Part shown: positions 1 through 64,000 of the stretch, in pieces
Position numbering within the stretch: the first letter of the stretch is position 1
Layout of the letters: each line of letters starts with the position of its first letter
From: Nitrosopumilaceae archaeon
GTDB lineage: Archaea; Thermoproteota; Nitrososphaeria; Nitrososphaerales; Nitrosopumilaceae
Assembly (NCBI GenBank): GCA_965207375.1
Contig: OZ242274.1
Coordinates: 1,440,001 to 1,504,000 of the forward strand
Length of the DNA: 64,000 bases
Direction of reading: 5' to 3'
The notes under the pieces: generated by a model
Databases searched by the model: none
Told to the model about the DNA's origin: nothing
What the model saw: only the letters and a program-made list of their open reading frames with translations
Program-made: the position numbers and the translations under genes

Positions 1-49
1 TGATACGCCATACGGCAAGGATATTTCACTTGAAGACAAATACGCCGTT

Positions 50-655
50 TTGGGTTATGGTTCAAATGTATGTCCATCTCAGCTTGGTCAAAAGTTCACA
101 GACAATACTATGTTTCCAGTTATTCGTGGTGTGCTTTACGGGTACGATGTTGTTTATGCCGCAGGTATTGCCTCATATGGAAGTGTCCCTGCCACACTGA
201 TAAGATCACCCCAAACCACTGTGGAGGTATGGATAAATATTTTGGATGCAGAACAGCTTTGTACCCTAGACAAAACCGAATCTAGGGGACGGCGATATGA
301 TATGATATTACTAGATGAAATAATTCTCGAAAACGGTGAGATCTTTAATCCTATCTGTTCGTATATGTTTTCCAAAGGTCCAATGACTTGTATCGAGAAC
401 AGCCCAATACGCATCAAAAATATACGTTCCAATAAATCACAATTTACACCCATGACACAGGAGGAGGTTTTACAGACATTGCCTGTGGAAAATACCAAAT
501 GTGTTGCTGATATGCTTACACAGAATCGGTACAATACAGTATCTGATAAATTCAATATTATCCCAGTAGGCAGTACACCCCCTACCATATCTGAGACATC
601 TAGAAGTTTTGCAAAGCAAAATATAACATCTGTATTTTGCCCACATTTCGCTTAG
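50..655 (+). CDS. Gamma-glutamylcyclotransferase-like protein (probably starts upstream of the window)
   Basis: GYGSN motif and ...LDKTE...Y pattern of the GGCT/AIG2 fold; the last codons run into an IS end. Confidence 0.5.
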   Translation: MGYGSNVCPSQLGQKFTDNTMFPVIRGVLYGYDVVYAAGIASYGSVPATLIRSPQTTVEVWINILDAEQLCTLDKTESRGRRYDMILLDEIILENGEIFNPICSYMFSKGPMTCIENSPIRIKNIRSNKSQFTPMTQEEVLQTLPVENTKCVADMLTQNRYNTVSDKFNIIPVGSTPPTISETSRSFAKQNITSVFCPHFA

Positions 656-657
656 CT
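633..657 (-). repeat. Isolated end of the ISH3-like element found at 14384
   Basis: tattttgcccacatttcgcttagct is the reverse complement of agctaagcgaaatgtgggcaaaata (14385-14409). Confidence 0.8.
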
Positions 658-666
658 ATTCAAGGA

Positions 667-1938
667 TCATTCTCTCATCCATTCTGTAGCAAATGTTTTG
701 ATTTTTGGAAGGTGGATAATCCCAAACATTCTGCCTTTACCGTGTAAATCCCAGAATTGGGGCTGATCGCTTGCAGTAAAATACATTGCCTTTTCAAAGG
801 GAATACCAGCTCTTTGGTAGTTTTCCAATTTTTTACCAAAATTTTTCATTAGATTTGCAGAATCGGATTGTTTTGTGACTTCAACAATGTATAATTTTTT
901 GTCATCAGTTATTATACTAATATCAATTTCCCAACCTAATCCTGGTTTTCCATGTGGCATGGGGTGTATTTTTTTATGAACATATACTTTGTCAACAAAA
1001 GGCAATTCTGCCATACATTGGGCAATTATTTCTTCATATAACCAACTACTATCCATAACCAATAATGTGATTAATTCGTCTGGAAAAGTTACGTGTATAT
1101 TATGAATTAATCCACTCTGTCCACATTGTTCACATTGATGAATAAGAGTGATTTTTTTCGTTCTAGATATTTCAGATACAAAAGGATACAATTCATGTTC
1201 AAACCAGCAATCAAGACATAGCGTTTCAGTACCTATTTTGGCATAATTTGCTAATTTTCTTAATGCAGTATTAAACATATCAATATTTTCGGGAAATTTT
1301 AAGAAATCAGATTCAAGTAATTTACTATTTTGATGGGCTAGTGGTGAAATTTCTATGAATTGCTTAGTTTTAGAGATTACATCTACCTCGTGTATGATGC
1401 CAAGAAATTCACTTAGTTTTTTGGAATGATTTTCCATTATATTCGGGTTTTTTTCTAAAGCATTTTTTACAGCACTTGTAATTCTATCAATATTTTTTGT
1501 ATGATCTTTTACAATTCGTGCCAAACCTGGATCGTCAGAAATAGATTCAAACATTTCAATCAGTAGATTTTTTATCATTCCAAACATTACATTGTTTGTT
1601 GAATCTAATGTGGATTCTAATTTTTCATATGCTTTTTGATAATCGGGGCGCGATTTTTTCAACTTTTCAAAATCATAGTCTGGCTGCAAGCAAATTGGAT
1701 ATGTAATTGTGGTCGCTGTTGGGACATCTGCATAAGAGAGTGATTTAATTTTTAAGAAGATAAACTTTAGTAAAATATCATTATTGGCAATTACAGATAC
1801 AACTTGATTCGAAACAGAATCTTTATTTTTAAAGACCTCGAATGCACGCTCATTTTTAGTTGCAGAAATAGTAATTCGATGATCGCATAGATCAATAACC
1901 TGCTGTTGTTCAGATAGATAAGATATGACTTTGTTCAA
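667..1938 (-). CDS. Hypothetical protein with Zn-finger-like CxxC pairs and a C-terminal PD-(D/E)XK nuclease-like domain
   Basis: 423 aa; CLDC and CEQC; EIDISIITDDKKLYIVEVTK resembles a restriction-endonuclease-fold active site. Confidence 0.55.
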   Translation of the reverse strand: MNKVISYLSEQQQVIDLCDHRITISATKNERAFEVFKNKDSVSNQVVSVIANNDILLKFIFLKIKSLSYADVPTATTITYPICLQPDYDFEKLKKSRPDYQKAYEKLESTLDSTNNVMFGMIKNLLIEMFESISDDPGLARIVKDHTKNIDRITSAVKNALEKNPNIMENHSKKLSEFLGIIHEVDVISKTKQFIEISPLAHQNSKLLESDFLKFPENIDMFNTALRKLANYAKIGTETLCLDCWFEHELYPFVSEISRTKKITLIHQCEQCGQSGLIHNIHVTFPDELITLLVMDSSWLYEEIIAQCMAELPFVDKVYVHKKIHPMPHGKPGLGWEIDISIITDDKKLYIVEVTKQSDSANLMKNFGKKLENYQRAGIPFEKAMYFTASDQPQFWDLHGKGRMFGIIHLPKIKTFATEWMRE

Positions 1939-1944
1939 GTAATA

Positions 1945-2208
1945 TTATTTTCTATTAATTTTTAAAAAAGATTCCCCTGTATCTGTTAATTGGATTTTAT
2001 AATCATCACCCTCTTGATCGCTATATACAGGAATAGTTTTAACAAGACCAAATGCTATCAAACGTCGTAGATTTTGTAATAGTATAGTTAAATTTCCATA
2101 TTTTTTAATCATGGATTCATTATTCAGTATTGTAGAATAACTTACACCATTACCCGATGCATATTCCATTAAATCGTATGATACATCAACAGCATCTATT
2201 GTAGACAT
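1945..2208 (-). CDS. Small winged-helix-like protein
   Basis: 87 aa; LRRLIAFGLV...IQLTDTGESFL wHTH-type signature; directly upstream of the nuclease-like gene. Confidence 0.5.
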   Translation of the reverse strand: MSTIDAVDVSYDLMEYASGNGVSYSTILNNESMIKKYGNLTILLQNLRRLIAFGLVKTIPVYSDQEGDDYKIQLTDTGESFLKINRK

Positions 2209-2256
2209 GTATTAACATGACAGTAATCACATATTAATTAAACATTCGGTAGGTTC

Positions 2257-3620
2257 TAGACAGTAGCGCAACCCTGCCTAAAATCCTTCAAAATCATACG
2301 AAATGACCCATATTAGACTAATCCATCAGGATTTTTTACATTACGTGCTTTTTGATCATGATATCACTTGTATGCTTGTGCCTAAACTAGCTGATGGAAC
2401 TAAAATTACTCATGCTCAAAACGATGCAAGATACATCGAACGTGGAAGACAGCTTGCATTGACCAACAAAAGTCTTGATGATCCACAAATACAAGAGGAG
2501 TTACGCAGTATGAACAAGAAAAAAAACGGACATCCGTATGAATATCCTGATTCGTTGTTTGTTGCCCTAGCACTAGTACGTTCAATGTGCGGATTGTCAT
2601 ATCGTGTACTTGAAGGATTAGCAGCAGAATCCCTTGGTAAAGACAACGTTCCACATTTTACAAAAATACGCACACGCATTCTAGCACTAGATACAGACAA
2701 GCTTGGAAAGATGACATTCAAAAAAAATGGTAATAACAAGGTTACAATCAGCATACTACCTGACGGTACAGGCCTAGAGCCGTGTACCCGTGGAGAATTT
2801 ATACGTGCCAAACACAAAGTTAGGCGTGGTTTTATCAGATTTACAACAATAATTGATCACGATACCATGAAGATACTTGCCTATGAGATTACAGATGAGC
2901 GTACCGGAGAAGCAATGGGACTAGAGAATATGATTGAAACCGCACTAGAAAATCTGGGTGTACAGGTACAAAAACAAGATACAGAAAAACTAGATACAAA
3001 ACAGGAGAATGTAAAGAGTGGTACAAAAAAACAAGACACAAAACAGGATAAAGAATATGATTCAACAGATACAATTCAGACTCGCTTGGAAGAAAAGGAC
3101 AAAGACAATAATCCAAATATCAGACTGTTAGGTGATGGACTGTATTCAAAATGCAAGTTCTTTGATATGTGTGATTTATTTGGAATCGAGCTGGTATCAC
3201 CAGTAGCTTCTAACTCTGCTGCAAAGGTACGTGGTAGAAAGGGAGGCAGGGCGCGCAAAAAGGCTGTACTAGAACAGCTTGGAGGAGGAGTGCATGCCAA
3301 TACATTTGCAACATTAACTGATGCACAACGTGCAGAAAATATGAAAAAGTGGAAAAAACAGGTAGGATACGGCAGAAGATGGCTAGTTGAGATAATGTTT
3401 TCAGCATTCAAGCGAATGTTTGGAAGCGCTGTAATGGCAGTAAAGATGGAAAACATAGTTCGGGAGATTTCATTTAAGGTATTTGCATACAATAAAATGC
3501 TAGACATAGCGCAGGAGGCCATGGCTAGAGCATAATGACTGTAAACTTTACAGTACAAGTCAATCAGACTTGGATCAAGTGAGTTAGATTTGGACCAAGT
3601 CGTAGTTGCGCTACTGTCTA
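2257..3620 (+). mobile_element. IS5-family insertion sequence (IS903/ISH1-like)
   Basis: Terminal IRs TAGACAGTAGCGCAAC / GTTGCGCTACTGTCTA; direct repeat GTAGGTTC at 2249-2256 and 3621-3628. Confidence 0.9.
2303..3535 (+). CDS. IS5-family DDE transposase
   Basis: DGTG, GDGLY and YGRRWLVEIMFSAFKRMFG motifs. Confidence 0.9.
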   Translation: MTHIRLIHQDFLHYVLFDHDITCMLVPKLADGTKITHAQNDARYIERGRQLALTNKSLDDPQIQEELRSMNKKKNGHPYEYPDSLFVALALVRSMCGLSYRVLEGLAAESLGKDNVPHFTKIRTRILALDTDKLGKMTFKKNGNNKVTISILPDGTGLEPCTRGEFIRAKHKVRRGFIRFTTIIDHDTMKILAYEITDERTGEAMGLENMIETALENLGVQVQKQDTEKLDTKQENVKSGTKKQDTKQDKEYDSTDTIQTRLEEKDKDNNPNIRLLGDGLYSKCKFFDMCDLFGIELVSPVASNSAAKVRGRKGGRARKKAVLEQLGGGVHANTFATLTDAQRAENMKKWKKQVGYGRRWLVEIMFSAFKRMFGSAVMAVKMENIVREISFKVFAYNKMLDIAQEAMARA

Positions 3621-4063
3621 GTAGGTTCAAGAGCTTTGGCCTAGTTTTGTATACCTTTTATCAAAATTATTTCAACCTTGATTTGGGTGACCTGAGTATG
3701 TACCAACCGAGGCCCAAAACAATACCCAAAAATATTCTAATCCATTATGGCAACAAATAGCTGATGCTTTGGCACAGTTAGTAAGGAATTGACAAATTTT
3801 TTAATATACAAAGTCTAATCAAAGTCAATGTATCGTAAGGCAATGTCTCAAAGAACTGCAAGCAAAGGCAGCACTGGGAGATACACATGCAAAGCACACT
3901 TGCAATAAAATCCTAATACAAACCGCACATGCAAGCAGTTATTGATTTAAAATGAAATGATTAGAATCATAGGCGGAAATTAAAAAAAAACAGGCTAGTT
4001 CAGTAGATAGCCTTATTGACTGAAACTCAACATTATTACGTATAATAAGTATAAAATCTTTGT

Positions 4064-4135
4064 AGGCCTGTTGTTTAGTAGAAGAACGATTGACTGAAAA
4101 TCAATAGGTCACGGGTTCGAATCCCGTCAGGTCCA
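4064..4135 (+). tRNA. tRNA-Phe(GAA), atypical
   Basis: Anticodon arm ATTGA-CTGAAAA-TCAAT; T arm ACGGG-TTCGAAT-CCCGT; acceptor AGGCCTG/CAGGTCC with A1:C72 mismatch; D loop lacks GG. Confidence 0.8.
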
Positions 4136-4577
4136 CGCCTTACCTAATGTCGTACAAATTCCTTGATCAAGGATTTTCTAAAATAACCAAAAATCGAGTA
4201 AATTTAACATCTAGCCTTAATTTTTTGGTACAAACTCAGGTCGTAAATTTTTCAGCCACAAAATTTTCACATATGTTCAAAAACTACATAGAATCAGAGG
4301 TGACCTGAATATTTGCTTGTTTGCATTGGTACTTGGAGAGTGGAATCTTGTAGAACTTGGATTACTGCCATCATCTAATTTACTTGATCGTGGCACATAA
4401 GATTACGTATATTCCCGCCGTGTACTTAAATAATTGATTAAATCAATATGGATATGGAAAATGAAAAACCAAAAGAAATCAAAAAAGCACCAGAACGACC
4501 GTTTTATGGTAGTCAGGAACAACCCACACGTACCGCTCCAGATGGTTCATCTAGCCAAGGACCCATCAAAGGTAAAC

Positions 4578-5111
4578 CTAGACCTTCAAGTAGTTAAAAT
4601 TATTTCTTAATTTTTCAAGTGTGTTTTTAATTTCTTTTTTCAATCTTACTTCGTTGTTGTCCATCCAGTCATAGTATGGATAGGATTTTCTCGGAACCGG
4701 ATCAGTGGGATTTTCCATCTGTATCTCCTGCGTTATTTTTAAGAATTTATTATGCATTTTTATTCTTTTGAATATATCTTGCACTGGCTGTTGTAATTTT
4801 GGCTCTAGACGATTTATTGCTCCTGAAAATATCAAACTATCGTAAACATCATGATTAAAATCCCTGTTGATGAAATATGCCTCTTTATCATTCTGATTCG
4901 AGTCCTTTATTTTAACCATATATGCATCATCTAGATGTTTTTGACCATCTAGACTTTCTAGCGTATCTTTTAACTCCAAGTATAGATTTTTTGATGCCTG
5001 TTTTCTGTCCTTATGTCGGTCAAAGAAATATTTGCCCGCTGAAATACCTATGGCCACAATAGTTACAAGAGATGCGAAAGATTCTATGGTCATATAATCA
5101 AAAAACTCCAT
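4578..5111 (-). CDS. Hypothetical protein with N-terminal membrane anchor
   Basis: 177 aa; hydrophobic segment FASLVTIVAIGISAG. Confidence 0.6.
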   Translation of the reverse strand: MEFFDYMTIESFASLVTIVAIGISAGKYFFDRHKDRKQASKNLYLELKDTLESLDGQKHLDDAYMVKIKDSNQNDKEAYFINRDFNHDVYDSLIFSGAINRLEPKLQQPVQDIFKRIKMHNKFLKITQEIQMENPTDPVPRKSYPYYDWMDNNEVRLKKEIKNTLEKLRNNFNYLKV

Positions 5112-5350
5112 TCAAAAATTTCAATTTCCAGTAATATAAAAAAATTCGCAGAATTGTAATCGTACGTACATACTCAAGTCGCCTCTGATTCTATGATATA
5201 GTTTTTGAACATATGTGAAAATTTTGTGCCTGAAAAATTTACGACCAGAGTTTGTACGGTTCTAGATAATAGCATAACCCAAATTTTAGTGGAGTGGACC
5301 CCTTGTTTTAGTACCACTTTTTACACTAATTTCCGAATTGATTTTAACCG

Positions 5351-5610
5351 TCATTTATTTGTCTCCCACCGTGATGCAAATTCAGCAAATGTGATATATC
5401 TCCGAGACGAGTGAATTCTTGTCGTGTTATAATTCTCAAAGGCATCAGATAGGACAGGTTTTGCATCCTGGTACTTTTCAAAATAATGTGGTCAGATGTA
5501 CACTTTTTTGAATGTCTTGTGAAATGACTCTACATGACCGTTTTGTTCGAGTATTCTTCCAGATGAATTCATGCTTGCCGATTACAAGTATAGATACTGC
5601 CTTTCTAAAA
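5351..5610 (-). pseudogene. Degenerate IS3/IS481-type (rve integrase) transposase 3' fragment, copy 1
   Basis: Minus strand reads approximately EQNGHVESFHKT...YNTTRIHSSR; direct repeat of 7612-7871. Confidence 0.7.
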
Positions 5611-5769
5611 AGTTGTGCAGATTATGATATATTGTATCTGGATTGCTTGAAATGACGATAACTCAAAATAAACCTATTCGTACTGGTTACAGGATAAACA
5701 AAAACGAATACAGTGTGATAACACACTTGATGGGGATTGAACGATACGCAAAATCTTAGTCACATATGT

Positions 5770-6381
5770 CTAGAAATCAGCAGTCCTGATATTTTTGATT
5801 TGTAACGGAGTTACCTTCTGATGATTTCGAATTTCTTCAAAATCTCCATCAAAAGTCCAAAATTCGTCACATTCCATCTCTTTTGCTAACAACACGTGTA
5901 ATGCGTCATATGATGCAAGAGATTTGTATGATGTGGTAGGTATTCTGCCCTTATTACATTTCTTGCAATAATCATGCGTTTTGATTGTCCCCCTTACCGA
6001 ATCCAAAATTAATTGTGCATCTGTTAGCAGTTGATTCATGTCAATGCTTTTCTTGACCTGAAAGATTATTTTGTTTTCCATGCGTAATAACTCCTCTAGT
6101 ATTTTTTTATACATAGACGAGGATTCTTTAATGACATGGTCTACTCTGTTAGTGACATCTGGAATTGCCAACAGTTTGGATTTGTCCTGCCCTACTCTAT
6201 TTTTAAGTACAGCCATGATCTCGATCAGGACAAGAGCAGAAACTACACCCTCTATATGGCCCTCTTTTATTTTGTCAAATACCTGATCCGCTAGTTTTGT
6301 TTGTGTTCGATTGCTTTCAAACCCAGTAATTTTTGCAAGAAGTATATTGGAATCCAAATATACTCTGATCAATCTAATCAC
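5770..6381 (-). CDS. PIN-domain (VapC-like) RNase toxin
   Basis: VYLDSNIL, SALVLIEI, YDALHVLLA and FWTFDGDF PIN motifs. Confidence 0.85.
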   Translation of the reverse strand: MIRLIRVYLDSNILLAKITGFESNRTQTKLADQVFDKIKEGHIEGVVSALVLIEIMAVLKNRVGQDKSKLLAIPDVTNRVDHVIKESSSMYKKILEELLRMENKIIFQVKKSIDMNQLLTDAQLILDSVRGTIKTHDYCKKCNKGRIPTTSYKSLASYDALHVLLAKEMECDEFWTFDGDFEEIRNHQKVTPLQIKNIRTADF

Positions 6382-7465
6382 GTCTTATGTCTCGTATAAT
6401 TTCCACAGGGTCAAACTCATCACACTTGATTCTACTGGCTATGATCCCCGTGAGTCTGTTAAAAGAATTGGGATCATATTCAGGTAAATTATCTAGACCG
6501 ATCGATCTGGCTAGATGCATGCGAAATTCTTGATCTTCAGAGCATTTGTCATCTAGACCATACACGTTCTGCTTAATACCCAAATTAGTTTCAATAATTT
6601 GCATCATGGTAATAATAGAAGCGTCAAGTATTTTGATCTTGTCTGAAAACATACTCTTCCAATCTGGGATTTTATCCAAATAGTATTCATCATGCTCCAG
6701 AATTCTTGCCCCATATGCAAAAGTGTTCCATATATCCTTAGACAGGATTTTTAAACTTTTCAACACTATCGTATATTTGGGTTCTTTTTTATTTTTGACT
6801 TCAAACGTTTTTTCTACAGTTTGACAGAATTTGAGAAACAGAATCTTGAAATCAGTAAATATTGGATTGGGTGGAATTGTAAGTATGGATCGTTTCAACT
6901 CTGAAAGAAGGATGGGCTCTGTAAAGATGTTACAACTAGTAGTGTTGTTGATATGATGATCACAATACGACTCAAAATGGGACAAAAAATCGGTCTTGTA
7001 ACTGGGGTAAAACAAGATCGGTGACTCTGCATACACTTCTTTTACAAGTAGCAAGTTTGAAAATTTGGAAGTGTTATTCACTATATCGGATATTGTCTTG
7101 CGTATTTTCTCAAAATCACATTCTAAATGATCTATGAACCTCCTGTCTTGTAAATTTGGATTGTATTTGTACAGTTCATATCTATCGTCCGTATTCAAAA
7201 GAATTTGTTTATTTTTCATCATGCTGATTGTCTGATCTATGACTTCGGAATATGGTCCTTCCAAAAACCAGTAAAATGGAATAGAATTTTTTACAGAATC
7301 GTTTTCTGGAAGTGATTTGTTCAACTTGAACAATATCTTTTGAATCGTCTTCTTTGGAAGTTTGTGCCGGGATTTTTTGATCTTAAAATTATGAAAAATA
7401 AGCCTTATCATTTCTTCAATGATTGGGATCTCAGGTTTTTGCAACATCATAGATGTCCACACCAA
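6374..7465 (-). CDS. Putative antitoxin, Panacea/SocA(DUF4065)-like N-terminus
   Basis: IQKILFKL...FYWFLEGPYS motif; overlaps the start of the PIN gene. Confidence 0.55.
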   Translation of the reverse strand: MVWTSMMLQKPEIPIIEEMIRLIFHNFKIKKSRHKLPKKTIQKILFKLNKSLPENDSVKNSIPFYWFLEGPYSEVIDQTISMMKNKQILLNTDDRYELYKYNPNLQDRRFIDHLECDFEKIRKTISDIVNNTSKFSNLLLVKEVYAESPILFYPSYKTDFLSHFESYCDHHINNTTSCNIFTEPILLSELKRSILTIPPNPIFTDFKILFLKFCQTVEKTFEVKNKKEPKYTIVLKSLKILSKDIWNTFAYGARILEHDEYYLDKIPDWKSMFSDKIKILDASIITMMQIIETNLGIKQNVYGLDDKCSEDQEFRMHLARSIGLDNLPEYDPNSFNRLTGIIASRIKCDEFDPVEIIRDIRRD

Positions 7466-7611
7466 GCTCCTTCAATACAAATACTTTGCATATATGACAT
7501 GTACAATTTCAGGTACTTAAAACCAAGGCTGGGAATTAATAATTGTTGTTAGATTGGAGTGGACATCATCAAATAGGATCGTTTTTTGCATGATAATACA
7601 TACAGTCGGAC

Positions 7612-7871
7612 TCATTTATTTGTCTCCCACCGTGATGCAAATTCAGCAAATGTGATATATCTCAGAGACGAGTGAATTCTTGTCGTGTTATAATCCTCAA
7701 AGACTGCAGTCGGGACAGGTTTTGCACCCTGGTACATTTCAAAATCATGTGGTCAGACACCTTCTTTTTTGGGTGTCTTGTGAAATGATTCCACACGATC
7801 GTTTTGTTCGAGTATTCTTCCAGATGAATTCATGCTTGTCGATTCCAAGTATAGATACTGCCTTTCTAAAA
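7612..7871 (-). pseudogene. Degenerate IS3/IS481-type transposase 3' fragment, copy 2
   Basis: ~260-bp direct repeat of 5351-5610. Confidence 0.7.
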
Positions 7872-7977
7872 ATATTGTACTTGTTCACCTCACGCCTAAT
7901 TTTTCAATCATTATGTCACCGTTTAGGGACAAATCAATTCCACTATGTGAACAAGTACAAAATATTGAAAAATGGAT

Positions 7978-8319
7978 TTAATCTCCTAATATACTCCTGG
8001 GATTTTCCCACATGTCTTTTACGTCATCATCTAGACCACCATCTGTATCGTCTGTGTCATCAAGTGTTGTTTCTGTCGGTTTTTCACTCGTTTGTGTATT
8101 CATATTAAGAATCCTCATCTCTTCTAACAGCCAAGGTTTTAGTTTGTCCTCAGAATCAAGGATTAGTTTCATCTCATCTAGAAATGATACCATTCTACAT
8201 TTTTCTCTATATCTTGCCTTTGCTCGCTGTTTGGCAGTCATTGTTCCAGGTGATGACAACAATCGCTTTAGTTTCTTGATTGGCATGGTATCATAATAGT
8301 AAATAGTATAAAAGGTCAA
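7978..8319 (-). CDS. Hypothetical protein, tandem paralog 1
   Basis: Near-identical ends to 8408-8752 (MPIKKLKRLLSSPGTMT ... DDDVKDMWENP). Confidence 0.6.
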   Translation of the reverse strand: MTFYTIYYYDTMPIKKLKRLLSSPGTMTAKQRAKARYREKCRMVSFLDEMKLILDSEDKLKPWLLEEMRILNMNTQTSEKPTETTLDDTDDTDGGLDDDVKDMWENPRSILGD

Positions 8320-8407
8320 AATTTGATTCGTGTCTAAAAATGCATAGATAAATCAACCATTTTGGAATGAAATGATGGTTATTCTAAAAAAATATTGAAA
8401 AATGGAT

Positions 8408-8752
8408 TTACTCTCCTAATACACTACTAGGATTTTCCCACATGTCTTTTACGTCATCATCTAGACCGTCATCAGAGTCGTCTGTATAATCTGGTGTTGG
8501 TTCTACAAGTTTTGTATTTTTTTGCATGCACATATCCCGTTTATCCATCTCCTCTTTTAGGAATTGTTTTAGTTTTGTATCCTCAGAATCCCGTATTAGT
8601 TGCATGTCATCTAATTCTCTTTTTATTCTACATTTCTGTCTATGTCTAGTTATTTTTTTTTGATGAACAGTCATTGTTCCAGGTGATGACAACAATCGCT
8701 TTAGTTTCTTGATTGGCATGGCATCATAATAGTAAATAGTATAAAAGGTCAA
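8408..8752 (-). CDS. Hypothetical protein, tandem paralog 2
   Basis: Duplicate of 7978-8319 including flanking DNA. Confidence 0.6.
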   Translation of the reverse strand: MTFYTIYYYDAMPIKKLKRLLSSPGTMTVHQKKITRHRQKCRIKRELDDMQLIRDSEDTKLKQFLKEEMDKRDMCMQKNTKLVEPTPDYTDDSDDGLDDDVKDMWENPSSVLGE

Positions 8753-9198
8753 AATTTGATTCTACACTGCCAATTTACACATACGTTGTATTGTAATCAT
8801 CATGTATTGTTTATGTGTAGAATGGACCATTAATGCTTGCAAGTGTCAGATTTTCAACATTTTAGTTAACTGATTTTATAAATGTAAATTCACATGATAA
8901 GTATATCTGAGATGCATCTAGAACTGTAAATATGGGGATCATAAACCTGACTTTTTCACTAATTTTTTCCTAAGAATTAAATACTAATTGTTTGAAGACT
9001 TGTTATGACAGAAACATCATATTCGGAAGATTTTGGTGAATATCAAAAAGAAGAAGATGAGATTTCCTGTACATACAATTCCGCAGAAGAAGCAGAAGAC
9101 GCCGTATTGAAAGAAATACTTGATGAATAAAACAGAGTGAGAATATGGCAGACATCTCATTGTCCAAACTTTTTAAACAACAGATTCATGACGACTGA

Positions 9199-9393
9199 AT
9201 GAGTAAGATAAATAGAATAAGAATAACTCGTTCTTTCAAACGGGTCGAGCGTATGATTTTGGATCTAGAAAGGCATGGTTTTGATATCGAACAAATGAAT
9301 ATCAGAATAAAGATAATATACAACATACGAGTTATTTTCAAAGTCATGCCACAACAAGACAAAATAATAGTTAAAAAAATCTTATTTCAATGA
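9199..9393 (+). CDS. Possible short RelE-like protein
   Basis: RIRITRSFKR...IRVIFKV pattern; preceded by a short acidic ORF (~9005-9130). Confidence 0.3.
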   Translation: MSKINRIRITRSFKRVERMILDLERHGFDIEQMNIRIKIIYNIRVIFKVMPQQDKIIVKKILFQ

Positions 9394-9725
9394 TCGGTTT
9401 AATGATAATCTACATAAACAACTGATTTGATTTCTTTTTGCAAATATGATTAAGTGATTTCGAGATGTAGTATGAAACCCTATCTTCTTCAGCCCATCAT
9501 TCACACATTGTTTTAACTCCTCTTCATCGGAATCAAGTATGGTTCTAAGGACTATAGTAATTAGTTGTATTTTCTGATATGGGTCATCAACTTCATCTAC
9601 CAGTGCTTGCAATGCCTGAGAGATGATTCGTAATTAGAAAACCACGCCTAACAAGAGCAAAAATCTGTGCCCAGATCTAATTACGAATCACGTCTCTGTA
9701 TTTCCAATAACTGTTCATCTGTCAT
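9382..9725 (-). pseudogene. Hypothetical gene interrupted by a MITE
   Basis: Removing 9619-9695 and one CTG restores MTDEQLLEIQALQALVDEVDDPYQ... Confidence 0.7.
9619..9695. mobile_element. 77-bp MITE
   Basis: 20-bp IRs AGAGATGATTCGTAATTAGA / TCTAATTACGAATCACGTCT (18/20); 3-bp target duplication CTG. Confidence 0.8.
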
Positions 9726-10205
9726 ATCATTAGTATATCTAAATAATATAAAAGGAGTAACGTAGATATTTTTCTATGAATAATTTGTAAAAACTTTCTA
9801 TCGTCTATTGTAGTTGTTTGTATCTTGTTGTTTGCTTTTTGTCACAAGGAATTGAATTTTTATTTGTGAATTTAATTTTTTGACAAGATTATTGTGGTAT
9901 CATCATATTGATACCTTTACCCTATTATGGTAGTTTAGTATCATTATATTGATACTTTTTTTTGTATATTACTGACTAAACGGGCTAACTTGTTTTGTGC
10001 AGTATAGTAGTGAAAACAAAAAACCAGGAATAAAATTCCAAAACAAATAGCAAATGCATGCGAAAAAACGTACACCCCCTAGATTTTCAACTACCCTACC
10101 AAAATCAACAAATTCAAAAATAAAGTCACGTCATATTGATACCTTTTTCACCACAAAAATCTTCTGAAATTTTTCAAATCAATTTTAAAAATTACACTAA
10201 ACCAC

Positions 10206-10268
10206 ATGGGCGATGATGAGACCACACATCTGAATCAGTATGATTGATTCCATTCATTCTGAGCCCAT
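10206..10268 (+). ncRNA. Box C/D sRNA-like unit 1
   Basis: ATGGGC stem, box C ATGATGA, guide GACCACACAT, D' CTGA, C'-like ATGATT, guide GATTCCATTCATT, D CTGA, GCCCAT. Confidence 0.85.
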
Positions 10269-10344
10269 CATAACCTACTTTCACAGAAACATCTTCTGCT
10301 ATTAAATTTGTCCTTTCAGATTTGTAAAAATTCCACTAAACAAC

Positions 10345-10409
10345 ATGGGCTATGATGAAGAACAGTCGTTCTGAAACCAGATGATTCACGATTTGCAATC
10401 TGAGCCCAT
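10345..10409 (+). ncRNA. Box C/D sRNA-like unit 2
   Basis: Same scaffold; guides AGAACAGTCGTT and CACGATTTGCAAT. Confidence 0.85.
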
Positions 10410-10484
10410 CACACCCTTTTCACAAAGAATCATTTTCTCTATTAAATCTGCCGAACAAAACTTGTAAAAATTTCACTAAACAAC

Positions 10485-10555
10485 ATGGGCTATGATGAAG
10501 TCAATCAGCTGAACAATCTACAAATGTAGAGACCCGCGGCTGAATCTGAGCCCAT
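10485..10555 (+). ncRNA. Box C/D sRNA-like unit 3
   Basis: Same scaffold; guides AGTCAATCAG and GACCCGCGGCTGAAT; C'-like ATGTAGA. Confidence 0.8.
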
Positions 10556-10631
10556 CATAACTTGTCTTCACAGTAACATTTTCTATTATTAAATTTGTCC
10601 TTTTAGACTTGTAAAAATTTCACTAAACCAC

Positions 10632-10696
10632 ATGGGCGATGATGAGACCACACAAACTGACTTCTGTATGAAGAATCATCCCTGGTCTGAGCCCAT
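10632..10696 (+). ncRNA. Box C/D sRNA-like unit 4
   Basis: Same scaffold; guides GACCACACAAA and ATCATCCCTGGT; C' ATGAAGA. Confidence 0.85.
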
Positions 10697-10770
10697 CATA
10701 ACCTCATTTTCACAGAACTATTTCTGCTATAAACTTTCCATAATGAAAAACAATTACAATATTTAATGTA

Positions 10771-10865
10771 AAGTGAGCGGCGATGATGAACGCGTGCAAA
10801 TCATATCCGATGAGAGACGGAAATGTTGATGCCTGACTCGCCGAGAGTCCCTGAGCCGCACACTT
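10771..10865 (+). ncRNA. Box C/D sRNA-like unit 5 (divergent, longer)
   Basis: Different terminal stem AAGTG-a-GCGGC / GCCGC-a-CACTT enclosing ATGATGA...CCGA...TGATG...CTGA. Confidence 0.75.
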
Positions 10866-10919
10866 CTCTCAACTTTCATTTCTTTCTTTTTAAACTTTGT
10901 AAAAATTACACTAAACCAC

Positions 10920-10984
10920 ATGGGCAATGATGAGACCACACAAACTGACTTCTGTATGAAGAATCATCCCTGGTCTGAGCCCAT
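10920..10984 (+). ncRNA. Box C/D sRNA-like unit 6 (same guides as unit 4)
   Basis: Scaffold and both guides match 10632-10696. Confidence 0.85.
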
Positions 10985-11136
10985 CATAACTTGTCTTCAC
11001 AGTAACATTTTCTATATCTAAACCTGCCGCAACCACAGGTACAATTTTCGTTCTTTGCAAGAACAAGCCCAGTGAGGGTTAATTACAAGTCAAACATCGC
11101 AAGCCGATTTTGGCTAAATTTACAAAACTTACGCTC

Positions 11137-11646
11137 ATGACTACAAAACGAAACCAAAAAATCACCATTGATGGTAAGGAATACCTAAAACGAGACGTAT
11201 GTAGATACGTCAAGGATTTCTCTGGAGAGATAGATGATCTCATCCTAACACCATGTGGTACAGGTCAGTCAGCCATAAAAAACTACGACGATGAAGTCGT
11301 GGCAACTGTTGACACAGACTGCATCCGAACTTTACTCGGTGATACCATACCGATTGAAGGTTTGGAGAGTATTGATGACAGACGTCAAAGGAAGGAATTT
11401 ACAAAAACGACACAAGTTGCTACAGGGAATTGGCACTCATGCATAGCAGATGAGAAAGGTAATCTACCTGATTGTGACGTGTGTCAATCATATATTCCAG
11501 AAAGCACATGGATAAGCCTACATAACATGTTGGCCGAATCTCTGGAAGATTCTATGATTGTTACCTTGCGCGACGAGTATGTCAAAGGACTAGATGATAG
11601 TCTACGATTCATTATAGAGTCCGAAGCTGACCGACGAGGATTGTAA
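11137..11646 (+). CDS. Hypothetical protein embedded in the C/D array
   Basis: ATG at 11137; N-terminus KITIDGKEY...VC resembles KINVDGKQY...VC of the ORF at 16646; followed by a T-tract. Confidence 0.75.
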   Translation: MTTKRNQKITIDGKEYLKRDVCRYVKDFSGEIDDLILTPCGTGQSAIKNYDDEVVATVDTDCIRTLLGDTIPIEGLESIDDRRQRKEFTKTTQVATGNWHSCIADEKGNLPDCDVCQSYIPESTWISLHNMLAESLEDSMIVTLRDEYVKGLDDSLRFIIESEADRRGL

Positions 11647-11720
11647 AATCCTCCCCCTTTTTTATTTTCAATAATGATTATTTCTTTTTCAAATCAATTT
11701 TCAAAATTTTACTAAACCAT

Positions 11721-11784
11721 ATGGGTGATGATGAACCGGCAGTCGATTTGATCTCGATGATGAAAAGCCAGAGTCTGAGCCCAT
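11721..11784 (+). ncRNA. Box C/D sRNA-like unit 7
   Basis: ATGGGT/GCCCAT stem; ATGATGA, ACCGGCAGTCGAT, TTGA, ATGATGA, AAAGCCAGAGT, CTGA. Confidence 0.85.
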
Positions 11785-11971
11785 CATAACCTCATTTACA
11801 GAAACATTTTCTGCTATTAAATTTGTCCCTTTATTTTTCAAGAGACTGGTCAAAGCCGGAAATATTTTGCTCATGAAAAAAGAAAAACAGGAAAAAACAC
11901 CATATTTTCCAAGAATAAAACGAGAATTCGAAGATGACCCAGAAGACCGGGAAATCTGGTGAATCACCCCC

Positions 11972-12048
11972 TTTTTTGTGACCTGACAAGTCTTTTCAAA
12001 TCTCACAGTATCCCGTATGGGGCTGACAGGCAGGTGAGTGTGGAAAAG
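11972..12048 (+). ncRNA. Structured RNA motif, copy A
   Basis: TGTGACCTGACAA...CTTTTC...CTCAC...CTGACAGGCAG-GTGAG-TGTG-GAAAAG. Confidence 0.75.
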
Positions 12049-12064
12049 ATACAACGTGATTCAA

Positions 12065-12229
12065 ATGTACAAAAACAAAGAACTCGTAGCATCTGAGCTT
12101 GTTGAATCTAACATTCTCAGATCAGACTCTGGTTTCCTCCAGGGAATAATCACCCATGAGGAACTCACAGAGATTGACAAGTTGATGGATGAAGCATTCA
12201 TCGACTTTGACATTTTGTGTCGGGAATAA
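12065..12229 (+). CDS. Small hypothetical protein
   Basis: 54-aa ORF directly after RNA motif A. Confidence 0.5.
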   Translation: MYKNKELVASELVESNILRSDSGFLQGIITHEELTEIDKLMDEAFIDFDILCRE

Positions 12230-12246
12230 TCCGATACACAAACCCA

Positions 12247-12324
12247 TTTTTTTGTGACCTGACAAACTTTTCAAACCGGCATTATCTGATGTATCAGACT
12301 GACAGGCAGGCCGGTGTGGAAAAG
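12247..12324 (+). ncRNA. Structured RNA motif, copy B
   Basis: Inner stem CCGGC/GCCGG; hairpin TCTGAT/ATCAGA. Confidence 0.75.
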
Positions 12325-12333
12325 CAAGCAACC

Positions 12334-12744
12334 ATGAAAAAAAGACAAAAAATCAAAATCCCCATCATGGATGCCCTAAAAAAGACAAAAGAACGACTAT
12401 TCAAAATACAAAACGCTGTATTTTGGGGTATCGTTGTAGTCGGTACAGGAATGAGCATAACCGATTCAATGGTCGAAAAACCTATTTTTGTTGACGGCAT
12501 AGCCTTTATTATTGCTGGCTTCGTAGGTTTGATAATGTCTTGGATAACTGCTGATGTTGCAAAAAGTCTTACCGAAAAAATCGAAAAAGTCGGTCAAGAA
12601 ACCAAAGAGGAAATTCGCAAGGTAGGTAAAGAAACCAAAGAGGAAATTCGCAAGGTAGGTACCGCAGTTGAAAAACACATGGAAGTATCTATAAAACAAA
12701 CTGAGATCCTGGAGAAGATCTTGCACAAACTTCCAGACAAGTAG
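12334..12744 (+). CDS. Two-TM membrane protein with coiled-coil tail, copy 1
   Basis: Two hydrophobic helices, then ETKEEIRKVG repeats. Confidence 0.8.
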   Translation: MKKRQKIKIPIMDALKKTKERLFKIQNAVFWGIVVVGTGMSITDSMVEKPIFVDGIAFIIAGFVGLIMSWITADVAKSLTEKIEKVGQETKEEIRKVGKETKEEIRKVGTAVEKHMEVSIKQTEILEKILHKLPDK

Positions 12745-12763
12745 GGCATTCCAAAATCCCGTA

Positions 12764-12853
12764 TTTTTTGTGACCTGACAAACTTTTCAAATCCGTTAAT
12801 ATCGAGTATAGCGCAAGCTGTATTTGGCTGACAGGCAGAACGGTGTGGAAAAG
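12764..12853 (+). ncRNA. Structured RNA motif, copy C
   Basis: Inner stem CCGTT/AACGG; GNRA hairpin TATAGC-GCAA-GCTGTA. Confidence 0.75.
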
Positions 12854-13108
12854 CAAGCAACCATGAAAAAGATTCAAAGAATCCGAAACTCCATCATGGA
12901 TGCCCTAAAAGAAGCAAAAGACAGACTGTTCAGAAAACAAAACACACTATTTTGGGCCATCGTTATAACTGGTCTAGGAATGAGCATCGTGGGTTTAATT
13001 TTCGATGTGCGATTCCTTGTTGACCAGCTAAGCGAAATATGATTCAGATTCTTTGTCACAGTAGATTTTGGCCTATTTTGCCAACATTTCGCTTATGTTT
13101 GACTTGTA

Positions 13109-14269
13109 TCAATCTCTAATTGCTTCAGCTATTTCTTTACATACAAATATTTTACTTTTGTATTTGTTACTTATCTCATCTAGTATTTGTACGTCAATTA
13201 ATCTCTGTACAGCATTTTTTGCCGATGGGTAAGTTATGCCTAAATAATCTGCGGCTTTTGGAATTGTTATGAATGGATTTCCTAACAAATAATCTATCAA
13301 CAAGACCGCACTTCCACTAACACGTTGTTTTTTCAAAGTTTGTTTGTATTTTTTTTGAAGAGTTAACAACCTTTGAATATTTTCAATTGCCTCATCTGCC
13401 GTTACCGTTATCGCATGTAAGAAAAACATCAACCATTCTTTCCATTTACTTTGTTGACTAATGGCCAACAATCCTGCATAATACCTGTCCAAGTTTTTTT
13501 CAAAATATGCACTCAAATACAATAAGGGTTGAGAAAGCAAACCTCTTTCTGTTAAAAGTAAAGGAATCAACACTCTTCCAATTCTTCCATTTCCATCTAG
13601 AAAAGGATGTATAGCTTCAAATTGATAGTGTAGAATTGCACATTGTAGAACTACTGAAAGATTTTCTGGTGGTTTTTGTAGAAATTCTTCTACTTGTTCT
13701 AATAATGATACAACATATTCAGGTGGTGGGGGTGTATATACGGAATTTTCAAGGGTATCACCATATCTGACTATCCAATTTTGAACTGTTCTAAACGATC
13801 CTGGATTTTTATCTCCACCTCTGACCCCCATCATCAATATTTTGTGAGATTCTCTTATCATTTCTAAATCTATTTTTCTTCCATCTTTGATTATCTCCTT
13901 GATTTTTTCTTGTAACACTTTCACATAGTTTCTTACCTCTTTCAACCGTAATCTTTCTTCGTCTTCTTGACGAAAACTTCCTACTACCTCATATTGTAAT
14001 AGATCAGTCATTGATGCTAATGTTCCCTCGATTTTGGAACTTAATACGGCTTCCCGAGTAAGATAGGGTCTAATCAACACATGTGGATTTGGAAGTAAAT
14101 CACCTCTTCCTTTTAATTCCGCCAATTTTCGTTCTGCATGAACAAGAGACATTACTAAATCATCGTCATATTGTATTTCTGGTGGTATTTTATTAGGAAT
14201 AAAGGTCTCATATCCTTTCGTATTTTTTATTATTTTGCCGTTAGGATTGGTAAAGTCACTTTTATTCAT
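13109..14269 (-). CDS. fic: Fic-family protein (Fic_N + Fic + wHTH)
   Basis: HPFLDGNGRIGR catalytic motif and EAVLSSKIEG inhibitory-helix motif. Confidence 0.95.
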   Translation of the reverse strand: MNKSDFTNPNGKIIKNTKGYETFIPNKIPPEIQYDDDLVMSLVHAERKLAELKGRGDLLPNPHVLIRPYLTREAVLSSKIEGTLASMTDLLQYEVVGSFRQEDEERLRLKEVRNYVKVLQEKIKEIIKDGRKIDLEMIRESHKILMMGVRGGDKNPGSFRTVQNWIVRYGDTLENSVYTPPPPEYVVSLLEQVEEFLQKPPENLSVVLQCAILHYQFEAIHPFLDGNGRIGRVLIPLLLTERGLLSQPLLYLSAYFEKNLDRYYAGLLAISQQSKWKEWLMFFLHAITVTADEAIENIQRLLTLQKKYKQTLKKQRVSGSAVLLIDYLLGNPFITIPKAADYLGITYPSAKNAVQRLIDVQILDEISNKYKSKIFVCKEIAEAIRD

Positions 14270-14469
14270 TCACTGCACCGTTTTCTGGTCATTATAGTTT
14301 CTTTAATGAAATATTTACAAATTAAACATATTGCCATTTTTCTTTAATCTAAGATGTTTTACTATTAAAACTTGTTGGCTAAACAGCTAAGCGAAATGTG
14401 GGCAAAATAGGCCAAAATCTACCCCAAAAATGCAAACAGATCAATAGAGGCGGCTCCAGATGATTTTCA

Positions 14470-15606
14470 GTGTCCAAACAAAAAACCAAACAGAGCCGTG
14501 AACTATTAAACAATCCACGATTATATCAAGATGCCGCATCTGGTGCCAAAAACATGCTTGCATGTACTACTTTGTCAGTCAAGGGCAATACGATATATGG
14601 AGTTGATGATCTCAGTACCGGAATGTTGAGGGCTACCATTATGGATTCCTCTGTAGGAGGATGTGCAAATGCGGTAAAACAAAAAAACAGCAATACGCCA
14701 TCAGACAGATGGTATGCATCTGCAATCAAGGGGATATCAGAGGAAACAGTACAGGACGTTTTCCAATTACAGATAGCAAGACAGGTTAAAATTCTCAAAA
14801 AAATGGGAAAGATTCCAAAGAAGGGGCTTACAGTTGCAATGGACCTACACCTCATATGCCGTTATGACAGGACACATGGGGAGGAGTTGACCCGTTCCAA
14901 ATACAAAAACGGCACGACATACTTTGAGCGTTACATGACGGTTCACTGTGTGGATGATACAATGAGAGTCGTTCTAGCTGCAATACATCTCAAAATGCTT
15001 GATTCCGTGCCTAAATCGGTGAATTTTCTGCTCAAAACACTGTCGGATTTGGGGGTAAAAGTTCGTCTGGCATTATGTGATCGTGAGTTTTTCTCAGTGG
15101 ATACAATGCAAATGCTGATTCAAAACGACGTATCCTTTTTGATACCTTGCAGAAATACACCAAATGTAAAATCTGCACTAGACGAGTATAGTCGTAAAAA
15201 ACGTGATGTAACATCAGAGTGCACCCTACAAAACGACTGTCATTCTGTACCGTATACAATGATAATAGAAAGAAGAAAAGGGTCAAAGGATACTGATGTT
15301 GCCGAGGAAAAATACATTGGCTTTGCAACTAACTGTAATACTGTAGACGTTACAGAATATGCAAGTAGGTGGGGGATAGAATCAGGATACGGCAAGATAG
15401 AGGAATGCAGGGCCAAGACACGAATCAAGGATAATGTATCAAGAATGCTGTGTTTTTATTATTCACTGATACTGTACAATGAGTGGATAATTATCAGGGC
15501 TATTCTTTGTGACGATACAGCAAGTCAGAGTATTATGACCATGCTAGTTTTCAAAGTACAAATGGATTTTGAGTTGATGCGTCAGTTCAAGCCGCCGCCA
15601 GGGTAG
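14470..15606 (+). CDS. ISH3-like (IS4 superfamily) DDE transposase
   Basis: AMDLH, LCDREFFS and YASRWGIESGY motifs. Confidence 0.9.
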   Translation: MSKQKTKQSRELLNNPRLYQDAASGAKNMLACTTLSVKGNTIYGVDDLSTGMLRATIMDSSVGGCANAVKQKNSNTPSDRWYASAIKGISEETVQDVFQLQIARQVKILKKMGKIPKKGLTVAMDLHLICRYDRTHGEELTRSKYKNGTTYFERYMTVHCVDDTMRVVLAAIHLKMLDSVPKSVNFLLKTLSDLGVKVRLALCDREFFSVDTMQMLIQNDVSFLIPCRNTPNVKSALDEYSRKKRDVTSECTLQNDCHSVPYTMIIERRKGSKDTDVAEEKYIGFATNCNTVDVTEYASRWGIESGYGKIEECRAKTRIKDNVSRMLCFYYSLILYNEWIIIRAILCDDTASQSIMTMLVFKVQMDFELMRQFKPPPG

Positions 15607-15890
15607 GATTTGGGCTACATTTCGCTTAGCTGTTGACGGCATAGCCTTTATTATTGCTGGTGTCGTAGGACTGATAATGTCTTGGATGACTACCGATGTT
15701 GCAAAAAACCTCACCGATGAGATCCGCAAGGTTGGTCAAGAAACCAAAGAAACCAAAGAGGAAATCCGCAAAGTAGGTACCACAGTCGAAAAACACATGG
15801 AAGTAACTGTGAAACAGACAGAAAAACTAACCGAGATCCTGGAGAAGATCTTGCACAAACTTCCAGACAAGTAGGGCATCAAATCCCGTA

Positions 15891-15980
15891 TTTTTTGTGA
15901 CCTGACAAACTTTTCAAATCCGTTAATATCAAGTATAGCGTAAGCTGTACCCGGCTGACAGGCAGAACGGTGTGGAAAAG
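15891..15980 (+). ncRNA. Structured RNA motif, copy D
   Basis: As copy C with a GTAA tetraloop. Confidence 0.75.
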
Positions 15981-15989
15981 CAAACAACC

Positions 15990-16379
15990 ATGAAAAAGAG
16001 TCAAAAAATCAGAAACTCCGTCATGGATGCCCTAAAAAAGACAAAAGAACGACTATTCAAAATACAAAACGCTGTATTTTGGGGTATCGTTGTAGTCGGT
16101 ACAGGAATGAGCATAACCGATTCAATGGTCGAAAAACCTATTTTTGTTGACGGCATAGCCTTTATTATTGCTGGCTTCGTAGGTTTGATAATGTCTTGGA
16201 TAACTGCCGATGTTGCAAAAAGTCTTACCGAAAAAATCGAAAAAGTCGGTCAAGAAACCAAAGAGGAAATCCGCAAAGTAGGTACCACAGTCGAAAAACA
16301 CATGGAAGTAACTGTGAAACAGACAGAAAAACTAACCGAGATCCTGGAGAAGATCTTGCACAAACTTCCAGACAAGTAG
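15990..16379 (+). CDS. Two-TM membrane protein with coiled-coil tail, copy 3
   Basis: Near-identical to 12334-12744. Confidence 0.8.
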   Translation: MKKSQKIRNSVMDALKKTKERLFKIQNAVFWGIVVVGTGMSITDSMVEKPIFVDGIAFIIAGFVGLIMSWITADVAKSLTEKIEKVGQETKEEIRKVGTTVEKHMEVTVKQTEKLTEILEKILHKLPDK

Positions 16380-16397
16380 GGCATTCCAAATCCCGTA

Positions 16398-16487
16398 TTT
16401 TTTGTGACCTGACAAACTTTTCAAATCCGTTAATATCGAGTATAGCGTAAGCTGTATTTGGCTGACAGGCAGAACGGTGTGGAAAAG
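16398..16487 (+). ncRNA. Structured RNA motif, copy E
   Basis: As copies C and D. Confidence 0.75.
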
Positions 16488-16645
16488 AAATCCGCAATAG
16501 CGGTGCATGAAATTCTACATGTATTATTTGGACGCAAGTTCAATCCCAGATTTTTTGACAAATAATATTCGGATGTGGGCATAGAATTACCACATCGCAA
16601 CGGCGACAGTCGTAAAGAACTCAAACAACAAAGGAGGTTGATAAA

Positions 16646-17905
16646 ATGAGTGTAACAAACAAACCAACAAAAATCAACGTTGATGGAAAACAATATCCGT
16701 TAGCGTTTGTATGTAAAAAAATCAGAACAACCCTAAAACTCTCATCTGCCGTGTATAACCGCGGTAACACATTTTTGTGTGATGGAGATATGGTGGCTGT
16801 TCTGTCTGGAAATCACATAACATCTGTGATAACCGGCAAGAAACTAGACCTTTCACAAAGCCATGTGAAAAAAACACATGAACTAATTGATAACTGCAAA
16901 AAATCAATTGGTGATTTCACAGACTCTGCGGACTTTTATCAAAGAGAACCTGAAGGCTTTGAACCAATCAGCGGCAAAGCATTTGCAATTGGTTGGAAAA
17001 AAGACGGCTTTTACGAGTCGTTACATTTTGCAGATGCAGACGGCACAATGTTAAATGCTATACTAGACAAAGACACAATCGACACTCTAGTAAAACCATA
17101 CAACAGACCTGTAATAGAGCGTAGACATGTAAACTACACACCACGCTCAGAAGAGGTAGCGTTTGCACTAGCAGACATGCAAGGTTCTGACATACTAGTC
17201 CGTACGGAAAACCAATTCCATGGAAAAGTTACAGAACCCATATTTGTCGAGGAGCAACCATCAGAACAATACCAGTTTCTTTTATCTGATGATGGTCAAA
17301 TCTTGACACAAAAGTACACACCGATAAAGGAATGTGACTGCATATCTGTATCATCAATGAGTGATGAGTTCAGAGAAGCATTTGCTGATATTATCGACGA
17401 ATCACAAATGGGTGCAAAAACAGACTATACAACAGAGGCCCAAATATGTGAAGAAATAATAGACATAGAAGATGTGGTACCTTCACACTTTGTAGCAGAC
17501 AAAACAGCAAGAGATGTCAAAAGACAAAGCCAGAGTATACACACAGGTGAGAGAACACACAAGCCAAGAAAACATGACAATAGGACATACAATCCTGCTG
17601 ACATTTTGTCTCATGCCAAAACACTAGACAGCAAATCTTTGATTGTTATCTACAAACCAATGATATCACAATATCATGACCACGGTGAGACTGAACGACA
17701 CTGCAACATCTGTGTCTTTGAAGATGTATCAGAAAATCTTGAAGATACAATGGTGTCTCTTCGTGGCATGGAAGCATCTCAACTAACTGTATTTATCAAA
17801 ACAGTTGAAACCGCAATGGACCAACTACAGGTACCAACACACAAGGAGCCTGTGGAATTATCCATCGCAAAAAGCCTGCTAAAAGCAAAGTCTTCACATT
17901 GCTAA
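16646..17905 (+). CDS. Hypothetical protein, N-terminally similar to 11137-11646
   Basis: 419 aa; GGAGGT Shine-Dalgarno. Confidence 0.8.
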   Translation: MSVTNKPTKINVDGKQYPLAFVCKKIRTTLKLSSAVYNRGNTFLCDGDMVAVLSGNHITSVITGKKLDLSQSHVKKTHELIDNCKKSIGDFTDSADFYQREPEGFEPISGKAFAIGWKKDGFYESLHFADADGTMLNAILDKDTIDTLVKPYNRPVIERRHVNYTPRSEEVAFALADMQGSDILVRTENQFHGKVTEPIFVEEQPSEQYQFLLSDDGQILTQKYTPIKECDCISVSSMSDEFREAFADIIDESQMGAKTDYTTEAQICEEIIDIEDVVPSHFVADKTARDVKRQSQSIHTGERTHKPRKHDNRTYNPADILSHAKTLDSKSLIVIYKPMISQYHDHGETERHCNICVFEDVSENLEDTMVSLRGMEASQLTVFIKTVETAMDQLQVPTHKEPVELSIAKSLLKAKSSHC

Positions 17906-18267
17906 GCGCCCAAAAGGTAGCATCGATTTTAGATGCCCTTGTACTTGCCGGAAACGTTGAAACATCACAGCAATTTTTCAAATGCTGTGGTCCCAACTGG
18001 CAAAAGGTTTACAGTCTTTTGTCCCCGGAGGCACAAAAATCACTCAATCCAGATGTATCACATCAAATAAAGATAGACCCAAAAATTGCAGTAAAGGTGT
18101 TCAATGAACTAGCATCTGCACAGCAATATGATACTATCATCATGATGTGCAATTCTAGGATTGGAAACATTGGACGTATCATGAACTTTTGTTCACCTGA
18201 TGCTGTTCGTGTAATCAGCCGTGTCAGACAGACATGGCAAAAAAATGTACAGATTACCTGTACATAG
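17899..18267 (+). CDS. Hypothetical protein
   Basis: 122-aa ORF overlapping the previous stop. Confidence 0.6.
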   Translation: MLSAQKVASILDALVLAGNVETSQQFFKCCGPNWQKVYSLLSPEAQKSLNPDVSHQIKIDPKIAVKVFNELASAQQYDTIIMMCNSRIGNIGRIMNFCSPDAVRVISRVRQTWQKNVQITCT

Positions 18268-18273
18268 GGAAAA

Positions 18274-18396
18274 TCCCACTGATGAGTTTGCCATAGCGAC
18301 ACCGCATGAAGCAAACGCTGGAGTATTCCAGTTGACTGACTCCATCCCGCAGATACGGGGGTTAGTCGAAACATCCTAGTACCAGGATGTCTGGGA
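18274..18396 (+). ncRNA. Hammerhead ribozyme variant 1 (type I, branched stem II)
   Basis: TCCCA-CTGATGA...GAAA-CATCCT/AGGATG-TC^TGGGA; GUC cleavage triplet ending 18391. Confidence 0.75.
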
Positions 18397-18511
18397 AAAA
18401 GAAACACAAATCCTTCCATCCCAGACCTGATGATACCTATACCATCTAATGGTATCTGTAATATCAGGTCAATGAGGGATTTACACAACACAAACAACGG
18501 AGGTTGATATA

Positions 18512-18763
18512 ATGAGTTATACAATCACAAAATACCAAGGAAAATTTGAAACAGCAGAAAACATACCAAAGACAGGCAGACTAGTTACTGCAGAATCTTT
18601 GTTCAAAGAAAAGTCCGCACTCAGAAATGTTGCAGCAGTATTCATACAGCAACAAGAAACAGTATATCTTGTCTCACTACGTGAGATGGTACCAGAAGAC
18701 TCGAAAGTCATCGTAGATGATCAACAAAACATTTGTGCCATACCAGCAGTTGCCGGGGGGTAA
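18512..18763 (+). CDS. Small protein with ubiquitin-like (MoaD/SAMP-type) C-terminus IPAVAGG
   Basis: 83 aa; GGAGGT SD; ends AIPAVAGG*. Confidence 0.65.
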   Translation: MSYTITKYQGKFETAENIPKTGRLVTAESLFKEKSALRNVAAVFIQQQETVYLVSLREMVPEDSKVIVDDQQNICAIPAVAGG

Positions 18764-18813
18764 AACCCCTTGGAAACTCGCAGAGTATCCAATACTGATT
18801 CAAAAGGCAGACA

Positions 18814-18948
18814 ATGCTTTCAGCAACCGGCGCAATAACACGCATCGATTCTGGACGATTTTCTGTAGGTTCGGGAGTAATAGTTGACATCCATGGGTGC
18901 AACTGTCCCGGATACACAAAATGTAGAATCTGCTCACACTTGTTGTGA
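18814..18948 (+). CDS. Short SWIM-zinc-finger-like ORF or fragment
   Basis: GCNCPGYTKCRICSHLL matches CxC-xn-CxH. Confidence 0.35.
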   Translation: MLSATGAITRIDSGRFSVGSGVIVDIHGCNCPGYTKCRICSHLL

Positions 18949-19002
18949 GAAATCTCTTGACACAATACGACACCAACATAATCTAGGAGGAACAACAAGA
19001 AA

Positions 19003-19209
19003 ATGTCCAAAAAAGAACTAGAAAAAATTGTAGAGTTGTACCGCAACTATAACATCGAAAAGATGCACAAACAAAAAATCATAAAGAGTTACACAAATAC
19101 TATCATGGCCATCCTTGAGGTGTGCTCAGAAGAGACCATATCCAAAATCAATGACTGTCTTGAGCAGGAAGAAAAAATACAACCATCACCAATTGGTATT
19201 GTATCATGA
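19003..19209 (+). CDS. Hypothetical protein
   Basis: AGGAGG SD; operonic. Confidence 0.6.
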   Translation: MSKKELEKIVELYRNYNIEKMHKQKIIKSYTNTIMAILEVCSEETISKINDCLEQEEKIQPSPIGIVS

Positions 19210-19781
19210 GTGTAGTATCAACATACAGAAAAGACAATCAAATTTTGGAAATATTTGTAGATGAAGATCCTACAAGTCCAAGAGAATGGGATAATCTAGG
19301 TACAATTATCGCTTATCATCCAGACTATATCCTTGGAGATAAACAAATGGATCTACAGACTGCACAGAATGAATGTAAAAAACATATCAAAACTGCATAT
19401 GTTGCATTGCCATTATACATGCTAGAACATAGCGGTATATGGTTGTCTACTGAAACATTTGTTTGTGACCTCCAGGGCTGGGATACTAGTGCTGTCGGCA
19501 TGATATACTGTACAAAATCAGAGGTAAAGAAAATGCTGCAAGTGGACACCCTAAAATCATCAGACAAAAAAAGAGTAGAACAAATCCTAAAAGAGGAAGT
19601 CGAGGAGTGTGGAGAATATCTAAACGGTGATGTATATGGATACTCTCTAAGTACGGTATCTAAATGCAACCAAGGAATGGAACATCTACATCTTGTCGAC
19701 TCTTGTGGTGGATACTATGGTCAAGAGGGCATAGACTCTATCCTTGAACAAAACGGCGCACAAGATTGGGAGAAGATATAA
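19206..19781 (+). CDS. Conserved phage/ICE-type hypothetical protein
   Basis: SPREWDNLG, LYMLEHSG, WDTSAVG and DSCGGYYG motifs familiar from mobile-element proteins. Confidence 0.7.
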   Translation: MSVVSTYRKDNQILEIFVDEDPTSPREWDNLGTIIAYHPDYILGDKQMDLQTAQNECKKHIKTAYVALPLYMLEHSGIWLSTETFVCDLQGWDTSAVGMIYCTKSEVKKMLQVDTLKSSDKKRVEQILKEEVEECGEYLNGDVYGYSLSTVSKCNQGMEHLHLVDSCGGYYGQEGIDSILEQNGAQDWEKI

Positions 19782-19962
19782 TCATGAGCACCGAATCTCG
19801 GCTCCTTTCACATTCCAAAAAGGAATTGGTAAATCTGCTCATCATGGCAAGTGCCAGGATTTTTACACTACAAAATGAAGTGAATGGGTACCAAACCAAT
19901 TGTAACTGCAAACCAAACACCGGTGACAGATTTGCAGACATTGATAGGGCGTGGAATAAACC

Positions 19963-20175
19963 ATGATTGACCAATATACAATGTATGTAGATCCAAACTA
20001 TTCGTATCTTAAAGTACCTAGAAAGGAACTAATCAAGATGGATGTACTTTCAAAAACCAGCAGTAGGTCATTCAGACGCGGGGCGTGGGTTCTACTAAGA
20101 GAGGGTGCTGACATGAACAGATTCATGAAGCAAAAAGGTCAGGTAGAAATCATAAAAGAGTTCACACTAGTGTGA
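19963..20175 (+). CDS. Hypothetical protein, paralog of 33082-33369
   Basis: DPNYSYLKVP...WVLLREGADM vs DAGHGWLRVP...WVYLEEDLDA. Confidence 0.6.
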   Translation: MIDQYTMYVDPNYSYLKVPRKELIKMDVLSKTSSRSFRRGAWVLLREGADMNRFMKQKGQVEIIKEFTLV

Positions 20176-20312
20176 GGGGGTAAAACCATGGAACAACAAA
20201 TTAAAGAGAAATGTGTATCATGTGGGGATATAGCAACAATCAATATGTTTGGGAGTCACCTGTGTGACACATGTGTTGATTTTGTCAAAATTACCAAAAA
20301 ACCTACAGAAAC

Positions 20313-20615
20313 ATGAATCAACAAACTAGACTGGAAAAACTTGCAAAGTGTCTTGATACTATATTGACAACACCAAAAATCAATGGTACAGTAGACGAGT
20401 TTTACGGATATGAAGAGACACATTCTGGACTCTGGTTAAGTGCTGATGACGGCAACAAAATAGATGACATGTCAGCATTTGATTATCATCTGATGGACTC
20501 TGACGAAAAACAATACGTAATGGGTGTACATAAAAAAATACACGAAATACTTTGTCAACAAAAAGCACATACAGAATATCATGATCCGGCAACGATTATG
20601 ATATATCTGGACTAG
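20313..20615 (+). CDS. Hypothetical protein, paralog of 20817-21296
   Basis: Shared FDY...GVHKK...(EYHDPAT/EWYDAGT). Confidence 0.65.
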   Translation: MNQQTRLEKLAKCLDTILTTPKINGTVDEFYGYEETHSGLWLSADDGNKIDDMSAFDYHLMDSDEKQYVMGVHKKIHEILCQQKAHTEYHDPATIMIYLD

Positions 20616-20623
20616 GTAAAACC

Positions 20624-20866
20624 ATGAAAAACGAACCTACACAAAACACTCAATATGTCAACATGCCAAAGCCACACTCGCTACTAGTATTATCTTGGGA
20701 AGATATTGTATCACAAGCAGATGACATGGACATGAAAATCACAAGAGAGCAATGTATTGAGGTGTTTAACAAAATTATATCATCTAATATGGACTCTATA
20801 ATGGATTCCTTTTGGCATGATATCAGATTTTGGTTGGACACCATACATGACGAAAACAAATTATAA
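20624..20866 (+). CDS. Hypothetical protein
   Basis: 80-aa operonic ORF. Confidence 0.6.
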   Translation: MKNEPTQNTQYVNMPKPHSLLVLSWEDIVSQADDMDMKITREQCIEVFNKIISSNMDSIMDSFWHDIRFWLDTIHDENKL

Positions 20867-21296
20867 AATCACGGAGTTGATGAAATTGAACGGAAAATCA
20901 AAATCCAAACTGGTTGAACCAGAAAGGAATTTAGCAAAACAACGATTGGAAAATCTGAAACAGGATCTAGAAGAGTTTCTAGAGGACCCACAAATTGGCA
21001 TGACCATAGATGAGTGGAGCGGCAGAGCCGAAACATATTATGGTATTGTAATGTCAGGTGAGGGAGGCAATCGGGTTAATGGCATTCCTGGCTTTGACTA
21101 TTATGAGGAATGTGATTATCTGGCAGCAGAGGCTGTAACAGAATTTGGCGGTTCTACACCAGAGACAACATATGACTTTGGAGTCCACAAAAAGCTCAAA
21201 GAGTTTCTTCAAAAAAGAGGAGCAAGTGCAGAATGGTATGATGCAGGGACTGTTCATGTATACTTTGAAGAACCCCGTCAAGCACCAAAAAGATGA
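20817..21296 (+). CDS. Hypothetical protein (true start probably ~20847)
   Basis: Paralog of 20313-20615. Confidence 0.65.
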   Translation: MISDFGWTPYMTKTNYKITELMKLNGKSKSKLVEPERNLAKQRLENLKQDLEEFLEDPQIGMTIDEWSGRAETYYGIVMSGEGGNRVNGIPGFDYYEECDYLAAEAVTEFGGSTPETTYDFGVHKKLKEFLQKRGASAEWYDAGTVHVYFEEPRQAPKR

Positions 21297-21388
21297 ATTG
21301 TAAAACATTCGTAGATAATCTACGATACAATATGTCATGTGAAACATTACTGATATCGGTAGACAATACAAAAAGGAGGTACGATATA

Positions 21389-21649
21389 ATGAACCAAGAA
21401 ATACAAGTGATTAAACCAAAGGTAACATTTGATTTTGATGTACCAGAATCTTACAAAACGGTAAAGGCCTTTACTTTACTGTCTGAAAAAGAATTGCAGA
21501 CATTTAGAGAAAAGGGTGCTGCTCTGATAATATCAGTAGATGGTAAATTCATACCGGTACTGTTACACTCAGATGTACCAACACAAGCAACAGCAGTTCG
21601 TGACACACAAGGAAACCTGTGGGGTATTCCTGCAGTAGCAGGTGGTTAA
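21389..21649 (+). CDS. Second small protein ending IPAVAGG
   Basis: GGAGGT SD before ATG 21389; 86 aa; ends GIPAVAGG*. Confidence 0.65.
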   Translation: MNQEIQVIKPKVTFDFDVPESYKTVKAFTLLSEKELQTFREKGAALIISVDGKFIPVLLHSDVPTQATAVRDTQGNLWGIPAVAGG

Positions 21650-22265
21650 AATGGGATACACCCACTATTATCGCGTTTCAGCAGAGTTTGATGCAGACAA
21701 ATTTTTCAACGTAGCATCTGATTTTAAGAAAATGATAACACCACTCAAACATCTAGGTATATCACTAGGTGACGGTCATGGTGAAAATCATCCTATAATC
21801 ACGCCAAAGGAAATCTGCTTTAACGGCTTGAAAAACTGTGGTCATCAGAAACGACATATTGTGCTGCCATGGCCAGGTGAAAATGCAACAGGAGTTGCTA
21901 CACATGGCACAGATACCAAACTGGTAATAGGAAAAAATACATCATGGTTTGCAGGCCCTCAAATTGAAACTAGGGTATGTAACGGTGATTGCTCCTATGA
22001 GACGTTTTCTCTACAACAGAAATTTGAAAAAATGTACGATGAACAGAGCCCAGAAGCATCCGGTGGTCTATTCTTTGATTTCTGCAAAACAGCCTATAGA
22101 CCATATGACTTGGCAGTAAATACCTGTCTGGTTATAGCACAACATCATTTGGGTCCTGCCATTGAGATATCATCTGATGGAGACATGAATCATTGGGAGG
22201 AATCTATGCAACTTTGTAACCACTTTCTAGGGTTTGGTGCGGACTTTACATTGGGTGGCTCATAA
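21642..22265 (+). CDS. Conserved mobile-element hypothetical protein
   Basis: MGYTHYY, FCKTAYRPYDLAV and ISSDG motifs. Confidence 0.7.
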   Translation: MVKMGYTHYYRVSAEFDADKFFNVASDFKKMITPLKHLGISLGDGHGENHPIITPKEICFNGLKNCGHQKRHIVLPWPGENATGVATHGTDTKLVIGKNTSWFAGPQIETRVCNGDCSYETFSLQQKFEKMYDEQSPEASGGLFFDFCKTAYRPYDLAVNTCLVIAQHHLGPAIEISSDGDMNHWEESMQLCNHFLGFGADFTLGGS

Positions 22266-22753
22266 TGCCAAATTGGTGTTTTAGCAATATTACAATTTCA
22301 GGCACAAAGCAAAGCATCGATGCAATAGCTGCTATCAATCTTGATTTTGAAAAGATTCTTCCTACTCCAAAAGAACTGCTAAAATATAGCAGACACACTA
22401 TAGATGCAGAAATAGAAAAACACAACATTGCAAAATACGGGTTTGTTGACTGGTATGAATGGCGATTACATCACTGGGGTACAAAGTGGTCAGCAGACGT
22501 TCAAGGAGTTAGTAGAGAAGGTGACAAAATCATTCACATCAATATCGTTACCCCCTGGGGGTTACCATATGCAATGTTTAAAAAAATCACAAAAGACTAT
22601 GCCGATGTTACCCTAGAGGTAACTGATTGTGAAGAAGAATCAGGAGCGTTTGTAGGCAATTGCACCTTTAAACGGGGACGGTGTACAATAAACAACATAC
22701 ACGAACCCACAAAGAAGGAACTACGAGAACGTGGTATGTTGGATGAAGAATAA
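22265..22753 (+). CDS. DUF1281/YubB ferredoxin-like protein
   Basis: MPNWC...DFEKILPTP...DWYEWRLHHWGTKW...TPW. Confidence 0.75.
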   Translation: MPNWCFSNITISGTKQSIDAIAAINLDFEKILPTPKELLKYSRHTIDAEIEKHNIAKYGFVDWYEWRLHHWGTKWSADVQGVSREGDKIIHINIVTPWGLPYAMFKKITKDYADVTLEVTDCEEESGAFVGNCTFKRGRCTINNIHEPTKKELRERGMLDEE

Positions 22754-22831
22754 CAACAAAACATGATTGATTGTCTCAAACTCTAAAAACAATATCATTG
22801 TGGTTAACACCCCGATGATGGAGGTGGTACA

Positions 22832-23347
22832 ATGAAAAAAGAAAAAATCAAAAAGGCAGGAGAAGGTATTAAAAAACGAATAATCAAACGACAAAACATC
22901 ATCTATTTCACCCTGATTGGCATCGGTACATCATTTGCTGTTACAACTATATCAGGAACCAAGGATATGACAGGTGAAGCAATAGCCTTTATTATTACCG
23001 GCAGCATAGGTATTATCATGTCATGGACTACAACTGATATTGGTGAGAGTATTAAGGCTGTAATGCGAGAGGTTGGTAGAAATAATCAAAAGATATTGAA
23101 ATCTATAGCCAAATCACAAGATACCCTCGTGTCATGGACTACAACTGATATTGGTGGGAGTATAAGGCAGGAAATGCGGGAGATTAGCAGAGAAAATCAA
23201 ACTATATTGGAATCCCTTACCAAATCACAAGATAGGCTTGCCAAATCTCTTGATGAACTAAAAGAAATTTCCAAAGATGAATTTTCCAAGACACAGCAAG
23301 AAATTTCCAAAGTACATGATGATACAACAAAACTCCTGCAAAAATAG
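22832..23347 (+). CDS. Two-TM coiled-coil protein, divergent family member
   Basis: IAFIITGSIGIIMSWTTTD resembles IAFIIAGFVGLIMSWITAD; internal duplication. Confidence 0.75.
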   Translation: MKKEKIKKAGEGIKKRIIKRQNIIYFTLIGIGTSFAVTTISGTKDMTGEAIAFIITGSIGIIMSWTTTDIGESIKAVMREVGRNNQKILKSIAKSQDTLVSWTTTDIGGSIRQEMREISRENQTILESLTKSQDRLAKSLDELKEISKDEFSKTQQEISKVHDDTTKLLQK

Positions 23348-23374
23348 AATCTACAACCAAAGGAGGTAGATATA

Positions 23375-23893
23375 ATGACAGTTCAAAACTGTATAACTAA
23401 AGCCGCCCATAATCTGGGTGTAACATTAGAAGAACACACACCTACGGCCGTTACAGGCCTTATAAGCAAAATAAAACATGGGGGTCAAATGATTGAAAAA
23501 GGCCCATACAAATATGACGTACAGAGTGTAATGACTTTGGGTCATTTACCTGATACTGTACTTGTAGTATCACAGATGAGCGGTGGTGCAGTAACTGGGA
23601 CACAGTATTTCATAAACACCACATATTTGATTGCGCAAAACATGCGAAACGGTCAAAGTGATGCCGGATTGCGCAGAAGCAGGGGATTTTCCATAGATAA
23701 AAATGATCTTGATTCTCTGATAGAGACCCTGCAAAACATACGTGATGGCAAGTGTGGTCACTATTTTGTATGTGCCACCTGCACTGGAGGAAAATCAAAG
23801 ATTGTACTGCATCATAAACAAAATGCAAATGACCAAGAGATTTGTCCAAAAAGTACAGAACAGAGTTCAGGAAGCTCATTTGTGATAGAGTGA
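23375..23893 (+). CDS. Hypothetical protein
   Basis: GGAGGT SD; 172 aa. Confidence 0.65.
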   Translation: MTVQNCITKAAHNLGVTLEEHTPTAVTGLISKIKHGGQMIEKGPYKYDVQSVMTLGHLPDTVLVVSQMSGGAVTGTQYFINTTYLIAQNMRNGQSDAGLRRSRGFSIDKNDLDSLIETLQNIRDGKCGHYFVCATCTGGKSKIVLHHKQNANDQEICPKSTEQSSGSSFVIE

Positions 23894-23897
23894 TACC

Positions 23898-24560
23898 ATG
23901 AATCCTAACACGAAAATACTAGAGGAAAGAGAGGAGCTGCTGATAATTGATGACGGCAATGGTATAACCACCATTCCAAAATCTGATTATTACCTACTGC
24001 GAATCAAATACTATAACGGCAATAGAATATTTTACGACTGGGGCACAGATGATGCAACAGTAAAAGAAACATACAATGATGGAATATTCAACTGCTGGCT
24101 TGAAGGCAGACAGGTTCAGATAGCAGATGCAAGTGGTGTATCTAGTGCCATTTTAAATCAGAATGTCAAATCATACAAACAACTCTTTGAGAAATGGTTT
24201 GAGGTGACAGCCCAAGAGGCAGTCATAGACATGCTACTTGAAAAACACATCACCCGTGTAGCCAAGACCAAAGCCGGATACGAGATAGACGGAGTATTTA
24301 TGGTAAACAAACATGGTGTGTCACATTGTATAGAAAACGAAAAGTGGAGACACTTGTGTCTTGTTGCAGTAAGCACACCTTCCATGAGTATAGTTGTCCG
24401 AAATCTGGGTCGCGTCAAAATAAACCCGATAACGTCAACCATAATGGCCAAGATAAACTTTCTGTTAAATCCAAACATGAAAGATAGAGTGTTTACCAGC
24501 CAGCTTACAGAACAATGCAAAAGACATCTCAAACATACGTATCAGGAGGTAAAACAATGA
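23898..24560 (+). CDS. Hypothetical protein
   Basis: 220-aa operonic ORF. Confidence 0.7.
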   Translation: MNPNTKILEEREELLIIDDGNGITTIPKSDYYLLRIKYYNGNRIFYDWGTDDATVKETYNDGIFNCWLEGRQVQIADASGVSSAILNQNVKSYKQLFEKWFEVTAQEAVIDMLLEKHITRVAKTKAGYEIDGVFMVNKHGVSHCIENEKWRHLCLVAVSTPSMSIVVRNLGRVKINPITSTIMAKINFLLNPNMKDRVFTSQLTEQCKRHLKHTYQEVKQ

Positions 24561-25394
24561 ACAAGACAAGAATCAAAAAGACAAAACCGCAAGAATTTAC
24601 CTTTGAGGATGAAACCAGAGACTGTACAGATATTGATGGTACACAAGAGCCGTATGATTGGACAGAGCAAGGCAGAGAAAATCACGCCCTGAAACCATGT
24701 AAAACTTGTAGAGACGAGACAATACAATGAAAACACAATATGTAATTACAGAAATGGATACATTGGAAAATAAAAAATGGTAAAATCACGTCTAGTTTAC
24801 AGTCTTGCCAAAGTTTCAAAATGTATTCAAAATGAAATCTACTATTTGGTATCTGTCAAGGCCAAGTCAATATGGAATGGCTGTGATACCTGATACAAGC
24901 AAGATGATTGGATAGACCCGCCCCGGATACTGGGCCAATCTATACTATACATGATGATATTACATTCATCTCTGGTTTTCATTGTGAAAAAACAGTACAA
25001 AAATGGTTTGACTGGCAATCTAGGAGGTAATTTCAATGGACATCAATGTAACAAACAGAGACATACAAAAAGCAATTGAGACAAAGGCCAAACTTGCAAC
25101 ACTGATATCAAGACACAACAAACTTGTCAGGCTTCAGTATCGCAGGGGCAATTCACAATGATCATCTATAGATGTAATTCTTGTGAATATATCTCCAGTC
25201 AATGGCGCAAGGCACAACACCATGTAAAACACACCAAACATTCTGGATTTTTTGAAGATGTTATCGGCAGTTAATGGAAAATACACAAATCAAAAAGAAA
25301 TTTGCAATGATGCAAAAAATCCAAAAAATGGGGAGGGGCCATATTTGGTCTATTTTGGCCCTTAAATACAAAAGTAATCACTGGAGATGATAAA

Positions 25395-25916
25395 ATGACC
25401 ATAACAACTATAGCACAAGCAAAAGCAAATCTAAAAGGAAGCATAGAGGCAACCGTAATACAAGAGACTCAGATCAAAGAGGGTCAAACAAACGGTAAAT
25501 CGTGGAAAAACAAACGCTACACATTACAGGATGATACCGATACGGTACAAATCACGTTATGGGGAAATGACGTTGACCTGTTAAAAATGAATTACAGATA
25601 CAAACTGACAGGCGGTTGGTGGAAGGAGTTTAGCGGTACAGTACAGTTAGATGCAGGCAAATATCTTAAAATCCAACAGATAGGTGCACCTGCAAATGAA
25701 GCCGTACAGAATATACCAGATATAAAAAACATATTTGCTGATTACTTTGAACCCAAAGTCAAGGGTATAATTGAGGCACAAACAGAAAATCTATACGCCA
25801 TACATTATGCCGTACTAGACAAACTAAAACAGTATGAGCAAGCTCCGGACCCACAACTAGTGCAATTGTTTACCCGAATTATTTACGGTAATCTTGAAGC
25901 TGCAAGACGAAAATAG
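25395..25916 (+). CDS. OB-fold single-stranded DNA-binding protein (RPA/SSB-like)
   Basis: LQDDTDTVQITLWG...GGWWKEFSGTVQL archaeal SSB pattern. Confidence 0.85.
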   Translation: MTITTIAQAKANLKGSIEATVIQETQIKEGQTNGKSWKNKRYTLQDDTDTVQITLWGNDVDLLKMNYRYKLTGGWWKEFSGTVQLDAGKYLKIQQIGAPANEAVQNIPDIKNIFADYFEPKVKGIIEAQTENLYAIHYAVLDKLKQYEQAPDPQLVQLFTRIIYGNLEAARRK

Positions 25917-25937
25917 TTTTCCAAAAAGGAGGAGAAA

Positions 25938-26204
25938 ATGAAAAATACAGTAATGAAATTTGTCCATGTAAAATGTATGGACTGCCCGTATGATGACTAT
26001 ATCTGCATAGCACAACCAGGACATTTGGCAGTAGGCCAGATTATACATCTTGGAGAAAAATGCTACTGCGGTTCATATCGAGTACGGGTAATAGGACATG
26101 ATGGTTTAAAGGCAGTAGAACACAACTATGCCAAATGTGGACTGCCATTTGACCGTGAAGAATTTTTAGATAGCATAAAGTCACAGATGCTTGAAAACCA
26201 ATGA
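25938..26204 (+). CDS. Zn-ribbon hypothetical protein
   Basis: CMDC...CYCGS; AGGAGG SD. Confidence 0.6.
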   Translation: MKNTVMKFVHVKCMDCPYDDYICIAQPGHLAVGQIIHLGEKCYCGSYRVRVIGHDGLKAVEHNYAKCGLPFDREEFLDSIKSQMLENQ

Positions 26205-26815
26205 GTACAAGACGTATAGCAAGAAACATTGCAATAAGTGTGGTAATCATGGTCTGCTTTGTTATACTAGCACCTATAATCAGCACCCATGTCACACCTA
26301 CAGTATATGAACTTGTAGAAACAGGCATAAAAGAAATAGACAATACCGGCAGGAACATGACACCAGATGGAACAACACAGATATGGTATAACAGAGCTGA
26401 TGCAACTGAAATATCTGAATCAGTCTCTTCTACAAATCCTGACAAACCTAAATTTGGTAAAAGTACGGCAGGCAGTATAGGGCGTATTGTAGATGGTGAC
26501 ACACTAGATATCAACGGTCAAAGAATACGACTTGCACTAGTTAACACACCTGAACGTGGAGAAGCCGGATATGAAGAGGCAAAAATATACCTCAACGCAA
26601 AGTGTCCGGTTGGAAGCACGGCAATTTATGACCCAGATGATACACAAAAGCCGTCTTATGGCCGAATAGTTGCAAAGGTATGGTGTGTTCATTCAACTAG
26701 TGAAATATCTGTAAATGAGATGCTTGTATTATCCGGACATGCACAAATATTAGATTCATTTTGCAAACAAAGTGAATTTGGTAGAGAATCTTGGGCCCGC
26801 AGCAGCGGTTGCTAG
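26201..26815 (+). CDS. Membrane-anchored thermonuclease (SNase family)
   Basis: IVDGDTL...RIRLALVNTPE...YGRIVA...VNEMLVLSGHA. Confidence 0.9.
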   Translation: MSTRRIARNIAISVVIMVCFVILAPIISTHVTPTVYELVETGIKEIDNTGRNMTPDGTTQIWYNRADATEISESVSSTNPDKPKFGKSTAGSIGRIVDGDTLDINGQRIRLALVNTPERGEAGYEEAKIYLNAKCPVGSTAIYDPDDTQKPSYGRIVAKVWCVHSTSEISVNEMLVLSGHAQILDSFCKQSEFGRESWARSSGC

Positions 26816-26866
26816 ATTCAGGTAAACTATGGAATACAGAATTGTCCTAGATGGGATCACGATATA

Positions 26867-27202
26867 ATGGAATATCCAGACAAACTGAGTGATTCCCAAA
26901 AGCTGGTATTTGTCAAAACCATGTCAGAAAAAATGCATTACAAACTGTCTACAATGACAGTTGGTGACATTAAAAATTTCTGGAATAATACTGACAGTAA
27001 CATAAGAAAACTGTTACTGTATGTGTCACTTGACAAAAAGTTTGTAACGAAGCTCTGTCACAAACATGCCGATTCGCTCAAAGATTTAGTCAGAGATGTA
27101 ACTATACATGATTGGAATGATTCCAAGTATAAAGACGTCTTTGATCTAGATGAGATATTTGGCAAAATAGCGATACAAGACTGCGATTTACCGTACAGGT
27201 AA
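26867..27202 (+). CDS. Hypothetical protein
   Basis: 111-aa operonic ORF. Confidence 0.6.
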   Translation: MEYPDKLSDSQKLVFVKTMSEKMHYKLSTMTVGDIKNFWNNTDSNIRKLLLYVSLDKKFVTKLCHKHADSLKDLVRDVTIHDWNDSKYKDVFDLDEIFGKIAIQDCDLPYR

Positions 27203-27211
27203 GGAGGTATC

Positions 27212-28042
27212 ATGGCACACGAACTAGAAAAATCAAAATCAGCCAACGTAAACGAACAGCTGAAAAAAATAGTAGATGCATTCTCAACTGAGAAATTCCC
27301 AGAGGTCTTATCCACTACATACATCAAATCTATGGGCAAGCCAATTGAAAACTGGAGTTTTGGAAACAAGATGATTGCAATGTTTGAAGGTACTACAGAT
27401 GCTAGAACCTACAATCAATGGCACAAAGTAGGACGACATCCCAAAAAGGGTTCAAAGGCGTTTTACATTCTTGCACCAAATACGTACAGAAAAAAGGAGA
27501 TCAATGCAGAAACAGGTGCAGAAGATACTGTGACTGTAATGAAAGGGTTCAGGGGCATGCCAGTATTTAGATTCGAAGATACAGAAGGTGCGAGTCTTAA
27601 GGTATCAAAGGAGCCAAAATTGCCGCCCTTAATGGAGGTGGCAAAACACTTTGGTGCAGATGTAAGATTTGAGGCAAAAACTGACGGTGCCTATGGCTAT
27701 TTTGCACCGCGTACAGACAAGCCTCTGATTGTACTGTGTAGTGAAGACCCTACAATATTTTTCCACGAATTGACCCATCTGGTACACCATGTGTGCATAG
27801 AAAAACTAAAACCCGGACAGGACCAAGAACAAGAGACAGTAGCACAACTTTCTGCCTGTGTTCTAGGAGCAATGTACGGTATAGACAATATGGCATTTAG
27901 CTGGAACTATATTGCAAACTATGCAAAAACCAACAAACCCGAAGCCGTAGGTAGAGTATGTCTTAAGGTGCTATCTAAGGTACAAAAAATCCTAAAGATA
28001 ATTCTCGAATTTGAAGAAAAGTCAAAGGAGGCGATGTCATGA
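27212..28042 (+). CDS. ardC: ArdC-like ssDNA-binding antirestriction protein with zincin domain
   Basis: WSFGN...TYNQWHKVGRHPKKGSKA...VFRFEDTEG; HELTH metallopeptidase motif. Confidence 0.75.
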   Translation: MAHELEKSKSANVNEQLKKIVDAFSTEKFPEVLSTTYIKSMGKPIENWSFGNKMIAMFEGTTDARTYNQWHKVGRHPKKGSKAFYILAPNTYRKKEINAETGAEDTVTVMKGFRGMPVFRFEDTEGASLKVSKEPKLPPLMEVAKHFGADVRFEAKTDGAYGYFAPRTDKPLIVLCSEDPTIFFHELTHLVHHVCIEKLKPGQDQEQETVAQLSACVLGAMYGIDNMAFSWNYIANYAKTNKPEAVGRVCLKVLSKVQKILKIILEFEEKSKEAMS

Positions 28043-28602
28043 AAACAAAAATTCCAAAAGAAATACCCAAAGTACAACACACTACGACTCAAATTCCAAA
28101 CGATGTTGCCTTAACATGTGCACAATGTGACAAAAGTTTGATAAAAGGAACAGAGCCCATCTATGTTATACAGACAGAAAACAAAGATATTTTCTATCTT
28201 TGCAAACCCTGTGTTCAAATATGTGCAGAGAGGGCAAATACATGAATGTCAAAGAAATCCTAAAACTGACACAAGAGGTAAAAATCAAACCTCGTGCGAC
28301 ACTTGAAGAGGCCGTTATTAATTTAACAATCCAAAATGAAACCTTGAAAAAAGCCTTGATTGAACTCCAACTAAAATTACAGGATTCAAAAAAATGGTTT
28401 AATGCAAAAGAGTTTTCTAATCTGGATGATGAATTGGAGAATGTCAAAGCATGACCTTTGATGAAATTATCGAAGACATTGATTGGAAACTACAGAATCT
28501 ACTAGAGACTCTAGACGGTGCAAAGTTCAAAGAGGAAATAGAAAAGGCAAGAGAGCAACTAGATACCATCTTGGTAAATATTCATTATGGTGACGAGATA
28601 CA

Positions 28603-28809
28603 ATGAGTCATAATTTATCCGGATGTAACGGCAACGCATTTGCAATAATGAGTAGAACGTCTAAACTGTTACGAGATGCAGGTGTATCAGAAAAAGAAAT
28701 TGATGATATTATACAGCAAGCAAAAAGCCGAGACTATGACAATCTGTTAAGGGTCTGCATTGTATCACTTGACAAACACCTGACAGGTGATTCAAAAAAT
28801 GCTAGTTAA
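28603..28809 (+). CDS. Conserved small mobile-element protein
   Basis: GNAFAIM...DYDNLL motif. Confidence 0.65.
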   Translation: MSHNLSGCNGNAFAIMSRTSKLLRDAGVSEKEIDDIIQQAKSRDYDNLLRVCIVSLDKHLTGDSKNAS

Positions 28810-29788
28810 TTATACAAAATACTCTTTACTGTCGTAAATGTTCAAAACGACAGGAAAAGGGTATCTGGTGTCCACAATGCAACAGCCGTCTAAGAAATTC
28901 TAGGAGGTTTAAACGAGATGCCCAGTTACGATGATGAATCCTTGCATTCTCGATGCAAAAAGTGGTTTACACCAAAGCGCATGTGGTGTCCTGACTGTAA
29001 ATGTCGCTGTAGAAACGGACCTCGTGATAAATGGAAGAAACAAAAATTTGAGCAGAGAATGTCTCAAAACGACAAGCCAAAATGAGGCAGTAAAATCTGG
29101 AAAAATCAAAATGGAGGAGATATAATGACAAACCATAAAACAACACCAGTGATAACTCTTTGATTCGAGTACTTTCAAGGGAGCCTTTTCGCTCTTGTGG
29201 CAAAGATTATTTCAGAATAGGGGGCCATCTGATTGAGGCTGAATCAATGTCTGATTTGGCAATTAAATTAGATGATACAGATGATTATCCAAAATGCCCC
29301 GATTGTCATGGTAGTGTCATCTGGGCAGAAGCAGGAAATTCATCTGGTACTTGCATGTGCAAGGACTGTGACAGTTACTTTGCAGATTCGGCACATCATG
29401 CAAAAAAAGATAAACTATAATCACAAAGGAGGAAAAATGAACACACAATATCCAGACGAGATCCCAAATGATTGCACATTGTGGGAATCAGGTTGGGACA
29501 AAATAGTCATCATAGATGATGAAAATCTCTCAAACAAAGAAAAGATACAACACATCAAAAAGGCAGCAAAAGAATGTGGTGGTCAGATATATACACTGAC
29601 TGATTTTACAGATGAGACCGACAGCTACCTGTTTTCAAAAGGTATACGGTTTTCAAACCGACTCGATACATACATGGTAGTATACAGACACAACTACACA
29701 GTATGTCATGAATGCTAAAATTACATCCTGTCATGAACCCACAAGTAGAACAAACAATATCCATTATCGAATCTTTTTTTAAGTAGAT

Positions 29789-29935
29789 ATGGACATAAAG
29801 AACATGACAAATGCAGAAGAGATAGATGACTTGACTCTAGAGGAGATCAAGGCCATTGATGACTATTATGCAGACGATACAAACAAGATAGTATTCAATA
29901 CCGCGGAAGAACTTATCCGTTGGTTAAATGAGTGA
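29789..29935 (+). CDS. Putative short antitoxin
   Basis: MDIKNMTNAEE...FNTAEELIRWLNE*; acidic; overlaps the toxin start. Confidence 0.55.
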   Translation: MDIKNMTNAEEIDDLTLEEIKAIDDYYADDTNKIVFNTAEELIRWLNE

Positions 29936-30206
29936 CACATGAAAGTGGAGATTTAAAATCAAAACACAGTTCAAAAAACAATACAAACGCCTTGATGGTA
30001 CAATCCAGAAAAAAGCAAACCAAGCAATATTAGAGATTCGAAATTCAGAAAATCCAGTATATCTTGGAAAATACAAGCAAAGTAAAGGGGTATTCACATA
30101 CGAGATTGGAACCAAATATCGCATCATGTACAGTATAGACTGGAGTAATCACACCGTAGAAATTCTCTGTGTATGTGATCACAAATCAGTTTATGGTAAG
30201 GATTGA
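29928..30206 (+). pseudogene. RelE/ParE-family toxin with in-frame TGA at codon 5
   Basis: MSDT*KWRFKIKTQFKKQYKRLD...YRIMYSID...EILCVCDHKSVY. Confidence 0.75.
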
Positions 30207-30296
30207 GACTATCCTCTCTGATAAACCTAGACTGATTCAATCCCCGTTAATACCACGAGTAATTCGACACTGAAAAGTTATACTAGGAGGTAGAAA

Positions 30297-30707
30297 ATGA
30301 GCAAACTAGAAACTGACATTGAGGATCTCAGAACACAGGTCCTAACCATTGGAAAAACAATAGAAAAAGGTACAACACACAAACTCGAAAGGCCGTTTAT
30401 TGATAGTATCATATGTACCCTGCAATACTTTGGAGCAGATGATGCACAACTGAAAATGGCATCATTTGATCTGCACTTTGCAAAATACAAGATATACGAC
30501 TGGCTTGCAATGTGCTGTAACGGCCGAATGGGTGATGACCCTGCAGTACAGCTTGTCATATACAATATGGCAAAACTGTACATTACACAAAAAAATGTAG
30601 GAGGTTTTGCATGGTGGCTCCGTGGTCACGACCTAGACGTTGAGGCACCTGCAAGATGTCAAGACTGTATAGAATCATACAAAAACTGGAAGGAGGAGAT
30701 ACAATGA
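30297..30707 (+). CDS. Hypothetical protein
   Basis: AGGAGGT SD; 136 aa. Confidence 0.65.
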   Translation: MSKLETDIEDLRTQVLTIGKTIEKGTTHKLERPFIDSIICTLQYFGADDAQLKMASFDLHFAKYKIYDWLAMCCNGRMGDDPAVQLVIYNMAKLYITQKNVGGFAWWLRGHDLDVEAPARCQDCIESYKNWKEEIQ

Positions 30708-32764
30708 GTGTAAAAATATCAAAACCCGTAATTAGAGAAGAAAAGGCATGCGAAACAGGCCTTGATGTATCATATGCAGAAAAGCTAAACCAGGCAGTGG
30801 GAACAGACGGACTTATCCCTGTACAACTCGAACAAGACGTCATTATCAGCAGGATTTCACATGACCTGTATGCCAATCCACAGTCAGGTGTAAGGGAATT
30901 ACTTGCAAATGAAATCAGGGCATGTCAGGAGACTGCATCAGAACATGACGCAAAACCACGTATCGAGGTATCTATAAACCATCAAAATCGAGAGTTTGTC
31001 ATACACGGTATAGATTCCAAGGGTATCGAGCAAGAAAGATTCCTAGAAGTTCTAGCAGTCCTTGGACGCAGTGACAACTTTGACCGTAGCAAGCCCGGAC
31101 AATTTGGCATGGGATTTGCCTCATATACCTGTCTGTCTGATATTGTTTTTATCGAGACATTTGCTAGAAACGGCGACAAGTACAGCGTCATGGGAAAGGG
31201 TGGCATGGGATTTCAAATCCTAGACAAGCCAGAGATGACACATTACGGAACAAAACTCCGCATGACTTTGAACAAAAAGGTCGACATTGATAAAATAACA
31301 AAAACCATAGAGGCATGTGCAACGTTACACGGTATACCTACAACACTAAACGTGACAGAAACATCTGGAATCACAAGATGTGTTGTTATACAACAAAGGA
31401 AACTAGAGGACTTTGTAAATACCCAAACTACCACAAACTCTGAGAGAAAACATCGTACACATCATGCAGTAACACTTGAAAACGAAAACATCGCAGCCTG
31501 TATGCGGTTTTCAAAGCATGGTCATTATGGTACACCAAAGATACATACATTTCTAGCAGGTATGCCAATAGAATTTACCTACACTGGTAAACATGGTGGC
31601 ATCGTTGAATTGGCAATCAACGTCAAAAGAGAGGATATTTTTACACCAACACCAGACAGAGAAAGATTCACAGAAGAATCATCAAGCCTGATAAGAAAAG
31701 AGTTAGATGGATTAGTAGATGCAAAAATCTCTGAAATAAAGGTAAAAGGGATTTCAGAGTATATTGAAAATCCAGAGACCATATTGATTGATGGTGCAGG
31801 TGGAAACATTGAGATTGATGAACAAACACTAGACATCTCAAGACTAGTCAATCGGAGCCGTCATACAAATGAGCGTGATAACTGGATACGTCTAAACGAC
31901 ATAAAAGACATACAAAAGTGCCTTGTCACAAAGTCACTTACAGCAAAAAAGATAGCAGCAGTCAGAAACTATGATTCTGAAATTAACGTAGTTAGAGCAG
32001 ACGATAACACTGACTATGAAAACATGATGTATCATGGACTGACAGACCTAAACGCATACATCAAAAACCACAAAATAAAGGTGGATAACACCAAGAGCAA
32101 AAAACGAATGCGTGTATTCTACCTCCAACCGTACTCTTATGGAAGATACAAGGAAACTTGTACCTCAGATGATCTTCCAGAGGGGACGATCATAGTAGGT
32201 GATGCATTTGATGTATTGTGTGGCATTGCAGCGATACAGCGGGGAGTAAATGACACTTACCACCTTGCTGTAAAGGCTAAAACTGCATCAAGTGGAATTA
32301 CTTTGGAGCAGTTTATACATGAATCAGGCAGATATCTATACAACACCAATATTGGCATAATGACTGCTGCACAAATACGAGACTGCAAAAAACCTGTGGT
32401 AATAACAGACCAGACCTTTGGGAGTCTATTTGGTTCACATAAAATCATAGTGAGGAAAAACCAATATGCTTTCAGACTCGCAGTCGTATTGAATAACCAA
32501 TTCCAGGATCATATACTGTATCGTGATCTCACACCAGAAAACATCAATCAGTTACAGTTGATGTTTCCAAACAAAAATCTAAAAGATCACACAGATGGCA
32601 AAACACTAGACATGATAAACTATACGCCATACATACAAAGTGACATCATCAAAAAATACATACCGCGTTTGTTTGATTTGACATCTTACTATCAAGAATC
32701 GATGCTTGAGGTGCTGATGAAAATGGACAAAGAAATCATGGCTTTAAAAAAAGACCATGAATGA
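30704..32764 (+). CDS. GHKL (Hsp90-like, phage rIIA-like) ATPase-domain protein
   Basis: LYANPQSGVRELLAN, DSKGI, GQFGMGF and GTKL GHKL motifs. Confidence 0.8.
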   Translation: MSVKISKPVIREEKACETGLDVSYAEKLNQAVGTDGLIPVQLEQDVIISRISHDLYANPQSGVRELLANEIRACQETASEHDAKPRIEVSINHQNREFVIHGIDSKGIEQERFLEVLAVLGRSDNFDRSKPGQFGMGFASYTCLSDIVFIETFARNGDKYSVMGKGGMGFQILDKPEMTHYGTKLRMTLNKKVDIDKITKTIEACATLHGIPTTLNVTETSGITRCVVIQQRKLEDFVNTQTTTNSERKHRTHHAVTLENENIAACMRFSKHGHYGTPKIHTFLAGMPIEFTYTGKHGGIVELAINVKREDIFTPTPDRERFTEESSSLIRKELDGLVDAKISEIKVKGISEYIENPETILIDGAGGNIEIDEQTLDISRLVNRSRHTNERDNWIRLNDIKDIQKCLVTKSLTAKKIAAVRNYDSEINVVRADDNTDYENMMYHGLTDLNAYIKNHKIKVDNTKSKKRMRVFYLQPYSYGRYKETCTSDDLPEGTIIVGDAFDVLCGIAAIQRGVNDTYHLAVKAKTASSGITLEQFIHESGRYLYNTNIGIMTAAQIRDCKKPVVITDQTFGSLFGSHKIIVRKNQYAFRLAVVLNNQFQDHILYRDLTPENINQLQLMFPNKNLKDHTDGKTLDMINYTPYIQSDIIKKYIPRLFDLTSYYQESMLEVLMKMDKEIMALKKDHE

Positions 32765-33081
32765 AACCGGAATAAAACTTTGGGCAATTACTACAACAGA
32801 CAAAAAACATACAGATAGAGGCTGACATCCTTGCAGGGTCGTACAAGTCAACAATACTCAAACTGTGCACATATCTCAAGTCGATAAAGCCTATACGGGA
32901 GATAAAAATGCGTGATACTTGGATGTCGTATCTGTTGTATGGTACAACAGACTATACCAAAGATATTTGCAAGTCCGAGATATCGGCACATCAACATGTC
33001 TTGTTGCATTCAAGCTGAATGTACAGACTACATCTGTGAGAAGATACGTATCCCAATTTCCTGAAACTAGGAGGTAATCTA

Positions 33082-33369
33082 ATGGAAAAAATACACTACT
33101 ATGCAGACGCAGGCCATGGCTGGCTCAGAGTACCTGTAATAGAACTGATACATTTGAAAATACACAAAAAGATAACTATACACTCGTACATGAGAGGCAG
33201 ATGGGTATATCTTGAAGAGGATCTTGATGCAGTAACCTACCTTGATGCAGTAAAATTACGCCCTAAAATTGTACAGCATGTATCAGATGGTTTTAGCACA
33301 ATACGCAAATTTGATTCGTTTAATGTAGAGAATTGGTTACAAAAAAACGAATTGGAGGTTATATCATGA
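33082..33369 (+). CDS. Conserved phage-type hypothetical protein
   Basis: DAGHGWLRV...YLEEDLDA. Confidence 0.7.
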   Translation: MEKIHYYADAGHGWLRVPVIELIHLKIHKKITIHSYMRGRWVYLEEDLDAVTYLDAVKLRPKIVQHVSDGFSTIRKFDSFNVENWLQKNELEVIS

Positions 33370-33620
33370 CTGAAATGAACAAAAACGGTATAGTACAGTA
33401 TTTACACTGTGCAAAATGTATGCAAGAGATTCCAGATGGCTGCGTGCCTGCACTGTATCAGCGTGTCAATGTCGGATTTACCGTCAAAGGACTCCAGATA
33501 TGGTGTGTACGTCACGGAATCAATGTACTGCATGTGGACTTTGAGGGTGTAAAACATCCTGTAGACCTTACTGCTGGCAAGCCAGAAATGCCTGAATCTG
33601 TCTGTGAGGAACTCAGATGA
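33366..33620 (+). CDS. Conserved hypothetical protein
   Basis: HCAKC...GFTVKGLQIWCVRH. Confidence 0.65.
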   Translation: MTEMNKNGIVQYLHCAKCMQEIPDGCVPALYQRVNVGFTVKGLQIWCVRHGINVLHVDFEGVKHPVDLTAGKPEMPESVCEELR

Positions 33621-34066
33621 GTCCTGACAGGATACCAGATGAGTCTGAAAAAAGGACTCGAAAAGAAAAGATCAGAGACCATGCAGAGGTAATCATCAAA
33701 AGGCCCATGGGTTGGTTGTTTATGGTGTTTGTGTACTTTGGGACATTTCTGATTATAATTGATGCCCCAAATACATGGCCTATAATGCAGGATCTACCCA
33801 TATTCGGTGTCTTTATTATTCCAGGGTTCGTAGGAGTAATCATGTTGCTGGTAACAAAGCAAGAGGTTAGAGAGATACGCGGTCGTTTTACCAACATAGA
33901 TGCAAAACTTGATAAAATTGATACAAGGCTTGAGAATATCGAGAAAACAATGGATACAAGGCTTGAGAATATCGAGAAAACAATGGATACAAGGCTTGGT
34001 ACAATAGAAAAGACACTCGTCTCAATGTATCATTTGTTAGATGAACGTCTGCCAAAACGTGTATAG
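33617..34066 (+). CDS. Two-TM protein with coiled-coil tail
   Basis: Two hydrophobic helices; DTRLENIEKTM repeats. Confidence 0.75.
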   Translation: MSPDRIPDESEKRTRKEKIRDHAEVIIKRPMGWLFMVFVYFGTFLIIIDAPNTWPIMQDLPIFGVFIIPGFVGVIMLLVTKQEVREIRGRFTNIDAKLDKIDTRLENIEKTMDTRLENIEKTMDTRLGTIEKTLVSMYHLLDERLPKRV

Positions 34067-34070
34067 GTGA

Positions 34071-34370
34071 ATGTTTATGCTGTTACTGACACAAAAAGAG
34101 GTTAGAGAGATACGCGGTCGTTTTACCAACATAGATGTAAAACTTGAAAACATCGAGAAAACACTGGACACAAGGCTTGGTAGTATGGATACAAGGCTTG
34201 GTAGTATGGATACAAGGCTTGGTAGTATGGATACAAGGCTTGGTAGTATGGATACAAGGCTTGGTAGTATGGATACAAGGCTTGGTAGTATGGATACAAG
34301 GCTTGAGAATATTGAAAAGACACTCGTCTCAATGTATCATTTGTTAGATGAACGTCTGCCAAAACAATGA
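34071..34370 (+). CDS. Tandem paralog lacking TM helices, with expanded heptads
   Basis: Six 21-bp repeats (GSMDTRL) at 34171-34305. Confidence 0.65.
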   Translation: MFMLLLTQKEVREIRGRFTNIDVKLENIEKTLDTRLGSMDTRLGSMDTRLGSMDTRLGSMDTRLGSMDTRLGSMDTRLENIEKTLVSMYHLLDERLPKQ

Positions 34371-34694
34371 CGTTATCTGCAAAGATACTTGTCAAAATTT
34401 TTGAAAGATTAACAGAACCCAAATCAAAGAGAGCACTCAGACGGCTATACAAAGAAAGCAGTCAAGCAGGAAGAAAGGCGTGACTATACAGCACACCACA
34501 AACAAAAAAAATCCTAGAATCATTTCCAAAAGTGGCTGATACTTATGACACAAGTATCTGCACATTTGTAATGGTTCTAGACAATTTAAAACAAAACAAA
34601 TGCGAGCAATTAATCAAGCTCGTACTACATGGTGGAGGAGATGCAAAAAAGGCACTACAATTTAGTGCTGTATACTCCAACCATAGCAGGGAAA

Positions 34695-34880
34695 TCCCCC
34701 TGATGAATTTGTGATATTGTACTGTTCTCTGAAAAATGGGAATTACATGTCATAAATGCTCCGTGAATCTAACACGGGGTTGACCGGGTCCTATATAGGG
34801 TCTGTGTCGAAACTCAAAGATGTATTTTACATCGGTGCAGTATCAGATGTTTTACATCTGTACTGCCTTTGAGTCGGGGA
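34695..34880 (+). ncRNA. Hammerhead ribozyme variant 2 (type I, branched stem II)
   Basis: TCCCC-CTGATGA...GAAA-CTCAAAG/CTTTGAG-TC^GGGGA; GUC triplet ending 34875. Confidence 0.75.
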
Positions 34881-35589
34881 AACAAAACACCAAAATCTCT
34901 TCTATCTGTATCGTCTTGAGAAACAATGATGATTTCGTCAGGGGCGACCTGAAAACAGATGGGGTGTTTCCCCCAGATTAAACGGCATAGTCGTCAAAAA
35001 TAAAAATAATAGTATCTGTTAACGTTGTTTTGAATTTATGATATTCTAGGCATGAAATTACTTTGTCAAAAGATAGAATAAAAATTTAGAGGTGACGTTA
35101 ACACTTATGGTACATCTATTATTTTTAGGACATGATTTCCATGCTTCTGTGTACCCTTACCCAAATCAACACCGTTGACACATCTACTGTTGGCTCTTAC
35201 ACTGTAACATACAGCTGTACTGATGATACAGGAAACGCCGCAGTACTGCAGGTTCGTAACGTAAATGTAATTTCGGTACCTGATATGCCAACTAATCTCG
35301 TAGCTGTTGCAGAAAATATGCGTGTCTTACTATCTTGGATTGCACCAATTGATAATGGTGGCTCACCTATAACAGGATATATGATACACCACAAGACATC
35401 AACAGATCCATGGCCTGGTACGGTATCTATTGTAAATAATGTCACATCCTATGTCGTACCGAATCTGACCAATGACATACAGTATGATTTCAGAATTAAC
35501 GCAACAAATGACGCAGGAACAGGTGTATCCTTTAATATTGTTAGTGTAACATTGGAATGGACTAGCTCCAAATCTGTATTTAAAAAAAC

Positions 35590-37095
35590 GTAAGTGTTTA
35601 CGCCGTGCCTAGATTTTGACCATTTACGATCAAATTTTTGGCAACATGATCTAAATGAGGTCAAATAGTCAAACCATACATTGCCAGATTACAAAAAACT
35701 CTACAAAGCCGAACGAACTAAGAATCTAAAACTCGAACAGATAATAGAGATAAAACATGACAACGAAAAAAAACTAAAAGATACAGTAAAAGAACAACAA
35801 AATGACATACACAATTTGAAAATTATTACAACTGATCTTAATAAGAGACTCCAATTTTATGATAACGCACATACTCCACCATCACGTAAGATGCCAGAAA
35901 AGAAAAAAACTGAGAATAAAAACAAGGATAAAAACAAGAAAACAACAGGTGAGCGAGGAGCACCAAAGGGACACAAAGGTGCAACAAACAAGCCAAAACC
36001 TACAAAATTCAAACAACACACGCCAGCAAAATGTCCAGAGTGTGCTCAAAAGATCTTAAAATTATCAAAACACAGATACGTGACATTACAGAGGTACCAC
36101 CACAGGTACAACCTGAAACAACACGTCATCATGTAGATTTGTGTTCATGTAAAAGCTGTGGCAAAAAAGACATAATCCCAGAGACTGATTTTCCTAAAAA
36201 AGGCAATTATGGCAACAATATAGTGACACAGGCAGTAGCAAATTATATCGACAGACTGCCCCACCGCAGAAACGCAGAAGCATTGACCTTGAGGGGAATC
36301 AAAATATCTCCAGCTTCTGCACACAACATAATAACAATGGTTGGTGCGTGCCTAACGGCACCCACAAAACAACTCCTAAAGGCAATCAGGGCTGCAGTCC
36401 TGTTACACATAGATGAGACATCAATACACCTAAACGGCAAAAACGTATGGGCGTGGGTATTTTACATTCCAGGTACAAATACTGCACTGTATGTGCTACG
36501 ACCTAGCAGGGGAAGAGACGTACTCGAAGAGATACTGGGATCTGACTGGAAGGGAACAATCATCTGTGACGGACACAAACCGTACATCGTATACGATATC
36601 CAAAGATGCTGGGCTCACATCATGCGTGAGATGCATCACGAGACACAAAAATGCGGATGTAAAAAATGTCTGGGTGCACTAGAGGCTCTCAAAAAAATCT
36701 ATGAAGATGCAAAAGATACCATAACTGCACGTATCTCGTATAAACGGCGCAAAAAAATACGGCGCAATCTGTATCGTCGTGTAAAGAGGATTATTGATAC
36801 ATACACTCCATTGCACAATCTCAAAAGATTCATGGGAAAGCTGGGACGAGCCCTCCCAAACCTGTTCAGGTTTGTGCTGGATCCTACCATACCTCCTACC
36901 AACAATGCAGCAGAACGTGCACTGCGTGAGATTGTCGTACACAGAAAAATACGAGGTGGAATCAGATCTGAGAAAAGCATGGAGACATTGGGCAATCTGT
37001 TTTCATGTGTGATGACGTGGAGAAATGCTGGATTAAATTATCTAGAAGAGATGGTAAAATACCTCTAGATGGGTAAAAACGACGTTAACACTTAC
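35590..37095 (+). mobile_element. IS66-family element (single-ORF type)
   Basis: Ends GTAAGTGTTTACG / CGTTAACACTTAC; 8-bp TSD AAAAAAAC. Confidence 0.9.
35681..37068 (+). pseudogene. IS66 transposase, frameshifted near 36045
   Basis: TPPS, HIDET, QRCWAH and TNNAAERALR motifs split over two frames inside the CPEC Zn finger. Confidence 0.85.
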
Positions 37096-37688
37096 AAAAA
37101 AACAGATATTGTATCTGATATGATTCCTCCTGTAATTGAAATAATAGGTTCTGATACCATCACAATAAACAAAGATTCTGTATTTTCAAATGTAGATGCA
37201 CTAAAAGATGTACGCTGTACCGATGACATGGATTCAAACCCTTCCCTTACGGTTGATACAAGTAGAGTTACTACTGCTACTGTAGGTGATTACACAATAG
37301 TGTACAGATGTGTAGACCATTCTGGTAATCATGCCGAACCTCAGATTAGGACGATACACATAGTTGATACAGTTGAAAACAAAAATATTTCTGACAGATC
37401 ATCTAGTCCGAGTACAACATCGTCTCGAGTCGGAGGTGGTGGTGGATTTACCTTGGGTCCTGTAGCAGTTGCATACAATCAATGTGGTATACATAACAAC
37501 TTTGTTCTTGTTGCAGCTACATATGGAGACAATCTTGCAGCATCAGTATCTTATGGAGAAACTACAATTCTAGGACAAATTACAATGTCGATATTTCAGA
37601 ATATGTCTCAAAGCGCACTCCGGCAAAATTGTATGCGTTTGATTTTGTAAATATGCCTACAGACGTATCCTCCTTTAAGCTAAATGTG

Positions 37689-39238
37689 TAGTAATCGCAA
37701 AAAAGAATGGAACGCTTTCTGGCTGTAGCCTGTGCTATTAGATTTCAGCCACAGGTAAAACGCAAAATCATGACAGAATATGGGCAAATTCATAAAATCA
37801 AACATGTTGTGGCATGTTTTGGTATATTGGTGCAGTTTTGAGCTTAGGTTACCCTGAAAAGACAACCCTTGAAATCCTGATATGTTTTTCAGATTACAGA
37901 TGTCTGAAGGACGTTTTTGGCCTGATCTATTGCATCAAGCATGTATTTGAACAGCTTTACAGTTGCCACCTCGCCTGATTTTATGAGTTGTTTTATGGTA
38001 TCATGCATTTTTTCAAAGCTGCCAAAGTATCTTCCTGCAATGGCCCGTTTGATCTCACGCCACATCATCTCTATTGGATTGTGCTGTGGGGTGTACGGTG
38101 GAAGGTACCACAGGACAACATCGCCGCATGCCTTTTCCAAATACTCTTTGATCTTTTTGGATTTGTGGCCACTTGCATTATCACATATCACAAAGACTCT
38201 GCCATGCTTTTTACGTATCTGTTCAAGTAAATCTATGACACTATCAGATCCAACGTCGTCATAAAAATCCAAGACTAGTCCGTCTTGACCGAGTGCGCCT
38301 ATTGCCTTTGTGGTAGCAGTCTTAAAGTTAGACTTTACAGTTTCATGTCCACCTATGGGACGAATCCCACGAGCAGAAAACGGCGAGTCGGCAAATCCTA
38401 CAGCATCCAAACAACATATGGCATAATCAGCAGATGCATGTGACGTAATTGCTTGTATGGTGTTTGACACGTATTTGTCAATTGTCTCCTTGTCAGGTGT
38501 ATTGTATGGTACGGATCTAGGCACTCTGATGGAATAACCCATGCCATACGCAAGTGCAAGAGCTCCTGATGCACTGTATTGTGTACCATAATTGTTCTCA
38601 ATGTGTACTCCAAGCAGTCTAGCAGTCCAGTTTGAGCGCTCAAAACCGCTGCACATTGGATCCTGGACAAGAGATATTCTGACTGCCTCCTGTTGTACCT
38701 TTGAGAGCTTGCAGGGTCTTCCGGTACTCTTGCCGTCAAGTATCGCATCAGGTCCTTCTTTTTGCATCCTGTTGAGCCATCTTGAGATGCTGCCCTTACC
38801 TCGTCCTAGAATTTTACGTATAGATTCTAGATCTAGGCCCTGTCTGCGCAGCAGTGCTGCCTGTAGCCGCTCACGCGACTTGCCTGAGTGCTCTGCCTTT
38901 AGGCGATGTTCCATCTCAGACGTAGTGGTACCTTTGAGAAACTCTATTCCTCTCTTTACCCCTGAGGATGGCTTCATAAAATATCGTCCTCCCAACATGG
39001 GCAGTTAAATATGGCATTATCAAGTGTATCTTGATGTGCCTTTAGCTGTTGTATCATAATTGCTTCTAGGCACGTCAATCTTTTGTATCGCAAGTTCTAA
39101 TTTCATTGATCCCATACGTTACCAAATATGACAAAAATGCAACTAAGCAGGCACATTCCTGTCCAATTTGGCCCAAGATATGGGCATGCAGGCTCTTTTT
39201 TTCAGGAATTTGGGTTCCATTCTTTTTTCAAATTACTA
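37689..39238 (-). mobile_element. IS630-family element
   Basis: Imperfect IRs TAGTAAT..AAAAAAGAATGGAAC / GTTCCATTCTTTTTT..ATTACTA; TA at both ends. Confidence 0.8.
37889..38998 (-). CDS. IS630 transposase
   Basis: HTH, ICDNASGH and YLPPYTPQHNPIEMMW. Confidence 0.9.
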   Translation of the reverse strand: MLGGRYFMKPSSGVKRGIEFLKGTTTSEMEHRLKAEHSGKSRERLQAALLRRQGLDLESIRKILGRGKGSISRWLNRMQKEGPDAILDGKSTGRPCKLSKVQQEAVRISLVQDPMCSGFERSNWTARLLGVHIENNYGTQYSASGALALAYGMGYSIRVPRSVPYNTPDKETIDKYVSNTIQAITSHASADYAICCLDAVGFADSPFSARGIRPIGGHETVKSNFKTATTKAIGALGQDGLVLDFYDDVGSDSVIDLLEQIRKKHGRVFVICDNASGHKSKKIKEYLEKACGDVVLWYLPPYTPQHNPIEMMWREIKRAIAGRYFGSFEKMHDTIKQLIKSGEVATVKLFKYMLDAIDQAKNVLQTSVI

Positions 39239-39879
39239 TGTGTAATCTGCGGGTGTTTGGATGTGGGACATGAAGTTATAGAGACCTGAGAATGTGGACA
39301 CAAACAAAAAACTCAAAATCAAAGATGTGTCTTTATTTATTTTGAATTTAATAGTGAATCAATCTTTTGTTCTAGTCTATCTAACTTACCACAGTTCTCT
39401 TGTACTGCACTCTTCAATCCACTTACTGTATTCTTCAATCCACTTACTGTATTCTTCAATCCACTTACTTCATCTTTCATTTCCTTTATGGATGTATGAG
39501 TACTTTGCATTTCAACATTAAATGAATCAAATTTTGTACTCAATGTGTCTAATCGATTTATAATATCATCCATGAATTATACACATTATACGGTATTAAA
39601 AAAGCATCTGTTTTTTTAAAAATTGTTAATTACTTTCTATTTGCTTTAATACTTCTGCAATTTTAGGCCATAATGGACTAGAGTATTTCTTGCTATTTGC
39701 TTCAGCCTCTGTAGCCGTCATAGGATTGTCATGTTGTAATAATCCAAATCCTGCCAAAACTCTAGTTGATGGAAAGAACAAGTGGAAAACAATAATTCAA
39801 AATGCTAGTCTGTACAAGGAAAATTCTATCTAAGCGTGAAATTTCAATTTGGAGAAAATTAACACCCACAGATTACACA
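39239..39879. mobile_element. Possible non-autonomous IR-bounded element
   Basis: TGTGTAATCTGCGGGTGTT / AACACCCACAGATTACACA (18/19). Confidence 0.55.
39337..39573 (-). CDS. Small coiled-coil protein
   Basis: VSGLKNT heptads encoded by 21-bp repeats. Confidence 0.6.
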   Translation of the reverse strand: MDDIINRLDTLSTKFDSFNVEMQSTHTSIKEMKDEVSGLKNTVSGLKNTVSGLKSAVQENCGKLDRLEQKIDSLLNSK

Positions 39880-39955
39880 GAACCGATTTTTGAAAAATTA
39901 TTATACTAGTGTGTTATAGTATAATCGTGAACAAATTACTTTTTAAAACAAAAAC

Positions 39956-40132
39956 AATTAAAGTTTGTAAATTGCATTCTTTTTCACATGATAATTAAAG
40001 TTTGTAAATTGCATTCTTTTTCACATGATAATTAAAGTTTGTAAATTGCATTCTTTTTCACATGATAATTAAAGTTTGTAAATTGCATTCTTTTTCACAT
40101 GATAATTAAAGTTTGTAAATTGCATTCTTTTT
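39956..40132. repeat. 37-bp tandem repeat, ~4.8 copies
   Basis: AATTAAAGTTTGTAAATTGCATTCTTTTTCACATGAT, identical units, no spacers. Confidence 0.95.
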
Positions 40133-40928
40133 AAAATCAAATGAAAAATGCAGTAAACTTTTCTTGACCAAATAATTGTGTTAAAAATCAGTAAGAAAAG
40201 TCAATTTTTAGGCACATGTGGGCATGAATCTCAAATCAGAGACGAAGAAAAATTTTATGAAAAAATATGCATAAAAAGTGAATCTATCATAAATACCACG
40301 TTCAAACTATTTGATGATTTTTTATTGATAATGCCTGATACTGGGACATAAAGTGCCCAGATGAAATACACAAGGAGGTACTTGCAGAACGCGTTTTAAT
40401 TCAAAACAATAATGATAAAGAATCCTAATGTGTGCCCAGATAATATAATGATATCAAAAATAAAGCACAATGTAAAAAAGTACAAAATAAGAAATTACAT
40501 TTACATTTGAAGATTAAAATAATACGCCCACTTTATGCATATATTATGTACCTAACTGAGCAAACCTCTACCTGTCCACGTTTCCTGGCAATATTTTGCC
40601 ATGGCCCTGTCTGTTCCTATGCGTATGTGGCTATCTCTGGTAACATATCCTATACGATAAAACGCCCCCCCCCCCTTTTGTGAGGGGCAGCGCAGGTGCG
40701 ACTCTACAAAGAATCGTACGGTTTTGGAATTTGCAGATAAATCCAGGATGTTATGTGATACCTGTGTTGGTTTCATCAAACGTAACTCTAACATAATTAC
40801 AATTTTAGCTAAAAGTATAGAGTGTGGCAAGACAGAAAATTATGATACTATAAAACGCTGTCTCTGGTGCAGAAAACATCTCTGCAAACCATACATGAAA
40901 CAGCACACTCATCACACACGGAGAGACT

Positions 40929-41222
40929 ATGGCGTTTAGATTTTCATCCGATCAGATAGCTGATTTGGCACAAATTTTAGGCGGTAAAACAGGGGAGGCA
41001 ATATCTAATTTAATGGATGATACTATATCTCATTATTACATATACGGCTATGACTGTACCGATGAACCAGTCACTGTTAAAATCAGTATTGATACCTTGG
41101 AGGCAGTTTCAGATTTTGGTCATTTGCATGAACTAAATGCTATACGTGAGTGCATGAGGTGTACAAAACAGGATTATATCGTACTGTACGGCAGGGCAGC
41201 AGTCAAGGAGGTAACAGCATGA
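40929..41222 (+). CDS. Hypothetical protein
   Basis: 97 aa; operonic with small downstream ORFs. Confidence 0.55.
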   Translation: MAFRFSSDQIADLAQILGGKTGEAISNLMDDTISHYYIYGYDCTDEPVTVKISIDTLEAVSDFGHLHELNAIRECMRCTKQDYIVLYGRAAVKEVTA

Positions 41223-41867
41223 GCTGGCTATATGTAGATAACGATAACAGTTCTGTTCAGCATTATTTTTATGATGTATCATCGTTATGTGGACAAATAA
41301 GCCTACCTTGTGCAGGTGTAGTATCTGCACGTCTCAGGTGTACGTGCAATACCTGTCGTGATATTTTAAAATCAACAAAGGTATACGGTCTTACCAAACG
41401 CATAAAAAAACAGCTAGACACAATAAACCAAAAAAATCTACACAACTTTGGCTGTGATACCAAACACATGCTACACAACTATCTGACATCAGGAGATTTG
41501 ATATCCTTTGATGATTTGGTGTCTATAATTTCTGATAGTATTGATAAACAATATCCGGTAGCACATGTGGTACAACTCATTTCTACCGGAAGATACCTTT
41601 GCGTACATGGCTGCATGGAGTATAGGCCATGAAATTATGCTTTTTGTCCGGGCGTACCGGGGAATTTTCTGATGACGTAGAAAACCCTGCCAAACCCTTT
41701 AGCGATACCGTGGACAATGGTGACATGTGGATTTTGGTGCAGGGGACTGTATCAGGTGTACATGACTTTAACTTCAAAAACTATAGAAACTTCAACGACA
41801 TTATGGGAGGTTCTTCGGAATTGGTACAGACCGGAATTATGATACAAGAAGAGTCGTCCTCACCGGA

Positions 41868-43034
41868 ATGAATAAAAAAATAGCCGATATCAAAATCGGC
41901 AAACGATTTAGATTACATGCTGACGTGGAATCATTGAAACAATCCATAGCAGAAAACGGACTGTTTCATGGTATTGTGATATCACCTGATAACGAACTGC
42001 TTGCCGGATACCGCAGATTAATAGCATGCAGGGAATTGGGACACAAAACAATACTGTGTAATGTGATAGATGTGGATTCAGCAAAGTGTGAGCTTGCATC
42101 AAACAAGGAGCAAAAATCATTTACACCAAGTGAAATTTATGCCGTCTGCAAATACGTCCAGTCAAACACTTGCAGGGGCAGACCAAAGTCTGGTCAAAGC
42201 TCAAAGTATCGAGGTCCAGTTGAAAAAAATGTAGAGAGTTTAACAGGCATATCATGCAGACAAATCTCTAAAATAAAATCTGTAATGGCAGCTTCTGAAT
42301 CAGATGAAACACTCAAACAGGTTGCACAAGAATTAGATGACGGCAAAATAAATGTGGATTCTGCCTACAAGACGGTCCGCACCAAACAACAGTATACTGC
42401 AGAATTAGCACAGATGGACGATACTAGACAAACCCGCAAAGACGTCACGCTGTATAATGGCGACTTTAGAGACATGAATATACCAAATGAATCAGTACAT
42501 CTCATATTTACTGATCCGCCGTACAGGGACTGTGATTTAGACAATTACACGGATCTGGCAAAACATGCAGAATCGATTCTGGTACCAGGTGGTTCATTGT
42601 TTTGTATTGTACCAAACGCCCATATTCATGAATTGATACCTGTATTGACACAGCATGGATTGACATACCACTGGACGTGTGCCATACAGCACTCATCATG
42701 GGGCACTAATGTCATGTGGGGAAAACATATCAGCGTACGATACAAGCCGCTAGTTTGGTGTGTCAAGGGTACACGTAGAACTAGACAAAATGTTAGTGAC
42801 ATGGTCAAATCCTCAAAGCCTGCAAAGTCACTGCATCCGTGGGAGCAATCAACTGTAGAATCTGACTATTACATCTCGACAGTTACGATACCAGGAGAAA
42901 CCATACATGACCCTTTTATGGGTTCAGGCACCTTTGGGGTATCAGCAGTATCAAACAAAAGAAAATTTATCGGTGCTGAAATTGAACAAAAATATTACGA
43001 CTATGCAGTCAGGCGAATAAACGCGATATCATGA
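41868..43034 (+). CDS. ParB/Srx domain fused to an N4/N6 DNA methyltransferase
   Basis: LLAGYRRLIA (ParB); TDPPY and DPFMGSGT (beta-class MTase). Confidence 0.9.
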   Translation: MNKKIADIKIGKRFRLHADVESLKQSIAENGLFHGIVISPDNELLAGYRRLIACRELGHKTILCNVIDVDSAKCELASNKEQKSFTPSEIYAVCKYVQSNTCRGRPKSGQSSKYRGPVEKNVESLTGISCRQISKIKSVMAASESDETLKQVAQELDDGKINVDSAYKTVRTKQQYTAELAQMDDTRQTRKDVTLYNGDFRDMNIPNESVHLIFTDPPYRDCDLDNYTDLAKHAESILVPGGSLFCIVPNAHIHELIPVLTQHGLTYHWTCAIQHSSWGTNVMWGKHISVRYKPLVWCVKGTRRTRQNVSDMVKSSKPAKSLHPWEQSTVESDYYISTVTIPGETIHDPFMGSGTFGVSAVSNKRKFIGAEIEQKYYDYAVRRINAIS

Positions 43035-43219
43035 AACTAGACCGTACAATATTGAACCTACTACAGAACCGTAGATATTCTACACGTACCGATGTTATCG
43101 CGTATAATCTAGGTGGTGATATAAACAGAGAAAAGATAATTGCTGCCCTCTGGCGACTGGCAGATTCTGGACAGATACGTCTCAATGCAGATGGTACATG
43201 GGAGGCAATACTGACATGA
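43031..43219 (+). CDS. Small wHTH-like protein
   Basis: 62 aa; ALWRLADSGQI...GTW. Confidence 0.5.
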   Translation: MKLDRTILNLLQNRRYSTRTDVIAYNLGGDINREKIIAALWRLADSGQIRLNADGTWEAILT

Positions 43220-43268
43220 ACTTTAAATCTATTCAAAACATCGTTGATATCATCTGGGAGAATTTGAA

Positions 43269-43643
43269 ATGATAGGCAAAAAACTACCAAAACCAATAAT
43301 CAAACTTATGATTAAAGAGGAATTATTTGTACCCGTAATTGATGGTAGCGGTTTAGGTTTGAATGAAGGTTTCTTAGAACTTGTGAGGGAAATACAAAAA
43401 AGTAAAGAATGTGGTGGGAATTTAACAAAAGCAGTATGGTGGGCAATTCAAGAATGGTGTCCTGATTTGGAAAAAAAAGTATGGGTGTTACTAGTTGATG
43501 GTGTGTTTTGGGCAATGTTGCAACTTGATCCTACACTTGTCAGTGAATTTGGCAAATACTTGGCAAAAGATCAAAGTAAAGCGTTACTAGAAAGAATCAA
43601 AACCATATCAGAATTACAGAGACATAATGATAATCTAAAATGA
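43269..43643 (+). CDS. Hypothetical protein, paralog of 53899-54249
   Basis: Shared ...WCPDL...DG pattern. Confidence 0.6.
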   Translation: MIGKKLPKPIIKLMIKEELFVPVIDGSGLGLNEGFLELVREIQKSKECGGNLTKAVWWAIQEWCPDLEKKVWVLLVDGVFWAMLQLDPTLVSEFGKYLAKDQSKALLERIKTISELQRHNDNLK

Positions 43644-43855
43644 CTGACACTAGTGTTTCTGTAGATGATATTAGTGCAGATGAGGATACATGAATTATCA
43701 AAACGACACATCTGGCATAATTATACTATATAGTGGCAAGCCAGTTAGATTTGTAGACGATACTTGAGATTGCCTGTAAATATTTACATATGCAGTTTAT
43801 GTAACCGGCAGTTTACTGGTGCAGAAAATTATGCCAGACACAGGAGGACCTGTAA

Positions 43856-44053
43856 ATGAGCAATCAAATGATACACGTTTATGTATATATTGAGACTATC
43901 CTGGAGCACACACACCTGTTGAGACTAGCAGATTCTGAACAAATGTTACACTATGAAAACGGTGTATACAAACCAGATGGTGATATCAAGGTAGAGAACA
44001 TGATATATGATTTAGCAGCCAGATACAAAACAGGGCAAGACTATTTTTTGTAA
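43856..44053 (+). CDS. Truncated paralog of the D5_N region of the downstream helicase
   Basis: QMLHYENGVYK vs EILYYENGIYR. Confidence 0.5.
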   Translation: MSNQMIHVYVYIETILEHTHLLRLADSEQMLHYENGVYKPDGDIKVENMIYDLAARYKTGQDYFL

Positions 44054-44217
44054 CAGAGGGTGCTGATTCTTCTAGTTATGACATCCCCGTACGTGTGATT
44101 TGATTCTCAGACGCATATGAATCATGAGACCTTGAAAAATAAACTGAATTTAGAATCTGAAAAAAACGGCATACTAGACATTCTGATACGAGGCGCAGAA
44201 GACATCATAGGCGACAC

Positions 44218-46230
44218 ATGACTAGTATAGATGAAAAGTCACTTGCAGGCTATGCAGAAAAAAAGTTTGGTTGTGCTGTATCCAGACTAGAAGAATTTTG
44301 TAAACGATATACTGGTGACAATACCGGATATGGGGTGTGCAGCAAGGGTGAGCATGACATATCCTCTGAAAATACCATATTTTGTTTTGAAGGTGGCAGG
44401 CACAATCTAGAAACATCTGCATGTGTGCATCTTGACTGCTTTTTGTCAGGACTAGAACGGGACACGATATCTCAGATTGACGGTACTATACAAAAACCAA
44501 AAAAGAGCAAAAAGCATGATACAGAAACTCCCGATACTGCAGAATTTGTCCAGATGTTAATGTCGCAGGTACATTTTTTGAGTCTGCGTGATACACGAGA
44601 AATACTATATTATGAGAACGGAATATACCGGTTTGGCGGCGAGGTGCTAATTGAAGAGATGGCCGAATCCCTTGTAAGTCAATATACTATCTGTACTACT
44701 TCTATGCGTATTGAAATTACAAACAGCATACGTTCTAGGACCTATGTGGACAGAGAGACCTTTGATGCTGATGTTGATATAATTAATGTCAAAAACGGGC
44801 TATACAATATACAAGACGGCACATTTACACCACACAATCCAAGTTATGCTAGCCGTATGCAGCTAAACGTAGAATATCACCCCGGTATTGCCCCTAAGAG
44901 ATTTGTGTCCTTTATGGAGGAGATTCTGCCCGATATTGAGGATAGAACTATGGTATATGAGATGTTTGGTGCGATTTTGGTGAGTAGAATTTTGGATCTG
45001 CAAAAGATCTGTATCTTTGTTGGTGATGGTGCAAACGGCAAAAGCACATTACTAAAAACCATGACCGATATTATAGGCGTCAAAAACTGCTCGTTTCGTT
45101 CAATGCACTCGCTGATATACAACCGATTTGCAGCAGCTGACTTGGATGGAAAGCTAGCAAATATTTATGCTGATATCTCTGCTGATGAAATGAAAAATAT
45201 TGGATTGATAAAAAATCTAGTATCAGGGGATGAAACAAGCGTTGAAAAGAAAAACAAGTCCTCTTTTCCCATGAAAAATATTGCAAAGATGTTTTTTTCA
45301 TGTAATAGACTGCCTGATATTGAGGATGAAACAGGTGGAGTATTTAGGCGGTTTCATATTATTGAGTTTTTGACCGAATTTCATGGTGGTAAAGCAAAGG
45401 CTAGACTGTTAGATGAATTGATACAGGATTCAGAAAAAAGTGGAATATTGAATGTATTGATACAGCATGCCGGTACCATACTAAAAAAAGGTGAATTTAG
45501 TTATGCCCGTGATGTAGCTAGTATCAGAAAGGAATGGAAGGAGCGTGTAGATATGGTGTTAAGTTTTGTTAATGAAACAGTAGAGGCACATCCTGACTCT
45601 AATATAGCAAAGGATAGGTTATACGCTGAATATGCGAGGTACTGTGAGACAAAAAATGAGCGGCCAAAGGGTCAAAAGATATTCTCACAGAAAATGTCAA
45701 CATTTGGATACAAATGGGATAAACGGCGTTGGGAAGGCAAGGCACAAAATGTGTGGATAGGTATCCGGTTCAAGGGCTCAGTCACACCAGATGATACCGG
45801 TACAGTAAAGCCGGATACAAAGCCAGATGGTACCGATACAAAGCCAGATGGTACCGATACAAAGCCTGATGTGTCTAAACCAGAAATATCTAATAGTACC
45901 ATGTTGGGTATTGTGGATATTTTAAAGCCAGAATCTACAAAACAAAGTATTGTTGGTGATATATTTACGGCACTAGCAGATGAGAATGGGACATTATCCC
46001 AAAATGATCTAGTTACAGAAATGGTAAAATGTGAAAAATGGAACAAAGAGGAGGCCGTACGATATGTTGAGGAGCTAGTATCAGAGAAAAAACTCGTCAC
46101 CGGTCAGCCATCCAAGAAAAGATGGCGCTGCAAGTGTGGTGCAGGACCCTATGTTTCTGGTGAGGTAGCCTTTGCAGGCAAGCCCATCGAAGAGTATCAC
46201 AAGGGCGACGGCCACGAGATAATTTTCTGA
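44218..46230 (+). CDS. P4/D5-family SF3 replicative helicase
   Basis: INVKNG (D5_N), Walker A GDGANGKST, SCNRLP and FRRF. Confidence 0.9.
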   Translation: MTSIDEKSLAGYAEKKFGCAVSRLEEFCKRYTGDNTGYGVCSKGEHDISSENTIFCFEGGRHNLETSACVHLDCFLSGLERDTISQIDGTIQKPKKSKKHDTETPDTAEFVQMLMSQVHFLSLRDTREILYYENGIYRFGGEVLIEEMAESLVSQYTICTTSMRIEITNSIRSRTYVDRETFDADVDIINVKNGLYNIQDGTFTPHNPSYASRMQLNVEYHPGIAPKRFVSFMEEILPDIEDRTMVYEMFGAILVSRILDLQKICIFVGDGANGKSTLLKTMTDIIGVKNCSFRSMHSLIYNRFAAADLDGKLANIYADISADEMKNIGLIKNLVSGDETSVEKKNKSSFPMKNIAKMFFSCNRLPDIEDETGGVFRRFHIIEFLTEFHGGKAKARLLDELIQDSEKSGILNVLIQHAGTILKKGEFSYARDVASIRKEWKERVDMVLSFVNETVEAHPDSNIAKDRLYAEYARYCETKNERPKGQKIFSQKMSTFGYKWDKRRWEGKAQNVWIGIRFKGSVTPDDTGTVKPDTKPDGTDTKPDGTDTKPDVSKPEISNSTMLGIVDILKPESTKQSIVGDIFTALADENGTLSQNDLVTEMVKCEKWNKEEAVRYVEELVSEKKLVTGQPSKKRWRCKCGAGPYVSGEVAFAGKPIEEYHKGDGHEIIF

Positions 46231-46237
46231 TCGGCAC

Positions 46238-47024
46238 TTTTGTTCCATGTTCCAGATGAATTATTACTCTTCTATAATGACATATTATACACCAAATTTT
46301 TTGATTCTACAGCCTCAATGCATACCTGGAACATGGAACAAAATATCAAACTCTTCAAAATGGACTCTATTTGTCTGAAAGGCATCGATCATGTGGACTT
46401 TTTTTGTTCCACTTGTTCCACTTTGATTTTACCGATTTGCGAACTTTAGCCCAAAAATGACAAAAATGGCACATACGAAATTCGCTAAAATGAATTTGAT
46501 CTGGAACAAGTGGAATAAAGTGGAACACAGGCGTGTCATTTCGCAAATCAGACAAAAATCTTTGATCCCTCTTACGCCTAGCCAGATTTGATACTATGAT
46601 TTACAGTGCCAAAATTACCCATATTTTTGATGGAAATCATTTTTTTGCGATCCGAAATAGTGGGTATTTAAACCCCCGAAATAACACGATTTCTGTGCCT
46701 ATTTTGATCCCTGTTTGTTAACAAAACGGACAAAAACCCATTTTATGATATCTTTGATTTTTGATGGGAATATTTCAAATTGGCCAGATTGTGCCTCTGG
46801 TACCAATTTTGGGTCAAAATTGGCATTTTTTACGAAATTCGCACTCTCGGTACACCAAAGTGGTCTGCATAAAGAAAATAGATTAGATCGCTACATGTTT
46901 TTGTCTGATTTGATCTTTTCTGTTCACTATTTTCAAGGATTACAGATCCCACCCATACCTGACACTTTTCCACTTGCAAAACATCACGGACTCTGTCCAA
47001 AACTAACTTTGTTTCATCTGGAAC
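46238..47024. promoter_or_regulatory. Candidate replication origin
   Basis: Clustered GTTCCA/TGGAAC repeats; perfect 18-bp IR (46238-46255 / 46326-46343); inverted GTTCCAGATGAA copies at 46249 and 47013-47024. Confidence 0.55.
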
Positions 47025-47102
47025 ACGCGATGATACTCTTTGATCCATACATTATACCACACAGGCACGAATTTGGTTTGTGCCAGATATCATTTCTGAT
47101 CC

Positions 47103-49493
47103 ATGTCTGATTCGCTACTGCTTTTATCAAACATGATACACAACGGTACTATACTGTTAAAGTTCTATAATGTGACATCACAAAATATCGTCTGTATATC
47201 AAAACCATACAAGCCATATTCTTTGGTGAATCATCCAAATGGTACCATACAAAAAACCAACAGTATCACTGGCCAAAAGATACGATGTAATAAAATACCA
47301 TACAGGGGCACATCTGAATCAGATTTAGAGTCAGAAATTAACCAAAGACACTCGTATTTGTGGGATGCAGGTTTAATTCCAGGCTGCTATTATGCCATAC
47401 AGGGCAAGGTTCTAGTCCGAGTACCACATGATATAGATGAAGATCTATTACACAAAATACTACACTCAGGTATAGGGGCTGGTCTGCCAGATGTTGAATC
47501 ATACAAACAAGAGATGACAGAAACTGCTTTGACTCTAAATGAGCCAATTCCGGACATACGCAGGGTAGCATTTGACATTGAACTTTCAGCAGTTGACGGA
47601 GAGATAAATGTAGAAAATCCCATATATTCAGTAACTGCTGTTTCGTTATCTTCTGAATCTGAATCTGTATGTTATGTTGTAGAGCCTGGCGGCATCAAAC
47701 ATATCACACAGGGAATAGAGGTAATTCCATGTGATACAGAAGGTATCATGATACGAAAAGCTCTGAACCATTTGGCGCAATATCCTGTATGGTTATCATA
47801 TTATGGAGAACAATTTGATTTGCCGTATCTGCATCATCGATGTGTGCGTCTTGGGTCTAGTTTAGATGACATTTTATACAATACAGGAGGCAGGATAACT
47901 CCGATACGACAGGTACATGTGGATCTATACTCGGTGTATAGCAATCCTTCGCTTCAAGCATATGCGTTTGGTGGAAGATATGATACGTATTCTCTAGATG
48001 CTGTGGCCTTTGGCATGCTTGGCCGTCACAAGTCAGGTACCGGTGAGGCAGCAGGTATTTTATCTGGAGACGATCTTGCCATATACTGCCATACTGATGC
48101 CAGACTGACATATGATCTAACAACATTTGCAGAATCTGCCACACTAAACATCCTAGTGATTATCTCTAGAATTTCTTCTTTACCCATCGATGTAGTATCT
48201 CAGACTAGGGTATCTACATGGACACAAAGCATGCTGAACCGACGACATAGAATCAAGGGAATTTTGATTCCAACAAAACAAGACATACAAGAAAAAACCA
48301 AAATGTTGGGAGTATCTGTTGCCAAGCCCATACAAAAGAACAAAAAGTATCGGGGCGGCATGGTGATGCAACAAACTTGTGGCCTATTTTGGAATATGAC
48401 GGTACTAGATTATGCCTCAATGTATCCGCATATTATACAGTTACACAACATATCTTATGAAACTATACAGTGTCCACATGATTCTTGTAAAGAATATACC
48501 ATACCTGGTACTGCATACTGGCGTTGTACAAAACAAAACGGCATGCTTGCATCTTGTATTGGTGCGTTACGTGAACTACGAGTTCAATATTACAAAAAAT
48601 TATCAAAAAATACCAAAATAAGCAAGCAAAGACGCATGCTGTACGAGTCAGTAGCCGGTGCAATCAAGGTGTTTATGAATGCCTCATATGGGGTCATGGG
48701 CTCTGAATTTTTCCCGTTATACTATCTACCGGTTGCAGATTCTGTAACTGCTGTTGGCAGAAAAATGATAACAGATACGATATCTGTATGTGAAAGTAAA
48801 GGTGTCAAGGTGTTATACGGCGATACTGATTCACTCTTTGTTGCACATGCCCCCTTGCAAACGTTACATGGTATAATATCTGCCACACTTACAATGCACG
48901 GGGCAGAACTTGAAATAGACAAACAGTACAGGTTTGCATTACTTACGGGTCTAAAGAAAAACTATCTGGGAATTCGTGATGATGGTACAGCAGATGTAAA
49001 GGGATTGCTTGGAAAAAAATCAGACACACCACAATTTATCAGAAATTCCTTTGAGAGAGTCGTTGGTATATTGTGTGGGGTCTCTGAAGAAGCTCAGATA
49101 GAGTCAGCAAAAGGTGACATATCTGATCTCATTAAACAGGATGTAAATAAAATACGTACAGGTGACTATACTCTGGGAGATATGACGTACAGAAAAAAAC
49201 TAAAGCAACCTTTGAATAAATATTCTGGCTCACCTCAACATGTTGCTGCTGCTAAAATGCTACAAAATGTAACTGGCATAAACATACAGGAGGGAAGCGT
49301 GATAAGATTCATCAAGACAAAATCAGGCCCCGTACCATTTGAGCTAGCCTCTTCTTCACAAATTGATACAGAAAAATACATTGATGCGCTAGGCTCAGTT
49401 GTATCTCAGATATTGCCACCACTAGACATGACAGCAGAAGGTGTCATTACAGGTACGACACAAAACTCTATGGATAATTTCTTTGCTGTCTAG
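47103..49493 (+). CDS. polB: Family B DNA polymerase (cellular archaeal PolB1-like)
   Basis: AFDIE, FDLPY, DYASMYP, KVFMNASYG, YGDTDS, KKNY and VKGL. Confidence 0.95.
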   Translation: MSDSLLLLSNMIHNGTILLKFYNVTSQNIVCISKPYKPYSLVNHPNGTIQKTNSITGQKIRCNKIPYRGTSESDLESEINQRHSYLWDAGLIPGCYYAIQGKVLVRVPHDIDEDLLHKILHSGIGAGLPDVESYKQEMTETALTLNEPIPDIRRVAFDIELSAVDGEINVENPIYSVTAVSLSSESESVCYVVEPGGIKHITQGIEVIPCDTEGIMIRKALNHLAQYPVWLSYYGEQFDLPYLHHRCVRLGSSLDDILYNTGGRITPIRQVHVDLYSVYSNPSLQAYAFGGRYDTYSLDAVAFGMLGRHKSGTGEAAGILSGDDLAIYCHTDARLTYDLTTFAESATLNILVIISRISSLPIDVVSQTRVSTWTQSMLNRRHRIKGILIPTKQDIQEKTKMLGVSVAKPIQKNKKYRGGMVMQQTCGLFWNMTVLDYASMYPHIIQLHNISYETIQCPHDSCKEYTIPGTAYWRCTKQNGMLASCIGALRELRVQYYKKLSKNTKISKQRRMLYESVAGAIKVFMNASYGVMGSEFFPLYYLPVADSVTAVGRKMITDTISVCESKGVKVLYGDTDSLFVAHAPLQTLHGIISATLTMHGAELEIDKQYRFALLTGLKKNYLGIRDDGTADVKGLLGKKSDTPQFIRNSFERVVGILCGVSEEAQIESAKGDISDLIKQDVNKIRTGDYTLGDMTYRKKLKQPLNKYSGSPQHVAAAKMLQNVTGINIQEGSVIRFIKTKSGPVPFELASSSQIDTEKYIDALGSVVSQILPPLDMTAEGVITGTTQNSMDNFFAV

Positions 49494-50964
49494 TTTTCCT
49501 CCAGGGTACACCATGCGGGAGCAACAAAAAAAGATAATACAGCAGATATACGAGGCTGTACAGTCAGGGTATCGACACATTATACTCTGTGCACCTACAG
49601 GAATAGGAAAATCACATATCGGTGTAACCTTTGGCAGGCATTTTGGTTCATGTGATGTTGTTGTGTCACAAAAGGTGTTACAAGATCAGTATTGTACAGA
49701 CTTTGGATTTTTGACATCATCTAAAGGACGAAGCAACTATCCGTGTATGGCATCAGGTGAGAAGAGCTGTGAGGCAGGCCTCTGCTCTTGGCACGAAAAT
49801 AAAAAGATACAGTTTTGTAACTATAAACCTGCAATTACAGATTATATTGTAACAGATTCTGGCAATGTAATTTCACCACCTGATTCCTGCAGATATTACG
49901 ATGCAAAATATACTGCTTTACTCTCAAAATATGCAGTATACAATTATCTGATATTTTTTCATTTTGCACGAGAAAAACTGATGAAAAACTCTGCCTGTAT
50001 TGTGGCAGACGAAGCTCATGAGATTGAAATGTATTTGGCAGACTTTGGCTCGGTGTCTTTATCTCCAGAAGAGCAGTTTGGGGTGTCATCTCTAGAGCCT
50101 GATGGTATCATAGAATCCTTGTACCAGTGTATACAGTATCACAAAGCAGATGACATATCTGGTGTATACAAGATACAGCGATGTAACATGATATTACGTG
50201 AATTAAAAAAGCGACCTGAAAACTATACCATACAAAAAAGGGGTGATACGATATACATTACTCCAATAGATGTTTCGTATCTGGCAAAAACTGTGTTTGA
50301 TTCACCGTACAATTTGTTCATGTCAGGTACCATACATCCAGATGTGTTTTTGCCTACAATGGGATTTGATTCACGTGACTGTGCGTATATAGAGGCAAAA
50401 CCTTCCCCCTTTGAAAAACAAAACAGACAGGTAAAGTTTTGCAATGTGATATCTTTGAATCATGCCTCTACTCCTGCAGATTACGGTATCGCATATTCTG
50501 CTGTTTCAAAAATAGTATCACATCATCCAGAAAAGGGGCTGATACTGTGCACCAGTACAAAACAATGTGATGAGATAACTAGAATTTTAGGAAAACGTGC
50601 AGTACCTGCTTATGGTGTGTACAGGGATGAGGCCATATCAAAACATGCGTCTTCTGATAATACCATACTAGTATCGCCCAGTCTATACAACGGACTTGAT
50701 TTAACAGACGATTTGTCTAGATTTCAGATTATTTTAAAAGCACCATATCTGTCAATGTCAGATATCAGGACTGCTAGTATCGCAAAAAAATCTGCCTTGT
50801 GGTACAGGTATCAGGCTTTAGCACGATTTCTTCAAGGATGTGGCAGGTCAATACGCCATGATACAGATTATGCTGTAACTTATGTTATTGATTCAGCAGT
50901 ATTAGAGCTGTTATACACCATGAAACGGTACATTCCCCATGCGTATCAGGATATGTTACCATGA
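49441..50964 (+). CDS. XPD/DinG/Rad3-family helicase (start probably ~49483-49513)
   Basis: APTGIGKS, KGRSNYPC, DEAH and QGCGRSIR. Confidence 0.9.
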   Translation: MSLQVRHKTLWIISLLSSFPPGYTMREQQKKIIQQIYEAVQSGYRHIILCAPTGIGKSHIGVTFGRHFGSCDVVVSQKVLQDQYCTDFGFLTSSKGRSNYPCMASGEKSCEAGLCSWHENKKIQFCNYKPAITDYIVTDSGNVISPPDSCRYYDAKYTALLSKYAVYNYLIFFHFAREKLMKNSACIVADEAHEIEMYLADFGSVSLSPEEQFGVSSLEPDGIIESLYQCIQYHKADDISGVYKIQRCNMILRELKKRPENYTIQKRGDTIYITPIDVSYLAKTVFDSPYNLFMSGTIHPDVFLPTMGFDSRDCAYIEAKPSPFEKQNRQVKFCNVISLNHASTPADYGIAYSAVSKIVSHHPEKGLILCTSTKQCDEITRILGKRAVPAYGVYRDEAISKHASSDNTILVSPSLYNGLDLTDDLSRFQIILKAPYLSMSDIRTASIAKKSALWYRYQALARFLQGCGRSIRHDTDYAVTYVIDSAVLELLYTMKRYIPHAYQDMLP

Positions 50965-51920
50965 ATTTGTCTGATGTTATAAATGAACATCTGCTTGGCG
51001 GGGGTCTAGATGTACTGTATCAGCGCGGATTTCCAATAGGTGAGATACTGCAAGGAGGTACGATACATGATACACAGTTGCTCAAACTTGCCACAGAATC
51101 AGTGGCATCATCAATATCACAGTCAAAGATGAGTCTCTCTACGGGTATAGTATCGATACATTCGAAAATATTTCCACGCGAAGCTGCAGTCTTTGCTGTA
51201 TCTGCTGTGTTAATTTCTCATATATCTGATGATTTGGTTGCAAAAAAGTATGCTCTCTCTTGTGGTAAATTATTTTGTAATGTTTTGTCAAAATCATGGG
51301 ATACTTGGGGCAGAGATATTGCTGAATCTATACTACACTGTATAGTACAGGATGGATTTTTTCTAGTACCGGTATCATCATATCTTGACTCTTCGGTCAA
51401 AATAGGATCTGACACCTGGCGGCTTGCAAATCGTGATGTACGGTCTGGTTTTGTCCATGGACTGTCTAAAAAGGAGATTGTGCGCATGATTCTGCCGCAG
51501 GCCACTGATGTCTTGTATGGTATGATAAAATCTGCAAAATGTTCTGATAATATCACCTTGGATGATTATGTCTCCCAGATACGAGATATTATGCCCATAC
51601 ATCGCAGTGTAGGAGTATCGGGACGACCACCCTGTGTCATACATGCAATACAATACATGTCACAGGGTGAGAATCTCAGCCATTTTGGACGATTCCTTGT
51701 TGCATCTTGGCTGTTACGGGCTGGCATACCACAAGAGGATGTGTGCGGGTACTTTACAGGAGCTCCGGATTATTCTAAAACCATAACAAAATCCCAGGTA
51801 TCCCACATGGCAAAATCTAGATACATGGTACCGTCCTGTAAAAAGATTGCATCAGCTGGCCTTTGTTGTAAAGATGAGACGTGTCGTAATATCACAAATC
51901 CGGTCCAGTATGGCACCTAA
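50961..51920 (+). CDS. priL: Archaeal DNA primase large subunit
   Basis: PPCV...GENLSHFGRF...PSC...LC...C Fe-S domain. Confidence 0.9.
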   Translation: MNLSDVINEHLLGGGLDVLYQRGFPIGEILQGGTIHDTQLLKLATESVASSISQSKMSLSTGIVSIHSKIFPREAAVFAVSAVLISHISDDLVAKKYALSCGKLFCNVLSKSWDTWGRDIAESILHCIVQDGFFLVPVSSYLDSSVKIGSDTWRLANRDVRSGFVHGLSKKEIVRMILPQATDVLYGMIKSAKCSDNITLDDYVSQIRDIMPIHRSVGVSGRPPCVIHAIQYMSQGENLSHFGRFLVASWLLRAGIPQEDVCGYFTGAPDYSKTITKSQVSHMAKSRYMVPSCKKIASAGLCCKDETCRNITNPVQYGT

Positions 51921-52812
51921 ATCCTTTTTGTATCCATGTGTTACGCCTGCACACTATGATGTGTTACGTGTAAATCCAGAATTTGTAAAATTGGTCAGAC
52001 CACACACTAGAGAGGAGCGTAAGGCATTGCATGAATCTTTGCTTGTACATGGACAGCGCGAGCCTATAGTTGTGGATTCTGAAGGTACTATTGTAGCCGG
52101 TCACAATAGGGCAGAACTCTTGATGTCTATGGGCCGACCAATTAAGACAATTATCGGGGACTTTGAGGATGACAACGCAAAGGCGCAATATGTCATAGAA
52201 TCAAATTTGATTGGCAGGCACTATTCAAATACATTTTTGAGGATAGTAGCTGCTCTTCCATTATATCGAATCATAAAGTCAAAACAGCATTTTGGCGGGG
52301 ACCGTAAAACAGTCAAAAAAGTAGGCTGTACCACTGCAATTGTTGGAAGACATATTGGTGTGAATAGAAATCTGGTACAGCAGGCAATATGGCTGTATGA
52401 GAATGCACCACCTGATGTAATAAAATCATTACAGGACGGTGGTACCAAAATCACGGCTGCATACAACTTGTTGCGACATGCAAAAATTGGTACTATACAT
52501 CATGTGAGTCATGTTTCTAGAAAATCCAAAGATACAACAAAAAAGTTCAAAAATGATACAAAACGGTACAGATTACTACACACGTTATTGTCAGGTTATA
52601 CATTACGCGATGATCTAATGAAGGTGACCGGTACCACAAACAAAAATACCTTGCAGGCGTTACTATTTTGTATCAGACAGAGGGGTATCAAGGTATATTG
52701 TACACCTGCTTATACTGTGTCTCGCAGTTGGGGGATTTGTTGCAAATGTGGCGTATCTTGTATGGGTATAGATACGACACAAGGCACTATATGTGAAAAA
52801 TGTATTCTTTAA
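51910..52812 (+). CDS. ParB/Srx-domain protein
   Basis: HGQREPIVV...IVAGHNR...ESNLIGRH. Confidence 0.8.
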   Translation: MAPKSFLYPCVTPAHYDVLRVNPEFVKLVRPHTREERKALHESLLVHGQREPIVVDSEGTIVAGHNRAELLMSMGRPIKTIIGDFEDDNAKAQYVIESNLIGRHYSNTFLRIVAALPLYRIIKSKQHFGGDRKTVKKVGCTTAIVGRHIGVNRNLVQQAIWLYENAPPDVIKSLQDGGTKITAAYNLLRHAKIGTIHHVSHVSRKSKDTTKKFKNDTKRYRLLHTLLSGYTLRDDLMKVTGTTNKNTLQALLFCIRQRGIKVYCTPAYTVSRSWGICCKCGVSCMGIDTTQGTICEKCIL

Positions 52813-53259
52813 AGGGTGATACTATCAAATTAGCAGCAGTTGCTAGTTATTTGATACATACATGTAACATGCCAAAACGCCTCAAGACAAGTCATTTTCT
52901 GCTGTTGTGTAACTATATCATGCTGGGACTATTTTTCAGCTCAGATGTACCATATGATAAGGTCAAAATGTATCATGCGGTTTGTTATCAAAATTGATGG
53001 TATCGTTTAGTATGTGGACTGTGCGCAGGACGAAACTAGTCATAAACATTACAGGCGATGCGATACTATACAAGACATTAAAGCATTTTGTGATACTATA
53101 TGGTTTGAGCATATCTATGAAAATGTACCGACGTATCTTTGATGTGTCTATATCGTGTCTGTAATTTTTTTATAACTGGGACTATATACCAAATATTTTG
53201 TGTATATTCAATGATGTCATTTTACAAGAATTCTGTGGACTAGTATTTTTGAGAAAGAA

Positions 53260-53466
53260 ATGAGCTGCATAAACTTATGCGTGCAGTACGATATAAAGAT
53301 GCACGGAGGTGTACCCAAGTATACAGAATGTGCAAAAAGGTGTAGTGTATGCGGTATATGCCTAAATTATAAAGGCCTCTGGTGTCCTTGCTGTAGCCTG
53401 CGCCTATGGTGCAATCCAAGGAGCAACAAGAGAAGAAATGCAATATGTCATAGGCGTGTACCATGA
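53260..53466 (+). CDS. Zn-ribbon protein of a thaumarchaeal-type family
   Basis: KRCSVC...GLWCPCC..RL. Confidence 0.6.
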   Translation: MSCINLCVQYDIKMHGGVPKYTECAKRCSVCGICLNYKGLWCPCCSLRLWCNPRSNKRRNAICHRRVP

Positions 53467-53717
53467 ACTGTATAATATGCGGTGCAACCTTTACCCGCAA
53501 ATGCAACAAACTAACCTGTAGCCCCAAATGTTCCCGCGCTAATTTAATCAACAAGATGCGTATCCAAAACGAAAAGAGGCGTAATGTCGCAATAAAACCG
53601 GAATTGCTTGAAGGCATAATCGCCTTACCTTTGCGCGTGAACTGCCTACCTCATGAATTAATCAACGATTCAGGCACTATACATGAAATCCGGAGGTTAT
53701 TAAAACGGGGTGTCTGA
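53463..53717 (+). CDS. Zn-finger hypothetical protein
   Basis: CIICG...TCSPKC. Confidence 0.55.
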   Translation: MNCIICGATFTRKCNKLTCSPKCSRANLINKMRIQNEKRRNVAIKPELLEGIIALPLRVNCLPHELINDSGTIHEIRRLLKRGV

Positions 53718-53898
53718 TGCCACAAAATAATCAAATTCGTAAAATTATATCAAAATATTGAGTAAATATTATAAACTAATGTTTTTGTTTAGTTTATCGT
53801 ACACAGGGGTACCAGTATATACTAGTGTAAAGGTACCAATACTGGTTTTAGTATGATTCTTGTGATAATGACTGAATTGAACAAAACGAGACTGTACT

Positions 53899-54249
53899 AT
53901 GCTCTTTAATCTACCTGTACTAGTATACAGGTTCATGGTTGCACAAGACGTGCTTGTAATTCACCCAAACGGGGGGACCAGCATAAATCCGGCGTTCCAG
54001 AATTGTCTTTATGAGCTAGCAGAGAAAAAGAAATATGACGATACCTTGGGGAATGTGGCACAATTGACAGTACGGCAATGGTGTCCGGACCTGACAGAAG
54101 AGTTTCAACATATCATATATGACGGGATCAAGTGGATATCTTTTCAGGCTCAACCAGAGTTTTACTCTAATGCTGATGTGGAGGCTCTAGAAAATAGACT
54201 GAACCAGCATCAGAGACGCCTTGAAACATTACGAAAATATCAACAATGA
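53899..54249 (+). CDS. Hypothetical protein
   Basis: Paralog of 43269-43643. Confidence 0.6.
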   Translation: MLFNLPVLVYRFMVAQDVLVIHPNGGTSINPAFQNCLYELAEKKKYDDTLGNVAQLTVRQWCPDLTEEFQHIIYDGIKWISFQAQPEFYSNADVEALENRLNQHQRRLETLRKYQQ

Positions 54250-54471
54250 ACGATAATTTCTTTAGTTCGAATCATTGACTCTGAAAATTGATATCACAAC
54301 ATGAGATGATATCATGACTTTGTGTGATTCTTGGAATGCAATCAAACGAGAATTGATTATACACGGTATGATTAACAAAATGACATTTGCCGAATCCCTC
54401 GATTTGATAGAACTGTTACAGTTTCGTACACGGCAGAAAATCATCGATTCTATATATGATACACACAGAAA

Positions 54472-55044
54472 ATGATATTTACAAAACTAGACGATATTCC
54501 TAGAAATAGGTACAAGACGATAATCATGGATGTACCTTGGCCGGTGAATGCGACATTATCCAGTAAAATATATCGTGTGAAAACAATGACTTATGATTTG
54601 CTGAGTATACCAGAGATAAAATCAATACCTGTTGCAGACTTTGCTTCAGAGAACTGTATTATTTTCTTTTGGACTACACACAGGTTTTTGCCTGATTCCT
54701 TTGATGTTTTAAAACAATATGGGTTTTCGTACCATGGTACAATATCATGGTACAAACATGATGGTTTGACACATTTGGGATTTTATCGTGGTACTGAATT
54801 TTGTCTTGTTGGGTATCGTGGCAGATGGACTGATTGTTTAGATTTATGTGGCGAGCCTTTGAAGAGTTTTATTGATGAGCCCTCTCGTGGACATTCGATA
54901 AAGCCTGCGTCTTTGGATAGAATCATATTGAAAAAGACACGAGGTCCGCGCCTTGACATGTTTGCACGTGTGCAAAAGCCCGGCTTTGATAGCTTTGGTG
55001 ATCAGGTTATATCTTCTGATACCCTTGAGCGATATTTGGTATGA
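54472..55044 (+). CDS. MT-A70-family adenine methyltransferase
   Basis: DVPW (DPPW variant), FFWTT, TEFCLVG, HSIKP and LDMFAR. Confidence 0.85.
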   Translation: MIFTKLDDIPRNRYKTIIMDVPWPVNATLSSKIYRVKTMTYDLLSIPEIKSIPVADFASENCIIFFWTTHRFLPDSFDVLKQYGFSYHGTISWYKHDGLTHLGFYRGTEFCLVGYRGRWTDCLDLCGEPLKSFIDEPSRGHSIKPASLDRIILKKTRGPRLDMFARVQKPGFDSFGDQVISSDTLERYLV

Positions 55045-55394
55045 TGTTGTATCATCTGGGTTTTTTGATTTGTATCAACAATGTTTATTTTAAACTATAT
55101 ACGATACGTGATACCATGAATGATAATTTAACACAAATGAGGACACAGATAGACAGGATAGATTATGATATAATATCTGCCGTACAAAAGCGAATGATAC
55201 TTGTAAGAAAGATAGCAGCATACAAGAAGGAAAACTCGATAGATATTATAGACAAATCAAGAGAAGATTCTGTATTGGCCTTTTTTGAGGATAATTTTGA
55301 ATCAAAGGGTATGGGTGCAGTTGCAGGAAGAATGATAGCAGAAGCACTAATTGATATAGCTATATCCGAAGAGAATCAACTTTTATCTCGTTGA
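55041..55394 (+). CDS. AroQ-type chorismate mutase (start probably 55116)
   Basis: MRTQIDRID...KR....KIAAYK....IIDKSRE. Confidence 0.85.
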   Translation: MMLYHLGFLICINNVYFKLYTIRDTMNDNLTQMRTQIDRIDYDIISAVQKRMILVRKIAAYKKENSIDIIDKSREDSVLAFFEDNFESKGMGAVAGRMIAEALIDIAISEENQLLSR

Positions 55395-55457
55395 TTGTGT
55401 GAAGTCTGTAAAATGTACAGTAAACTCTGATTACTTGAATTTGTTCTAGTTTCAAAC

Positions 55458-56348
55458 ATGATGCCAAAAGATGTTACCATGCTGCAATCTGCATTTAAGA
55501 GGTATTATTTTGAGAATTTTAATTTAATGCATATTGATGATATGAAACATCACGAGTTTGGGTACCAAAGGTTTGATGATACCATGTATAGACATGTGGT
55601 TTTTTCTAGTGTTGAAGAATTTCGTTTGTTTTTGATGAATAAAATCCCTAGTGATGTGTATTGTTCTAGTGCATATTATGACTTTCCTGGGTTAGCCATG
55701 AAAGACAAGGGATTTCGTGGGGCTGATTTGATATTTGATATAGATGCTAAAGACTTGAAGTTATCATGTCGTGATAAACACGTGATATACACATGTGTTA
55801 CTTGTGGTTCTTTGAAGAATATGTGTAGATGTGATGTTTCCAAGGTACAGGTACAGTCGCTTGCCTGTGATAGGTGCATTGATGCGGCAAGAAATGAGGC
55901 TGTAAAATTGGTGAGTATTTTATCTGATGACTTTGGGATACCCGATGTTTCTGTTTATTTTTCTGGCAACGAGGGGTTTCATGTTCATGCAGGAAATACA
56001 TATGCGAGTCTTGATTCACGTCAGCGCCAGGAGATATGTGATTATGTGTCGTCTCGTGGTGTTAAAATCGATTCGCAGGTGACAACTGATGTTTCTCGGA
56101 TTTTCCGGCTTGCAGGTACTCTGAATTCTAAATCTGGACTTGCAAAGATGCATTGTGATAATCTGGATGAATTTGTGCCGTATACAGAATCCTGTGTGAT
56201 AGATGATGATACTGTAGATATTTGTGCTGATTGTCCTGTGTCGTTTAGTTTGAAGGGTGAGCAGTTTGGGCCGTGGTACAACGAGACTGTTAGTTTGCCA
56301 AGGTTTGCAGCAGTGTATCTGGTGTGTAAGAGGTTTGGAAAGATGTGA
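55458..56348 (+). CDS. priS: Archaeal DNA primase small (catalytic) subunit
   Basis: EFG, DLIFDIDAKD, FSGNEGFHVH and IDSQVTTDVSRIFRL. Confidence 0.95.
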   Translation: MMPKDVTMLQSAFKRYYFENFNLMHIDDMKHHEFGYQRFDDTMYRHVVFSSVEEFRLFLMNKIPSDVYCSSAYYDFPGLAMKDKGFRGADLIFDIDAKDLKLSCRDKHVIYTCVTCGSLKNMCRCDVSKVQVQSLACDRCIDAARNEAVKLVSILSDDFGIPDVSVYFSGNEGFHVHAGNTYASLDSRQRQEICDYVSSRGVKIDSQVTTDVSRIFRLAGTLNSKSGLAKMHCDNLDEFVPYTESCVIDDDTVDICADCPVSFSLKGEQFGPWYNETVSLPRFAAVYLVCKRFGKM

Positions 56349-56606
56349 TAGGACATCCAAAAAGAGGACAGTTGTCCTGCAGGATATTTGTTATTCTCCC
56401 ACTCGTCTCTTTGAGACATTTTCTGGTACCGAGGTCTTGCGCCTCAGAGGGTATTTCGGTTATTTCCCTATCCATCCTATCATGGTGTCATAGGTTAAAC
56501 TGGTATTTAATGAAAAATGACAAAGTTAAGATGGTCTTTCAACATGGGGATATAGTTAAGTTGTCAAAATCGCTAAACATATTTACTCTTTAAGTTTTTA
56601 ACAATC

Positions 56607-56816
56607 ATGGTTGTGTTAGGCATTATCAAACATTTTATCAAATACGAAACAACATGCAAAAGAAGAAAATACCACAACCCCAACCCTGAAGATCTTGAGG
56701 ATTTTCTCAAAAACATGAAATTCGGAAAAGAAACTTTTTGCGTTGATTGTGACGCTGCTATTGAGTTGAAACAGGACGAAGATGATGAGGAATCATACTG
56801 GGTAAAGGACATCTGA
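56607..56816 (+). CDS. Small Zn-ribbon protein
   Basis: C...H...CVDC pattern; acidic tail. Confidence 0.55.
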   Translation: MVVLGIIKHFIKYETTCKRRKYHNPNPEDLEDFLKNMKFGKETFCVDCDAAIELKQDEDDEESYWVKDI

Positions 56817-56989
56817 TGATATATGAGATCTTTTCGAGTTACACTCCTAGTCTCTTATGTTTCGAGTTGATTTTCTAAAGTATCACACACCTAAATTGCA
56901 TCTAAAAACCACAATCTCATAAAACACGTAACCTTCCTCATTAACGGTAATTATTCAAAATGTTCCCAAAGATCAAAATAAGATTTGTT

Positions 56990-57763
56990 ATTACAGAACC
57001 GGCGTCCTGCCGCTGTTTTTGATCAGTGCACAGTTTTCCTTTGAAAGGTATACTGCATCTAACAACACATAGCCATCTCCCTGTGGTATTTTTTCTTATA
57101 TTTTCCTAAATACGGGAGAATCGTGTCGTCTGCCTTTTGTCACATCACATGTAACTATCATTCCATGCGGTGCCATCAATATGTGCTGTTTCTCAAACAT
57201 ATGCCTTGATACTATTCCATTTTTGGCTTCCTCCCAATCTTCGTATTTCAGGATAGAAAACCCAGATGAATCGCCTGCTAGTGTGCCGTAGGTGTCATTT
57301 TGTGCCTGAACAAGCAAGGATATTTTGTATCATCTCCAAATCATCAGAGTGGAGTTTTATGAAATCGTGCAGTCCTGATTTTGAGGGAATACTTTAGGCC
57401 ATATGTGTTTACAGAACCAGAGTGCTCGTGCATGTATGCTACATGTATACGCAACGAGTAGTCGCGAAATACCATATCAAGGATGCACAAAAACATTGCA
57501 AGCTCTGGTTTGGATATTTCAGGATACGTGGCGAGGATCAACTTTTTGAGTTTGGAGATCCTCACCAATTTTGTTTTACCTTCGTTTTTTCGTTTCCTTT
57601 CATATTCGGTATAGTTTCTGCATTCTTTGTTTTTGAGTCTGCGAATTTCCTTTTTGTATGTCCTTACATGAGCATCATGGTTTTCCTTTCTGTGTCGTCT
57701 CTTTGTTTTGGAACTCATCCGGTATAATGCAAAATTCTGTGATCGACAAGCCTTATCCTGCAC
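56990..57763 (-). pseudogene. Fragmented IS5/IS4-type DDE transposase
   Basis: LAGDSSGF...HDSPVF fragments separated by stops and frameshifts. Confidence 0.65.
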
Positions 57764-58043
57764 TTAGGTCATGATCTTTAAGCTTTTCACTCTTTTTTTG
57801 AAAAAATGTGGACATCGCCGTAATAGATTTGGAAGGATTTTGTTGGTCATCTAGAAGAGGCATGTACCATCCAAAATATTGTGTATTCTACTAGGCACAT
57901 TCCATAAAATGATCAGAACTTTTCAATCAAATATTGTGCAATACTAAACCTAAATAAAAAACCCATAATATCAGTCAATATAGGAAATAATAGATATGAA
58001 TTATATTATTAAAAATCAATTTCAGTGTTTTGTAGATAATAGC

Positions 58044-58095
58044 TACACAGACTTTACACAGACTTTACACAGACTTTACACAGACTTTACACAGA
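58044..58095. repeat. 11-bp tandem repeat (TACACAGACTT), ~4.7 copies, just upstream of the RM gene
   Basis: Seen directly. Confidence 0.9.
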
Positions 58096-58128
58096 ACGTT
58101 GTAGTAGATTATATGTCGAGGAGGACTT

Positions 58129-61100
58129 TTGCCTCCTTTAGAGACCTTGCTTGCCTCTATGGGAGTAAGCCTTGATACAAAACAAGAAATCAAACTGCAT
58201 GAAAAATGGCTTTGCTACAGTCTAAATCACCACAATCCGTCAAAAGATGTTCCAATTGTACTAATACAAAATGGACCAAAAAATATTACTGAGATAAAAA
58301 AACAAGTAAAGAATTTCTCTACTTGTATAGTATTCTTTGAAGAAAAAAATGTCTTATTTTTCAAACATCTAGATGAAAGTCACATTCTAACCTTACAAAA
58401 TGATTCAGAATATTGGAGAATTGCATCTATTTTAAGATCTACTGGTGTGGCAACTGCACAGGATGAAATTGATTTACAGATTGCAATACAAAAACTGATT
58501 AAAGATATTCCCAGTGCCACAGGTGATTTTGTAAACAAGGGATTATTCTCAACACATTATCTTCGTAGTAGAATATTTGATGATACAAGGCAGGATGTTA
58601 ATATCAAACTAGATGACATAAAAGAAAAGATAGGAGACACAAAGAAAATACTGCAAGCATTAGGATGGGACATTTCAAATCAATCAGGCTCTTACTATGA
58701 CAATACGGTATCAATTACGATTACAGAACAAGATGATTTTAGCATACGAAAAGAAGAATCTGATATTGCTCCGAGTTATATTGCCGTTTCGACATTGCGT
58801 AGGTCTCAATGGGCAATACTTACCAACGGCAAAAAGTGGAGACTGTACAGTGCTAAAATTTCTGCATCAAGTACGAATTATTTTGAGATTGATCTAGATC
58901 CTCAACGCGATAATATAACAAAATATCTCATCATACTATTTAGTGCAGAATCATTTTTACAAAAAGATCAAAAGACTGATGTTGACACATTCTTTGATGA
59001 GGGAAAAAACTATGGTAAAAAACTAGAAAATAATTTGTCTGAGAAAATAATGAAACCAGATGGTCTGTTCCTAGATATCGTAAAAGGTGTATTGGAACAC
59101 GACATGAAAAAGACGTTTACCTCTAAGGAATTAGAATCTGCAAAGCAGATATCTCTGAAGATAATGTATCGTATTTGGTTTTTAGCATATGCAGAATCCC
59201 GGAATCTACTACCTATCAAGGATGTAAAGTATAGTCCAATATCACTACAATCCATCCGAAATCATCTTGATTCCTTCGAGTCAGAGTCTGATGAAGATCA
59301 TTGTTGGAAGAAACTGCTTGTCCTGTTTGATGGAATAAGAAACGGAAGTAAGGAACACAATCTTCCACAATACAATGGAGATCTATTCAAAAGCAATCCT
59401 GCAATAGATAACATATCCATTAAAAACGAGTTTATCGTAAGTGCACTACGTGGTTTATTAGAAGATGACGGCACCGCAATTGATTATGCTGATTTTAGTG
59501 TAAGACATCTTGGAAACATCTTTGAGACGCTGATGGAGTACAGTCCACGCCAGACTGACAAAGACGTCATGTTACTTGAAGATTCAAAAGGAATAAGAGA
59601 GGTAAAGACAATACAAGATGCTACATACTCTTACAAGAAAAATGACTTGTATCTTGCATCAAAGGGAGGAATTGCATCACGCAAGACTTCTGCTAGTTTT
59701 TACACGCCCGAGGACATCGTAAAGTTTCTGGTAAACCGTGGACTAACTCCAATATTTTACGAACGTGAAGCATTAGTTGCAAATGATATACAACAATACA
59801 AAAAAAGCAAGAGTAAGGAGGATTTGCAAACATGCATGGATCGAATACTTGACATACAGGTATTAGATCCTTCAATGGGTAGTGGACACTTTCTTGTAGA
59901 GGCACTTAACAGGATCACTTTATGGGCAACAGATATTTTGAAAAAACATGTAGATCATCCCTTACTGTCTGAGATAGAATCAGACAGGGAAACTATCCTA
60001 AAAGAACAAAAGAAAAATGGCATAACCATTGATGATAGCCTCTTAACACACGATGTATTGTTAAAACGCAAAATCATGAAACGCTGTATCTTTGGTGTAG
60101 ATCTTAATCCGATGGCAGTAGAGCTTGCAAAAGTATCTTTATGGTTAGATTCTTTTGCCATTGGTGTTCCTTTAACTTACATCAGTCATCATATTAGATT
60201 AGGTGATTCAACTATTGGCATACGACTCGATGAAATAAAGAATCCAACAGAACATACTCTTGATAGCTGGATGGAAGATCCAGAAAAATCTTCTGGATTT
60301 CTTAATCTTATTGGACATACTGCAGATATTACCATAAATCAAGTACAGGATAGTAAGAACACATATGCAGAATATGTAAAACGAATTAAGCCCTATAAAA
60401 TGATGCTTGACATGTTAACTGCATTAAAAATGGATAAAAACATCATTTCAAAAACAGCTCAAAAAAATCTTCCTGCATACCTTAAGCGTCTTGCAGATGC
60501 TGTTTCAGGCAACAATTCCAATCCCGATGATGATTTAAAACACACAATAGAAAAAATCCGTAGTAAATCAACAGAATATAGATTTTTTCAATGGGAGTTG
60601 GAGATGATGGATGCATTTACTGATTCAAGACGTGGTTTCGATCTGATAATTGGTAATCCTGCTTGGGATAAGGTAAGGCCAAATGCCAATGAATTTTTTC
60701 AGAGCTTAGATCCTACCTACAAAGAAAAATCAAGCAAAGATAAGAAAAAAATCCGTGATAAATACAATAATGATTACAAACAATACAAACAGCGTTTTGA
60801 TGATAAAAGAGAATTTTACAAGAATCATGGGGGTCTTGGAGAAAATACAGATTTTGATCTGTATCGAATTATCATAGAACGTGCATTACAAATTTTGGCT
60901 CCAGATGGAATGTTTTCAATGATTATGCCTTCTGCCATAGTAAATTCACGAGGTGCTACTACATTACGAAAGCACATACTTGCAAAAGATGTAAAATTAT
61001 TATATGTATTTGAAAACAAAAAAAAGATATTTCCAATTCATTCAGCATATCGATTCGCACTGTTGAGTATCCGAAATAGTAATGATCCTGATGAGTTTCC

Positions 61101-62148
61101 CGCTGGTTTTTACTTACACGATTTAAAAGAATTAGAGAATTTAGGTGATAAAGAATTAACACTATCTAAAAAGAAAATTAATGAATTGTCTCCACACATG
61201 TCAATGATTTATGAAGTAAAAAATCCCAAAGACTATGAAATAATAAAAAAATTATATTCGTTGCATCCAAGATTGGAAAATATAAAAAAATGGCAGGTTG
61301 ATCTAGGAAGAGAATTAAACTTGGGAGAAGACAAGGATAAAAAATTACTTGTCAAAGAAGGTGGTTGGCCCGTGATAGAATCAAAGAATTTTCATCAACA
61401 CATACACAGTTTCTCTACGCCAAATAATCATGCAGATATCAAAAAGACATTAGCGCGAGTCAAGACCATTAGAAAATTCAATGGTTTTAGTAAAGAGATA
61501 CATGAGAATCCACGACTGGTATACAGAAGCATAAGCAGTTCAACCAATACGAGAACCATGATATCGTGTATTGTGTCACAATCGGTGTTTACAGCTATTG
61601 GCACATACATGGCACTTCCACGTATAGGTATTTTTGAAATTAATTCTGATTATCATAAACTCAATACATACTTGTGTGGGATTTTTAATTCAACCACATA
61701 TGATTTTCTAATGAGAATAAAAATAGATAAAAATGTAGAAACATATCATATCTATGACACACCAATACCTGAAGATTTTGCAAATGATATTGGTAACAAA
61801 ATATCTAGACTAAGTGCAATTCTAACACTTTCTGAGATGTGGCATGATGATATGGCAGATGTATTTTCAATCACAAAAAATGAAATTAATGATTTTAATC
61901 TAAAAAAACGAATAGAGATAACTGCTAAAATTGATGCATTAGCAGCACTACAGTATGGATTGACAAGAAATGAATATGAATTAGTGTTAAAGAATTTTAA
62001 ATTTGATGACACTTTATTTTCAGAAACAGAATTAACGCAAAATATTAGATATAATCAATTAGTAGATTCTGATCGAAATAAACACATGAGGATGTTTTAC
62101 GGTAAAGTGTACAAACACGCACTACAATACTTTGAGGAAATATCATGA
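58129..62148 (+). CDS. Type IIG (Eco57I-like) restriction-modification enzyme
   Basis: ILTNGKKWRLY, YNGDLF, FYTP, DPSMGSGHFL, GNPAW and C-terminal TRD; 1339 aa. Confidence 0.9.
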   Translation: MPPLETLLASMGVSLDTKQEIKLHEKWLCYSLNHHNPSKDVPIVLIQNGPKNITEIKKQVKNFSTCIVFFEEKNVLFFKHLDESHILTLQNDSEYWRIASILRSTGVATAQDEIDLQIAIQKLIKDIPSATGDFVNKGLFSTHYLRSRIFDDTRQDVNIKLDDIKEKIGDTKKILQALGWDISNQSGSYYDNTVSITITEQDDFSIRKEESDIAPSYIAVSTLRRSQWAILTNGKKWRLYSAKISASSTNYFEIDLDPQRDNITKYLIILFSAESFLQKDQKTDVDTFFDEGKNYGKKLENNLSEKIMKPDGLFLDIVKGVLEHDMKKTFTSKELESAKQISLKIMYRIWFLAYAESRNLLPIKDVKYSPISLQSIRNHLDSFESESDEDHCWKKLLVLFDGIRNGSKEHNLPQYNGDLFKSNPAIDNISIKNEFIVSALRGLLEDDGTAIDYADFSVRHLGNIFETLMEYSPRQTDKDVMLLEDSKGIREVKTIQDATYSYKKNDLYLASKGGIASRKTSASFYTPEDIVKFLVNRGLTPIFYEREALVANDIQQYKKSKSKEDLQTCMDRILDIQVLDPSMGSGHFLVEALNRITLWATDILKKHVDHPLLSEIESDRETILKEQKKNGITIDDSLLTHDVLLKRKIMKRCIFGVDLNPMAVELAKVSLWLDSFAIGVPLTYISHHIRLGDSTIGIRLDEIKNPTEHTLDSWMEDPEKSSGFLNLIGHTADITINQVQDSKNTYAEYVKRIKPYKMMLDMLTALKMDKNIISKTAQKNLPAYLKRLADAVSGNNSNPDDDLKHTIEKIRSKSTEYRFFQWELEMMDAFTDSRRGFDLIIGNPAWDKVRPNANEFFQSLDPTYKEKSSKDKKKIRDKYNNDYKQYKQRFDDKREFYKNHGGLGENTDFDLYRIIIERALQILAPDGMFSMIMPSAIVNSRGATTLRKHILAKDVKLLYVFENKKKIFPIHSAYRFALLSIRNSNDPDEFPAGFYLHDLKELENLGDKELTLSKKKINELSPHMSMIYEVKNPKDYEIIKKLYSLHPRLENIKKWQVDLGRELNLGEDKDKKLLVKEGGWPVIESKNFHQHIHSFSTPNNHADIKKTLARVKTIRKFNGFSKEIHENPRLVYRSISSSTNTRTMISCIVSQSVFTAIGTYMALPRIGIFEINSDYHKLNTYLCGIFNSTTYDFLMRIKIDKNVETYHIYDTPIPEDFANDIGNKISRLSAILTLSEMWHDDMADVFSITKNEINDFNLKKRIEITAKIDALAALQYGLTRNEYELVLKNFKFDDTLFSETELTQNIRYNQLVDSDRNKHMRMFYGKVYKHALQYFEEIS

Positions 62149-64000
62149 CTGCGCCAATCAAAAAGGACATCATTGACAATCAGAAAGATATTACAATGCA
62201 AAAGATTCTAAACTCTGAAATTCCACATGCACAAAACATTGACATCTCAACTGGATACTTTGATGTTAAAGGATATGGAATGCTTCGAAACACCTTGGAT
62301 AAGGCTGCTACAGATAAATTATTTTCAATGCGATTACTCTTAGGCAAAGAAGCAATACTGCCACAGGAAGGCCCTTTTGAAAAGTATGCAAAAAAATACA
62401 ATGAATCAATTGCAGAATCATCACTAAAGACAAATCTGGATGATACAGAACTCTCCGTTAGGTCAAGAGATGACACCACTGCATTGATCAAACTATTACA
62501 ACAAGAAAACATCCATGTAAGACTAGGTGCTAGCAGATTCAACCATTCAAAATGCTACATTTTAGGAAACAATTCGGTCTTTATTGGTTCTAGCAACCTT
62601 ACGGCAGGAGGCATGACTGGAAACTATGAACTCAACGCAGGTCTGTACCAACCAGGAATTGCAGAGCAAACAAGGCAATGGTTTGACCGAATGTGGAGCA
62701 CCGCCGAAGATACAAAACAGCAGCTAATCGACGTGTTACAACGATCAAAGTTTGGTGCGCCAGCTGAGCCATACGAAGTATACATGAAGATGTTATTTGA
62801 GCGGTTTAGACCTTTGCTTGAACAGGTAGACCCCGACACTAGAGAAAACAAGACACTAACAAAGTTTCAGCAAGATGCAATACACGCTGCAATGTTTATT
62901 GTATCTGAATTTGGTGGAGTAATGATTGCAGATGCCACGGGTCTAGGCAAGACCAACATGGGAATTGAAATGGTACGACAAAAGGTGTTAAAGGAAGGCA
63001 AAAAAGTACTGCTTGTAGCACCTGCACAGGTTCTGCACAGCATGTGGACAGAAAAGCTAAAGGAGGTAGACATTAACATTCGTGAGACGCTCACCATGGA
63101 ATCTCTAGGCAGAGAGGACATCATAAACACGCTTGGCAAATATAGAAACATAGATTTGGTATTAATTGACGAATCACAGAACTTTCGTTCAAAGGGTGCA
63201 AACAGAAGAACAAACCTGATGAAATTGATGAGCATAGGAAAAAGAAAGCAGGTCATATTACTGACTGCTACACCAATTAACAATTCACTGATGGATCTAT
63301 ACTATCAGATATCTATAATATCAGGCGGTGAGGATCATTACTTTTACCGTCATACGGGAATACCTGACCTGTACAAGCACATGAGGGATGCTGCAAACAA
63401 GGATCTTGCACAGGGACTAGAAAAGATACAACAACTGTTAGATTTTATCATGGTGCGGCGCACTAGGTCATACATTAAAGAGGTATACAAAGATGACAAG
63501 ATAGGAAACAAGGCAATAAAGTTTCCAACACACGACTATTCTCCAATCAAATATGACCTTGCAGATCTATTTGGAAACATCTTTAAAAAAATTCTAGATG
63601 ATATTGGTCAGCTTACAATGGCCCCATACGGGCTTGGCAGATACGACAAGAGACTATCTGAAGAAGAACAGGAAAAGTACAGGGCAGCAGGCCATCTACA
63701 GGTCACATTATTGCTAAAGAGATTTGAGAGCAGTGTGGAGGCTGTACGAATAAGTCTTGAAAACAAGGTAAACCTGTACCGATACATCAAAAAAGTCATA
63801 GATGAGGGAAAGATTCTCCGTGTACGAGATTTTAACAAAATAATGACAAAGTGGAGCTCTGCTGAATCAAGCAAGGACCCAGACCTAGATACAGATGAAG
63901 ATGAAAAGATGAAATTCTTTCTTGATGCGATTGCAGGAATTCAAAAAGAGGAGATGGGCAAAAACTATAATGTCAAAACCCTAAGAGATGATATACAAAA
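62145..64000 (+). CDS. PLD-nuclease + SNF2-type helicase (runs off the window)
   Basis: ATG overlaps the RM stop; STGYF, HSKCY..., GSSNLT (PLD); ADATGLGKT, IDESQNFR, LTATP. Confidence 0.85.
   Translation, partial: MTAPIKKDIIDNQKDITMQKILNSEIPHAQNIDISTGYFDVKGYGMLRNTLDKAATDKLFSMRLLLGKEAILPQEGPFEKYAKKYNESIAESSLKTNLDDTELSVRSRDDTTALIKLLQQENIHVRLGASRFNHSKCYILGNNSVFIGSSNLTAGGMTGNYELNAGLYQPGIAEQTRQWFDRMWSTAEDTKQQLIDVLQRSKFGAPAEPYEVYMKMLFERFRPLLEQVDPDTRENKTLTKFQQDAIHAAMFIVSEFGGVMIADATGLGKTNMGIEMVRQKVLKEGKKVLLVAPAQVLHSMWTEKLKEVDINIRETLTMESLGREDIINTLGKYRNIDLVLIDESQNFRSKGANRRTNLMKLMSIGKRKQVILLTATPINNSLMDLYYQISIISGGEDHYFYRHTGIPDLYKHMRDAANKDLAQGLEKIQQLLDFIMVRRTRSYIKEVYKDDKIGNKAIKFPTHDYSPIKYDLADLFGNIFKKILDDIGQLTMAPYGLGRYDKRLSEEEQEKYRAAGHLQVTLLLKRFESSVEAVRISLENKVNLYRYIKKVIDEGKILRVRDFNKIMTKWSSAESSKDPDLDTDEDEKMKFFLDAIAGIQKEEMGKNYNVKTLRDDIQ

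Follow-up and report, generated by a model that had tools for sequence, protein, structure and literature searches.

Between ∼10.2 and 34.9 kb, the window (the whole 64,000-nt stretch of Nitrosopumilaceae DNA analyzed here) probably harbors a representative of a family of plasmid- or virus-like accessory islands, in which a one-strand gene module is organized by three RNA devices, namely box C/D sRNAs, a structured leader, and hammerhead-like motifs (Table 1). As judged from the genome sequences compared, this island family is patchily distributed across this family of ammonia-oxidizing archaea. All RNAs of the window, i.e., a tRNA-like gene, seven C/D units, five leader copies, and two hammerhead-like motifs, lie on the + strand, which confirms the RNA-rich character ascribed to the region in an earlier, sequence-only reading. 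The additional hairpin-rich spacers listed there were not substantiated: 8 of the 10 spacers tested had z-scores between −2.2 and +0.4, and only the two containing the hammerheads were strongly structured (−7.2 and −6.9).

Table 1. Positions of RNA features, genes, and insertions, counted from the first nucleotide of the window.
Feature	Position	Strand	Remarks
tRNA-Phe(GAA)-like gene	4064..4136	+	ARAGORN call; Rfam 63.4 bits
C/D sRNA unit a	10206..10268	+	D guide pairs 10 nt with LSU 2074-2083; predicted target A2077
C/D sRNA unit b	10345..10409	+	D guide pairs 10 nt with LSU 866-875; predicted target C868
C/D sRNA unit c	10485..10555	+	Long form; hairpin replaces box C′; two orphan guides
C/D sRNA unit d	10632..10696	+	Orphan guides
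C/D-like unit e, divergent	10777..10859	+	Box C, box D, GCGGC/GCCGC terminal stem; internal boxes irregular; missed by covariance model R1
C/D sRNA unit f	10920..10984	+	Near-identical duplicate of unit d
C/D sRNA unit g	11721..11784	+	Orphan guides; ORF 11110-11646 between f and g
Leader copy 1	11977..12051	+	Helices P0/P1/P2, invariant CUGACAGGCAG loop; precedes small ORF 12038-12229
Leader copy 2	12253..12327	+	Precedes ORF 12334-12744
Leader copy 3	12769..12856	+	Its ORF is cut by the Fic cassette at ∼13061
Insertions splitting the leader array	13061..15634		Fic-domain gene with 35-nt flanking inverted repeats, and DDE-transposase IS
Leader copy 4	15896..15983	+	Precedes ORF 15972-16379
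Leader copy 5	16403..16490	+	Precedes ORF 16646-17905
One-strand gene module	16646..34370	+	Syntenic with G061 and G014; most ORFs without family
H1, expanded hammerhead-like	18274..18396	+	Stem I, CUGAUGA, hairpins A and B, UU, stem II, GAAA, stem III, GUC
OB-fold ORF, weak	25395-25916	+	
SNase-like ORF	26201-26815	+	
ArdC-N-like ORF	27212-28042	+	ArdC = anti-restriction
702-aa protein	30656-32764	+	Weak GHKL/Hsp90-N similarity
H2, expanded hammerhead-like	34695..34880	+	3′ end of the shared gene module
Predicted cleavage sites of H1 and H2	after 18391 and after 34875	+	GUC triplet

The box C/D sRNA array

All seven C/D units have a 5′ box C (RUGAUGA), a 3′ box D (CUGA), and a terminal stem of 5–6 bp, and the five canonical ones (a, b, d, f, and g) also have D′ and C′ boxes with guides of ∼10–13 nt. 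A covariance model built from canonical C/D units (R1) recovered five of the seven, and a family-specific C/D pattern matched six times in the 4.3-Mb assembly, always inside the window, with no match in the reversed control. When compared with the C/D families of Rfam, which are models of species-specific guide families, the window units stayed below the gathering threshold (best score 30.2 vs 40, for sR5), and one unit of the related genome G061 reached that of snoPyro_CD (45.7 vs 45). In an alignment of 12 units (five of the window's seven and seven of the 11 in G061), boxes C, D′, C′, and D were invariant and the guides variable, and the terminal stem covaried between the window (AUGGGC/GCCCAU) and G061 (GAGGGC/GCCCUC). 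In both genomes, the units are arranged as tandem repeats of ∼140 nt, and a separate TATA-like element seems to lie ∼20 nt upstream of each. Separately, within one guide series of G061, two to three positions differ between units.

The host has genes for fibrillarin and Nop5 (the latter at C1:979628, C1 being the chromosomal contig), and C/D sRNAs are otherwise few on its chromosome as far as they are recognizable. With the methylation machinery host-encoded, the array could be the host's main set of housekeeping guides, situated in a hypervariable, IS-rich region; the leader would then be a duplicated promoter/5′-UTR of paralogous small genes, and no mobile-element strategy would be involved. 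We consider this unlikely, as only two of the 150 other family genomes had arrays with at least three R1 matches (11 matches in G061 and four in G016; G041 has two adjacent units), and as the C/D sRNA that is widely conserved (in 9 of the 17 genomes from genus g20, and at C1:685801) is a different, single-copy one unlike those of the array. Moreover, unit b has a decayed counterpart at another chromosomal position (C1:139892).

Guides and their predicted rRNA targets

The predicted target of a C/D guide is the nucleotide in the fifth pair upstream of box D or D′. Of the 23 distinct guides in the window and G061 taken together, four have a Watson–Crick match of at least 10 nt to the host's own rRNA, a number that none of 5,000 shuffles reached, and the sense-strand control gave 0; for the window guides alone, the count is 2 of 10. 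These two would direct modification of LSU A2077, in the helix 71 region, and of LSU C868. The helix 71 guide is common to unit a, where it is the D guide, and to three G061 units, where it is the D′ guide, and the LSU-868 guide of unit b is also found in a C/D unit of G041. The same target sequences are present in G061's own rRNA, and further targets predicted in relatives are SSU C909 and one position of the peptidyl-transferase loop. According to the part of PMC7994747 that was available, archaeal methylation hotspots comprise helices 35/35a, helices 68–71, and the surroundings of the PTC, and the target regions of the guides lie in or near these. That the matched guides aim at such conventional regions is what housekeeping guides of the host would do as well; against these stands the rarity of the helix 71 guide, which was found in C/D context in 2 of 121 genomes (G000 counted).

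For the other 19 guides, no match of 9 nt or longer was seen in 16S/23S rRNA, 5S rRNA, RNase P RNA, SRP RNA, or the pre-rRNA spacers. Among tRNAs, one 10-nt match was obtained, for a G061 guide, and matches to the guides within the window were self-antisense plus a few at chance level. Together with the array-like layout of constant scaffolds and variable guides, and with the ArdC-like anti-restriction gene in the island, the lack of a stable-RNA target for most guides could point to an RNA-guided conflict system, CRISPR- or TIGR-like, in which the guides target competing elements, host defense, or mRNA transcripts; TIGR arrays with Nop-domain effectors are indeed known in phages and archaeal viruses (PMC12045711, available part). 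Such a function is highly improbable here: besides host Nop5, no Nop-domain (Tas-like) protein was found in the assembly, the units are ∼140 nt long with full C/D/C′/D′ boxes instead of 36-nt dual-spacer units, and those guides for which matches exist pair with rRNA, whereas at a guide length of 10–12 nt, non-rRNA targets are indistinguishable from chance.

The structured leader

The five leader copies were found both as repeats (D13/D16) and with a leader covariance model (R2), with E-values from 4e-18 to 5e-21. In the leader helices, 92.1% of the cells are paired, and both sides change in 9 of 11 pairs; none of 500 shuffles came up to the real alignment in pairing or in covariation score, and in slid controls, 28–45% were paired. 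RNAalifold independently recovered these helices and the outer helix P0, which covaries and overlaps a putative TATA box, the transcription start and the 5′-terminal position of the leader both being putative. With R2, clustered, one-strand leader copies were detected in 10 of 150 other family genomes. Leaders 3–5 and their ORFs are recent duplicates (88–96% identical), which would also agree with a duplicated promoter/5′-UTR of paralogous host genes.

Hammerhead-like motifs

H1 and H2 both contain CUGAUGA, GAAA, a GUC cleavage triplet, and stems I and III, and their MFE z-scores are −4.4 and −5.6, respectively. The core (C3-U4-G5-A6-N7-G8-A9, G12-A13-A14, A15.1-U16.1, and H17, which is not G) is present in both window copies and in all eight homologs from G061 and G014, and also in five more copies, which come from G176, G028, and G041 (GC up to 65%); as the copies were chosen by a scan requiring the core letters, these counts demonstrate the existence of homologs, not independent conservation of the core. 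Stems I and III are fully paired throughout the 10 copies that the window, G061, and G014 contribute, with covariation at four of five and three of five positions, respectively, and RNAalifold recovers stems I, II, and III.

A three-way junction in which A9 and G12 are connected directly by helix II was not found in the window copies. Stem II abuts G12, but between it and A9 lie two hairpins plus UU, 47–54 nt long in the H1 type. This three-hairpin layout is kept in GC-rich relatives; the compact hammerheads of G061 have the UU insertion alone, and G041 and G028 carry canonical hammerheads of 51–64 nt. The Rfam hammerhead models gave no match in the window at E ≤ 10, which is uninformative because the same type of search also misses the canonical minimal hammerheads of G041 and G028 at E ≤ 1. 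A loose genome-wide hammerhead scan is not significant by itself (45 matches vs 28 in the reversed genome).

The A9/G10.1 neighborhood of the hammerhead core is catalytically sensitive, and the two-hairpin insertion adjoins it. Perreault et al (2011; PMC3088659, available part) found activity lowered by the core insertions they tested. The expanded hammerheads may, hence, be catalytically dead and act as terminators or protein-binding sites, and the C/D units with orphan guides may be decaying duplicates. The missing Rfam hammerhead match, the 19 of 23 orphan guides, the irregular unit e, the decayed unit at C1:139892, and a leader array already broken by IS elements and the Fic cassette would all agree with relics. 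That the motifs are relics or non-canonical is nevertheless very doubtful, given that the core nucleotides are kept in all 10 copies, with compensatory substitutions in the stems, and in the five further ones, with a GC content of up to 65%. Furthermore, boxes C and D are invariant in the 12 aligned units, although the guides vary, and guides are common to several genomes, where they occupy different slots.

Linkage of the RNAs across genomes and mobility of the island

The order C/D units, leader-prefixed genes, hammerhead, all on one strand, recurs in the islands of G061, G176, and G041, the latter two belonging to other genera; the RNA set was, thus, recovered in relatives, where the sequence-only reading had proposed to look for it. 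In G061, 11 C/D units are followed by three compact hammerheads, five leaders, two H1-type hammerheads, the syntenic genes, and two H2-type hammerheads. G028 has leaders and hammerheads, which follow this order too, G016 has C/D units adjoining leaders, and G014 has a leader and a hammerhead. The GC content of the islands ranges from 38% to 65% (40% in G176, 59% in G028, and 65% in G041), and an order kept across genera and GC contents argues against a set of host guides. Because the RNAs recur in related islands on one strand and in one order, and because guides, leader helices, and hammerhead stems are conserved or covary, the sequences support C/D units, leaders, and hammerheads being a linked kit, not separate insertions. 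Independent insertions, which would have dissolved the proposed RNA-rich element, are present in the region, but they are the IS elements and the Fic cassette; the DDE-transposase IS has copies elsewhere in C1.

The notion that all RNAs form the kit of one element was upheld for these three classes, but not for the extra hairpin spacers or the tRNA-Phe-like gene. The cloverleaf of the latter was called by two programs, yet the gene is deviant: A1 is opposite C72, and the D-loop lacks GG, unlike that of the paralogs C1:1407365 and C1:1974998. Because the portions of three other islands scanned with ARAGORN yielded no tRNA, and because the gene is one of five chromosomal paralogs in C1, it is probably not a part of the conserved kit.

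Mobility of the island, which had also been claimed, is suggested by its patchy distribution (10 of 150 genomes for the leader) and by its absence from G039, a 96% complete genome of the same genus with no match to window positions 4001–44000. On the other hand, no tyrosine integrase was found near the window, and no att site, as would be the case for guides residing permanently in the host chromosome; the absence of the whole region from G039 speaks against such residence. The replication genes at 41.8–57 kb are not common to the island of G061, and single-protein searches of viral collections gave no match.

Proposed roles of the RNAs

For an accessory island organized by its RNAs, the reading we favor, the sequence features suggest that the C/D RNAs would be expressed and loaded onto the host's L7Ae–Nop5–fibrillarin machinery, and that the resulting RNPs would 2′-O-methylate host rRNA at positions that are not targeted in most relatives. 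The folded leader of ∼70 nt in front of each transcription unit may be a cis-acting RNA signal affecting stability or processing or recruiting a dedicated factor, and the hammerheads would cut long transcripts at module boundaries.

Comparison with known systems

Islands in the style of mobile genetic elements that combine C/D arrays, this leader, and this form of hammerhead appear to be undescribed in the literature searched. The individual units resemble archaeal box C/D sRNAs in their boxes C/D′/C′/D, the terminal stem, and guides of 10–13 nt, some of which are complementary to rRNA hotspots; in contrast to those, they form tandem arrays on a patchy island beside leaders and hammerheads, in mesophilic ammonia oxidizers with few other C/D sRNAs in their chromosomes. 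A mobile genetic entity whose guide uses the host machinery would have a precedent in the C/D snoRNA encoded by a herpesvirus, although that virus infects eukaryotes and has a lone snoRNA gene rather than an array as here. Clustered archaeal C/D genes are mentioned (Tripp et al, 2017, as cited in the available part of PMC12045711); among the literature searched, no paper connected C/D arrays with ammonia oxidizers or with mobile elements of archaea.

TIGR-Tas systems, too, are tandem arrays of dual-guide RNAs, carried by prokaryotic mobile elements as would be the array of the island. As far as the accessible text of PMC12045711 goes, TIGR arrays are evolutionarily linked to C/D snoRNPs, consist of 36-nt RNAs with repeats of 8–12 nt and spacers of ∼9 nt, and lie beside a Nop-domain Tas gene. 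Membership of the present array in this class was rejected, as its ∼140-nt units are full C/D units and the sole Nop-domain match is host Nop5.

Bacterial hammerheads are found in the vicinity of integrases and prophages, and archaea have a few as well (Perreault et al, 2011; this and the following as stated in the available part of PMC3088659). With these, the motifs of the window share the CUGANGA/GAAA/H17 core, helices I–III, multiple copies per locus, and a mobile-element context, putative for the island, but the window motifs and their homologs differ by the two hairpins and UU between A9 and stem II, resulting in a five-way junction; the core insertions described there are A6a, U13a, and G2a/C2b, and an insertion of the window type is absent from these descriptions.

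The integrated elements of Thaumarchaeota (Krupovic et al, 2019; PMC6563490, to the extent available) are likewise accessory islands with many unknown ORFs, some with PolB/primase genes, and they differ in that no integrase or att site was found here. The words snoRNA, ribozyme, and non-coding each have no occurrence in that paper. Among the classes presented in it, the "cryptic integrated element" fits the island best.

Linkage of the RNAs in related islands

A DNA search of four same-genus genomes returned colinear matches in G061 and in a 14-kb contig of G014, and no match to the region in G039. In a protein comparison, ~12.2-34.1 kb of the window was syntenic with G061 (~43 kb) and, again, with the G014 contig. 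Three further Nitrosopumilaceae genomes carried the RNAs on one strand each: G176 (GC 40%) has, in this order, one C/D unit, nine leader cores, and a hammerhead of the type of H2, the second of the two expanded motifs in the window; G041 (GC 65%) has a C/D unit, then a canonical hammerhead, six leaders, and an H2-type hammerhead; G028 (GC 59%) has a canonical and an H2-type hammerhead amid nine leader matches, with no C/D unit found. The sequence-only reading had proposed an RNA-rich archaeal mobile element, the rival being that its RNAs belong to independent insertions. For the C/D, leader, and hammerhead RNAs, independent insertion is contradicted by the same order recurring on one strand in relatives, which indicates that they are parts of one island family. 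RNAs of these three types make up a conserved kit that belongs to a family of accessory islands; we infer the function of the RNAs from anatomy, complementarity, and covariation only.

The patchy distribution of the island, together with its absence from G039, suggests that it is mobile. Neither a tyrosine recombinase near the window nor att sites were found, and no relative of a 702-aa island protein was present in IMG/VR, nor one of a 220-aa island protein in GenBank phages. Contigs of the sequencing runs X1, X3, and X4 were fragmented, with IS-related joints. The G061 island does not share the replication genes at 41.8-57 kb, nor the replication/restriction module as a whole, which may therefore be an element in its own right or a variable part of the island.

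The tRNA of the proposed RNA set, a tRNA-Phe(GAA) called by ARAGORN and Rfam (63.4 bits), is indeed deviant: A1 faces C72, and the D-loop lacks the GG kept by two paralogs. It is one of five similar genes in C1 (the contig that holds the window) and is distinct from the canonical tRNA-Phe of the host, a gene with encoded CCA end at C1:1921024. The ~360 bp 5′ of the gene (window 3704-4224) are repeated at paralog loci (C1:1341141, 1355894, 1407257, 1974986, and 234199) with 76-92% identity, which indicates that the entire tRNA-plus-upstream module was multiplied in the chromosome. ARAGORN called no tRNA in the retrieved regions of three related islands, and in G061 another unusual tRNA lies at the opposite island end; the tRNA is therefore read as a neighbor and not as a member of the kit.

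Host genome and gene content

The source assembly comprises 4.30 Mb in four contigs, and the window spans C1:1440001-1504000. On C1 (2.16 Mb) lie amoA, the rRNA operon, and 46 of the 60 predicted tRNAs, which identifies the organism as an ammonia-oxidizing archaeon. The other contigs (C2, C3, and C4; 2.1 Mb in total) have only 14 of the 60 tRNAs. They contain long microsatellite-like repeats of the GGTTCT type as well as canonical type-I hammerheads (e.g., C4:449766-449838 and C4:751784-751933); they may not be part of this archaeon's genome and could be host or eukaryotic DNA.

Pfam named only a minority of the ORFs in the window (see table), and between 16.6 and 34.4 kb most ORFs are on the + strand and without family match. 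Further island genes encode a weak OB-fold and a protein with weak GHKL similarity. Together with the ArdC-N-like and SNase-like ORFs, this set may resemble the early or leading part of a plasmid-like element. Two adjacent paralogous ORFs hold 21-nt tandem repeats (up to nine copies), which encode heptad-like coiled-coil repeats. Near the tRNA-Phe-like gene, ~85-nt inverted repeats (88-95% complementary) surround a 177-aa ORF without family match; this unit (4228-5257) is a possible transposable or invertible cassette. The replication-gene region recurs in part elsewhere in the chromosome, window 46047-47376 being 96% identical to C1:346750-348081 and 40102-40390 being 85% identical to C1:346144-346440.

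Features of the window with their coordinates
Feature	Coordinates	Strand	Remark
IS transposases	2303-3535, 14470-15606, 36031-37068, 37889-38998		Pfam
tRNA-Phe-like gene	4064-4136		
Inverted repeats, ~85 nt	4228-4312, 5170-5257		
177-aa ORF	4578-5111	-	
PIN gene	5770-6381		Pfam
C/D units a-g	10206-11784	+	
178-aa ORF	11110-11646		between units f and g
Leaders (five copies)	11977-16490		
Fic cassette	13061-14422		35-nt inverted repeats
Fic-domain gene	13109-14269	-	Pfam
IS element	14382-15634		adjoins Fic cassette
GGGAA(A)UCCC hairpins	18267-18278, 34689-34699		5′ of H1 and H2
H1, expanded hammerhead	18274-18396	+	
Near-perfect hairpin	18424-18470		
SNase-like ORF	26201-26815		Pfam
ArdC-N-like ORF	27212-28042		Pfam
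Paralogous ORFs	33617-34066, 34071-34370		
21-nt tandem repeats	33876-34332		
H2, expanded hammerhead	34695-34880	+	
Replication/restriction-type module	41868-63998		ParB-N/methylase ORF, D5-type primase-helicase, PolB, XPD-like helicase, PriL, PriS, restriction-modification-like genes; 1339-aa Eco57I/MmeI-like protein, PLD-SNF2 helicase

C/D box sRNA array

All seven C/D units that had been read from the sequence are present. Six of them have a common terminal stem (ATGGGY/RCCCAT), a TATA-like TTGTAAAAATT ~20 nt upstream, and a conserved 3′ stretch. All four boxes occur in five units (a, b, d, f, and g), d and f being 98% identical; in unit c, a hairpin replaces C′, and unit e is divergent. 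The exact C/D pattern matched six times in the assembly, every time inside the window, and never in reversed controls. It matched in none of 400 other family genomes; based on the window-specific stem, it was over-specific and missed even G061, where 11 tandem C/D units have a different but complementary terminal stem (GAGGGC/GCCCTC). Rfam scores of the window units were below threshold; one G061 unit attained that of snoPyro_CD. Scanning all contigs for C/D sRNAs in general yielded 11 candidates only, five of them from the array, which indicates that the host, despite encoding fibrillarin and Nop5, has few other recognizable C/D sRNAs.

A covariance model built from 12 units (CM R1) hit 13 of 150 further genomes of the family. 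The matches were clustered in G061 (11) and G016 (four), and two lay adjacent in G041 (a third, weak match beside the first was seen in a separate search only). All others were isolated genes, among them a core sRNA that is conserved in 9 of 17 genomes of genus g20. Its homolog in the source genome (C1:685801-685847) is single copy, with a conserved D guide, GATCTTGAGTT, common across genera; it looks like a core, host-owned guide, although rRNA gave no match of 9 nt or more. Unit b has a decayed counterpart elsewhere on C1 (139892-139956), in the same flanks but with mutated D box and terminal stem, which probably remains from a further copy of the island. Inside the array, there is a 178-aa ORF with only a sub-threshold Pfam match (FrhB_FdhB_C), of which neither the G061 nor the G014 island has a homolog. 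Weak Rfam sR35 matches at 29202-29256 and 34922-34979 were rejected as C/D units upon inspection, as they have neither D box nor terminal stem. A 16-nt D-box/flank pattern hit five IMG/VR loci, all by chance and without C box, and a 24-nt promoter/C-box pattern hit no metagenome contig.

Guides and predicted rRNA targets

Taking the 12 nt 5′ of each D or D′ box as guide gave 23 distinct sequences for window and G061 together. Four of these match the source genome's 16S or 23S rRNA over at least 10 nt by Watson-Crick pairing, a number reached in none of 5,000 shuffles; the sense strand gave none. The matched sites are LSU 2073-2084 (D guide of window unit a and three G061 D′ guides), LSU 864-875 (window unit b, and a G041 unit over 11 nt), LSU 2551-2562 (two G061 units), and SSU 905-916 (three G061 units; a G016 guide overlaps in shifted register). 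The target sequences are identical in G061's own rRNA. The methylated nucleotide of C/D guides is placed by the fifth-nucleotide rule, which predicts LSU A2077, C868, and A2555 and SSU C909 as targets. We take A2077 to correspond to E. coli A1969 in helix 71, A2555 to A2451 in the peptidyl-transferase loop, and SSU C909 to C970 in helix 31. The 2′-OH of A2451 is important for catalysis. Published archaeal methylation hotspots are helices 35/35a, helices 68-71, and the surroundings of the peptidyl-transferase center (PMC7994747).

Among 121 genomes, the helix 71 guide occurs in C/D context in the source genome and G061 only; its pattern in four other genomes was rejected, being coding-like sequence without C boxes. 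None of the other 19 guides forms 9 or more Watson-Crick pairs in a row with 5S, RNase P RNA, SRP RNA, or pre-rRNA spacers. Against tRNAs, there was a single 10-nt match, between a G061 guide and tRNA-Asp, and guide matches within the window were self-antisense or at chance level. When complementarity to rRNA was the only criterion, the search for C/D sRNAs of the host was swamped by chance (486 matches). Mimicry by unit e of the rRNA that unit b targets was dropped as an idea, as unit e has only 8 nt in common with the guide complement.

Leader RNA

The five leader copies were confirmed by a covariance model (CM R2). An alignment of leaders contains 13 copies from four genomes, in all of which CUGACAGGCAG is invariant; the invariant loop measures 11 nt. 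Two helices, P1 and P2, were first proposed by eye and then tested: 92.1% of cells were paired, and both sides change in 9 of 11 pairs. None of 500 shuffles reached the observed pairing or covariation score, and slid controls were 28-45% paired. RNAalifold independently returned P1 and P2, together with a further, outer helix (P0) that shows compensatory changes and a 3-bp hairpin within the invariant loop. Each copy is preceded by an oligo-T run and a near-invariant GTGACCTGACAA; P0 overlaps the element first taken as TATA box, which makes any transcription start placed from that element tentative. A known ribozyme or riboswitch was dropped as an explanation, as no Rfam family matched at E ≤ 10.

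Outside the source genome, CM R2 found copies, clustered and on a single strand, in 10 of 150 genomes of the family (G014, two; G061, five; G016, eight; G028, nine; G041, four; G063, two; G176, eight; G094, two; G035 and G130, one each). In a class-wide sample, 12 of 108 Nitrosopumilaceae genomes had matches, and 42 genomes of eleven other families gave one weak match (E = 7e-5). In the window, the leader array is split by the Fic cassette and an IS element. The inverted repeats of the cassette, which is inserted into the leader/small-ORF array, are 97% complementary; the adjoining IS element has many copies in C1.

Expanded hammerhead-like motifs

Both variant hammerheads of the sequence-only reading are present as motifs. 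In H1 and H2, the 5′ part consists, in order, of the stem I 5′ strand, CUGAUGA, hairpin A, hairpin B, and UU; the 3′ part of a helix closing G...C right before GAAAC, the stem III hairpin, GUC, and the stem I 3′ strand. Minimum free energy (MFE) folding gave a five-way layout (z = -4.4 for H1 and -5.6 for H2). A loose hammerhead scan was not specific alone (45 matches versus 28 in the reversed genome); it returned eight homologs in G061 and G014. Stems I and III are fully paired in all 10 copies from the window, G061, and G014, with several pair types at four of five stem I and three of five stem III positions, and RNAalifold recovered stems I, II, and III from four H1-type copies. In three compact G061 copies, UU alone stands between A9 and stem II. 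The canonical hammerheads of G041 and G028 measure 51 and 64 nt, and the expanded ones of the same genomes keep the three-hairpin layout at 59-65% GC. Rfam called no hammerhead in the window, nor did it call the canonical G041 and G028 copies; its silence on the window thus says little.

A GGGAA(A)UCCC hairpin lies 5′ of the expanded hammerheads, also in G176 and G041, and can sequester the stem I 5′ strand; MFE folds of the G176 and G041 copies prefer it to stem I. It may act as a conformational switch controlling cleavage. A long near-perfect hairpin follows just 3′ of H1 in the same spacer. The further hairpin-rich spacers that had been claimed were not borne out: strongly structured were only the two spacers with hammerheads (z = -7.2 and -6.9), the other eight ranging from -2.2 to +0.4.

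Implications

In the broadest reading, the islands carry programmable methylation guides as cargo for ribosome takeover, addiction, or resistance. Aimed at the helix 71 subunit-interface region by the window's array and at the A2451 equivalent by two G061 units, the guides would remodel the ribosome of the host. The island genes would be run by a 5′ leader RNA not described before and by a hammerhead of a new, five-way-junction form; we regard this combination as rather unlikely. If the guides were active, a horizontally moving island would reset 2′-O-methylated ribosomal nucleotides via short RNA genes and host enzymes, a cheap, programmable change of ribosome function, fitness, or drug or toxin sensitivity in globally abundant nitrifiers. 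Whether archaeal rRNA methylation patterns are partly set by accessory DNA thereby becomes testable, as do the role of a multi-copy leader with strong covariation and an invariant loop, and the tolerance of the hammerhead for a large domain inserted beside A9/G10.1. The leader model is a practical marker for an otherwise unannotated island family, the proteins of which are mostly without known family.

Comparison with known systems

According to a 2014 review, Thaumarchaeota had by then not been the subject of any sRNA study (PMC4152357), and among the matches listed, box sRNA was not found in the literature together with names of ammonia oxidizers. The main text of Krupovic et al. 2019 on thaumarchaeal integrated elements contains no occurrence of snoRNA, ribozyme, or non-coding (PMC6563490); nor did any of the papers listed on archaeal viruses, proviruses, and plasmids describe C/D guide genes on them. 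Hammerheads near integrases and prophages, including a few archaeal cases, are described in the relevant parts of Perreault et al. (PMC3088659), where other core insertions reduce activity; an insertion at the place seen in the window is not mentioned in those parts. TIGR-Tas arrays (PMC12045711) differ from the array described here in that their units have another structure and they need a Nop-domain protein, whereas the island of the window is without such a protein.

What the first reader, a model, noticed from the sequence alone, without database searches (positions are those of the whole stretch)
10186..11830. Array of seven box C/D guide-RNA units with variable paired guides (TIGR/snoRNA-like) on an archaeal mobile element
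Seen: units at 10206, 10345, 10485, 10632, 10771, 10920 (about 140-150 bp period) and 11721. Each has a terminal stem (ATGGGC/GCCCAT; GCGGC/GCCGC in unit 5), box C ATGATGA, a variable guide, D' (CTGA/CCGA/TTGA), a C'-like box, a second variable guide, and box D CTGA. Guides are 10-15 nt, longer in unit 5. Flanks are conserved (AAAATT.(C)ACTAAAC.A upstream; CATAAC..CACAG..TATTAAAT downstream) while guides differ, as in a programmable array. Known: archaeal box C/D sRNAs guide 2'-O-methylation via L7Ae/Nop5/fibrillarin and are usually dispersed; TIGR arrays carry C/D motifs with two spacers and guide Nop-domain Tas proteins to DNA. These units are longer than the ~36-nt tigRNAs, and no Nop, IS110 or fibrillarin gene is recognisable in the window. 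Inference: an element-encoded guide library that reprogrammes or titrates the host sRNP, or an orphan TIGR-like system.
Basis: partly seen in the sequence, partly recalled or inferred. Interest (0 to 1): 0.92.

Follow-up and report, generated by a model that had tools for sequence, protein, structure and literature searches.

The report
Tandem box C/D guide-RNA gene array
An ammonia-oxidising archaeon carries, in a mobile-element-like part of its genome, a row of seven ordinary-looking box C/D methylation-guide RNA genes, several aimed at key sites of its own ribosome; this is unusual because its relatives have only one to three such genes.

Summary
Seven + strand units at 10206-11784 carry a terminal stem, box C, D', C' and box D. 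Six share one scaffold with conserved flanks. Unit 5 is longer and atypical, and unit 6 duplicates unit 4.

They are canonical K-turn box C/D sRNA genes, not TIGR units. Units are 63-83 nt at a period of about 140 bp. The genome has one Nop5-fibrillarin operon plus L7Ae and no second Nop-domain hit.

About five of the 12 distinct guides pair with the host's own rRNA at known methylation hotspots. The two best (10 bp each) are E. coli-equivalent LSU A1969 and about 750. Weaker matches are A1773 and G2445. The rest are orphans.

Covariance-model hits (matches to a profile of sequence and structure built from the units) number 0-3 in most of 141 family genomes. Scaffold arrays occur only here (7 hits) and in same-genus G004 (an 11-unit array), with a two-unit fragment in G002. 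Looser groups of two to four units occur in a second genus.

Both arrays lie in accessory, plasmid-like DNA. They share a ParM-like gene, a conserved 26-30-aa micro-ORF and other homologues.

Best reading: element-borne guides that use the host sRNP to add extra ribose methylations to host rRNA. No expression data exist. This is a new variant of a known kind.

The parts
10206..10268 (+). Unit 1, a box C/D sRNA gene (C box 10213-10219, D box 10259-10262). The D guide pairs 10 bp with own LSU rRNA; D+5 falls on LSU 2077, equivalent to E. coli A1969. The D' guide is an orphan.
10345..10409 (+). Unit 2. The D guide pairs 10 bp with LSU 868 (about E. coli 750, the helix 35 region). The D' guide pairs 8 Watson-Crick plus 1 G:U with LSU 1896 (E. 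coli 1773).
10485..10555 (+). Unit 3, atypical. It has a degenerate C' box and an internal hairpin. Only weak 8-bp rRNA or tRNA matches were found.
10632..10696 (+). Unit 4. The D guide pairs 8 bp with LSU 2549 (E. coli G2445). The D' guide is an orphan.
10777..10859 (+). Unit 5, an 83-nt variant with stem GCGGC/GCCGC, a D' box of CCGA and guides of about 17 nt. The D-side guide is self-complementary. It has no Rfam hit even at E<=1 and is the least certain member.
10920..10984 (+). Unit 6, a recent duplicate of unit 4 with the same guides.
11721..11784 (+). Unit 7, with canonical C' and a D' box of TTGA. The D' guide pairs 7 Watson-Crick plus 2 G:U with LSU 1896, in the same register as unit 2's D' guide. 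The D guide is an orphan.
10161..11034 (+). Repeat scaffold of units 1-6. A conserved A/T-rich upstream block, about 20-45 nt before each stem, is possibly a TATA box or initiator. A conserved downstream block ends in a short T-run followed by a TATTAAAT-like motif.
   Evidence: function of the flanks is inferred, not shown
11137..11646 (+). A 169-aa ORFan lying between units 6 and 7. It has no Pfam, PHROG or atlas match, and its only homologue in 5.8 billion clusters is itself.
11873..11962 (+). A conserved 29-aa micro-ORF 89 nt downstream of unit 7. Full-length homologues lie beside array-type units in G004 (two copies) and G019.
11966..12048 (+). First copy of a repeat of about 80 nt; the second copy is at 12242-12324. 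Five copies lie near the G004 array. Role unknown.

Best explanation
The locus is a tandem set of seven genes for canonical archaeal box C/D sRNAs: six of one scaffold plus one divergent. It is carried in an accessory, plasmid-like integrated element of an ammonia-oxidising archaeon.

Proposed mechanism:
1. Each unit is transcribed, either from its own A/T-rich upstream element or from a longer precursor.
2. The terminal stem and the C/D boxes form a K-turn bound by host L7Ae.
3. Host Nop5 and fibrillarin assemble on it.
4. The 10-13-nt guide upstream of box D or D' pairs with host rRNA, and the nucleotide opposite guide position 5 receives a 2'-O-methyl.

Predicted sites for this array, in E. 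coli numbering:
- LSU A1969 (the helix 69-71 region);
- LSU about 750 (the helix 35 region);
- LSU A1773;
- LSU G2445, on the strand leading into the peptidyl-transferase centre.

The other guides are orphans with unknown or no targets. The array grows and shrinks by recombination between its repeats.

Shown: anatomy, conservation pattern, complementarity, host proteins, patchy distribution and the mobile-element-like context. Inferred: transcription, RNP assembly, methylation, and any benefit to element or host.
For: Anatomy:
- All 7 units have box C and box D closed by a 5-7-bp stem.
- Five of 7 fit a full C-D'-C'-D pattern with 9-14-nt spacers.
- The stem covaries: 3 of 6 pairs show double changes, with 0 of 500 shuffles reaching the observed score.
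- Boxes are invariant and guides variable across 16 units from 5 genomes.
- 32 of 32 weak Rfam hits are C/D families.

Host machinery: one Nop5 and one fibrillarin gene, adjacent, plus L7Ae.

Targets, Watson-Crick runs covering guide position 5 against own rRNA (4.47 kb):
- G000: 2 hits of >=10 bp among 12 distinct guides, against a shuffled mean of 0.14 (2 of 500 shuffles reach it).
- G004: 5 among 17, against 0.20 (0 of 500).
- Positions were mapped by alignment to E. coli K-12 rRNA. They fall in regions that passages of PMC7994747 and PMC4644070 name as archaeal methylation hotspots.

Cross-genome support:
- The guide of u1's D position recurs as a D' guide in G004 units 1, 2 and 4 and in G002. 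It is aimed at the same nucleotide, with 11 bp on G004's own LSU.
- A G059 unit pairs 12 bp with the same C as u2's D guide. That match was scored on G000's LSU, not G059's own.

Distribution: covariance-model hits are 0-3 in most of 141 family genomes, against 7 here, 12 in G004, 6 in G019 and 4 each in G059 and G126.

Context:
- The window holds IS transposases, PIN, Fic, ArdC-N, DNA methylases, a D5-like primase-helicase, PolB, PriS/PriL and a ParB-like gene.
- The first 20 kb has no syntenic match in 4 same-genus genomes.
- The G004 array neighbourhood shares homologues and gene order with the window.
- A ParM-like gene lies 0.3-11 kb from array-type units in G000, G004 and G059.
- Decayed copies of units 2 and 3 lie at two other places in the genome.
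Against: - No RNA data exist: no listed run is on record as RNA, so transcription and processing are unshown.
- Only 2 of 12 distinct guides have >=10-bp rRNA matches. The others rest on 8-9 bp or G:U pairs, which are common by chance (shuffled mean about 2 hits of >=8 bp).
- Related guides are not independent, so the G004 count of 5 reflects 3 distinct sites.
- Units 3 and 5 are atypical.
- No element boundaries, integrase or att site were found. The only clear tyrosine integrase lies at C1:307448. 'Mobile element' therefore rests on gene content, patchiness and shared synteny.
- The ParM-like gene occurs in 16 of 141 genomes, most of them without arrays.
- No unit reaches an Rfam gathering score.
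Confidence: 0.72

Rival explanations
1. This is a host genomic-island expansion rather than element cargo. The array would be a lineage-specific chromosomal amplification of sRNA genes in a large-genome genus, sitting by chance among insertion sequences and old plasmid remnants, and serving host ribosome biogenesis.
For: - No integrase, att site or element ends were found.
- The three genomes with scaffold units in this genus include its two largest.
- Guides target conserved rRNA sites, as host sRNAs do.
- The window is riddled with IS elements that could have shuffled unrelated DNA together.
Against: - Homologous arrays in G000 and G004 sit in neighbourhoods that share plasmid-type genes and local order, yet not in shared core synteny.
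- Units of the same scaffold occur in a second genus next to the same ParM-like gene or the same micro-ORF.
- Decayed copies lie at two further loci, one of them 3.4 kb from a ParM-like fragment.
- Two same-genus genomes (G001, G003) have 1 and 0 model hits.
Confidence: 0.15
2. This is a selfish or decaying repeat. The units would be a MITE-like or duplicating sRNA-derived repeat family, mostly non-functional pseudo-guides that persist through tandem duplication.
For: - Unit 6 duplicates unit 4.
- Decayed copies with broken D boxes exist elsewhere.
- More than half of the guides are orphans.
- A related population (run X5) shows contigs with units missing or reordered.
- Pyrobaculum calidifontis has MITE-like sRNA copies with conserved flanks (passages of PMC6009581).
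Against: - Boxes and stems in the array are intact in 7 of 7 units, while the dispersed copies have decayed.
- Compensatory stem changes occur across genomes.
- The same rRNA nucleotide is targeted by units of different scaffolds or box positions in different genomes.
- No terminal inverted repeats flank the units.
Confidence: 0.08
3. This is an orphan TIGR-Tas-like or other RNA-guided DNA-targeting array, whose dual guides direct a Nop-domain effector to DNA.
For: - The arrangement is tandem, each unit has two guides, and it lies in mobile-element-like DNA.
- Stem-loop TIGR units are said to resemble snoRNAs (passage of the preprint 10.64898/2026.09.09.750476).
Against: - The units carry K-turn boxes RUGAUGA/CUGA and are 63-83 nt at about 140-bp spacing. 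TIGR units are 36-nt tigRNAs with CCA/UG motifs and no K-turn (PMC12045711 passages).
- PF01798 finds only the host Nop5 in six-frame translation of the whole genome.
- No Nop, IS110 or nuclease partner appears among the window ORFs scanned.
- No place in the genome holds both guides of a unit within 40 nt.
- Several guides match rRNA in the sense expected for methylation.
Confidence: 0.02
4. The RNAs act through the sRNP on something other than host rRNA. They could be L7Ae decoys, guides for tRNA, mRNA or rival-element RNAs, or protection of RNAs from ribonuclease toxins.
For: - Seven or so of the 12 distinct guides have no convincing rRNA target.
- There are a few 9-10-bp matches to tRNA-like genes.
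- The window carries a PIN-domain gene and an extra tRNA-Phe-like gene.
Against: - Nothing in the genome matches a guide beyond chance: 11-13-nt matches occur at the expected rate.
- The tRNA matches were not tested on their own against shuffled guides; the shuffles covered rRNA and tRNA together.
- The best-supported guides point at rRNA.
Confidence: 0.03

Closest known systems
Archaeal box C/D sRNAs (guides for L7Ae-Nop5-fibrillarin 2'-O-methylation)
   Same: - Box C, D', C' and D are present, closed by a terminal stem.
- Guide spacing is about 12 nt.
- Guides are complementary to rRNA hotspots under the D+5 rule.
- The host encodes all three proteins.
   Different: - Archaeal sRNA genes are described as dispersed or in clusters of two or three (passage of PMC7994747). 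Here there are 7 in a row, and 11 in G004, on one repeated scaffold.
- The host is a mesophilic ammonia oxidiser whose relatives have 0-3 model hits.
- The array lies in mobile-element-like DNA.
MITE-like sRNA elements and 'transposed/composite' sRNAs of Pyrobaculum (PMC6009581, passages read)
   Same: - Flanks are conserved around variable guides.
- A guide moves between the D and D' positions, as with u1's D guide and G004's D' guide.
- Genes duplicate.
   Different: - Those copies are dispersed in one chromosome; these are tandem.
- No inverted terminal repeats flank these units.
- These units are linked to plasmid-type genes.
Polycistronic snoRNA clusters of plants, yeast and other eukaryotes
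   Same: C/D guide genes are arranged head-to-tail. One such eukaryote-like cluster turned up by chance in the metagenome scan (L141).
   Different: Those clusters are processed from one precursor and usually sit in host genes. Here each unit has its own A/T-rich upstream block, and the organism is an archaeon.
TIGR-Tas arrays
   Same: Both have a tandem layout of dual-guide units and occur in mobile elements. The guide architectures are evolutionarily related (PMC12045711 passages).
   Different: - Here there is no Tas gene.
- The boxes are K-turn type.
- Units are about twice as long and are separated by spacers of about 75 nt.
- The guides match RNA targets.

Membership tests
Archaeal box C/D sRNA | Box C (RUGAUGA) near the 5' end and box D (CUGA) near the 3' end | tested here: met
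   7 of 7 units
Archaeal box C/D sRNA | Terminal stem bringing C and D together (K-turn context) | tested here: met
   A stem forms in all 6 folds. Cells are 97.9% paired and 3 of 6 pairs show compensatory changes. The K-turn itself cannot be modelled with these tools.
Archaeal box C/D sRNA | Internal D' and C' boxes with guides of about 12 nt | tested here: met
   5 of 7 units fit the full pattern. Units 3 and 5 are atypical.
Archaeal box C/D sRNA | Guide complementary to rRNA or tRNA with the target at D/D'+5 | tested here: inconclusive
   Two of 12 distinct guides have >=10 bp (2 of 500 shuffles reach this). About 3 more have 8-9 bp. The rest are orphans. Support comes from recurrence of the same target in G004, and in G059 as scored on G000's rRNA.
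Archaeal box C/D sRNA | Host encodes L7Ae, Nop5 and fibrillarin | tested here: met
Archaeal box C/D sRNA | Expressed as RNA of about 50-70 nt, bound by L7Ae, and directing methylation | not testable with these tools
   No RNA run is listed.
Any curated Rfam C/D family | Score at or above the family's gathering threshold | tested here: not met
   No hit at gathering. The best is sR5 at 30.2 bits against a threshold of 40. So this is a new family within the C/D class.
TIGR-Tas | Adjacent Tas gene with a Nop domain | tested here: not met
   PF01798 finds only host Nop5, at C1:979628. Pfam scans of 30 window ORFs found none. This is an HMM-level test only.
TIGR-Tas | Compact units of about 36 nt with CCA/UG boxes and no K-turn | tested here: not met
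   Units are 63-83 nt with RUGAUGA/CUGA at a 139-147-bp period. The definition comes from PMC12045711 passages.
TIGR-Tas | The two spacers match adjacent sites on opposite DNA strands | tested here: not met
   No place has both 9-mers within 40 nt on either strand. Only the organism's own genome was searched.
MITE-like sRNA element | Terminal inverted repeats and dispersed copies | tested here: not met
   No inverted repeats flank the units. The copies are tandem, and the two dispersed copies have decayed.

The most novel reading that the evidence does not exclude
A family of plasmid-like elements of ammonia-oxidising archaea carries a modular cassette: tandem box C/D guide genes plus a conserved 26-30-aa micro-protein. 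The cassette would rewrite the host ribosome's ribose-methylation pattern at functional centres: the helix 35 region, the helix 69-71 region, the strand 2441-2451 leading into the peptidyl-transferase centre, and 16S helix 31. That would be an element-encoded 'accessory epitranscriptome'.

The sister array in G004 includes two units whose D' guide pairs 10 bp with its own 23S rRNA. By the D'+5 rule this places the methyl on the 2'-OH of A2451. A review passage (PMC13215694) describes that group as critical for peptide-bond formation. If real, element-borne guides could throttle or protect ribosomes, for example against ribonuclease toxins, rather than merely stabilise them.
Probability: 0.25. 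Interest if true: 0.85.

Novelty: new variant of a known kind. Interest (0 to 1): 0.62.

Why it matters
- Box C/D guides are regarded as dispersed housekeeping genes, abundant mainly in thermophiles. Here a mesophilic ammonia oxidiser gains most of its guide repertoire from a repeated cassette in mobile-element-like DNA, while its relatives have 0-3 model hits.
- If the guides are active, horizontally moving DNA can change which ribosomal nucleotides are methylated. That would be a new way for elements to touch the translation machinery.
- Strains with and without the array would form a natural system for testing what single rRNA methylations do.
- The arrays also show a K-turn C/D counterpart of the tandem layout seen in TIGR arrays. 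This bears on how these guide systems are related.
- I found no paper describing such arrays, in five full-text searches. The library misses most subscription journals, and supplements were closed.

Tried and rejected
- Rfam at gathering thresholds: no hit in the array.
- Exact-pattern scans of public collections:
  - The flank-plus-box pattern gave only chance single hits, 9 stretches in genome contigs and 1 in viral contigs. The two loci I read (L016, L024) are coding-looking sequence.
  - The stem-box pattern gave 8 single hits in viral contigs.
  - My covariance model scored 8 weak hits on those loci.
  - The one multi-copy locus, L141, is a eukaryote-like snoRNA cluster beside an intron-bearing ribosomal-protein gene and is irrelevant.
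- BLASTN of the array against the phage collection: no match.
- ParM-like protein against viral contigs: no relative.
- Genome-wide search for long guide matches: only 11-13-nt matches at chance level.
- The TIGR paired-site rule: nothing found.
- Tyrosine integrase search: none near the window.
- PHROG scan of 10 window ORFs: no capsid, portal or terminase, so I do not call the element a virus.
- ORF 11137-11646: no Pfam, PHROG or atlas hit, and no homologue.
- The apparent protein homology between window 12217-12744 and L025 4198-4896 was spurious. The tblastn match lies on the other strand and reflects the repeat of about 80 nt.
- The look-up of sequencing runs: no RNA holder listed.
- Read laying:
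  - Contigs of X1, X3 and X4 are near-identical to the window.
  - X5, a relative at about 90% identity, has contigs that skip unit 1, join 10312 to 11832, and join 11821 to 10756.
  - Short-read contigs over repeats are unreliable, so I treat this only as a hint of array variation.
- Structure prediction, fold search and complex prediction were not used. No candidate partner protein justified them.
Full report
WHAT IS THERE

Reading 9900-12100, repeat finding and a genome-wide pattern search confirm seven + strand units. They are u1 10206-10268, u2 10345-10409, u3 10485-10555, u4 10632-10696, u5 10777-10859, u6 10920-10984 and u7 11721-11784.

Six units share the stem ATGGGC/GCCCAT, box C, box D and conserved flanks. 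u5 has another stem, a CCGA D' box and longer guides. u6 is a 98% copy of u4, and u1's D' guide nearly equals u4's. So there are 12 distinct guides.

A 169-aa ORFan (11137-11646) lies between u6 and u7. It has no Pfam, PHROG or atlas hit, and its only homologue is itself.

IS IT MORE THAN CHANCE?

- A relaxed full C-D'-C'-D pattern with a stem gives 6 hits in the 4.3-Mb genome, 5 of them here.
- In one search the reversed control pattern gave 0 hits in this genome against 11 forward-pattern matches.
- Across 16 units from 5 genomes the boxes are invariant and the guides vary.
- The stem is paired in 97.9% of cells, with compensatory double changes at 3 of 6 pairs. None of 500 shuffles reaches the covariation score.
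- All six units folded close with the terminal stem.
- At E<=1, all 32 Rfam hits are C/D-box families lying on the units. None reaches a gathering score, so this is a new family within the class.

THE HOST

The genome has 4 contigs and 37-38% G+C. It is 99.95% complete and encodes archaeal AmoA. It is therefore an ammonia-oxidising archaeon.

It has one Nop5 and one fibrillarin gene, side by side, and L7Ae. No second Nop-domain match exists.

TARGETS

I extracted the guides by coordinates and looked for Watson-Crick runs covering guide position 5 in the organism's own 16S and 23S rRNA.

- u1's D guide pairs 10 bp, giving LSU 2077.
- u2's D guide pairs 10 bp, giving LSU 868.
- With G:U pairs allowed, u2's and u7's D' guides both pair with LSU 1896 in the same register.
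- The D guide of u4 and u6 pairs 8 bp, giving LSU 2549.

Alignment to E. coli K-12 rRNA maps these to A1969, about 750, 1773 and G2445. These are regions that the passages I read in PMC7994747 and PMC4644070 list as archaeal methylation hotspots: helices 35/35a, 68-71 and the peptidyl-transferase centre.

Statistics against shuffled guides:
- G000: 2 hits of >=10 bp, against a mean of 0.14 (2 of 500 shuffles reach it).
- G004: 5 hits, against 0.20 (0 of 500).

Caveats:
- The G004 hits represent 3 sites, because related guides repeat.
- Matches of 8-9 bp are near the chance level.
- About seven of the 12 G000 guides remain orphans.
- Genome-wide, no guide has a match beyond chance.
- No site holds both guides of a unit within 40 nt.

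RELATIVES

The same-genus genome G004 has an 11-unit array with stem GAGGGC/GCCCTC and a period of 141-174 bp. G002 has two units 151 bp apart on a 1.6-kb contig. A second genus (G019, G059) has looser groups of two to four units on the same scaffold.

Guides recur across genomes:
- u1's D guide appears as a D' guide in G004 units 1, 2 and 4 and in G002. It pairs 11 bp with G004's own LSU, on the nucleotide equal to A1969.
- A G059 D' guide pairs 12 bp with the same C as u2's D guide. This was scored on G000's LSU.

Such D-to-D' 'transposed' guides are described for Pyrobaculum (PMC6009581 passages).

A covariance model built from 16 units found 0-3 hits in most of 141 family genomes. It found 7 here, 12 in G004, 6 in G019 and 4 each in G059 and G126.

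Of the 20 hits from other places that I fetched, 18 belong to two family-wide 'core' scaffolds with guides of their own. The other two are array-type units, in G004 and G059. A third core sRNA appeared in the pattern search.

So the array units are not ordinary sRNAs shared with array-free relatives.

CONTEXT

The window holds:
- DDE and IS66 transposases, PIN and Fic genes;
- an ArdC-N gene and three DNA methylases;
- a D5-like primase-helicase, PolB, a helicase, PriL and PriS;
- a ParB-like gene, and a restriction-type methylase followed by a PLD-SNF2 helicase gene.

No capsid or terminase was found among 10 ORFs scanned.

Its first 20 kb has only short scattered matches in four same-genus genomes.

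ORFs around the G004 array have homologues in or next to the window: a ParM-like gene at C1:1438558, an SNase-like gene and four others. Local order is also shared: the array, then a micro-ORF, then a repeat of about 80 nt.

The ParM-like gene occurs in 16 of 141 genomes. It lies 0.3-11 kb from array-type units in G000, G004 and G059.

Decayed copies of units 2 and 3, with broken D boxes or stems, lie at C1:139.9 kb and 345.8 kb. The second lies 3.4 kb from a ParM-like fragment.

I found no integrase or element ends. 'Integrated plasmid-like element' is therefore an inference from content, patchiness and synteny.

THE MICRO-ORF

Eighty-nine nt after u7 lies a 29-aa ORF (11873-11962). Full-length homologues sit directly after the G004 array (two copies). 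In G019 one sits about 80 nt before a unit.

Fifteen of 30 alignment columns are invariant, and changes elsewhere are mostly conservative. A profile search of 141 genomes gave strong hits (58-68 bits) only at these four places. All other hits were 27.6 bits or less. The profile was built from these very sequences, so this shows only that no further strong copy exists.

VERDICT

- These are canonical box C/D methylation-guide genes arranged as a tandem cassette in mobile-element-like DNA. They most likely use the host L7Ae-Nop5-fibrillarin machinery on host rRNA.
- TIGR-Tas membership fails on unit size, box type, the missing effector and the target rule.
- The arrangement goes beyond the 'clusters of two or three' stated for archaea (PMC7994747 passage). 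It is a new variant of a known kind.
- Expression, RNP binding and methylation are untested, because no RNA run is listed.

A sister-array prediction worth testing concerns G004 units 3 and 5. They point at the 2'-OH of A2451, which a review passage calls critical for catalysis (PMC13215694).

The tallies include the unpublished genomes G094, G108 and G109. No locus-level claim rests on them.

Noticed in passing
L025:10816-10881(-) and L025:10510-10575(-), i.e. G004 array units 3 and 5: Their D' guide pairs 10 bp with G004's own 23S rRNA. The D'+5 nucleotide equals E. coli A2451, the catalytic-centre adenosine whose 2'-OH is reported as critical. The same array also targets A1969 (five units) and 16S C970 (three units).
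   Followed up: partly
window 11873-11962 (+); G004:C2:117417-117500 and 115608-115691; G019:C31:2400-2477: A conserved 26-30-aa acidic micro-ORF ending in EIW lies within 100 nt of array-type sRNA units in three genomes of two genera. No other strong copy exists in 141 family genomes. Function unknown.
   Followed up: partly
window 4064-4136; also G000 C1:1341225, 1355322, 1407365, 1974998: Five divergent tRNA-Phe(GAA)-like genes of one family, four of them spaced 14-52 kb apart just upstream of and inside the window. A canonical-looking tRNA-Phe lies at C1:1921024. They may be element-borne tRNAs or reiterated attachment sites. The genome has 60 predicted tRNAs with several duplicated anticodons.
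   Followed up: no
window 9601-9713: An inverted repeat (38-nt arms, 76% complementary) with about 36-fold higher contig depth than its surroundings in run X1, and many different flanks. This looks like a high-copy MITE-like element.
   Followed up: no
window 11966-12048 and 12242-12324; L025 reverse strand 14141-15837: A repeat of about 80 nt follows the array: 2 copies here and 5 near the G004 array. A similar motif lies directly upstream of sRNA units in G019. Role unknown; it may be a promoter or regulatory site.
   Followed up: no
G000 C1:139880-140180 and C1:345790-345890: Decayed paralogues of units 2 and 3. They keep the same guides, but box D has mutated to CTAA or CTGT and the stems are broken. 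They are likely remnants of earlier copies of the same element.
   Followed up: partly
G000 C1:6656-6708 (+) and C1:1297935-1297997 (-): The host's own 'core' C/D sRNAs. Their scaffolds recur across many genera of the family. A third family-wide scaffold, seen in many relatives, was not detected in this genome.
   Followed up: partly
window 12217-12744 and 15972-16379: Two 93% identical small ORFs with a hydrophobic stretch and a repeated charged ETKEEIRKVG motif. No family match.
   Followed up: no
window 41868-63998: A replication and defence block on the + strand: a ParB-N/DNA methylase fusion, a D5-like primase-helicase, PolB, a DEAD_2-type helicase, PriL, a ParB-like gene, an MT-A70 methylase, PriS, a 1339-aa Eco57I-type methylase and a PLD-SNF2 helicase. 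This suggests a large self-replicating element.
   Followed up: partly

What the first reader, a model, noticed from the sequence alone, without database searches (positions are those of the whole stretch)
11972..16487. Five copies of an unrecognised structured RNA with compensatory base changes, each placed before a gene
Copies at 11972, 12247, 12764, 15891 and 16398 follow TTTTTGTGACCTGACAA(A/GT)-CTTTTC-AAA(T)-[P3]-linker-[variable hairpin]-CTGACAGGCAG-[P3']-TGTG-GAAAAG. P3 covaries fully (CTCAC/GTGAG, CCGGC/GCCGG, CCGTT/AACGG). The variable hairpin changes sequence but stays paired (GCAA/GTAA tetraloops in C-E). The 5' CCTG could pair with the invariant CAGG as a pseudoknot. In four copies an ATG follows within 9-16 nt with no Shine-Dalgarno, whereas many downstream genes use GGAGG. 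The nested topology and UGACAAA...GCAG loosely recall hatchet ribozymes, but no P1 is evident. Candidates: new ribozyme, riboswitch or translation element.
Basis: partly seen in the sequence, partly recalled or inferred. Interest (0 to 1): 0.8.

Follow-up and report, generated by a model that had tools for sequence, protein, structure and literature searches.

The report
New pseudoknotted RNA between archaeal genes
A previously undescribed, tightly folded RNA of about 80 bases sits in the gaps between genes of a mobile element in ammonia-oxidising archaea, in the same kind of place where related elements carry hammerhead ribozymes, so it is probably a new RNA-cutting or RNA-processing signal.

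Summary
The five copies are real (window 11972, 12247, 12764, 15891, 16398, + strand). C, D and E are recent duplicates, so the window holds three independent variants. No Rfam 15 family matches them. A covariance model finds 84 distinct relatives, all in clustered, co-oriented arrays inside integrated elements of Nitrosopumilaceae (9 of 80 other family genomes; 0 of 70 in 11 sister families).

Three nested helices covary.

A run of five or more T ends 0-4 nt before the fold in 72 of 80 copies. The element precedes ORFs, two tRNA-Ile genes (0-1 nt spacing) and C/D-box-like sRNAs, so it is not a translation-specific device. In the same arrays, on the same strand, type I hammerhead ribozymes occupy equivalent gaps. 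Orthologous nuclease genes are preceded by a hammerhead in two elements and by this RNA in a third.

Best reading, confidence about 0.45: an intercistronic RNA-processing module, most likely a new self-cleaving ribozyme. The leading rival is a nuclease or termination shield placed behind the U-tract. No RNA data were available, so cleavage is untested.

The parts
11972..12050 (+). Copy A. T-run 11972-11977. Pseudoknot 5' strand CCTG 11982-11985. P1 11990-11997 with 12043-12050. P2 CTCAC 12002-12006 with GTGAG 12034-12038. P3 hairpin 12011-12022. Pseudoknot 3' strand CAGG 12027-12030.
   Evidence: R2 85.9 bits
12247..12324 (+). Copy B. T-run 12247-12253. PK 12258-12261 with 12303-12306. P1 12267-12272 with 12319-12324. 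P2 CCGGC 12276-12280 with GCCGG 12310-12314. P3 12285-12298.
   Evidence: R2 88.2 bits
12764..12853 (+). Copy C. T-run 12764-12769. PK 12774-12777 with 12832-12835. P1 12783-12788 with 12848-12853. P2 CCGTT 12793-12797 with AACGG 12839-12843. P3 has 10 bp and a GCAA loop, 12803-12826.
15891..15980 (+). Copy D, a duplicate of C with a GUAA loop. PK 15901-15904 with 15959-15962. P1 15910-15915 with 15975-15980. P2 15920-15924 with 15966-15970.
16398..16487 (+). Copy E, a duplicate of C. PK 16408-16411 with 16466-16469. P1 16417-16422 with 16482-16487. P2 16427-16431 with 16473-16477. It is followed by a 158-nt leader (16488-16645) to the 419-aa ORF.
11814..11828 (+). Promoter-like box CTATTAAATTTGTCC, which also stands before the C/D-like units upstream. 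It is the probable start of the transcript that carries copies A-E.
   Evidence: read from the sequence; inference, not tested
11873..11962 (+). 29-aa ORF that ends 9 nt before the T-run of copy A.
   Evidence: read from the sequence
12065..12229 (+). 54-aa ORF after copy A. Weak SHOCT_2 hit below the Pfam cut-off.
12334..12744 (+). 136-aa small membrane protein after copy B. Paralogues follow C and D.
12863..13026 (+). 5' part of the paralogue after copy C, cut by an insertion. Its 3' part resumes at about 15626-15874.
15990..16379 (+). 129-aa paralogue after copy D.
16646..17905 (+). 419-aa ORF with a GGAGG Shine-Dalgarno, the conserved gene that ends the array. Relatives stand in the same place in G014, G061 and G041.

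Best explanation
The element is a new family of 75-95-nt pseudoknotted RNA. Read 5' to 3' it is:
- a U-tract, then UGA
- the pseudoknot 5' strand, then NCAA
- P1 5' strand, then AAA(Y)
- P2 5' strand, then about 4 nt
- the variable P3 hairpin, then YYGA
- the pseudoknot 3' strand, then 3 nt
- P2 3' strand, then UGUG
- P1 3' strand.

It lies in the gaps of polycistronic transcripts of one group of integrated mobile elements of Nitrosopumilaceae. I propose that it is an RNA-processing module: it separates whatever RNA lies downstream (mRNA, tRNA or C/D-box sRNA) from the upstream cistron and gives it a defined 5' end.

The favoured way is self-cleavage by the RNA itself, which would make it a new ribozyme class working beside the hammerheads of the same elements. 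I put that at about 0.3 of the 0.45.

Shown: the fold and its covariation, the family-restricted clustered distribution, the contexts, and the neighbouring hammerheads.

Inferred: that the gaps are transcribed through, that processing happens, and that the RNA is the catalyst.
For: Fold.
- On 66 distinct sequences, 90.4% of P1/P2 cells pair, against 69.8% in shuffles. The covariation score is 0.596 against 0.208 in shuffles and at most 0.117 for slid partners. 9 of 11 pairs show double changes.
- There are 24 distinct P2 strand combinations, mismatched ones included, and 41 distinct P1 combinations.
- The pseudoknot shows 260 Watson-Crick and 6 G-U pairs in 275 cells. It occurs as four mutually incompatible helices: CCUG/CAGG, CUGAG/CUCAG, CCGAG/CUCGG and CUGGG/CCCAG.
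- P3 loops are GNRA in 27 of 66 copies.

General expression signal, not gene-specific.
- It fills nearly every gap in arrays of unrelated small genes, always on the genes' strand.
- It abuts two tRNA-Ile genes at 0-1 nt.
- It precedes C/D-box-like RNAs by about 4 nt.
- It occurs in tandem without an ORF between copies.

Ribozyme neighbourhood.
- A regex scan of 29 sources found 10 type I hammerhead cores in 6 loci, all on the element strand.
- Rfam RF00163 scores 35.4, 33.8 and 28.2 bits on the G016 contig that carries four elements; the gathering score is 34. It scores 27.5 bits in L070.
- Their cleavage sites lie 1-2 nt before the start codon in 8 of 10.
- Orthologous membrane-anchored nuclease genes (38% identity, E 1e-50 and 2e-47) are preceded by a hammerhead in L053 and L070 and by this element in L047.

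Read-through.
- One hammerhead starts 9 nt after a T6 run.
- T-run regions score 0.8-3.1 bits on a matrix built from 46 host tRNA promoters, whose median is 7.2.
- The only promoter-like box near the array is at 11814-11828, upstream of copy A.
Against: - No RNA data: no RNA run holds the locus, so neither transcription through the T-runs nor any cleavage has been seen.
- No known ribozyme core is present, and no cleavage site can be named.
- T-runs of 6-10 are strong archaeal termination signals, so long polycistronic RNAs need read-through that has not been shown.
- Wobble pairs give no clear strand signal: G-U against A-C is 43/46 in P1, 7/8 in P2 and 6/2 in the pseudoknot. The P3 segment folds no better on the + strand (24 against 28 of 52). 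The whole element does so only modestly (41 against 24 of 66, sequences not independent).
- The window itself has no hammerhead.
- Rfam's model did not recover the two regex hammerheads of G028, and found none in G217 or G242.
- Association with ribozymes is circumstantial.
Confidence: 0.45

Rival explanations
1. Nuclease or termination shield. The U-tract recruits the host termination factor aCPSF1, which cuts there. The compact pseudoknot, whose 5' end is tied into its own junction, then stops 5'-3' exonucleolytic 'torpedo' decay. Transcription and the downstream RNA would survive, much as exoribonuclease-resistant RNAs of flaviviruses and plant viruses do.
For: - A run of five or more T ends 0-4 nt before the fold in 72 of 80 copies.
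- The host encodes aCPSF1 (TIGR03675, 801 bits, cut-off 580) and a 421-aa KH-less beta-CASP paralogue.
- aCPSF1 binds terminator U-tracts, and a thaumarchaeal orthologue behaves likewise (abstract of PMC8716108).
- The 5' strand-to-junction pseudoknot enclosed by P1 is the topology recalled for flaviviral xrRNAs.
- Tandem copies without an ORF occur.
Against: - No Rfam xrRNA family matches.
- The helices are nested, not a three-way junction.
- A 3-4-nt linker separates the pseudoknot from P1.
- Exonuclease resistance cannot be computed.
- The idea does not by itself explain the replacement by hammerheads, although a hammerhead would give the same end result.
- No paper describing xrRNAs in archaea was found.
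Confidence: 0.2
2. Regulatory 5' leader: a riboswitch or a binding site for a protein of the mobile element that controls translation. The purine-rich P1 3' strand (GGAAAGG, GGAG..) would act as a masked ribosome-binding region.
For: - Many invariant junction nucleotides and a pseudoknot, as in riboswitch aptamers.
- The P1 3' strand is purine-rich and lies 5-20 nt from many start codons.
- The window genes behind it lack a Shine-Dalgarno.
- The 16S 3' end is ..GGATCACCTCCT.
Against: - Copies stand before tRNA-Ile genes and C/D-box-like RNAs and in tandem without ORFs.
- Spacing to the start codon ranges from 0 to about 60 nt, and a separate Shine-Dalgarno is present where the spacing is long.
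- There are 5-19 copies per element in front of unrelated genes, which is unlike a metabolite sensor.
Confidence: 0.1
3. Promoter module. The T-run with its A/C-rich 5' flank is a BRE/TATA pair, and the invariant CAAA is the transcription start. Each gap would then be terminator plus promoter, and only the 3' two-thirds (P2, P3) would be in the RNA.
For: - The A of CAAA lies 25-30 nt after the first T of the run, the distance seen between TTTAWAW and the mature 5' end at host tRNA genes (30-33 nt).
- Flanks such as CAAAACCC..TATATTTTTTT recall host BRE-TATA.
- No other AT-rich box exists in the gaps.
Against: - P1 and the pseudoknot pair the supposed non-transcribed part with the transcribed part, and both covary.
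- T-run regions score 0.8-3.1 bits on the tRNA-promoter matrix (median 7.2, minimum 1.8).
- Two G028 copies have a GC hairpin in place of the T-run.
- A hammerhead 9 nt behind a T-run must be transcribed from upstream.
Confidence: 0.1
4. DNA-level element acting as folded single-stranded DNA: a priming or recombination site (attC-like cassette boundary) used during replication or transfer of the mobile element.
For: - Cassette-like arrays with copy-number differences and tandem gene-plus-element duplications.
- The element carries PolB, primase subunits, an OB-fold protein and an ArdC-like protein.
- There is no wobble strand bias.
Against: - Here the junctions are conserved and the stems are variable. 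As recalled, attC sites show the opposite pattern.
- The attC core sites RYYYAAC/GTTRRRY are absent (read).
- No integrase domain was seen among the 30 ORFs scanned with Pfam.
- GNRA loops are enriched.
- The position is strictly tied to gene starts, and the element is interchangeable with hammerheads, which act only as RNA.
Confidence: 0.05

Closest known systems
Small self-cleaving ribozymes found beside hammerheads in phage-like gene neighbourhoods (twister-sister, pistol, hatchet)
   Same: - Small size (about 80 nt).
- Covarying helices around many invariant unpaired nucleotides, with a pseudoknot.
- Many copies in mobile-element DNA, in intergenic gaps.
- Physical association with hammerhead ribozymes.
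- That those classes were discovered through such association is recalled, not read here.
   Different: - No Rfam model of any of them matches at E<=10.
- Hatchet has four stems P1-P4 with conserved bulges between P2 and P3 and cleaves at the base of P1 (passages of PMC6154101). This RNA has three nested helices and a 5' pseudoknot.
- Cleavage is untested.
- The host range is archaeal.
Type I hammerhead ribozymes of the same mobile elements
   Same: - Same strand and same kind of gap.
- Same downstream orthologue.
- Sometimes also directly behind a T-run.
   Different: - This RNA lacks the CUGANGA...GAAA...UH core.
- Hammerheads end 1-2 nt before the ATG in 8 of 10 cases, giving leaderless mRNA. 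This RNA usually leaves 5-60 nt, or 0-4 nt before tRNA and C/D-like RNAs.
Exoribonuclease-resistant RNAs (xrRNA) of flaviviruses and plant viruses
   Same: - The 5' end is pseudoknotted into the junction of the fold, enclosed by an outer helix.
- Tandem copies occur.
- Placement in intergenic or untranslated regions to define a 5' end (recalled).
   Different: - Nested helices instead of a three-way junction.
- No sequence or model match.
- A U-tract is always in front.
- The host enzymes would be beta-CASP nucleases, not Xrn1.
- Nothing comparable in archaea turned up in the literature search.
HDV-like (including phage 'theta') ribozymes
   Same: - The order of strands (5' strand pairing behind an inner hairpin, outer helix closing the fold) resembles the nested double pseudoknot.
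- Theta ribozymes also stand next to tRNA genes in viruses (recalled).
   Different: - No P1.1, no P4 and no conserved L3 or J4/2 cytosine can be assigned.
- The inner hairpin is variable in length (3-11 bp).
- No Rfam HDV-type family matches.

Membership tests
Any Rfam 15 family | Score at or above the family's gathering threshold | tested here: not met
   No hit over any copy at gathering thresholds or at E<=10 in 11800-16700. None over the copies in five related loci at E<=0.1.
Hatchet ribozyme | Four stems P1-P4, with conserved nucleotides in the P1-P2 linker and in two bulges between P2 and P3 | tested here: not met
   The fold here is three nested helices plus a pseudoknot. The definition comes from passages of PMC6154101. 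There is no model hit.
Hatchet ribozyme | Self-cleavage at C-U at the base of P1 | not testable with these tools
   Needs a cleavage assay.
Hammerhead ribozyme | Catalytic core CUGANGA / GAAA / UH around three helices | tested here: not met
   The core is absent from the element. True hammerheads were found next to it in relatives.
HDV-like ribozyme | Nested double pseudoknot with P1.1, P3/L3, P4 and a J4/2 cytosine | tested here: not met
   Only the strand order is alike. The inner hairpin and its loop are variable. No Rfam hit.
xrRNA (exoribonuclease-resistant RNA) | The 5' end pairs into the helical junction, forming a ring | tested here: inconclusive
   The 5' pseudoknot to the P3/P2 junction is supported by covariation. 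A ring cannot be shown, and there is no three-way junction.
xrRNA (exoribonuclease-resistant RNA) | Stalls a 5'-3' exonuclease | not testable with these tools
   Needs an enzyme assay.
Riboswitch | A conserved aptamer before genes of one pathway, with an expression platform | tested here: not met
   The downstream genes are unrelated, and they include tRNA and C/D-like RNA.
Integron attC site | Conserved R''/R' cores (RYYYAAC / GTTRRRY), conserved paired boxes, and a neighbouring IntI | tested here: not met
   The cores are absent and the stems vary while the junctions are conserved. No integrase domain was found in the 30 ORFs scanned. The core motifs are recalled.
Archaeal BRE/TATA promoter | A match to the host promoter matrix 27-33 nt before the start | tested here: not met
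   T-run regions score 0.8-3.1 bits against a median of 7.2 for 46 tRNA promoters. The best score anywhere in the copies is 6.9, below the 95th percentile of random windows (7.6). The matrix is crude.

The most novel reading that the evidence does not exclude
The element is a new class of self-cleaving ribozyme, specific to mobile elements of ammonia-oxidising archaea. Together with hammerheads, it would cut long read-through transcripts into separate leaderless or short-leader mRNAs, tRNAs and C/D-box guide RNAs. That would amount to ribozyme-based operon processing in Archaea.
Probability: 0.3. Interest if true: 0.9.

Novelty: new variant of a known kind. Interest (0 to 1): 0.8.

Why it matters
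Structured cis-acting RNAs are very sparsely known in Archaea and almost unknown in Thaumarchaeota and their mobile elements. This one has unusually clean evidence: three covarying helices, a covarying pseudoknot, and 84 distinct sequences.

Its neighbourhood is also striking, with hammerheads that would create leaderless mRNAs, plus element-borne tRNA and C/D-box-like RNAs.

If it cleaves itself, it adds a ribozyme class and shows how an archaeal mobile element expresses many genes despite a termination signal after each. If instead it blocks aCPSF1-type nucleases, it would be the first archaeal counterpart of viral xrRNAs and a tool for studying archaeal termination.

Either outcome can be tested with a short in vitro transcript.

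Tried and rejected
- RNA evidence: the look-up of sequencing runs listed no RNA holder, only 4 runs of unrecorded kind. Read laying on X1, X3 and X4 gave only Logan contigs, with no listed piece spanning the stretch, and said nothing about RNA.
- Exact 26-nt pattern scans of genome contigs and viral contigs found nothing. A looser pattern found nothing in viral contigs.
Only 2 of the 80 loci fetched (of 120 matching stretches) hold real copies.
- No similar DNA, and only distant PolB relatives (under 25% identity), in the phage collection.
- CRISPR-repeat mimicry: a crude repeat scan of the genome showed no CRISPR-like array resembling the element.
- Rejected on inspection of the junction sequences, without a tool: K-turn, bulge-helix-bulge, -1 frameshift site (the T-run lies after the upstream stop codon), and a triple helix of the U-tract with P1 (the T-run persists where P1 has no A-run).
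- MITE-like repeat rejected: the stems vary while the junctions are conserved.
- The promoter matrix did not locate any convincing promoter in relatives either, so where transcription starts remains open.
- Literature: searches found no description of this RNA, none of hammerheads in Nitrosopumilus (0 papers), and no natural hammerhead that makes leaderless mRNA. Passages of PMC6563490 mention no RNA structure. Supplements were not opened.
- Rows left out: loci L059, L062, L065, L067, L077, L079 and L081 were not put through the model, because they are the same records as L039-L047. The ten genomes with single R1 hits at E 0.3-0.96 were treated as noise. Three of them (G001, G035, G094) gave weak R2 hits that look like diverged variants.

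Full report
**Observation.** The region 11972-16487 holds five + strand copies of one element.
- The invariant 11-mer of its core occurs exactly five times in the window. With one mismatch allowed there are 6 matches against 0.79 expected, and 0 of 100 shuffles reach 6.
- The 12-mer 5' box occurs nowhere else in the 4.3-Mb genome.
- C, D and E are near-identical because a small membrane-protein gene and its upstream element were tandemly duplicated. The copy after C is cut by an insertion at 13027-15625.
- The window therefore offers three independent variants. Rfam 15 has nothing for them at gathering thresholds or at E<=10.

**Relatives.** A covariance model of the five copies (R1) was run on 150 genomes of the same family.
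- It gave matches at E<=1e-5 in seven genomes, G000 included, always as clusters on one strand. Ten further genomes had single hits at E 0.3-0.96, which I took as noise.
- Record titles from a pattern scan name the family as Nitrosopumilaceae. That scan also hit 20 loci of unrelated bacteria, but none of them matched the rebuilt model R2, whereas 81 matches (66 distinct) fell in the window and the Nitrosopumilaceae loci.
- Across the class, R2 matched 9 of 80 other genomes of the family and 0 of 70 genomes of 11 other families. These are samples, so 'not found in those searched'.
- With further loci the set is 84 distinct sequences from 115 matches.
- Viral contigs gave nothing.

**Structure.**
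- On alignment A4, 90.4% of P1/P2 cells are standard pairs against 69.8% in shuffles. The covariation score is 0.596 against 0.208 in shuffles and at most 0.117 with slid partners. 9 of 11 pairs carry double changes. The alignment was fitted to the model, which favours the structure, but the slid controls are far lower.
- My own parse found 24 P2 strand combinations, mismatched ones included, and 41 P1 combinations.
The window type pairs CCUG with CAGG. The second type pairs CUGAG with CUCAG, and single lineages pair CCGAG/CUCGG or CUGGG/CCCAG. In all, 260 Watson-Crick and 6 G-U pairs fill 275 cells.
- The fold is therefore an H-type pseudoknot with an embedded hairpin and about 25 near-invariant unpaired nucleotides.
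- P3 loops are GNRA in 27 of 66 copies.
- Against a clear RNA-strand signal: G-U and A-C mismatches are equally frequent in P1 and P2. The + strand folds better only modestly, 41 against 24 of 66.

**Context.** The window is an integrated mobile element beside tRNA-Phe. It carries PolB, a D5-like helicase, a PriL-like protein, methylases, an ArdC-like protein, a nuclease and several IS.
- The element fills the gaps of the left-hand gene array. The pattern is: upstream stop codon, 5-25 nt, a T-run, the fold, then 0-60 nt to the next gene. The run is five or more T ending 0-4 nt before the fold in 72 of 80 copies.
- The downstream genes are unrelated to one another.
- Two copies in L076 end 0-1 nt before tRNA-Ile genes.
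- Copies in G016 are followed within about 4 nt by C/D-box-like RNAs.
- Some copies stand in tandem with no ORF between them.

These contexts argue against a riboswitch or a translation-specific device.

**Hammerheads.** Scanning related loci with Rfam revealed a hammerhead-like match on the element strand (27.5 bits).
- A regex scan of 29 sources then found 10 type I cores in 6 loci, all on the element strand.
- RF00163 scores 35.4, 33.8 and 28.2 bits (gathering 34) on the G016 contig that holds four elements. It gave only weak hits in G041, and none in G028, G217 or G242.
- In 8 of 10 the cleavage site lies 1-2 nt before the start codon, so cutting would leave a leaderless mRNA.
- In G016 the unit reads T-run, element, C/D-like RNA, hammerhead, ORF.
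- One hammerhead begins 9 nt after a T6 run. It can act only if transcription reads through that run.
- Orthologous membrane-anchored nuclease genes (E 1e-50 and 2e-47) are preceded by a hammerhead in L053 and L070 and by the element in L047.

A known self-cleaving RNA and this RNA are thus interchangeable in position.

**Where transcription starts.**
- The T-run with its A/C-rich flank superficially recalls host BRE/TATA. The invariant CAAA lies where a start would then be expected.
- However, a matrix from 46 host tRNA promoters gives these regions 0.8-3.1 bits against a median of 7.2.
- P1 and the pseudoknot also tie the would-be untranscribed part to the rest of the fold.
- A promoter-like box shared with six upstream C/D-box-like units lies at 11814-11828, before a 29-aa ORF that precedes copy A.

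I therefore read the array as one read-through transcript. This is inferred, not shown.

**Mechanism.** The best-supported category is an intercistronic RNA-processing module. I favour self-cleavage, by association with and replacement by hammerheads, and because the pattern of conserved junctions with variable stems is typical of small ribozymes.

The main rival is a shield. The host has aCPSF1 and a KH-less paralogue, and aCPSF1 binds U-tracts (abstract of PMC8716108). A pseudoknot directly behind the U-tract could stop its exonuclease.

The regulatory-leader, promoter-module and single-stranded-DNA readings are less likely, for the reasons given under rivals.

No RNA run was available, and the DNA contigs laid on the stretch add nothing.

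**Comparison and novelty.** The element fails the membership tests for hatchet, hammerhead, HDV-like and all other Rfam families. It shares with xrRNAs only the 5' pseudoknot topology. Full-text searches found no description of it.

I rate it a new RNA family that probably works like known small processing RNAs: a new variant of a known kind, with a 0.3 chance of being a new ribozyme class.

Noticed in passing
L040 (G016:C31), L047, L048, L053, L070/L051; e.g. L040 531-579, 1796-1844, 2170-2218 (- strand): Type I hammerhead ribozymes lie inside the same mobile elements. In 8 of 10 the cleavage site is 1-2 nt before the start codon of the next ORF, which would yield leaderless mRNAs. Searches found no report of this.
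   Followed up: partly
window 10207-10990 (+): Six tandem C/D-box-sRNA-like units: a terminal stem ATGGGC../..GCCCAT with boxes GATGATGA and CTGA. Each sits behind a CTATTAAATTTGTCC-like box. Rfam sR5 scores 30.2 and 29.1 bits, below the gathering score of 40.
   Followed up: partly
L076 868-955 and 2002-2091, with fragments near 1476-1500 and 1669-1760: The mobile element carries tRNA-Ile(GAT) genes of 88-90 nt and truncated or rearranged copies, each directly behind an element copy. One insert contains C/D-box-like words.
   Followed up: partly
L094 and L095 (G217), e.g. L095 6852-7060: A second conserved leader of about 150 nt follows second-type copies. It has a hairpin plus T5, a conserved block, AAGGAGG, ATG and about 20 shared codons (MVRQNSASESTQNNSQNP), and it stands at the head of non-homologous ORFs. 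More diverged variants of the pseudoknot element lie before other such leaders.
   Followed up: partly
window 13027-15625: An insertion interrupts the membrane-protein gene after copy C. It holds a Fic/DOC gene on the - strand (13109-14269) and a DDE transposase (14470-15606). Its ends are CAGCTAAGCGAAAT-type inverted repeats, with a third repeat copy near 14385, and it is flanked by a TTGAC duplication. The transposase part has about tenfold higher contig depth, which marks a multicopy IS.
   Followed up: partly
genome G000, contigs C1-C4: C1 holds 46 of the 60 tRNAs and the only site of a conserved 16S 3'-end motif. It also has 8 tRNA-Phe calls, several with near-identical upstream flanks, as if many elements had integrated there. 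C2-C4 (2.1 Mb) hold 14 tRNAs and long tandem repeats, one with at least 112 copies on C4. Genus relatives are 1.3-3.2 Mb, so the assembly may include extra replicons or foreign contigs.
   Followed up: no
window 16488-16645: The leader after copy E has a CCGC-AATA-GCGG hairpin and a block ..CATGAAATTCTACATGTATTATTTGG that is conserved before the orthologous large gene in G014 and G061. It also has a further T6-GAC word.
   Followed up: no

Follow-up and report, generated by a model that had tools for sequence, protein, structure and literature searches.

The window analysed here, a stretch of 64,000 nucleotides from a Nitrosopumilaceae archaeon, carries two copies of a structured RNA. Copies of this RNA occupy intergenic spacers of integrated mobile elements, where the genes on either side run in the same direction, and copy 1 begins directly past the stop codon of its upstream gene. 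The element carries PolB, D5-like primase, ArdC-like and ParB-like genes, and no phage structural genes are recognisable. The neighbouring genes and the parts of both copies are as follows (MFE, minimum free energy fold).

17899-18267, + strand: upstream gene, 122 aa; a homologue precedes the putative ribozyme in genomes G001 (43% identity) and G004 (43%)
18267-18273, + strand: copy 1, 5' flank GGGAAAA, overlapping the upstream gene stop TAG (18265-18267)
18274-18278, + strand: copy 1, stem I 5' strand UCCCA, paired with 18392-18396 in the MFE
18279-18285, + strand: copy 1, core C3 U4 G5 A6 U7 G8 A9 (CUGAUGA), unpaired junction strand in the MFE
18286-18316, + strand: copy 1, inserted hairpin P2a (MFE; 8/12 pairs covary in the 15 copies)
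18317-18332, + strand: copy 1, inserted hairpin P2b (MFE; invariant base G.U / C-G / U.G(A))
18333, + strand: copy 1, junction U between P2b and P2c (invariant, alignment column 123)
18334-18367, + strand: copy 1, P2c, read as canonical stem II (G10.1 = 18334, C11.1 = 18367)
18368-18370, + strand: copy 1, core G12 A13 A14 (invariant)
18371-18390, + strand: copy 1, stem III (A15.1 = 18371, U16.1 = 18390; MFE)
18391, + strand: copy 1, C17; cleavage predicted at 18391/18392 by hammerhead numbering
18392-18396, + strand: copy 1, stem I 3' strand UGGGA (MFE)
18512-18763, + strand: downstream gene, 83 aa; a homologue follows the putative ribozyme in G001
30656-32764, + strand: 702-aa gene of the same element; homologue in G529 (tblastn, 34% over 411 aa, E 7e-64)
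34688-34694, + strand: copy 2, 5' flank AGGGAAA (sequence)
34695-34699, + strand: copy 2, stem I 5' strand UCCCC, partner 34876-34880 (MFE)
34700-34706, + strand: copy 2, core CUGAUGA (sequence, MFE, alignment)
34707-34757, + strand: copy 2, inserted hairpin P2a, long form (MFE, comparison with copy 1)
34758-34780, + strand: copy 2, inserted hairpin P2b (MFE, comparison with copy 1)
34781, + strand: copy 2, invariant junction U (alignment)
34782-34808, + strand: copy 2, P2c, read as stem II (MFE, pair counts)
34809-34811, + strand: copy 2, core G12 A13 A14 (alignment)
34812-34874, + strand: copy 2, branched stem III with two distal hairpins (MFE)
34875, + strand: copy 2, C17; cleavage predicted at 34875/34876 by hammerhead numbering
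34876-34880, + strand: copy 2, stem I 3' strand GGGGA (MFE)

The sequence and coordinates that an earlier note on this DNA had given for both copies hold at 18267-18400 and 34688-34884 (+), and an independent descriptor script recovered 18274-18396 and 34695-34880 exactly (G000:C1:1458274-1458396 and 1474695-1474880). Unconstrained MFE folds reproduced the five-helix junction that the note had drawn for each, at -49.6 kcal/mol for copy 1 (z -4.66) and -73.9 kcal/mol for copy 2 (z -6.44), with 0/200 shuffles as stable in either case. The unpaired junction strands of both copies are all hammerhead core (CUGANGA, GAA, H17) plus one inserted U. A covariance model built on copy 1 only matched copy 2 end to end in the 64-kb window with 29.4 bits (E 2.3e-7), and the runner-up match reached just 9.4 bits. 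Between the two copies, both sides have changed in 16 of 43 pairs while 98.8% of cells are paired, against just 28-44% in a slid-partner control. Since a loose core-only descriptor gave 63 matches across the 4.3-Mb assembly, the core letters by themselves are no evidence; the evidence for both copies is homology and covariation.

A covariance model search for relatives, which the note had proposed, found 14 further copies that share the architecture. In a structural alignment, 15 copies from 11 archaeal genomes of two families aligned end to end, and the copy in G001 was matched at E 1.1e-20. The host archaea are ammonia oxidisers and belong to Nitrosopumilaceae and one further family. A 16th copy comes from a third family, where it lies on a short contig (G897); it combines a stem I of 5 bp and a stem III of 10 bp, the latter enclosing about 180 nt, with the same P2a/P2b/U/P2c junction and the hammerhead core strand. 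Standard pairs make up 94.9% of 533 pair cells in the 15 copies (40-53% with slid partners), and compensatory change on both sides occurs in 27/43 pairs, with 0/500 shuffles matching any measure; these counts come from an alignment fitted to the model's structure and are therefore biased towards pairing. Covariation is present in all five helices (2/5 pairs in stem I, 8/12 in P2a, 3/6 in P2b, 5/9 and 4/4 in P2c, and 5/7 in stem III), which upholds the claim that topology was kept while the stems diverged. The 15 copies include many close relatives (about 89% identity inside f10 subtypes) and represent perhaps seven or eight independent lineages. The orthologous copies of G000 and G001 are 68% identical (91/134 columns); no similarity is detectable in the spacer outside them, and identity between the flanking proteins is 43-44%. 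P2a forms GAAA tetraloop-like hairpins in f10 and has other loops in the copies of genus g1.

The 25 invariant columns of the alignment include C3 U4 G5 A6 G8 A9 and G12 A13 A14, together with the pairs A15.1-U16.1, C15.2-G16.2 and G10.1-C11.1. Within the core, variation is confined to N7 (U in 8 copies, C in 5, A in 2) and H17 (C in 13, A in 2, never G), the positions where known hammerheads tolerate change. All 15 copies have the CUGANGA strand between stem I and stem II, the G12 A13 A14 strand between stem II and stem III and the A15.1-U16.1 pair closing stem III, and the nucleotide at the predicted cleavage site is non-G in every one. The complete hammerhead core that had been claimed for both window copies is thus confirmed, and the five-way junction is conserved too.

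The proposal that three hairpins replace stem II did not stand, as P2c keeps the canonical G10.1-C11.1 pair in 15/15 copies. The G-C closure of P2c (columns 124-190) is the reason why we read P2c as the canonical stem II; its next pair covaries (G-C in 11 copies, A-U in 3, G-U in 1). P2a is disfavoured as stem II, its first pair being standard in just 5/15 copies. In no copy does A9 run directly into position 10.1: P2a, P2b and a U intervene, which gives a five-way junction at the core instead of a three-way one. The RNA is more simply described as a putative hammerhead with P2a, P2b and the U inserted between A9 and G10.1; its catalytic nucleotides are all canonical, as are the predicted stems I, II (P2c) and III. 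Neither the junction U nor the base of P2b (G.U, C-G, U.G) varies in 15/15 copies, and the surrounding helices covary. Stem I is open, loopless and 4-5 bp long, so that the usual tertiary contact between stem I and stem II cannot form, and no conserved complementarity was seen by eye.

The C box inside CUGAUGA prompted us to consider an archaeal C/D box sRNA (k-turn RNA). This was ruled out by the lack of a CUGA D box: in all copies, GUC or GUA, without CUGA, precedes the 3' strand of stem I. Rfam snoRNA matches on both window copies were at chance level.

No Rfam model matched any copy: the hammerhead models left both window copies unmatched at gathering score and at E up to 10, a scan of the full assembly with RF00163, again to E 10, gave no hammerhead match, and at four other loci there was none at E up to 1. 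The literature searched describes no hammerhead with such a two-hairpin core insertion and no ribozyme from mobile elements of ammonia-oxidising archaea. The earlier note knew of no described hammerhead with this five-way junction, which agrees with Rfam and the literature searched, and the architecture is, judged from sequence comparison, a previously undescribed one within the known hammerhead class.

The copies share with type I hammerheads (RF00163 Hammerhead_1 and its clan) the core CUGANGA / GAA / A15.1-U16.1 / H17, the G10.1-C11.1 closure of stem II, a GUC or GUA triplet and the location of both ends in stem I. They differ in the additional 47-75 nt or so (two hairpins and U) between A9 and G10.1, which create the five-way junction, in the 4-5 bp, loopless stem I and in being unmatched by the Rfam hammerhead models. 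The chrysanthemum chlorotic mottle viroid hammerhead reportedly has an extra core nucleotide between A9 and G10.1, a finding ascribed to De la Pena and Flores in 2001. Natural hammerheads accept extra nucleotides at backbone protrusions of the core, and their stem II may consist of one or two pairs or begin with U-U (Perreault et al. 2011; PMC3088659). Such insertions are of 1-2 nt, whereas that of the archaeal copies comprises two hairpins that are structured, covary and have an invariant base. Hammerheads of the non-circularly permuted kind (type SGC / HRIMA-1; PMC10085705) place the conserved core in a connectivity missed by standard models; there the core blocks are reordered and pseudoknots occur, whereas the archaeal copies have the canonical order with extra helices. 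Engineered aptazymes (PMC2777235) likewise have an extra folded domain that adjoins stem II near the core, although the domain sits at the distal end of stem II, whereas the archaeal form is natural and inserted in the strand beside stem II.

Taken together, the copies are probably type I hammerhead self-cleaving ribozymes of a new architecture, with self-cleavage predicted from the conserved core. We infer that they are most likely transcribed within polycistronic RNA, and that self-cleavage of such transcripts is their likely role. In the folded RNA, C17 would supply the attacking 2'-OH, and the phosphate that follows it (after 18391 in copy 1, after 34875 in copy 2) would be the target. The cut would leave the upstream RNA with a compact ribozyme fold and a 2',3'-cyclic phosphate at its end and the downstream RNA with a 5'-OH at its start, so that the flanking messages would no longer share one fate. 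Because stem I has no loop with which to reach stem II, the P2a-P2b module with its wobble-rich invariant base may serve as a tertiary brace that replaces loop-loop contacts or pseudoknots.

The genomic setting is consistent with such a role. The putative ribozymes are co-oriented with the flanking ORFs in all copies whose neighbours were examined. In G004, a homologue of the 83-aa gene sits between two copies, and in G529, which belongs to another family, the homologue of the 702-aa gene lies a few genes upstream of a copy. The two copies flanking one gene and the co-orientation match the pattern published for prophages, where hammerheads flank genes (Perreault et al. 2011; PMC3088659): as there, the copies are intergenic, co-oriented with genes and present more than once per element. 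The archaeal setting differs in its ammonia-oxidising hosts and in its element, in which PolB, D5-like primase, ArdC-like and ParB-like genes take the place of any recognisable genes for phage structure.

The literature searched treats the hammerhead as a three-way junction with fixed connectivity round the core. A selected two-hairpin insert beside A9/G10.1 would show that a large domain can be accommodated, or put to use, in this region of the core. Structural biology would gain a new tertiary means of bringing stems I and II into alignment, and engineering a natural entry point for regulatory domains. Moreover, standard covariance models and annotation pipelines would be missing whole hammerhead lineages.

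A hammerhead whose cleavage is conditional is unlikely but has some points in its favour. The P2a/P2b/P2c four-way junction would sense a small molecule, protein, ion or temperature and pick between two coaxial stackings, only one of which would set P2c under the G12-A9 and A13-G8 pairs; the mobile elements would thus cut their own transcripts only in a particular cellular condition. Four-way junctions with zero or one unpaired nucleotide between helices can swap stacking partners, and this one has zero or one. The P2b base and junction U, invariant amid covarying helices, are under more constraint than a passive spacer needs, and engineered allosteric hammerheads carry aptamers at stem II (PMC2777235). 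However, the distal parts of P2a, P2b and P2c and their loops vary strongly among subfamilies, leaving no conserved pocket past the junction; Rfam riboswitch models did not match the two copies or the four other loci, and the neighbouring genes give no metabolic hint. A 2009 review (PMC2777235) names glmS as the only natural allosteric ribozyme, and by that account a gated form would be the second natural kind of allosteric self-cleaving ribozyme and the first based on the hammerhead.

It is rather improbable that the 5' and 3' flanks keep the ribozyme inactive by pairing with its core or with the strands of stem I until they are displaced, for example by a ribosome or ongoing transcription. 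The earlier note had suggested such a switch; the GGGA(A)AAUCCC, UCCCA (18419-18423) and UUUCCCC (34967-34973) sequences are indeed present, but the switch is not class-wide and is weakly supported. With native flanks, the nearest-neighbour model favours folds without stem I in 3/3 copies, placing the active fold at +3.0, +7.8 and +4.5 kcal/mol, although alternatives beat any 5-bp stem in long-context MFE predictions. A 20-nt native leader lowers the stem I probability to 0.001 in copy 2 and 0.005 in G001 (0/60 shuffled leaders as low), but leaves it at 0.81 in copy 1, where 20% of shuffles are as low; the effect of 60-nt downstream flanks is indistinguishable from that of shuffled ones (shuffles are as low in 12%, 32% and 82% of cases). 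The stop codon upstream of copy 1 overlaps the 5' flank, so a terminating ribosome would cover it. The upstream GGGAAAAUCCC motif is restricted to one genus, which accounts for 5 copies; the 5' flanks of the remaining 10 are different, and among the 15 copies GGRAAAAU is conserved in the five of g1 alone. GGGAAAA is likewise confined to g1 and did not covary when the G004 stem I became UUCCA/UGGAA, and the 5' flanks of f10 copies are unrelated.

There is little chance that the copies are dead hammerhead derivatives, structured RNAs with another role such as a protein site, RNA stability or a recombination or boundary signal. The insertion sits in the core beside A9/G10.1, which we take to be the catalytic metal-binding site of hammerheads, and could slow or block catalysis; moreover, no hammerhead model scores the copies, and f10 inter-genome similarity stops near the 3' end of the element, as it might at a cassette boundary. 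Against this, eleven catalytic nucleotides are invariant across two or three families while 27/43 pairs change, and a scaffold would not limit variation to N7 and a non-G at position 17. Finally, the 63 loose-descriptor sites would suit a chance likeness to the hammerhead consensus in two hairpin clusters that are intergenic and unrelated. This explanation has next to no probability left, being refuted by the E-values from the covariance models (copy 2, 2.3e-7; G001 copy, 1.1e-20), synteny, the 15-copy alignment and its covariation.

The two window copies on which the comparison rests are:

Copy 1: window 18267-18400, + strand, predicted hammerhead ribozyme in an intergenic spacer
Copy 2: window 34688-34884, + strand, predicted hammerhead ribozyme in an intergenic spacer

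When re-read, the sequence of both stretches agreed with the earlier note, coordinates included. When a descriptor script searched the 4.3-Mb assembly for stem I, CUGANGA, GAAA, stem III and UH, its matches included precisely 18274-18396 and 34695-34880, but these were two of 63 loose matches (61 others), so the core letters by themselves prove little. Unconstrained folding reproduced for each copy the five-helix junction drawn earlier, in which three consecutive hairpins (P2a, P2b and P2c) stand between the core strands CUGAUGA and GAA. The minimum free energy was -49.6 kcal/mol for copy 1 (z -4.66) and -73.9 kcal/mol for copy 2 (z -6.44), each equalled by none of 200 shuffles, and in both predicted folds the junction has no unpaired strands other than CUGAUGA, a single U, GAA and C. 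R1, a covariance model for which copy 1 was the only input, aligned to copy 2 over all 134 model positions in a search of the window, with 29.4 bits and an E-value of 2.3e-7; the runner-up within the window reached 9.4 bits. In the alignment of the two copies, 98.8% of cells pair, against 28-44% in the slid-partner control, and both sides differ in 16 of 43 pairs.

Relatives were found in three archaeal families. A third copy, in G001, a genome of the same genus (g1), scores 88.6 bits with R2, the covariance model made from copies 1 and 2. It is flanked by homologues of copy 1's two neighbour genes (43% and 44% protein identity) and matches copy 1 in 91 of 134 columns; the remaining spacer has no detectable similarity, and the G001 copy is thus an island of similarity inside a diverged spacer. 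A pattern search over 401 genomes of the family detected two copies in G004, again of genus g1, which score 60.5 and 59.3 bits when the model is given the locus. They have stem I UUCCA/UGGAA and the cleavage triplet GUA. Between them lies a gene homologous to the 83-aa gene of the window, and the first copy is preceded by a homologue of the window's 122-aa gene. Pattern searches of 401 genomes of the order and 97 genomes of a second family, f10, yielded ten further copies in eight f10 genomes, seven of genus g36 and one of g75; with filters off, R2 aligned each end to end at 14.4-26.1 bits. At phylum level, a pattern search of 401 sampled genomes gave one more copy, in G897 of a third family (f27); its stem I has 5 bp, and its stem III, of 10 bp, closes about 180 nt. 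It is the sole match among 32 f27 genomes, and its taxonomic placement is tentative because the contig is 1.8 kb long and comes from an 86%-complete genome bin. Homologues with covariation, whose absence the earlier note had named as part of the grounds for abandoning its reading, therefore exist: 15 aligned copies, copies 1 and 2 among them, plus that of G897.

Pairs were counted on the alignment of 15 copies (A10). Standard pairs occupy 94.9% of 533 cells, and changes on both sides occur in 27 of 43 pairs (92 cells), statistics to be read with the caution that A10 was fitted to the model. None of 500 shuffles reached any of these measures, and slid partners paired in 40-53% of cells. Covarying pairs are present in stem I (2/5), P2a (8/12), P2b (3/6), stem III (5/7) and P2c (5/9, plus 4/4 in its distal part). 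The copies are often close kin, about 89% identical within f10 subtypes, and we put the number of independent lineages at seven or eight. A check partly independent of the model used three copies aligned plainly with MAFFT; copy 2 is mis-aligned there, and RNAalifold recovered stem I, P2a, P2b and P2c. Twenty-five columns of A10 are invariant.

Invariant positions in the 15-copy alignment A10 (standard hammerhead numbering)
Stem I: one C, two G
Core strand: C3 U4 G5 A6 G8 A9
Base of P2b: GCU and GU
Junction: U
P2c: G10.1, one G, C11.1
Core strand: G12 A13 A14
Stem III: A15.1 C15.2, G16.2 U16.1

Position N7 is U in eight copies, C in five and A in two, and H17 is C in 13, A in two and never G. 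Judged from sequence, these invariances and the variation at N7 and H17 are the hammerhead rule set, which strands of such lengths would match by chance an estimated once in ten million. The core is invariant over lineages whose helices have been rewritten, which argues for selection on catalytic function.

The earlier note had described stem II as replaced by three hairpins. The three-hairpin junction stands, but the replacement does not. All 15 copies have G-C as the first pair of P2c, and the second covaries (G-C 11, A-U 3, G-U 1), whereas the first pair of P2a is standard in 5 of 15 copies and has U opposite U in the other 10. P2c is therefore read as the canonical stem II, and the element as a putative hammerhead whose A9 and G10.1 are separated by an insertion of P2a, P2b and a U. 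It may instead be that P2a is stem II and that P2b and P2c are inserted before G12, a topologically equivalent arrangement in which the pair at the base of stem II would be standard in a third of the copies. Zero or one unpaired nucleotide separates the helices, so that the core's G.A pairs, P2a, P2b and P2c form a near-perfect four-way junction, in which coaxial stacking in pairs could place P2c under the core. One viroid hammerhead reportedly has an additional nucleotide in its core, between A9 and G10.1. Natural hammerhead variants described in PMC3088659 (section 8) accept small insertions at points where the backbone protrudes and can have a minimal stem II.

No Rfam family matches the copies in the window, with RF00163 on the assembly, or at four other loci. 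In article full text, no hammerhead with a multi-hairpin or structured core insertion and none from Thaumarchaeota was found; such variants could be in Dataset S1 of PMC3088659 or the supplements of PMC10085705. To the extent of that full text, the five-way-junction hammerhead is undescribed, as had been supposed. The closest described departures from the canonical form are single-nucleotide core insertions and the non-circular permutations presented in PMC10085705; the window copies carry a structured insertion instead. They show every sequence-defined feature of the hammerhead class and depart from it in their connectivity, which is not a three-way junction, and in matching no existing model. 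By those features we assign them to a putative new form of the known class, and they are probably active self-cleaving hammerheads. The earlier interpretation was largely right, but its account of stem II needs refining and its switch is lost.

That switch was to arise from an upstream GGGA(A)AAUCCC and a downstream complement competing for stem I. In three copies with native flanks, the predicted minimum free energy structure lacks stem I and is more stable than the active fold by 3.0, 7.8 and 4.5 kcal/mol. A 20-nt leader lowers the probability of stem I to 0.001-0.005 in copy 2 and the G001 copy (0 of 60 shuffles as low), but leaves it at 0.81 in copy 1, and the effect of downstream flanks is not distinguishable from that of shuffles. 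The GGGAAAA flank occurs in genus g1 only, does not covary with the changed stem I of G004, and is replaced by other flanks in f10 copies. A switch is thus possible in some copies and is not a property of the class. The boldest reading of the element is a different one, a natural gated hammerhead, which we consider unlikely. In one f10 subtype (L200, L202, L203, L230, L234, L235, L236), the real core is directly preceded on its 5' side by another CUGAWGAUUC(C/U)C, which resembles a partial tandem copy of the core and the start of P2a.

Copies 1 and 2 both lie between + strand genes, copy 1 starting at the stop codon of the 122-aa gene. The 60 kb around them is an integrated mobile element, with genes for transposases, a D5-like primase, PolB, a helicase, methylases and ParB-like, ArdC-like and SNase-like proteins. 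The G001 contig is syntenic with the window from 16.6 to 33.6 kb. In G529, an f10 genome, a ribozyme locus adjoining a restriction-modification system codes for homologues of two window proteins, one of 702 aa (34% identity, E 7e-64) and one of 220 aa. The ribozyme therefore recurs as a component of one family of archaeal mobile elements. Self-cleavage of a polycistronic RNA would be its most economical function, and has been proposed for prophage hammerheads flanking genes (PMC3088659). Excision of the 16.5-kb RNA between copies 1 and 2 was rejected because it is not conserved: a filter-free search of the syntenic G001 contig still gave a single copy.

The 702-aa protein (window 30656-32764) is kept in related elements (42% identity in G001, 34% in G529). 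It matches no Pfam or PHROG family, its sole other signal being a weak similarity to the HSP90/HtpG-like N-terminal ATPase (E 0.0024, PDB sequence search). A search for RNA runs carrying the locus gave none. Contigs from four public runs of one other study (X4-X7) contain a relative of the element over window 16-35.5 kb, about 90% identical overall and mostly 90-95%; it differs by a 52-nt deletion at 22763-22814 and by several small indels. At 35003-35106 these contigs show very high depth and numerous loose ends, the pattern that a repeat boundary should give. Between genomes, the f10 loci L200-L204 are about 89% similar in nucleotide sequence over the ribozyme and the genes upstream of it; in several pairs this similarity ends at or near the 3' end of the ribozyme, which may mark the border of a cassette or element.

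The homologue searches differed in reach. Genome searches with the RNA model matched G001 alone and overlooked the G004 copies even with G004 named, copies that score about 60 bits at the locus, so their no-match results are weak; unlike the G001 copy, those of G004, f10 and G897 all came from pattern searches. Other pattern matches in the order, f10 and phylum genomes lacked YGCU...GGUUGR after a hairpin and were rejected by eye on their first 80 letters, and a pattern allowing two-base mismatches gave chance matches in G006 and G028 and nothing else. In IMG/VR, two patterns matched 17 and 21 stretches, all coding or chance by eye, and the f10-type pattern had 0 matches. The strict pattern had 0 matches in metagenome contigs and the relaxed one at least 117, of which, among the 117 listed, seven passed a weak stem test and none had the ribozyme architecture; both were fitted to the g1 form (GTTGAC...GTCGAAAC) and are blind to the f10 form, so this negative is narrow. 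Searching by neighbour proteins returned the G001 contig and no other among genome contigs, no match among viral contigs, and two already known proteins only from the protein database. Phage records gave no blastn match to either copy's region. At gathering score, Rfam matched nothing in the whole window except a tRNA at 4064-4135, and permissive scans of both copies and four other loci gave chance-level snoRNA, miRNA and RT-RNA matches only.

Several sequences near the copies deserve mention. Between copy 1 and the next gene, window 18425-18474 forms a long perfect-stem hairpin (GACCUGAUGAUACC...GGUAUC...AUCAGGUC) that contains another CUGAUGA. A weak Rfam match to the archaeal C/D box sRNA family sR35 (24.3 bits, cut-off 60, E 0.0005) lies at 34922-34979 (+), 47 nt 3' of the cleavage site predicted for copy 2; it may represent a small guide RNA that the ribozyme releases, or a chance match. 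Ig-like and fn3 domains are encoded in 35132-35593 and an Ig-like domain again in 37069-37650; a surface-protein gene (35132-35593, 36031-37068, 37069-37650) appears to be split by an IS66-family transposase.

The window lies on contig C1 of a four-contig assembly. The other contigs, C2, C3 and C4, have 22-30% of their length in stop-free frames of at least 100 codons, against 85% for C1, and have repeats in common. They contain type I hammerheads of canonical appearance, such as C4:449765-449839 (20.8 bits with RF00163, under the cut-off of 34), and seem to be eukaryote-like rather than archaeal DNA that was binned together with the archaeal chromosome.
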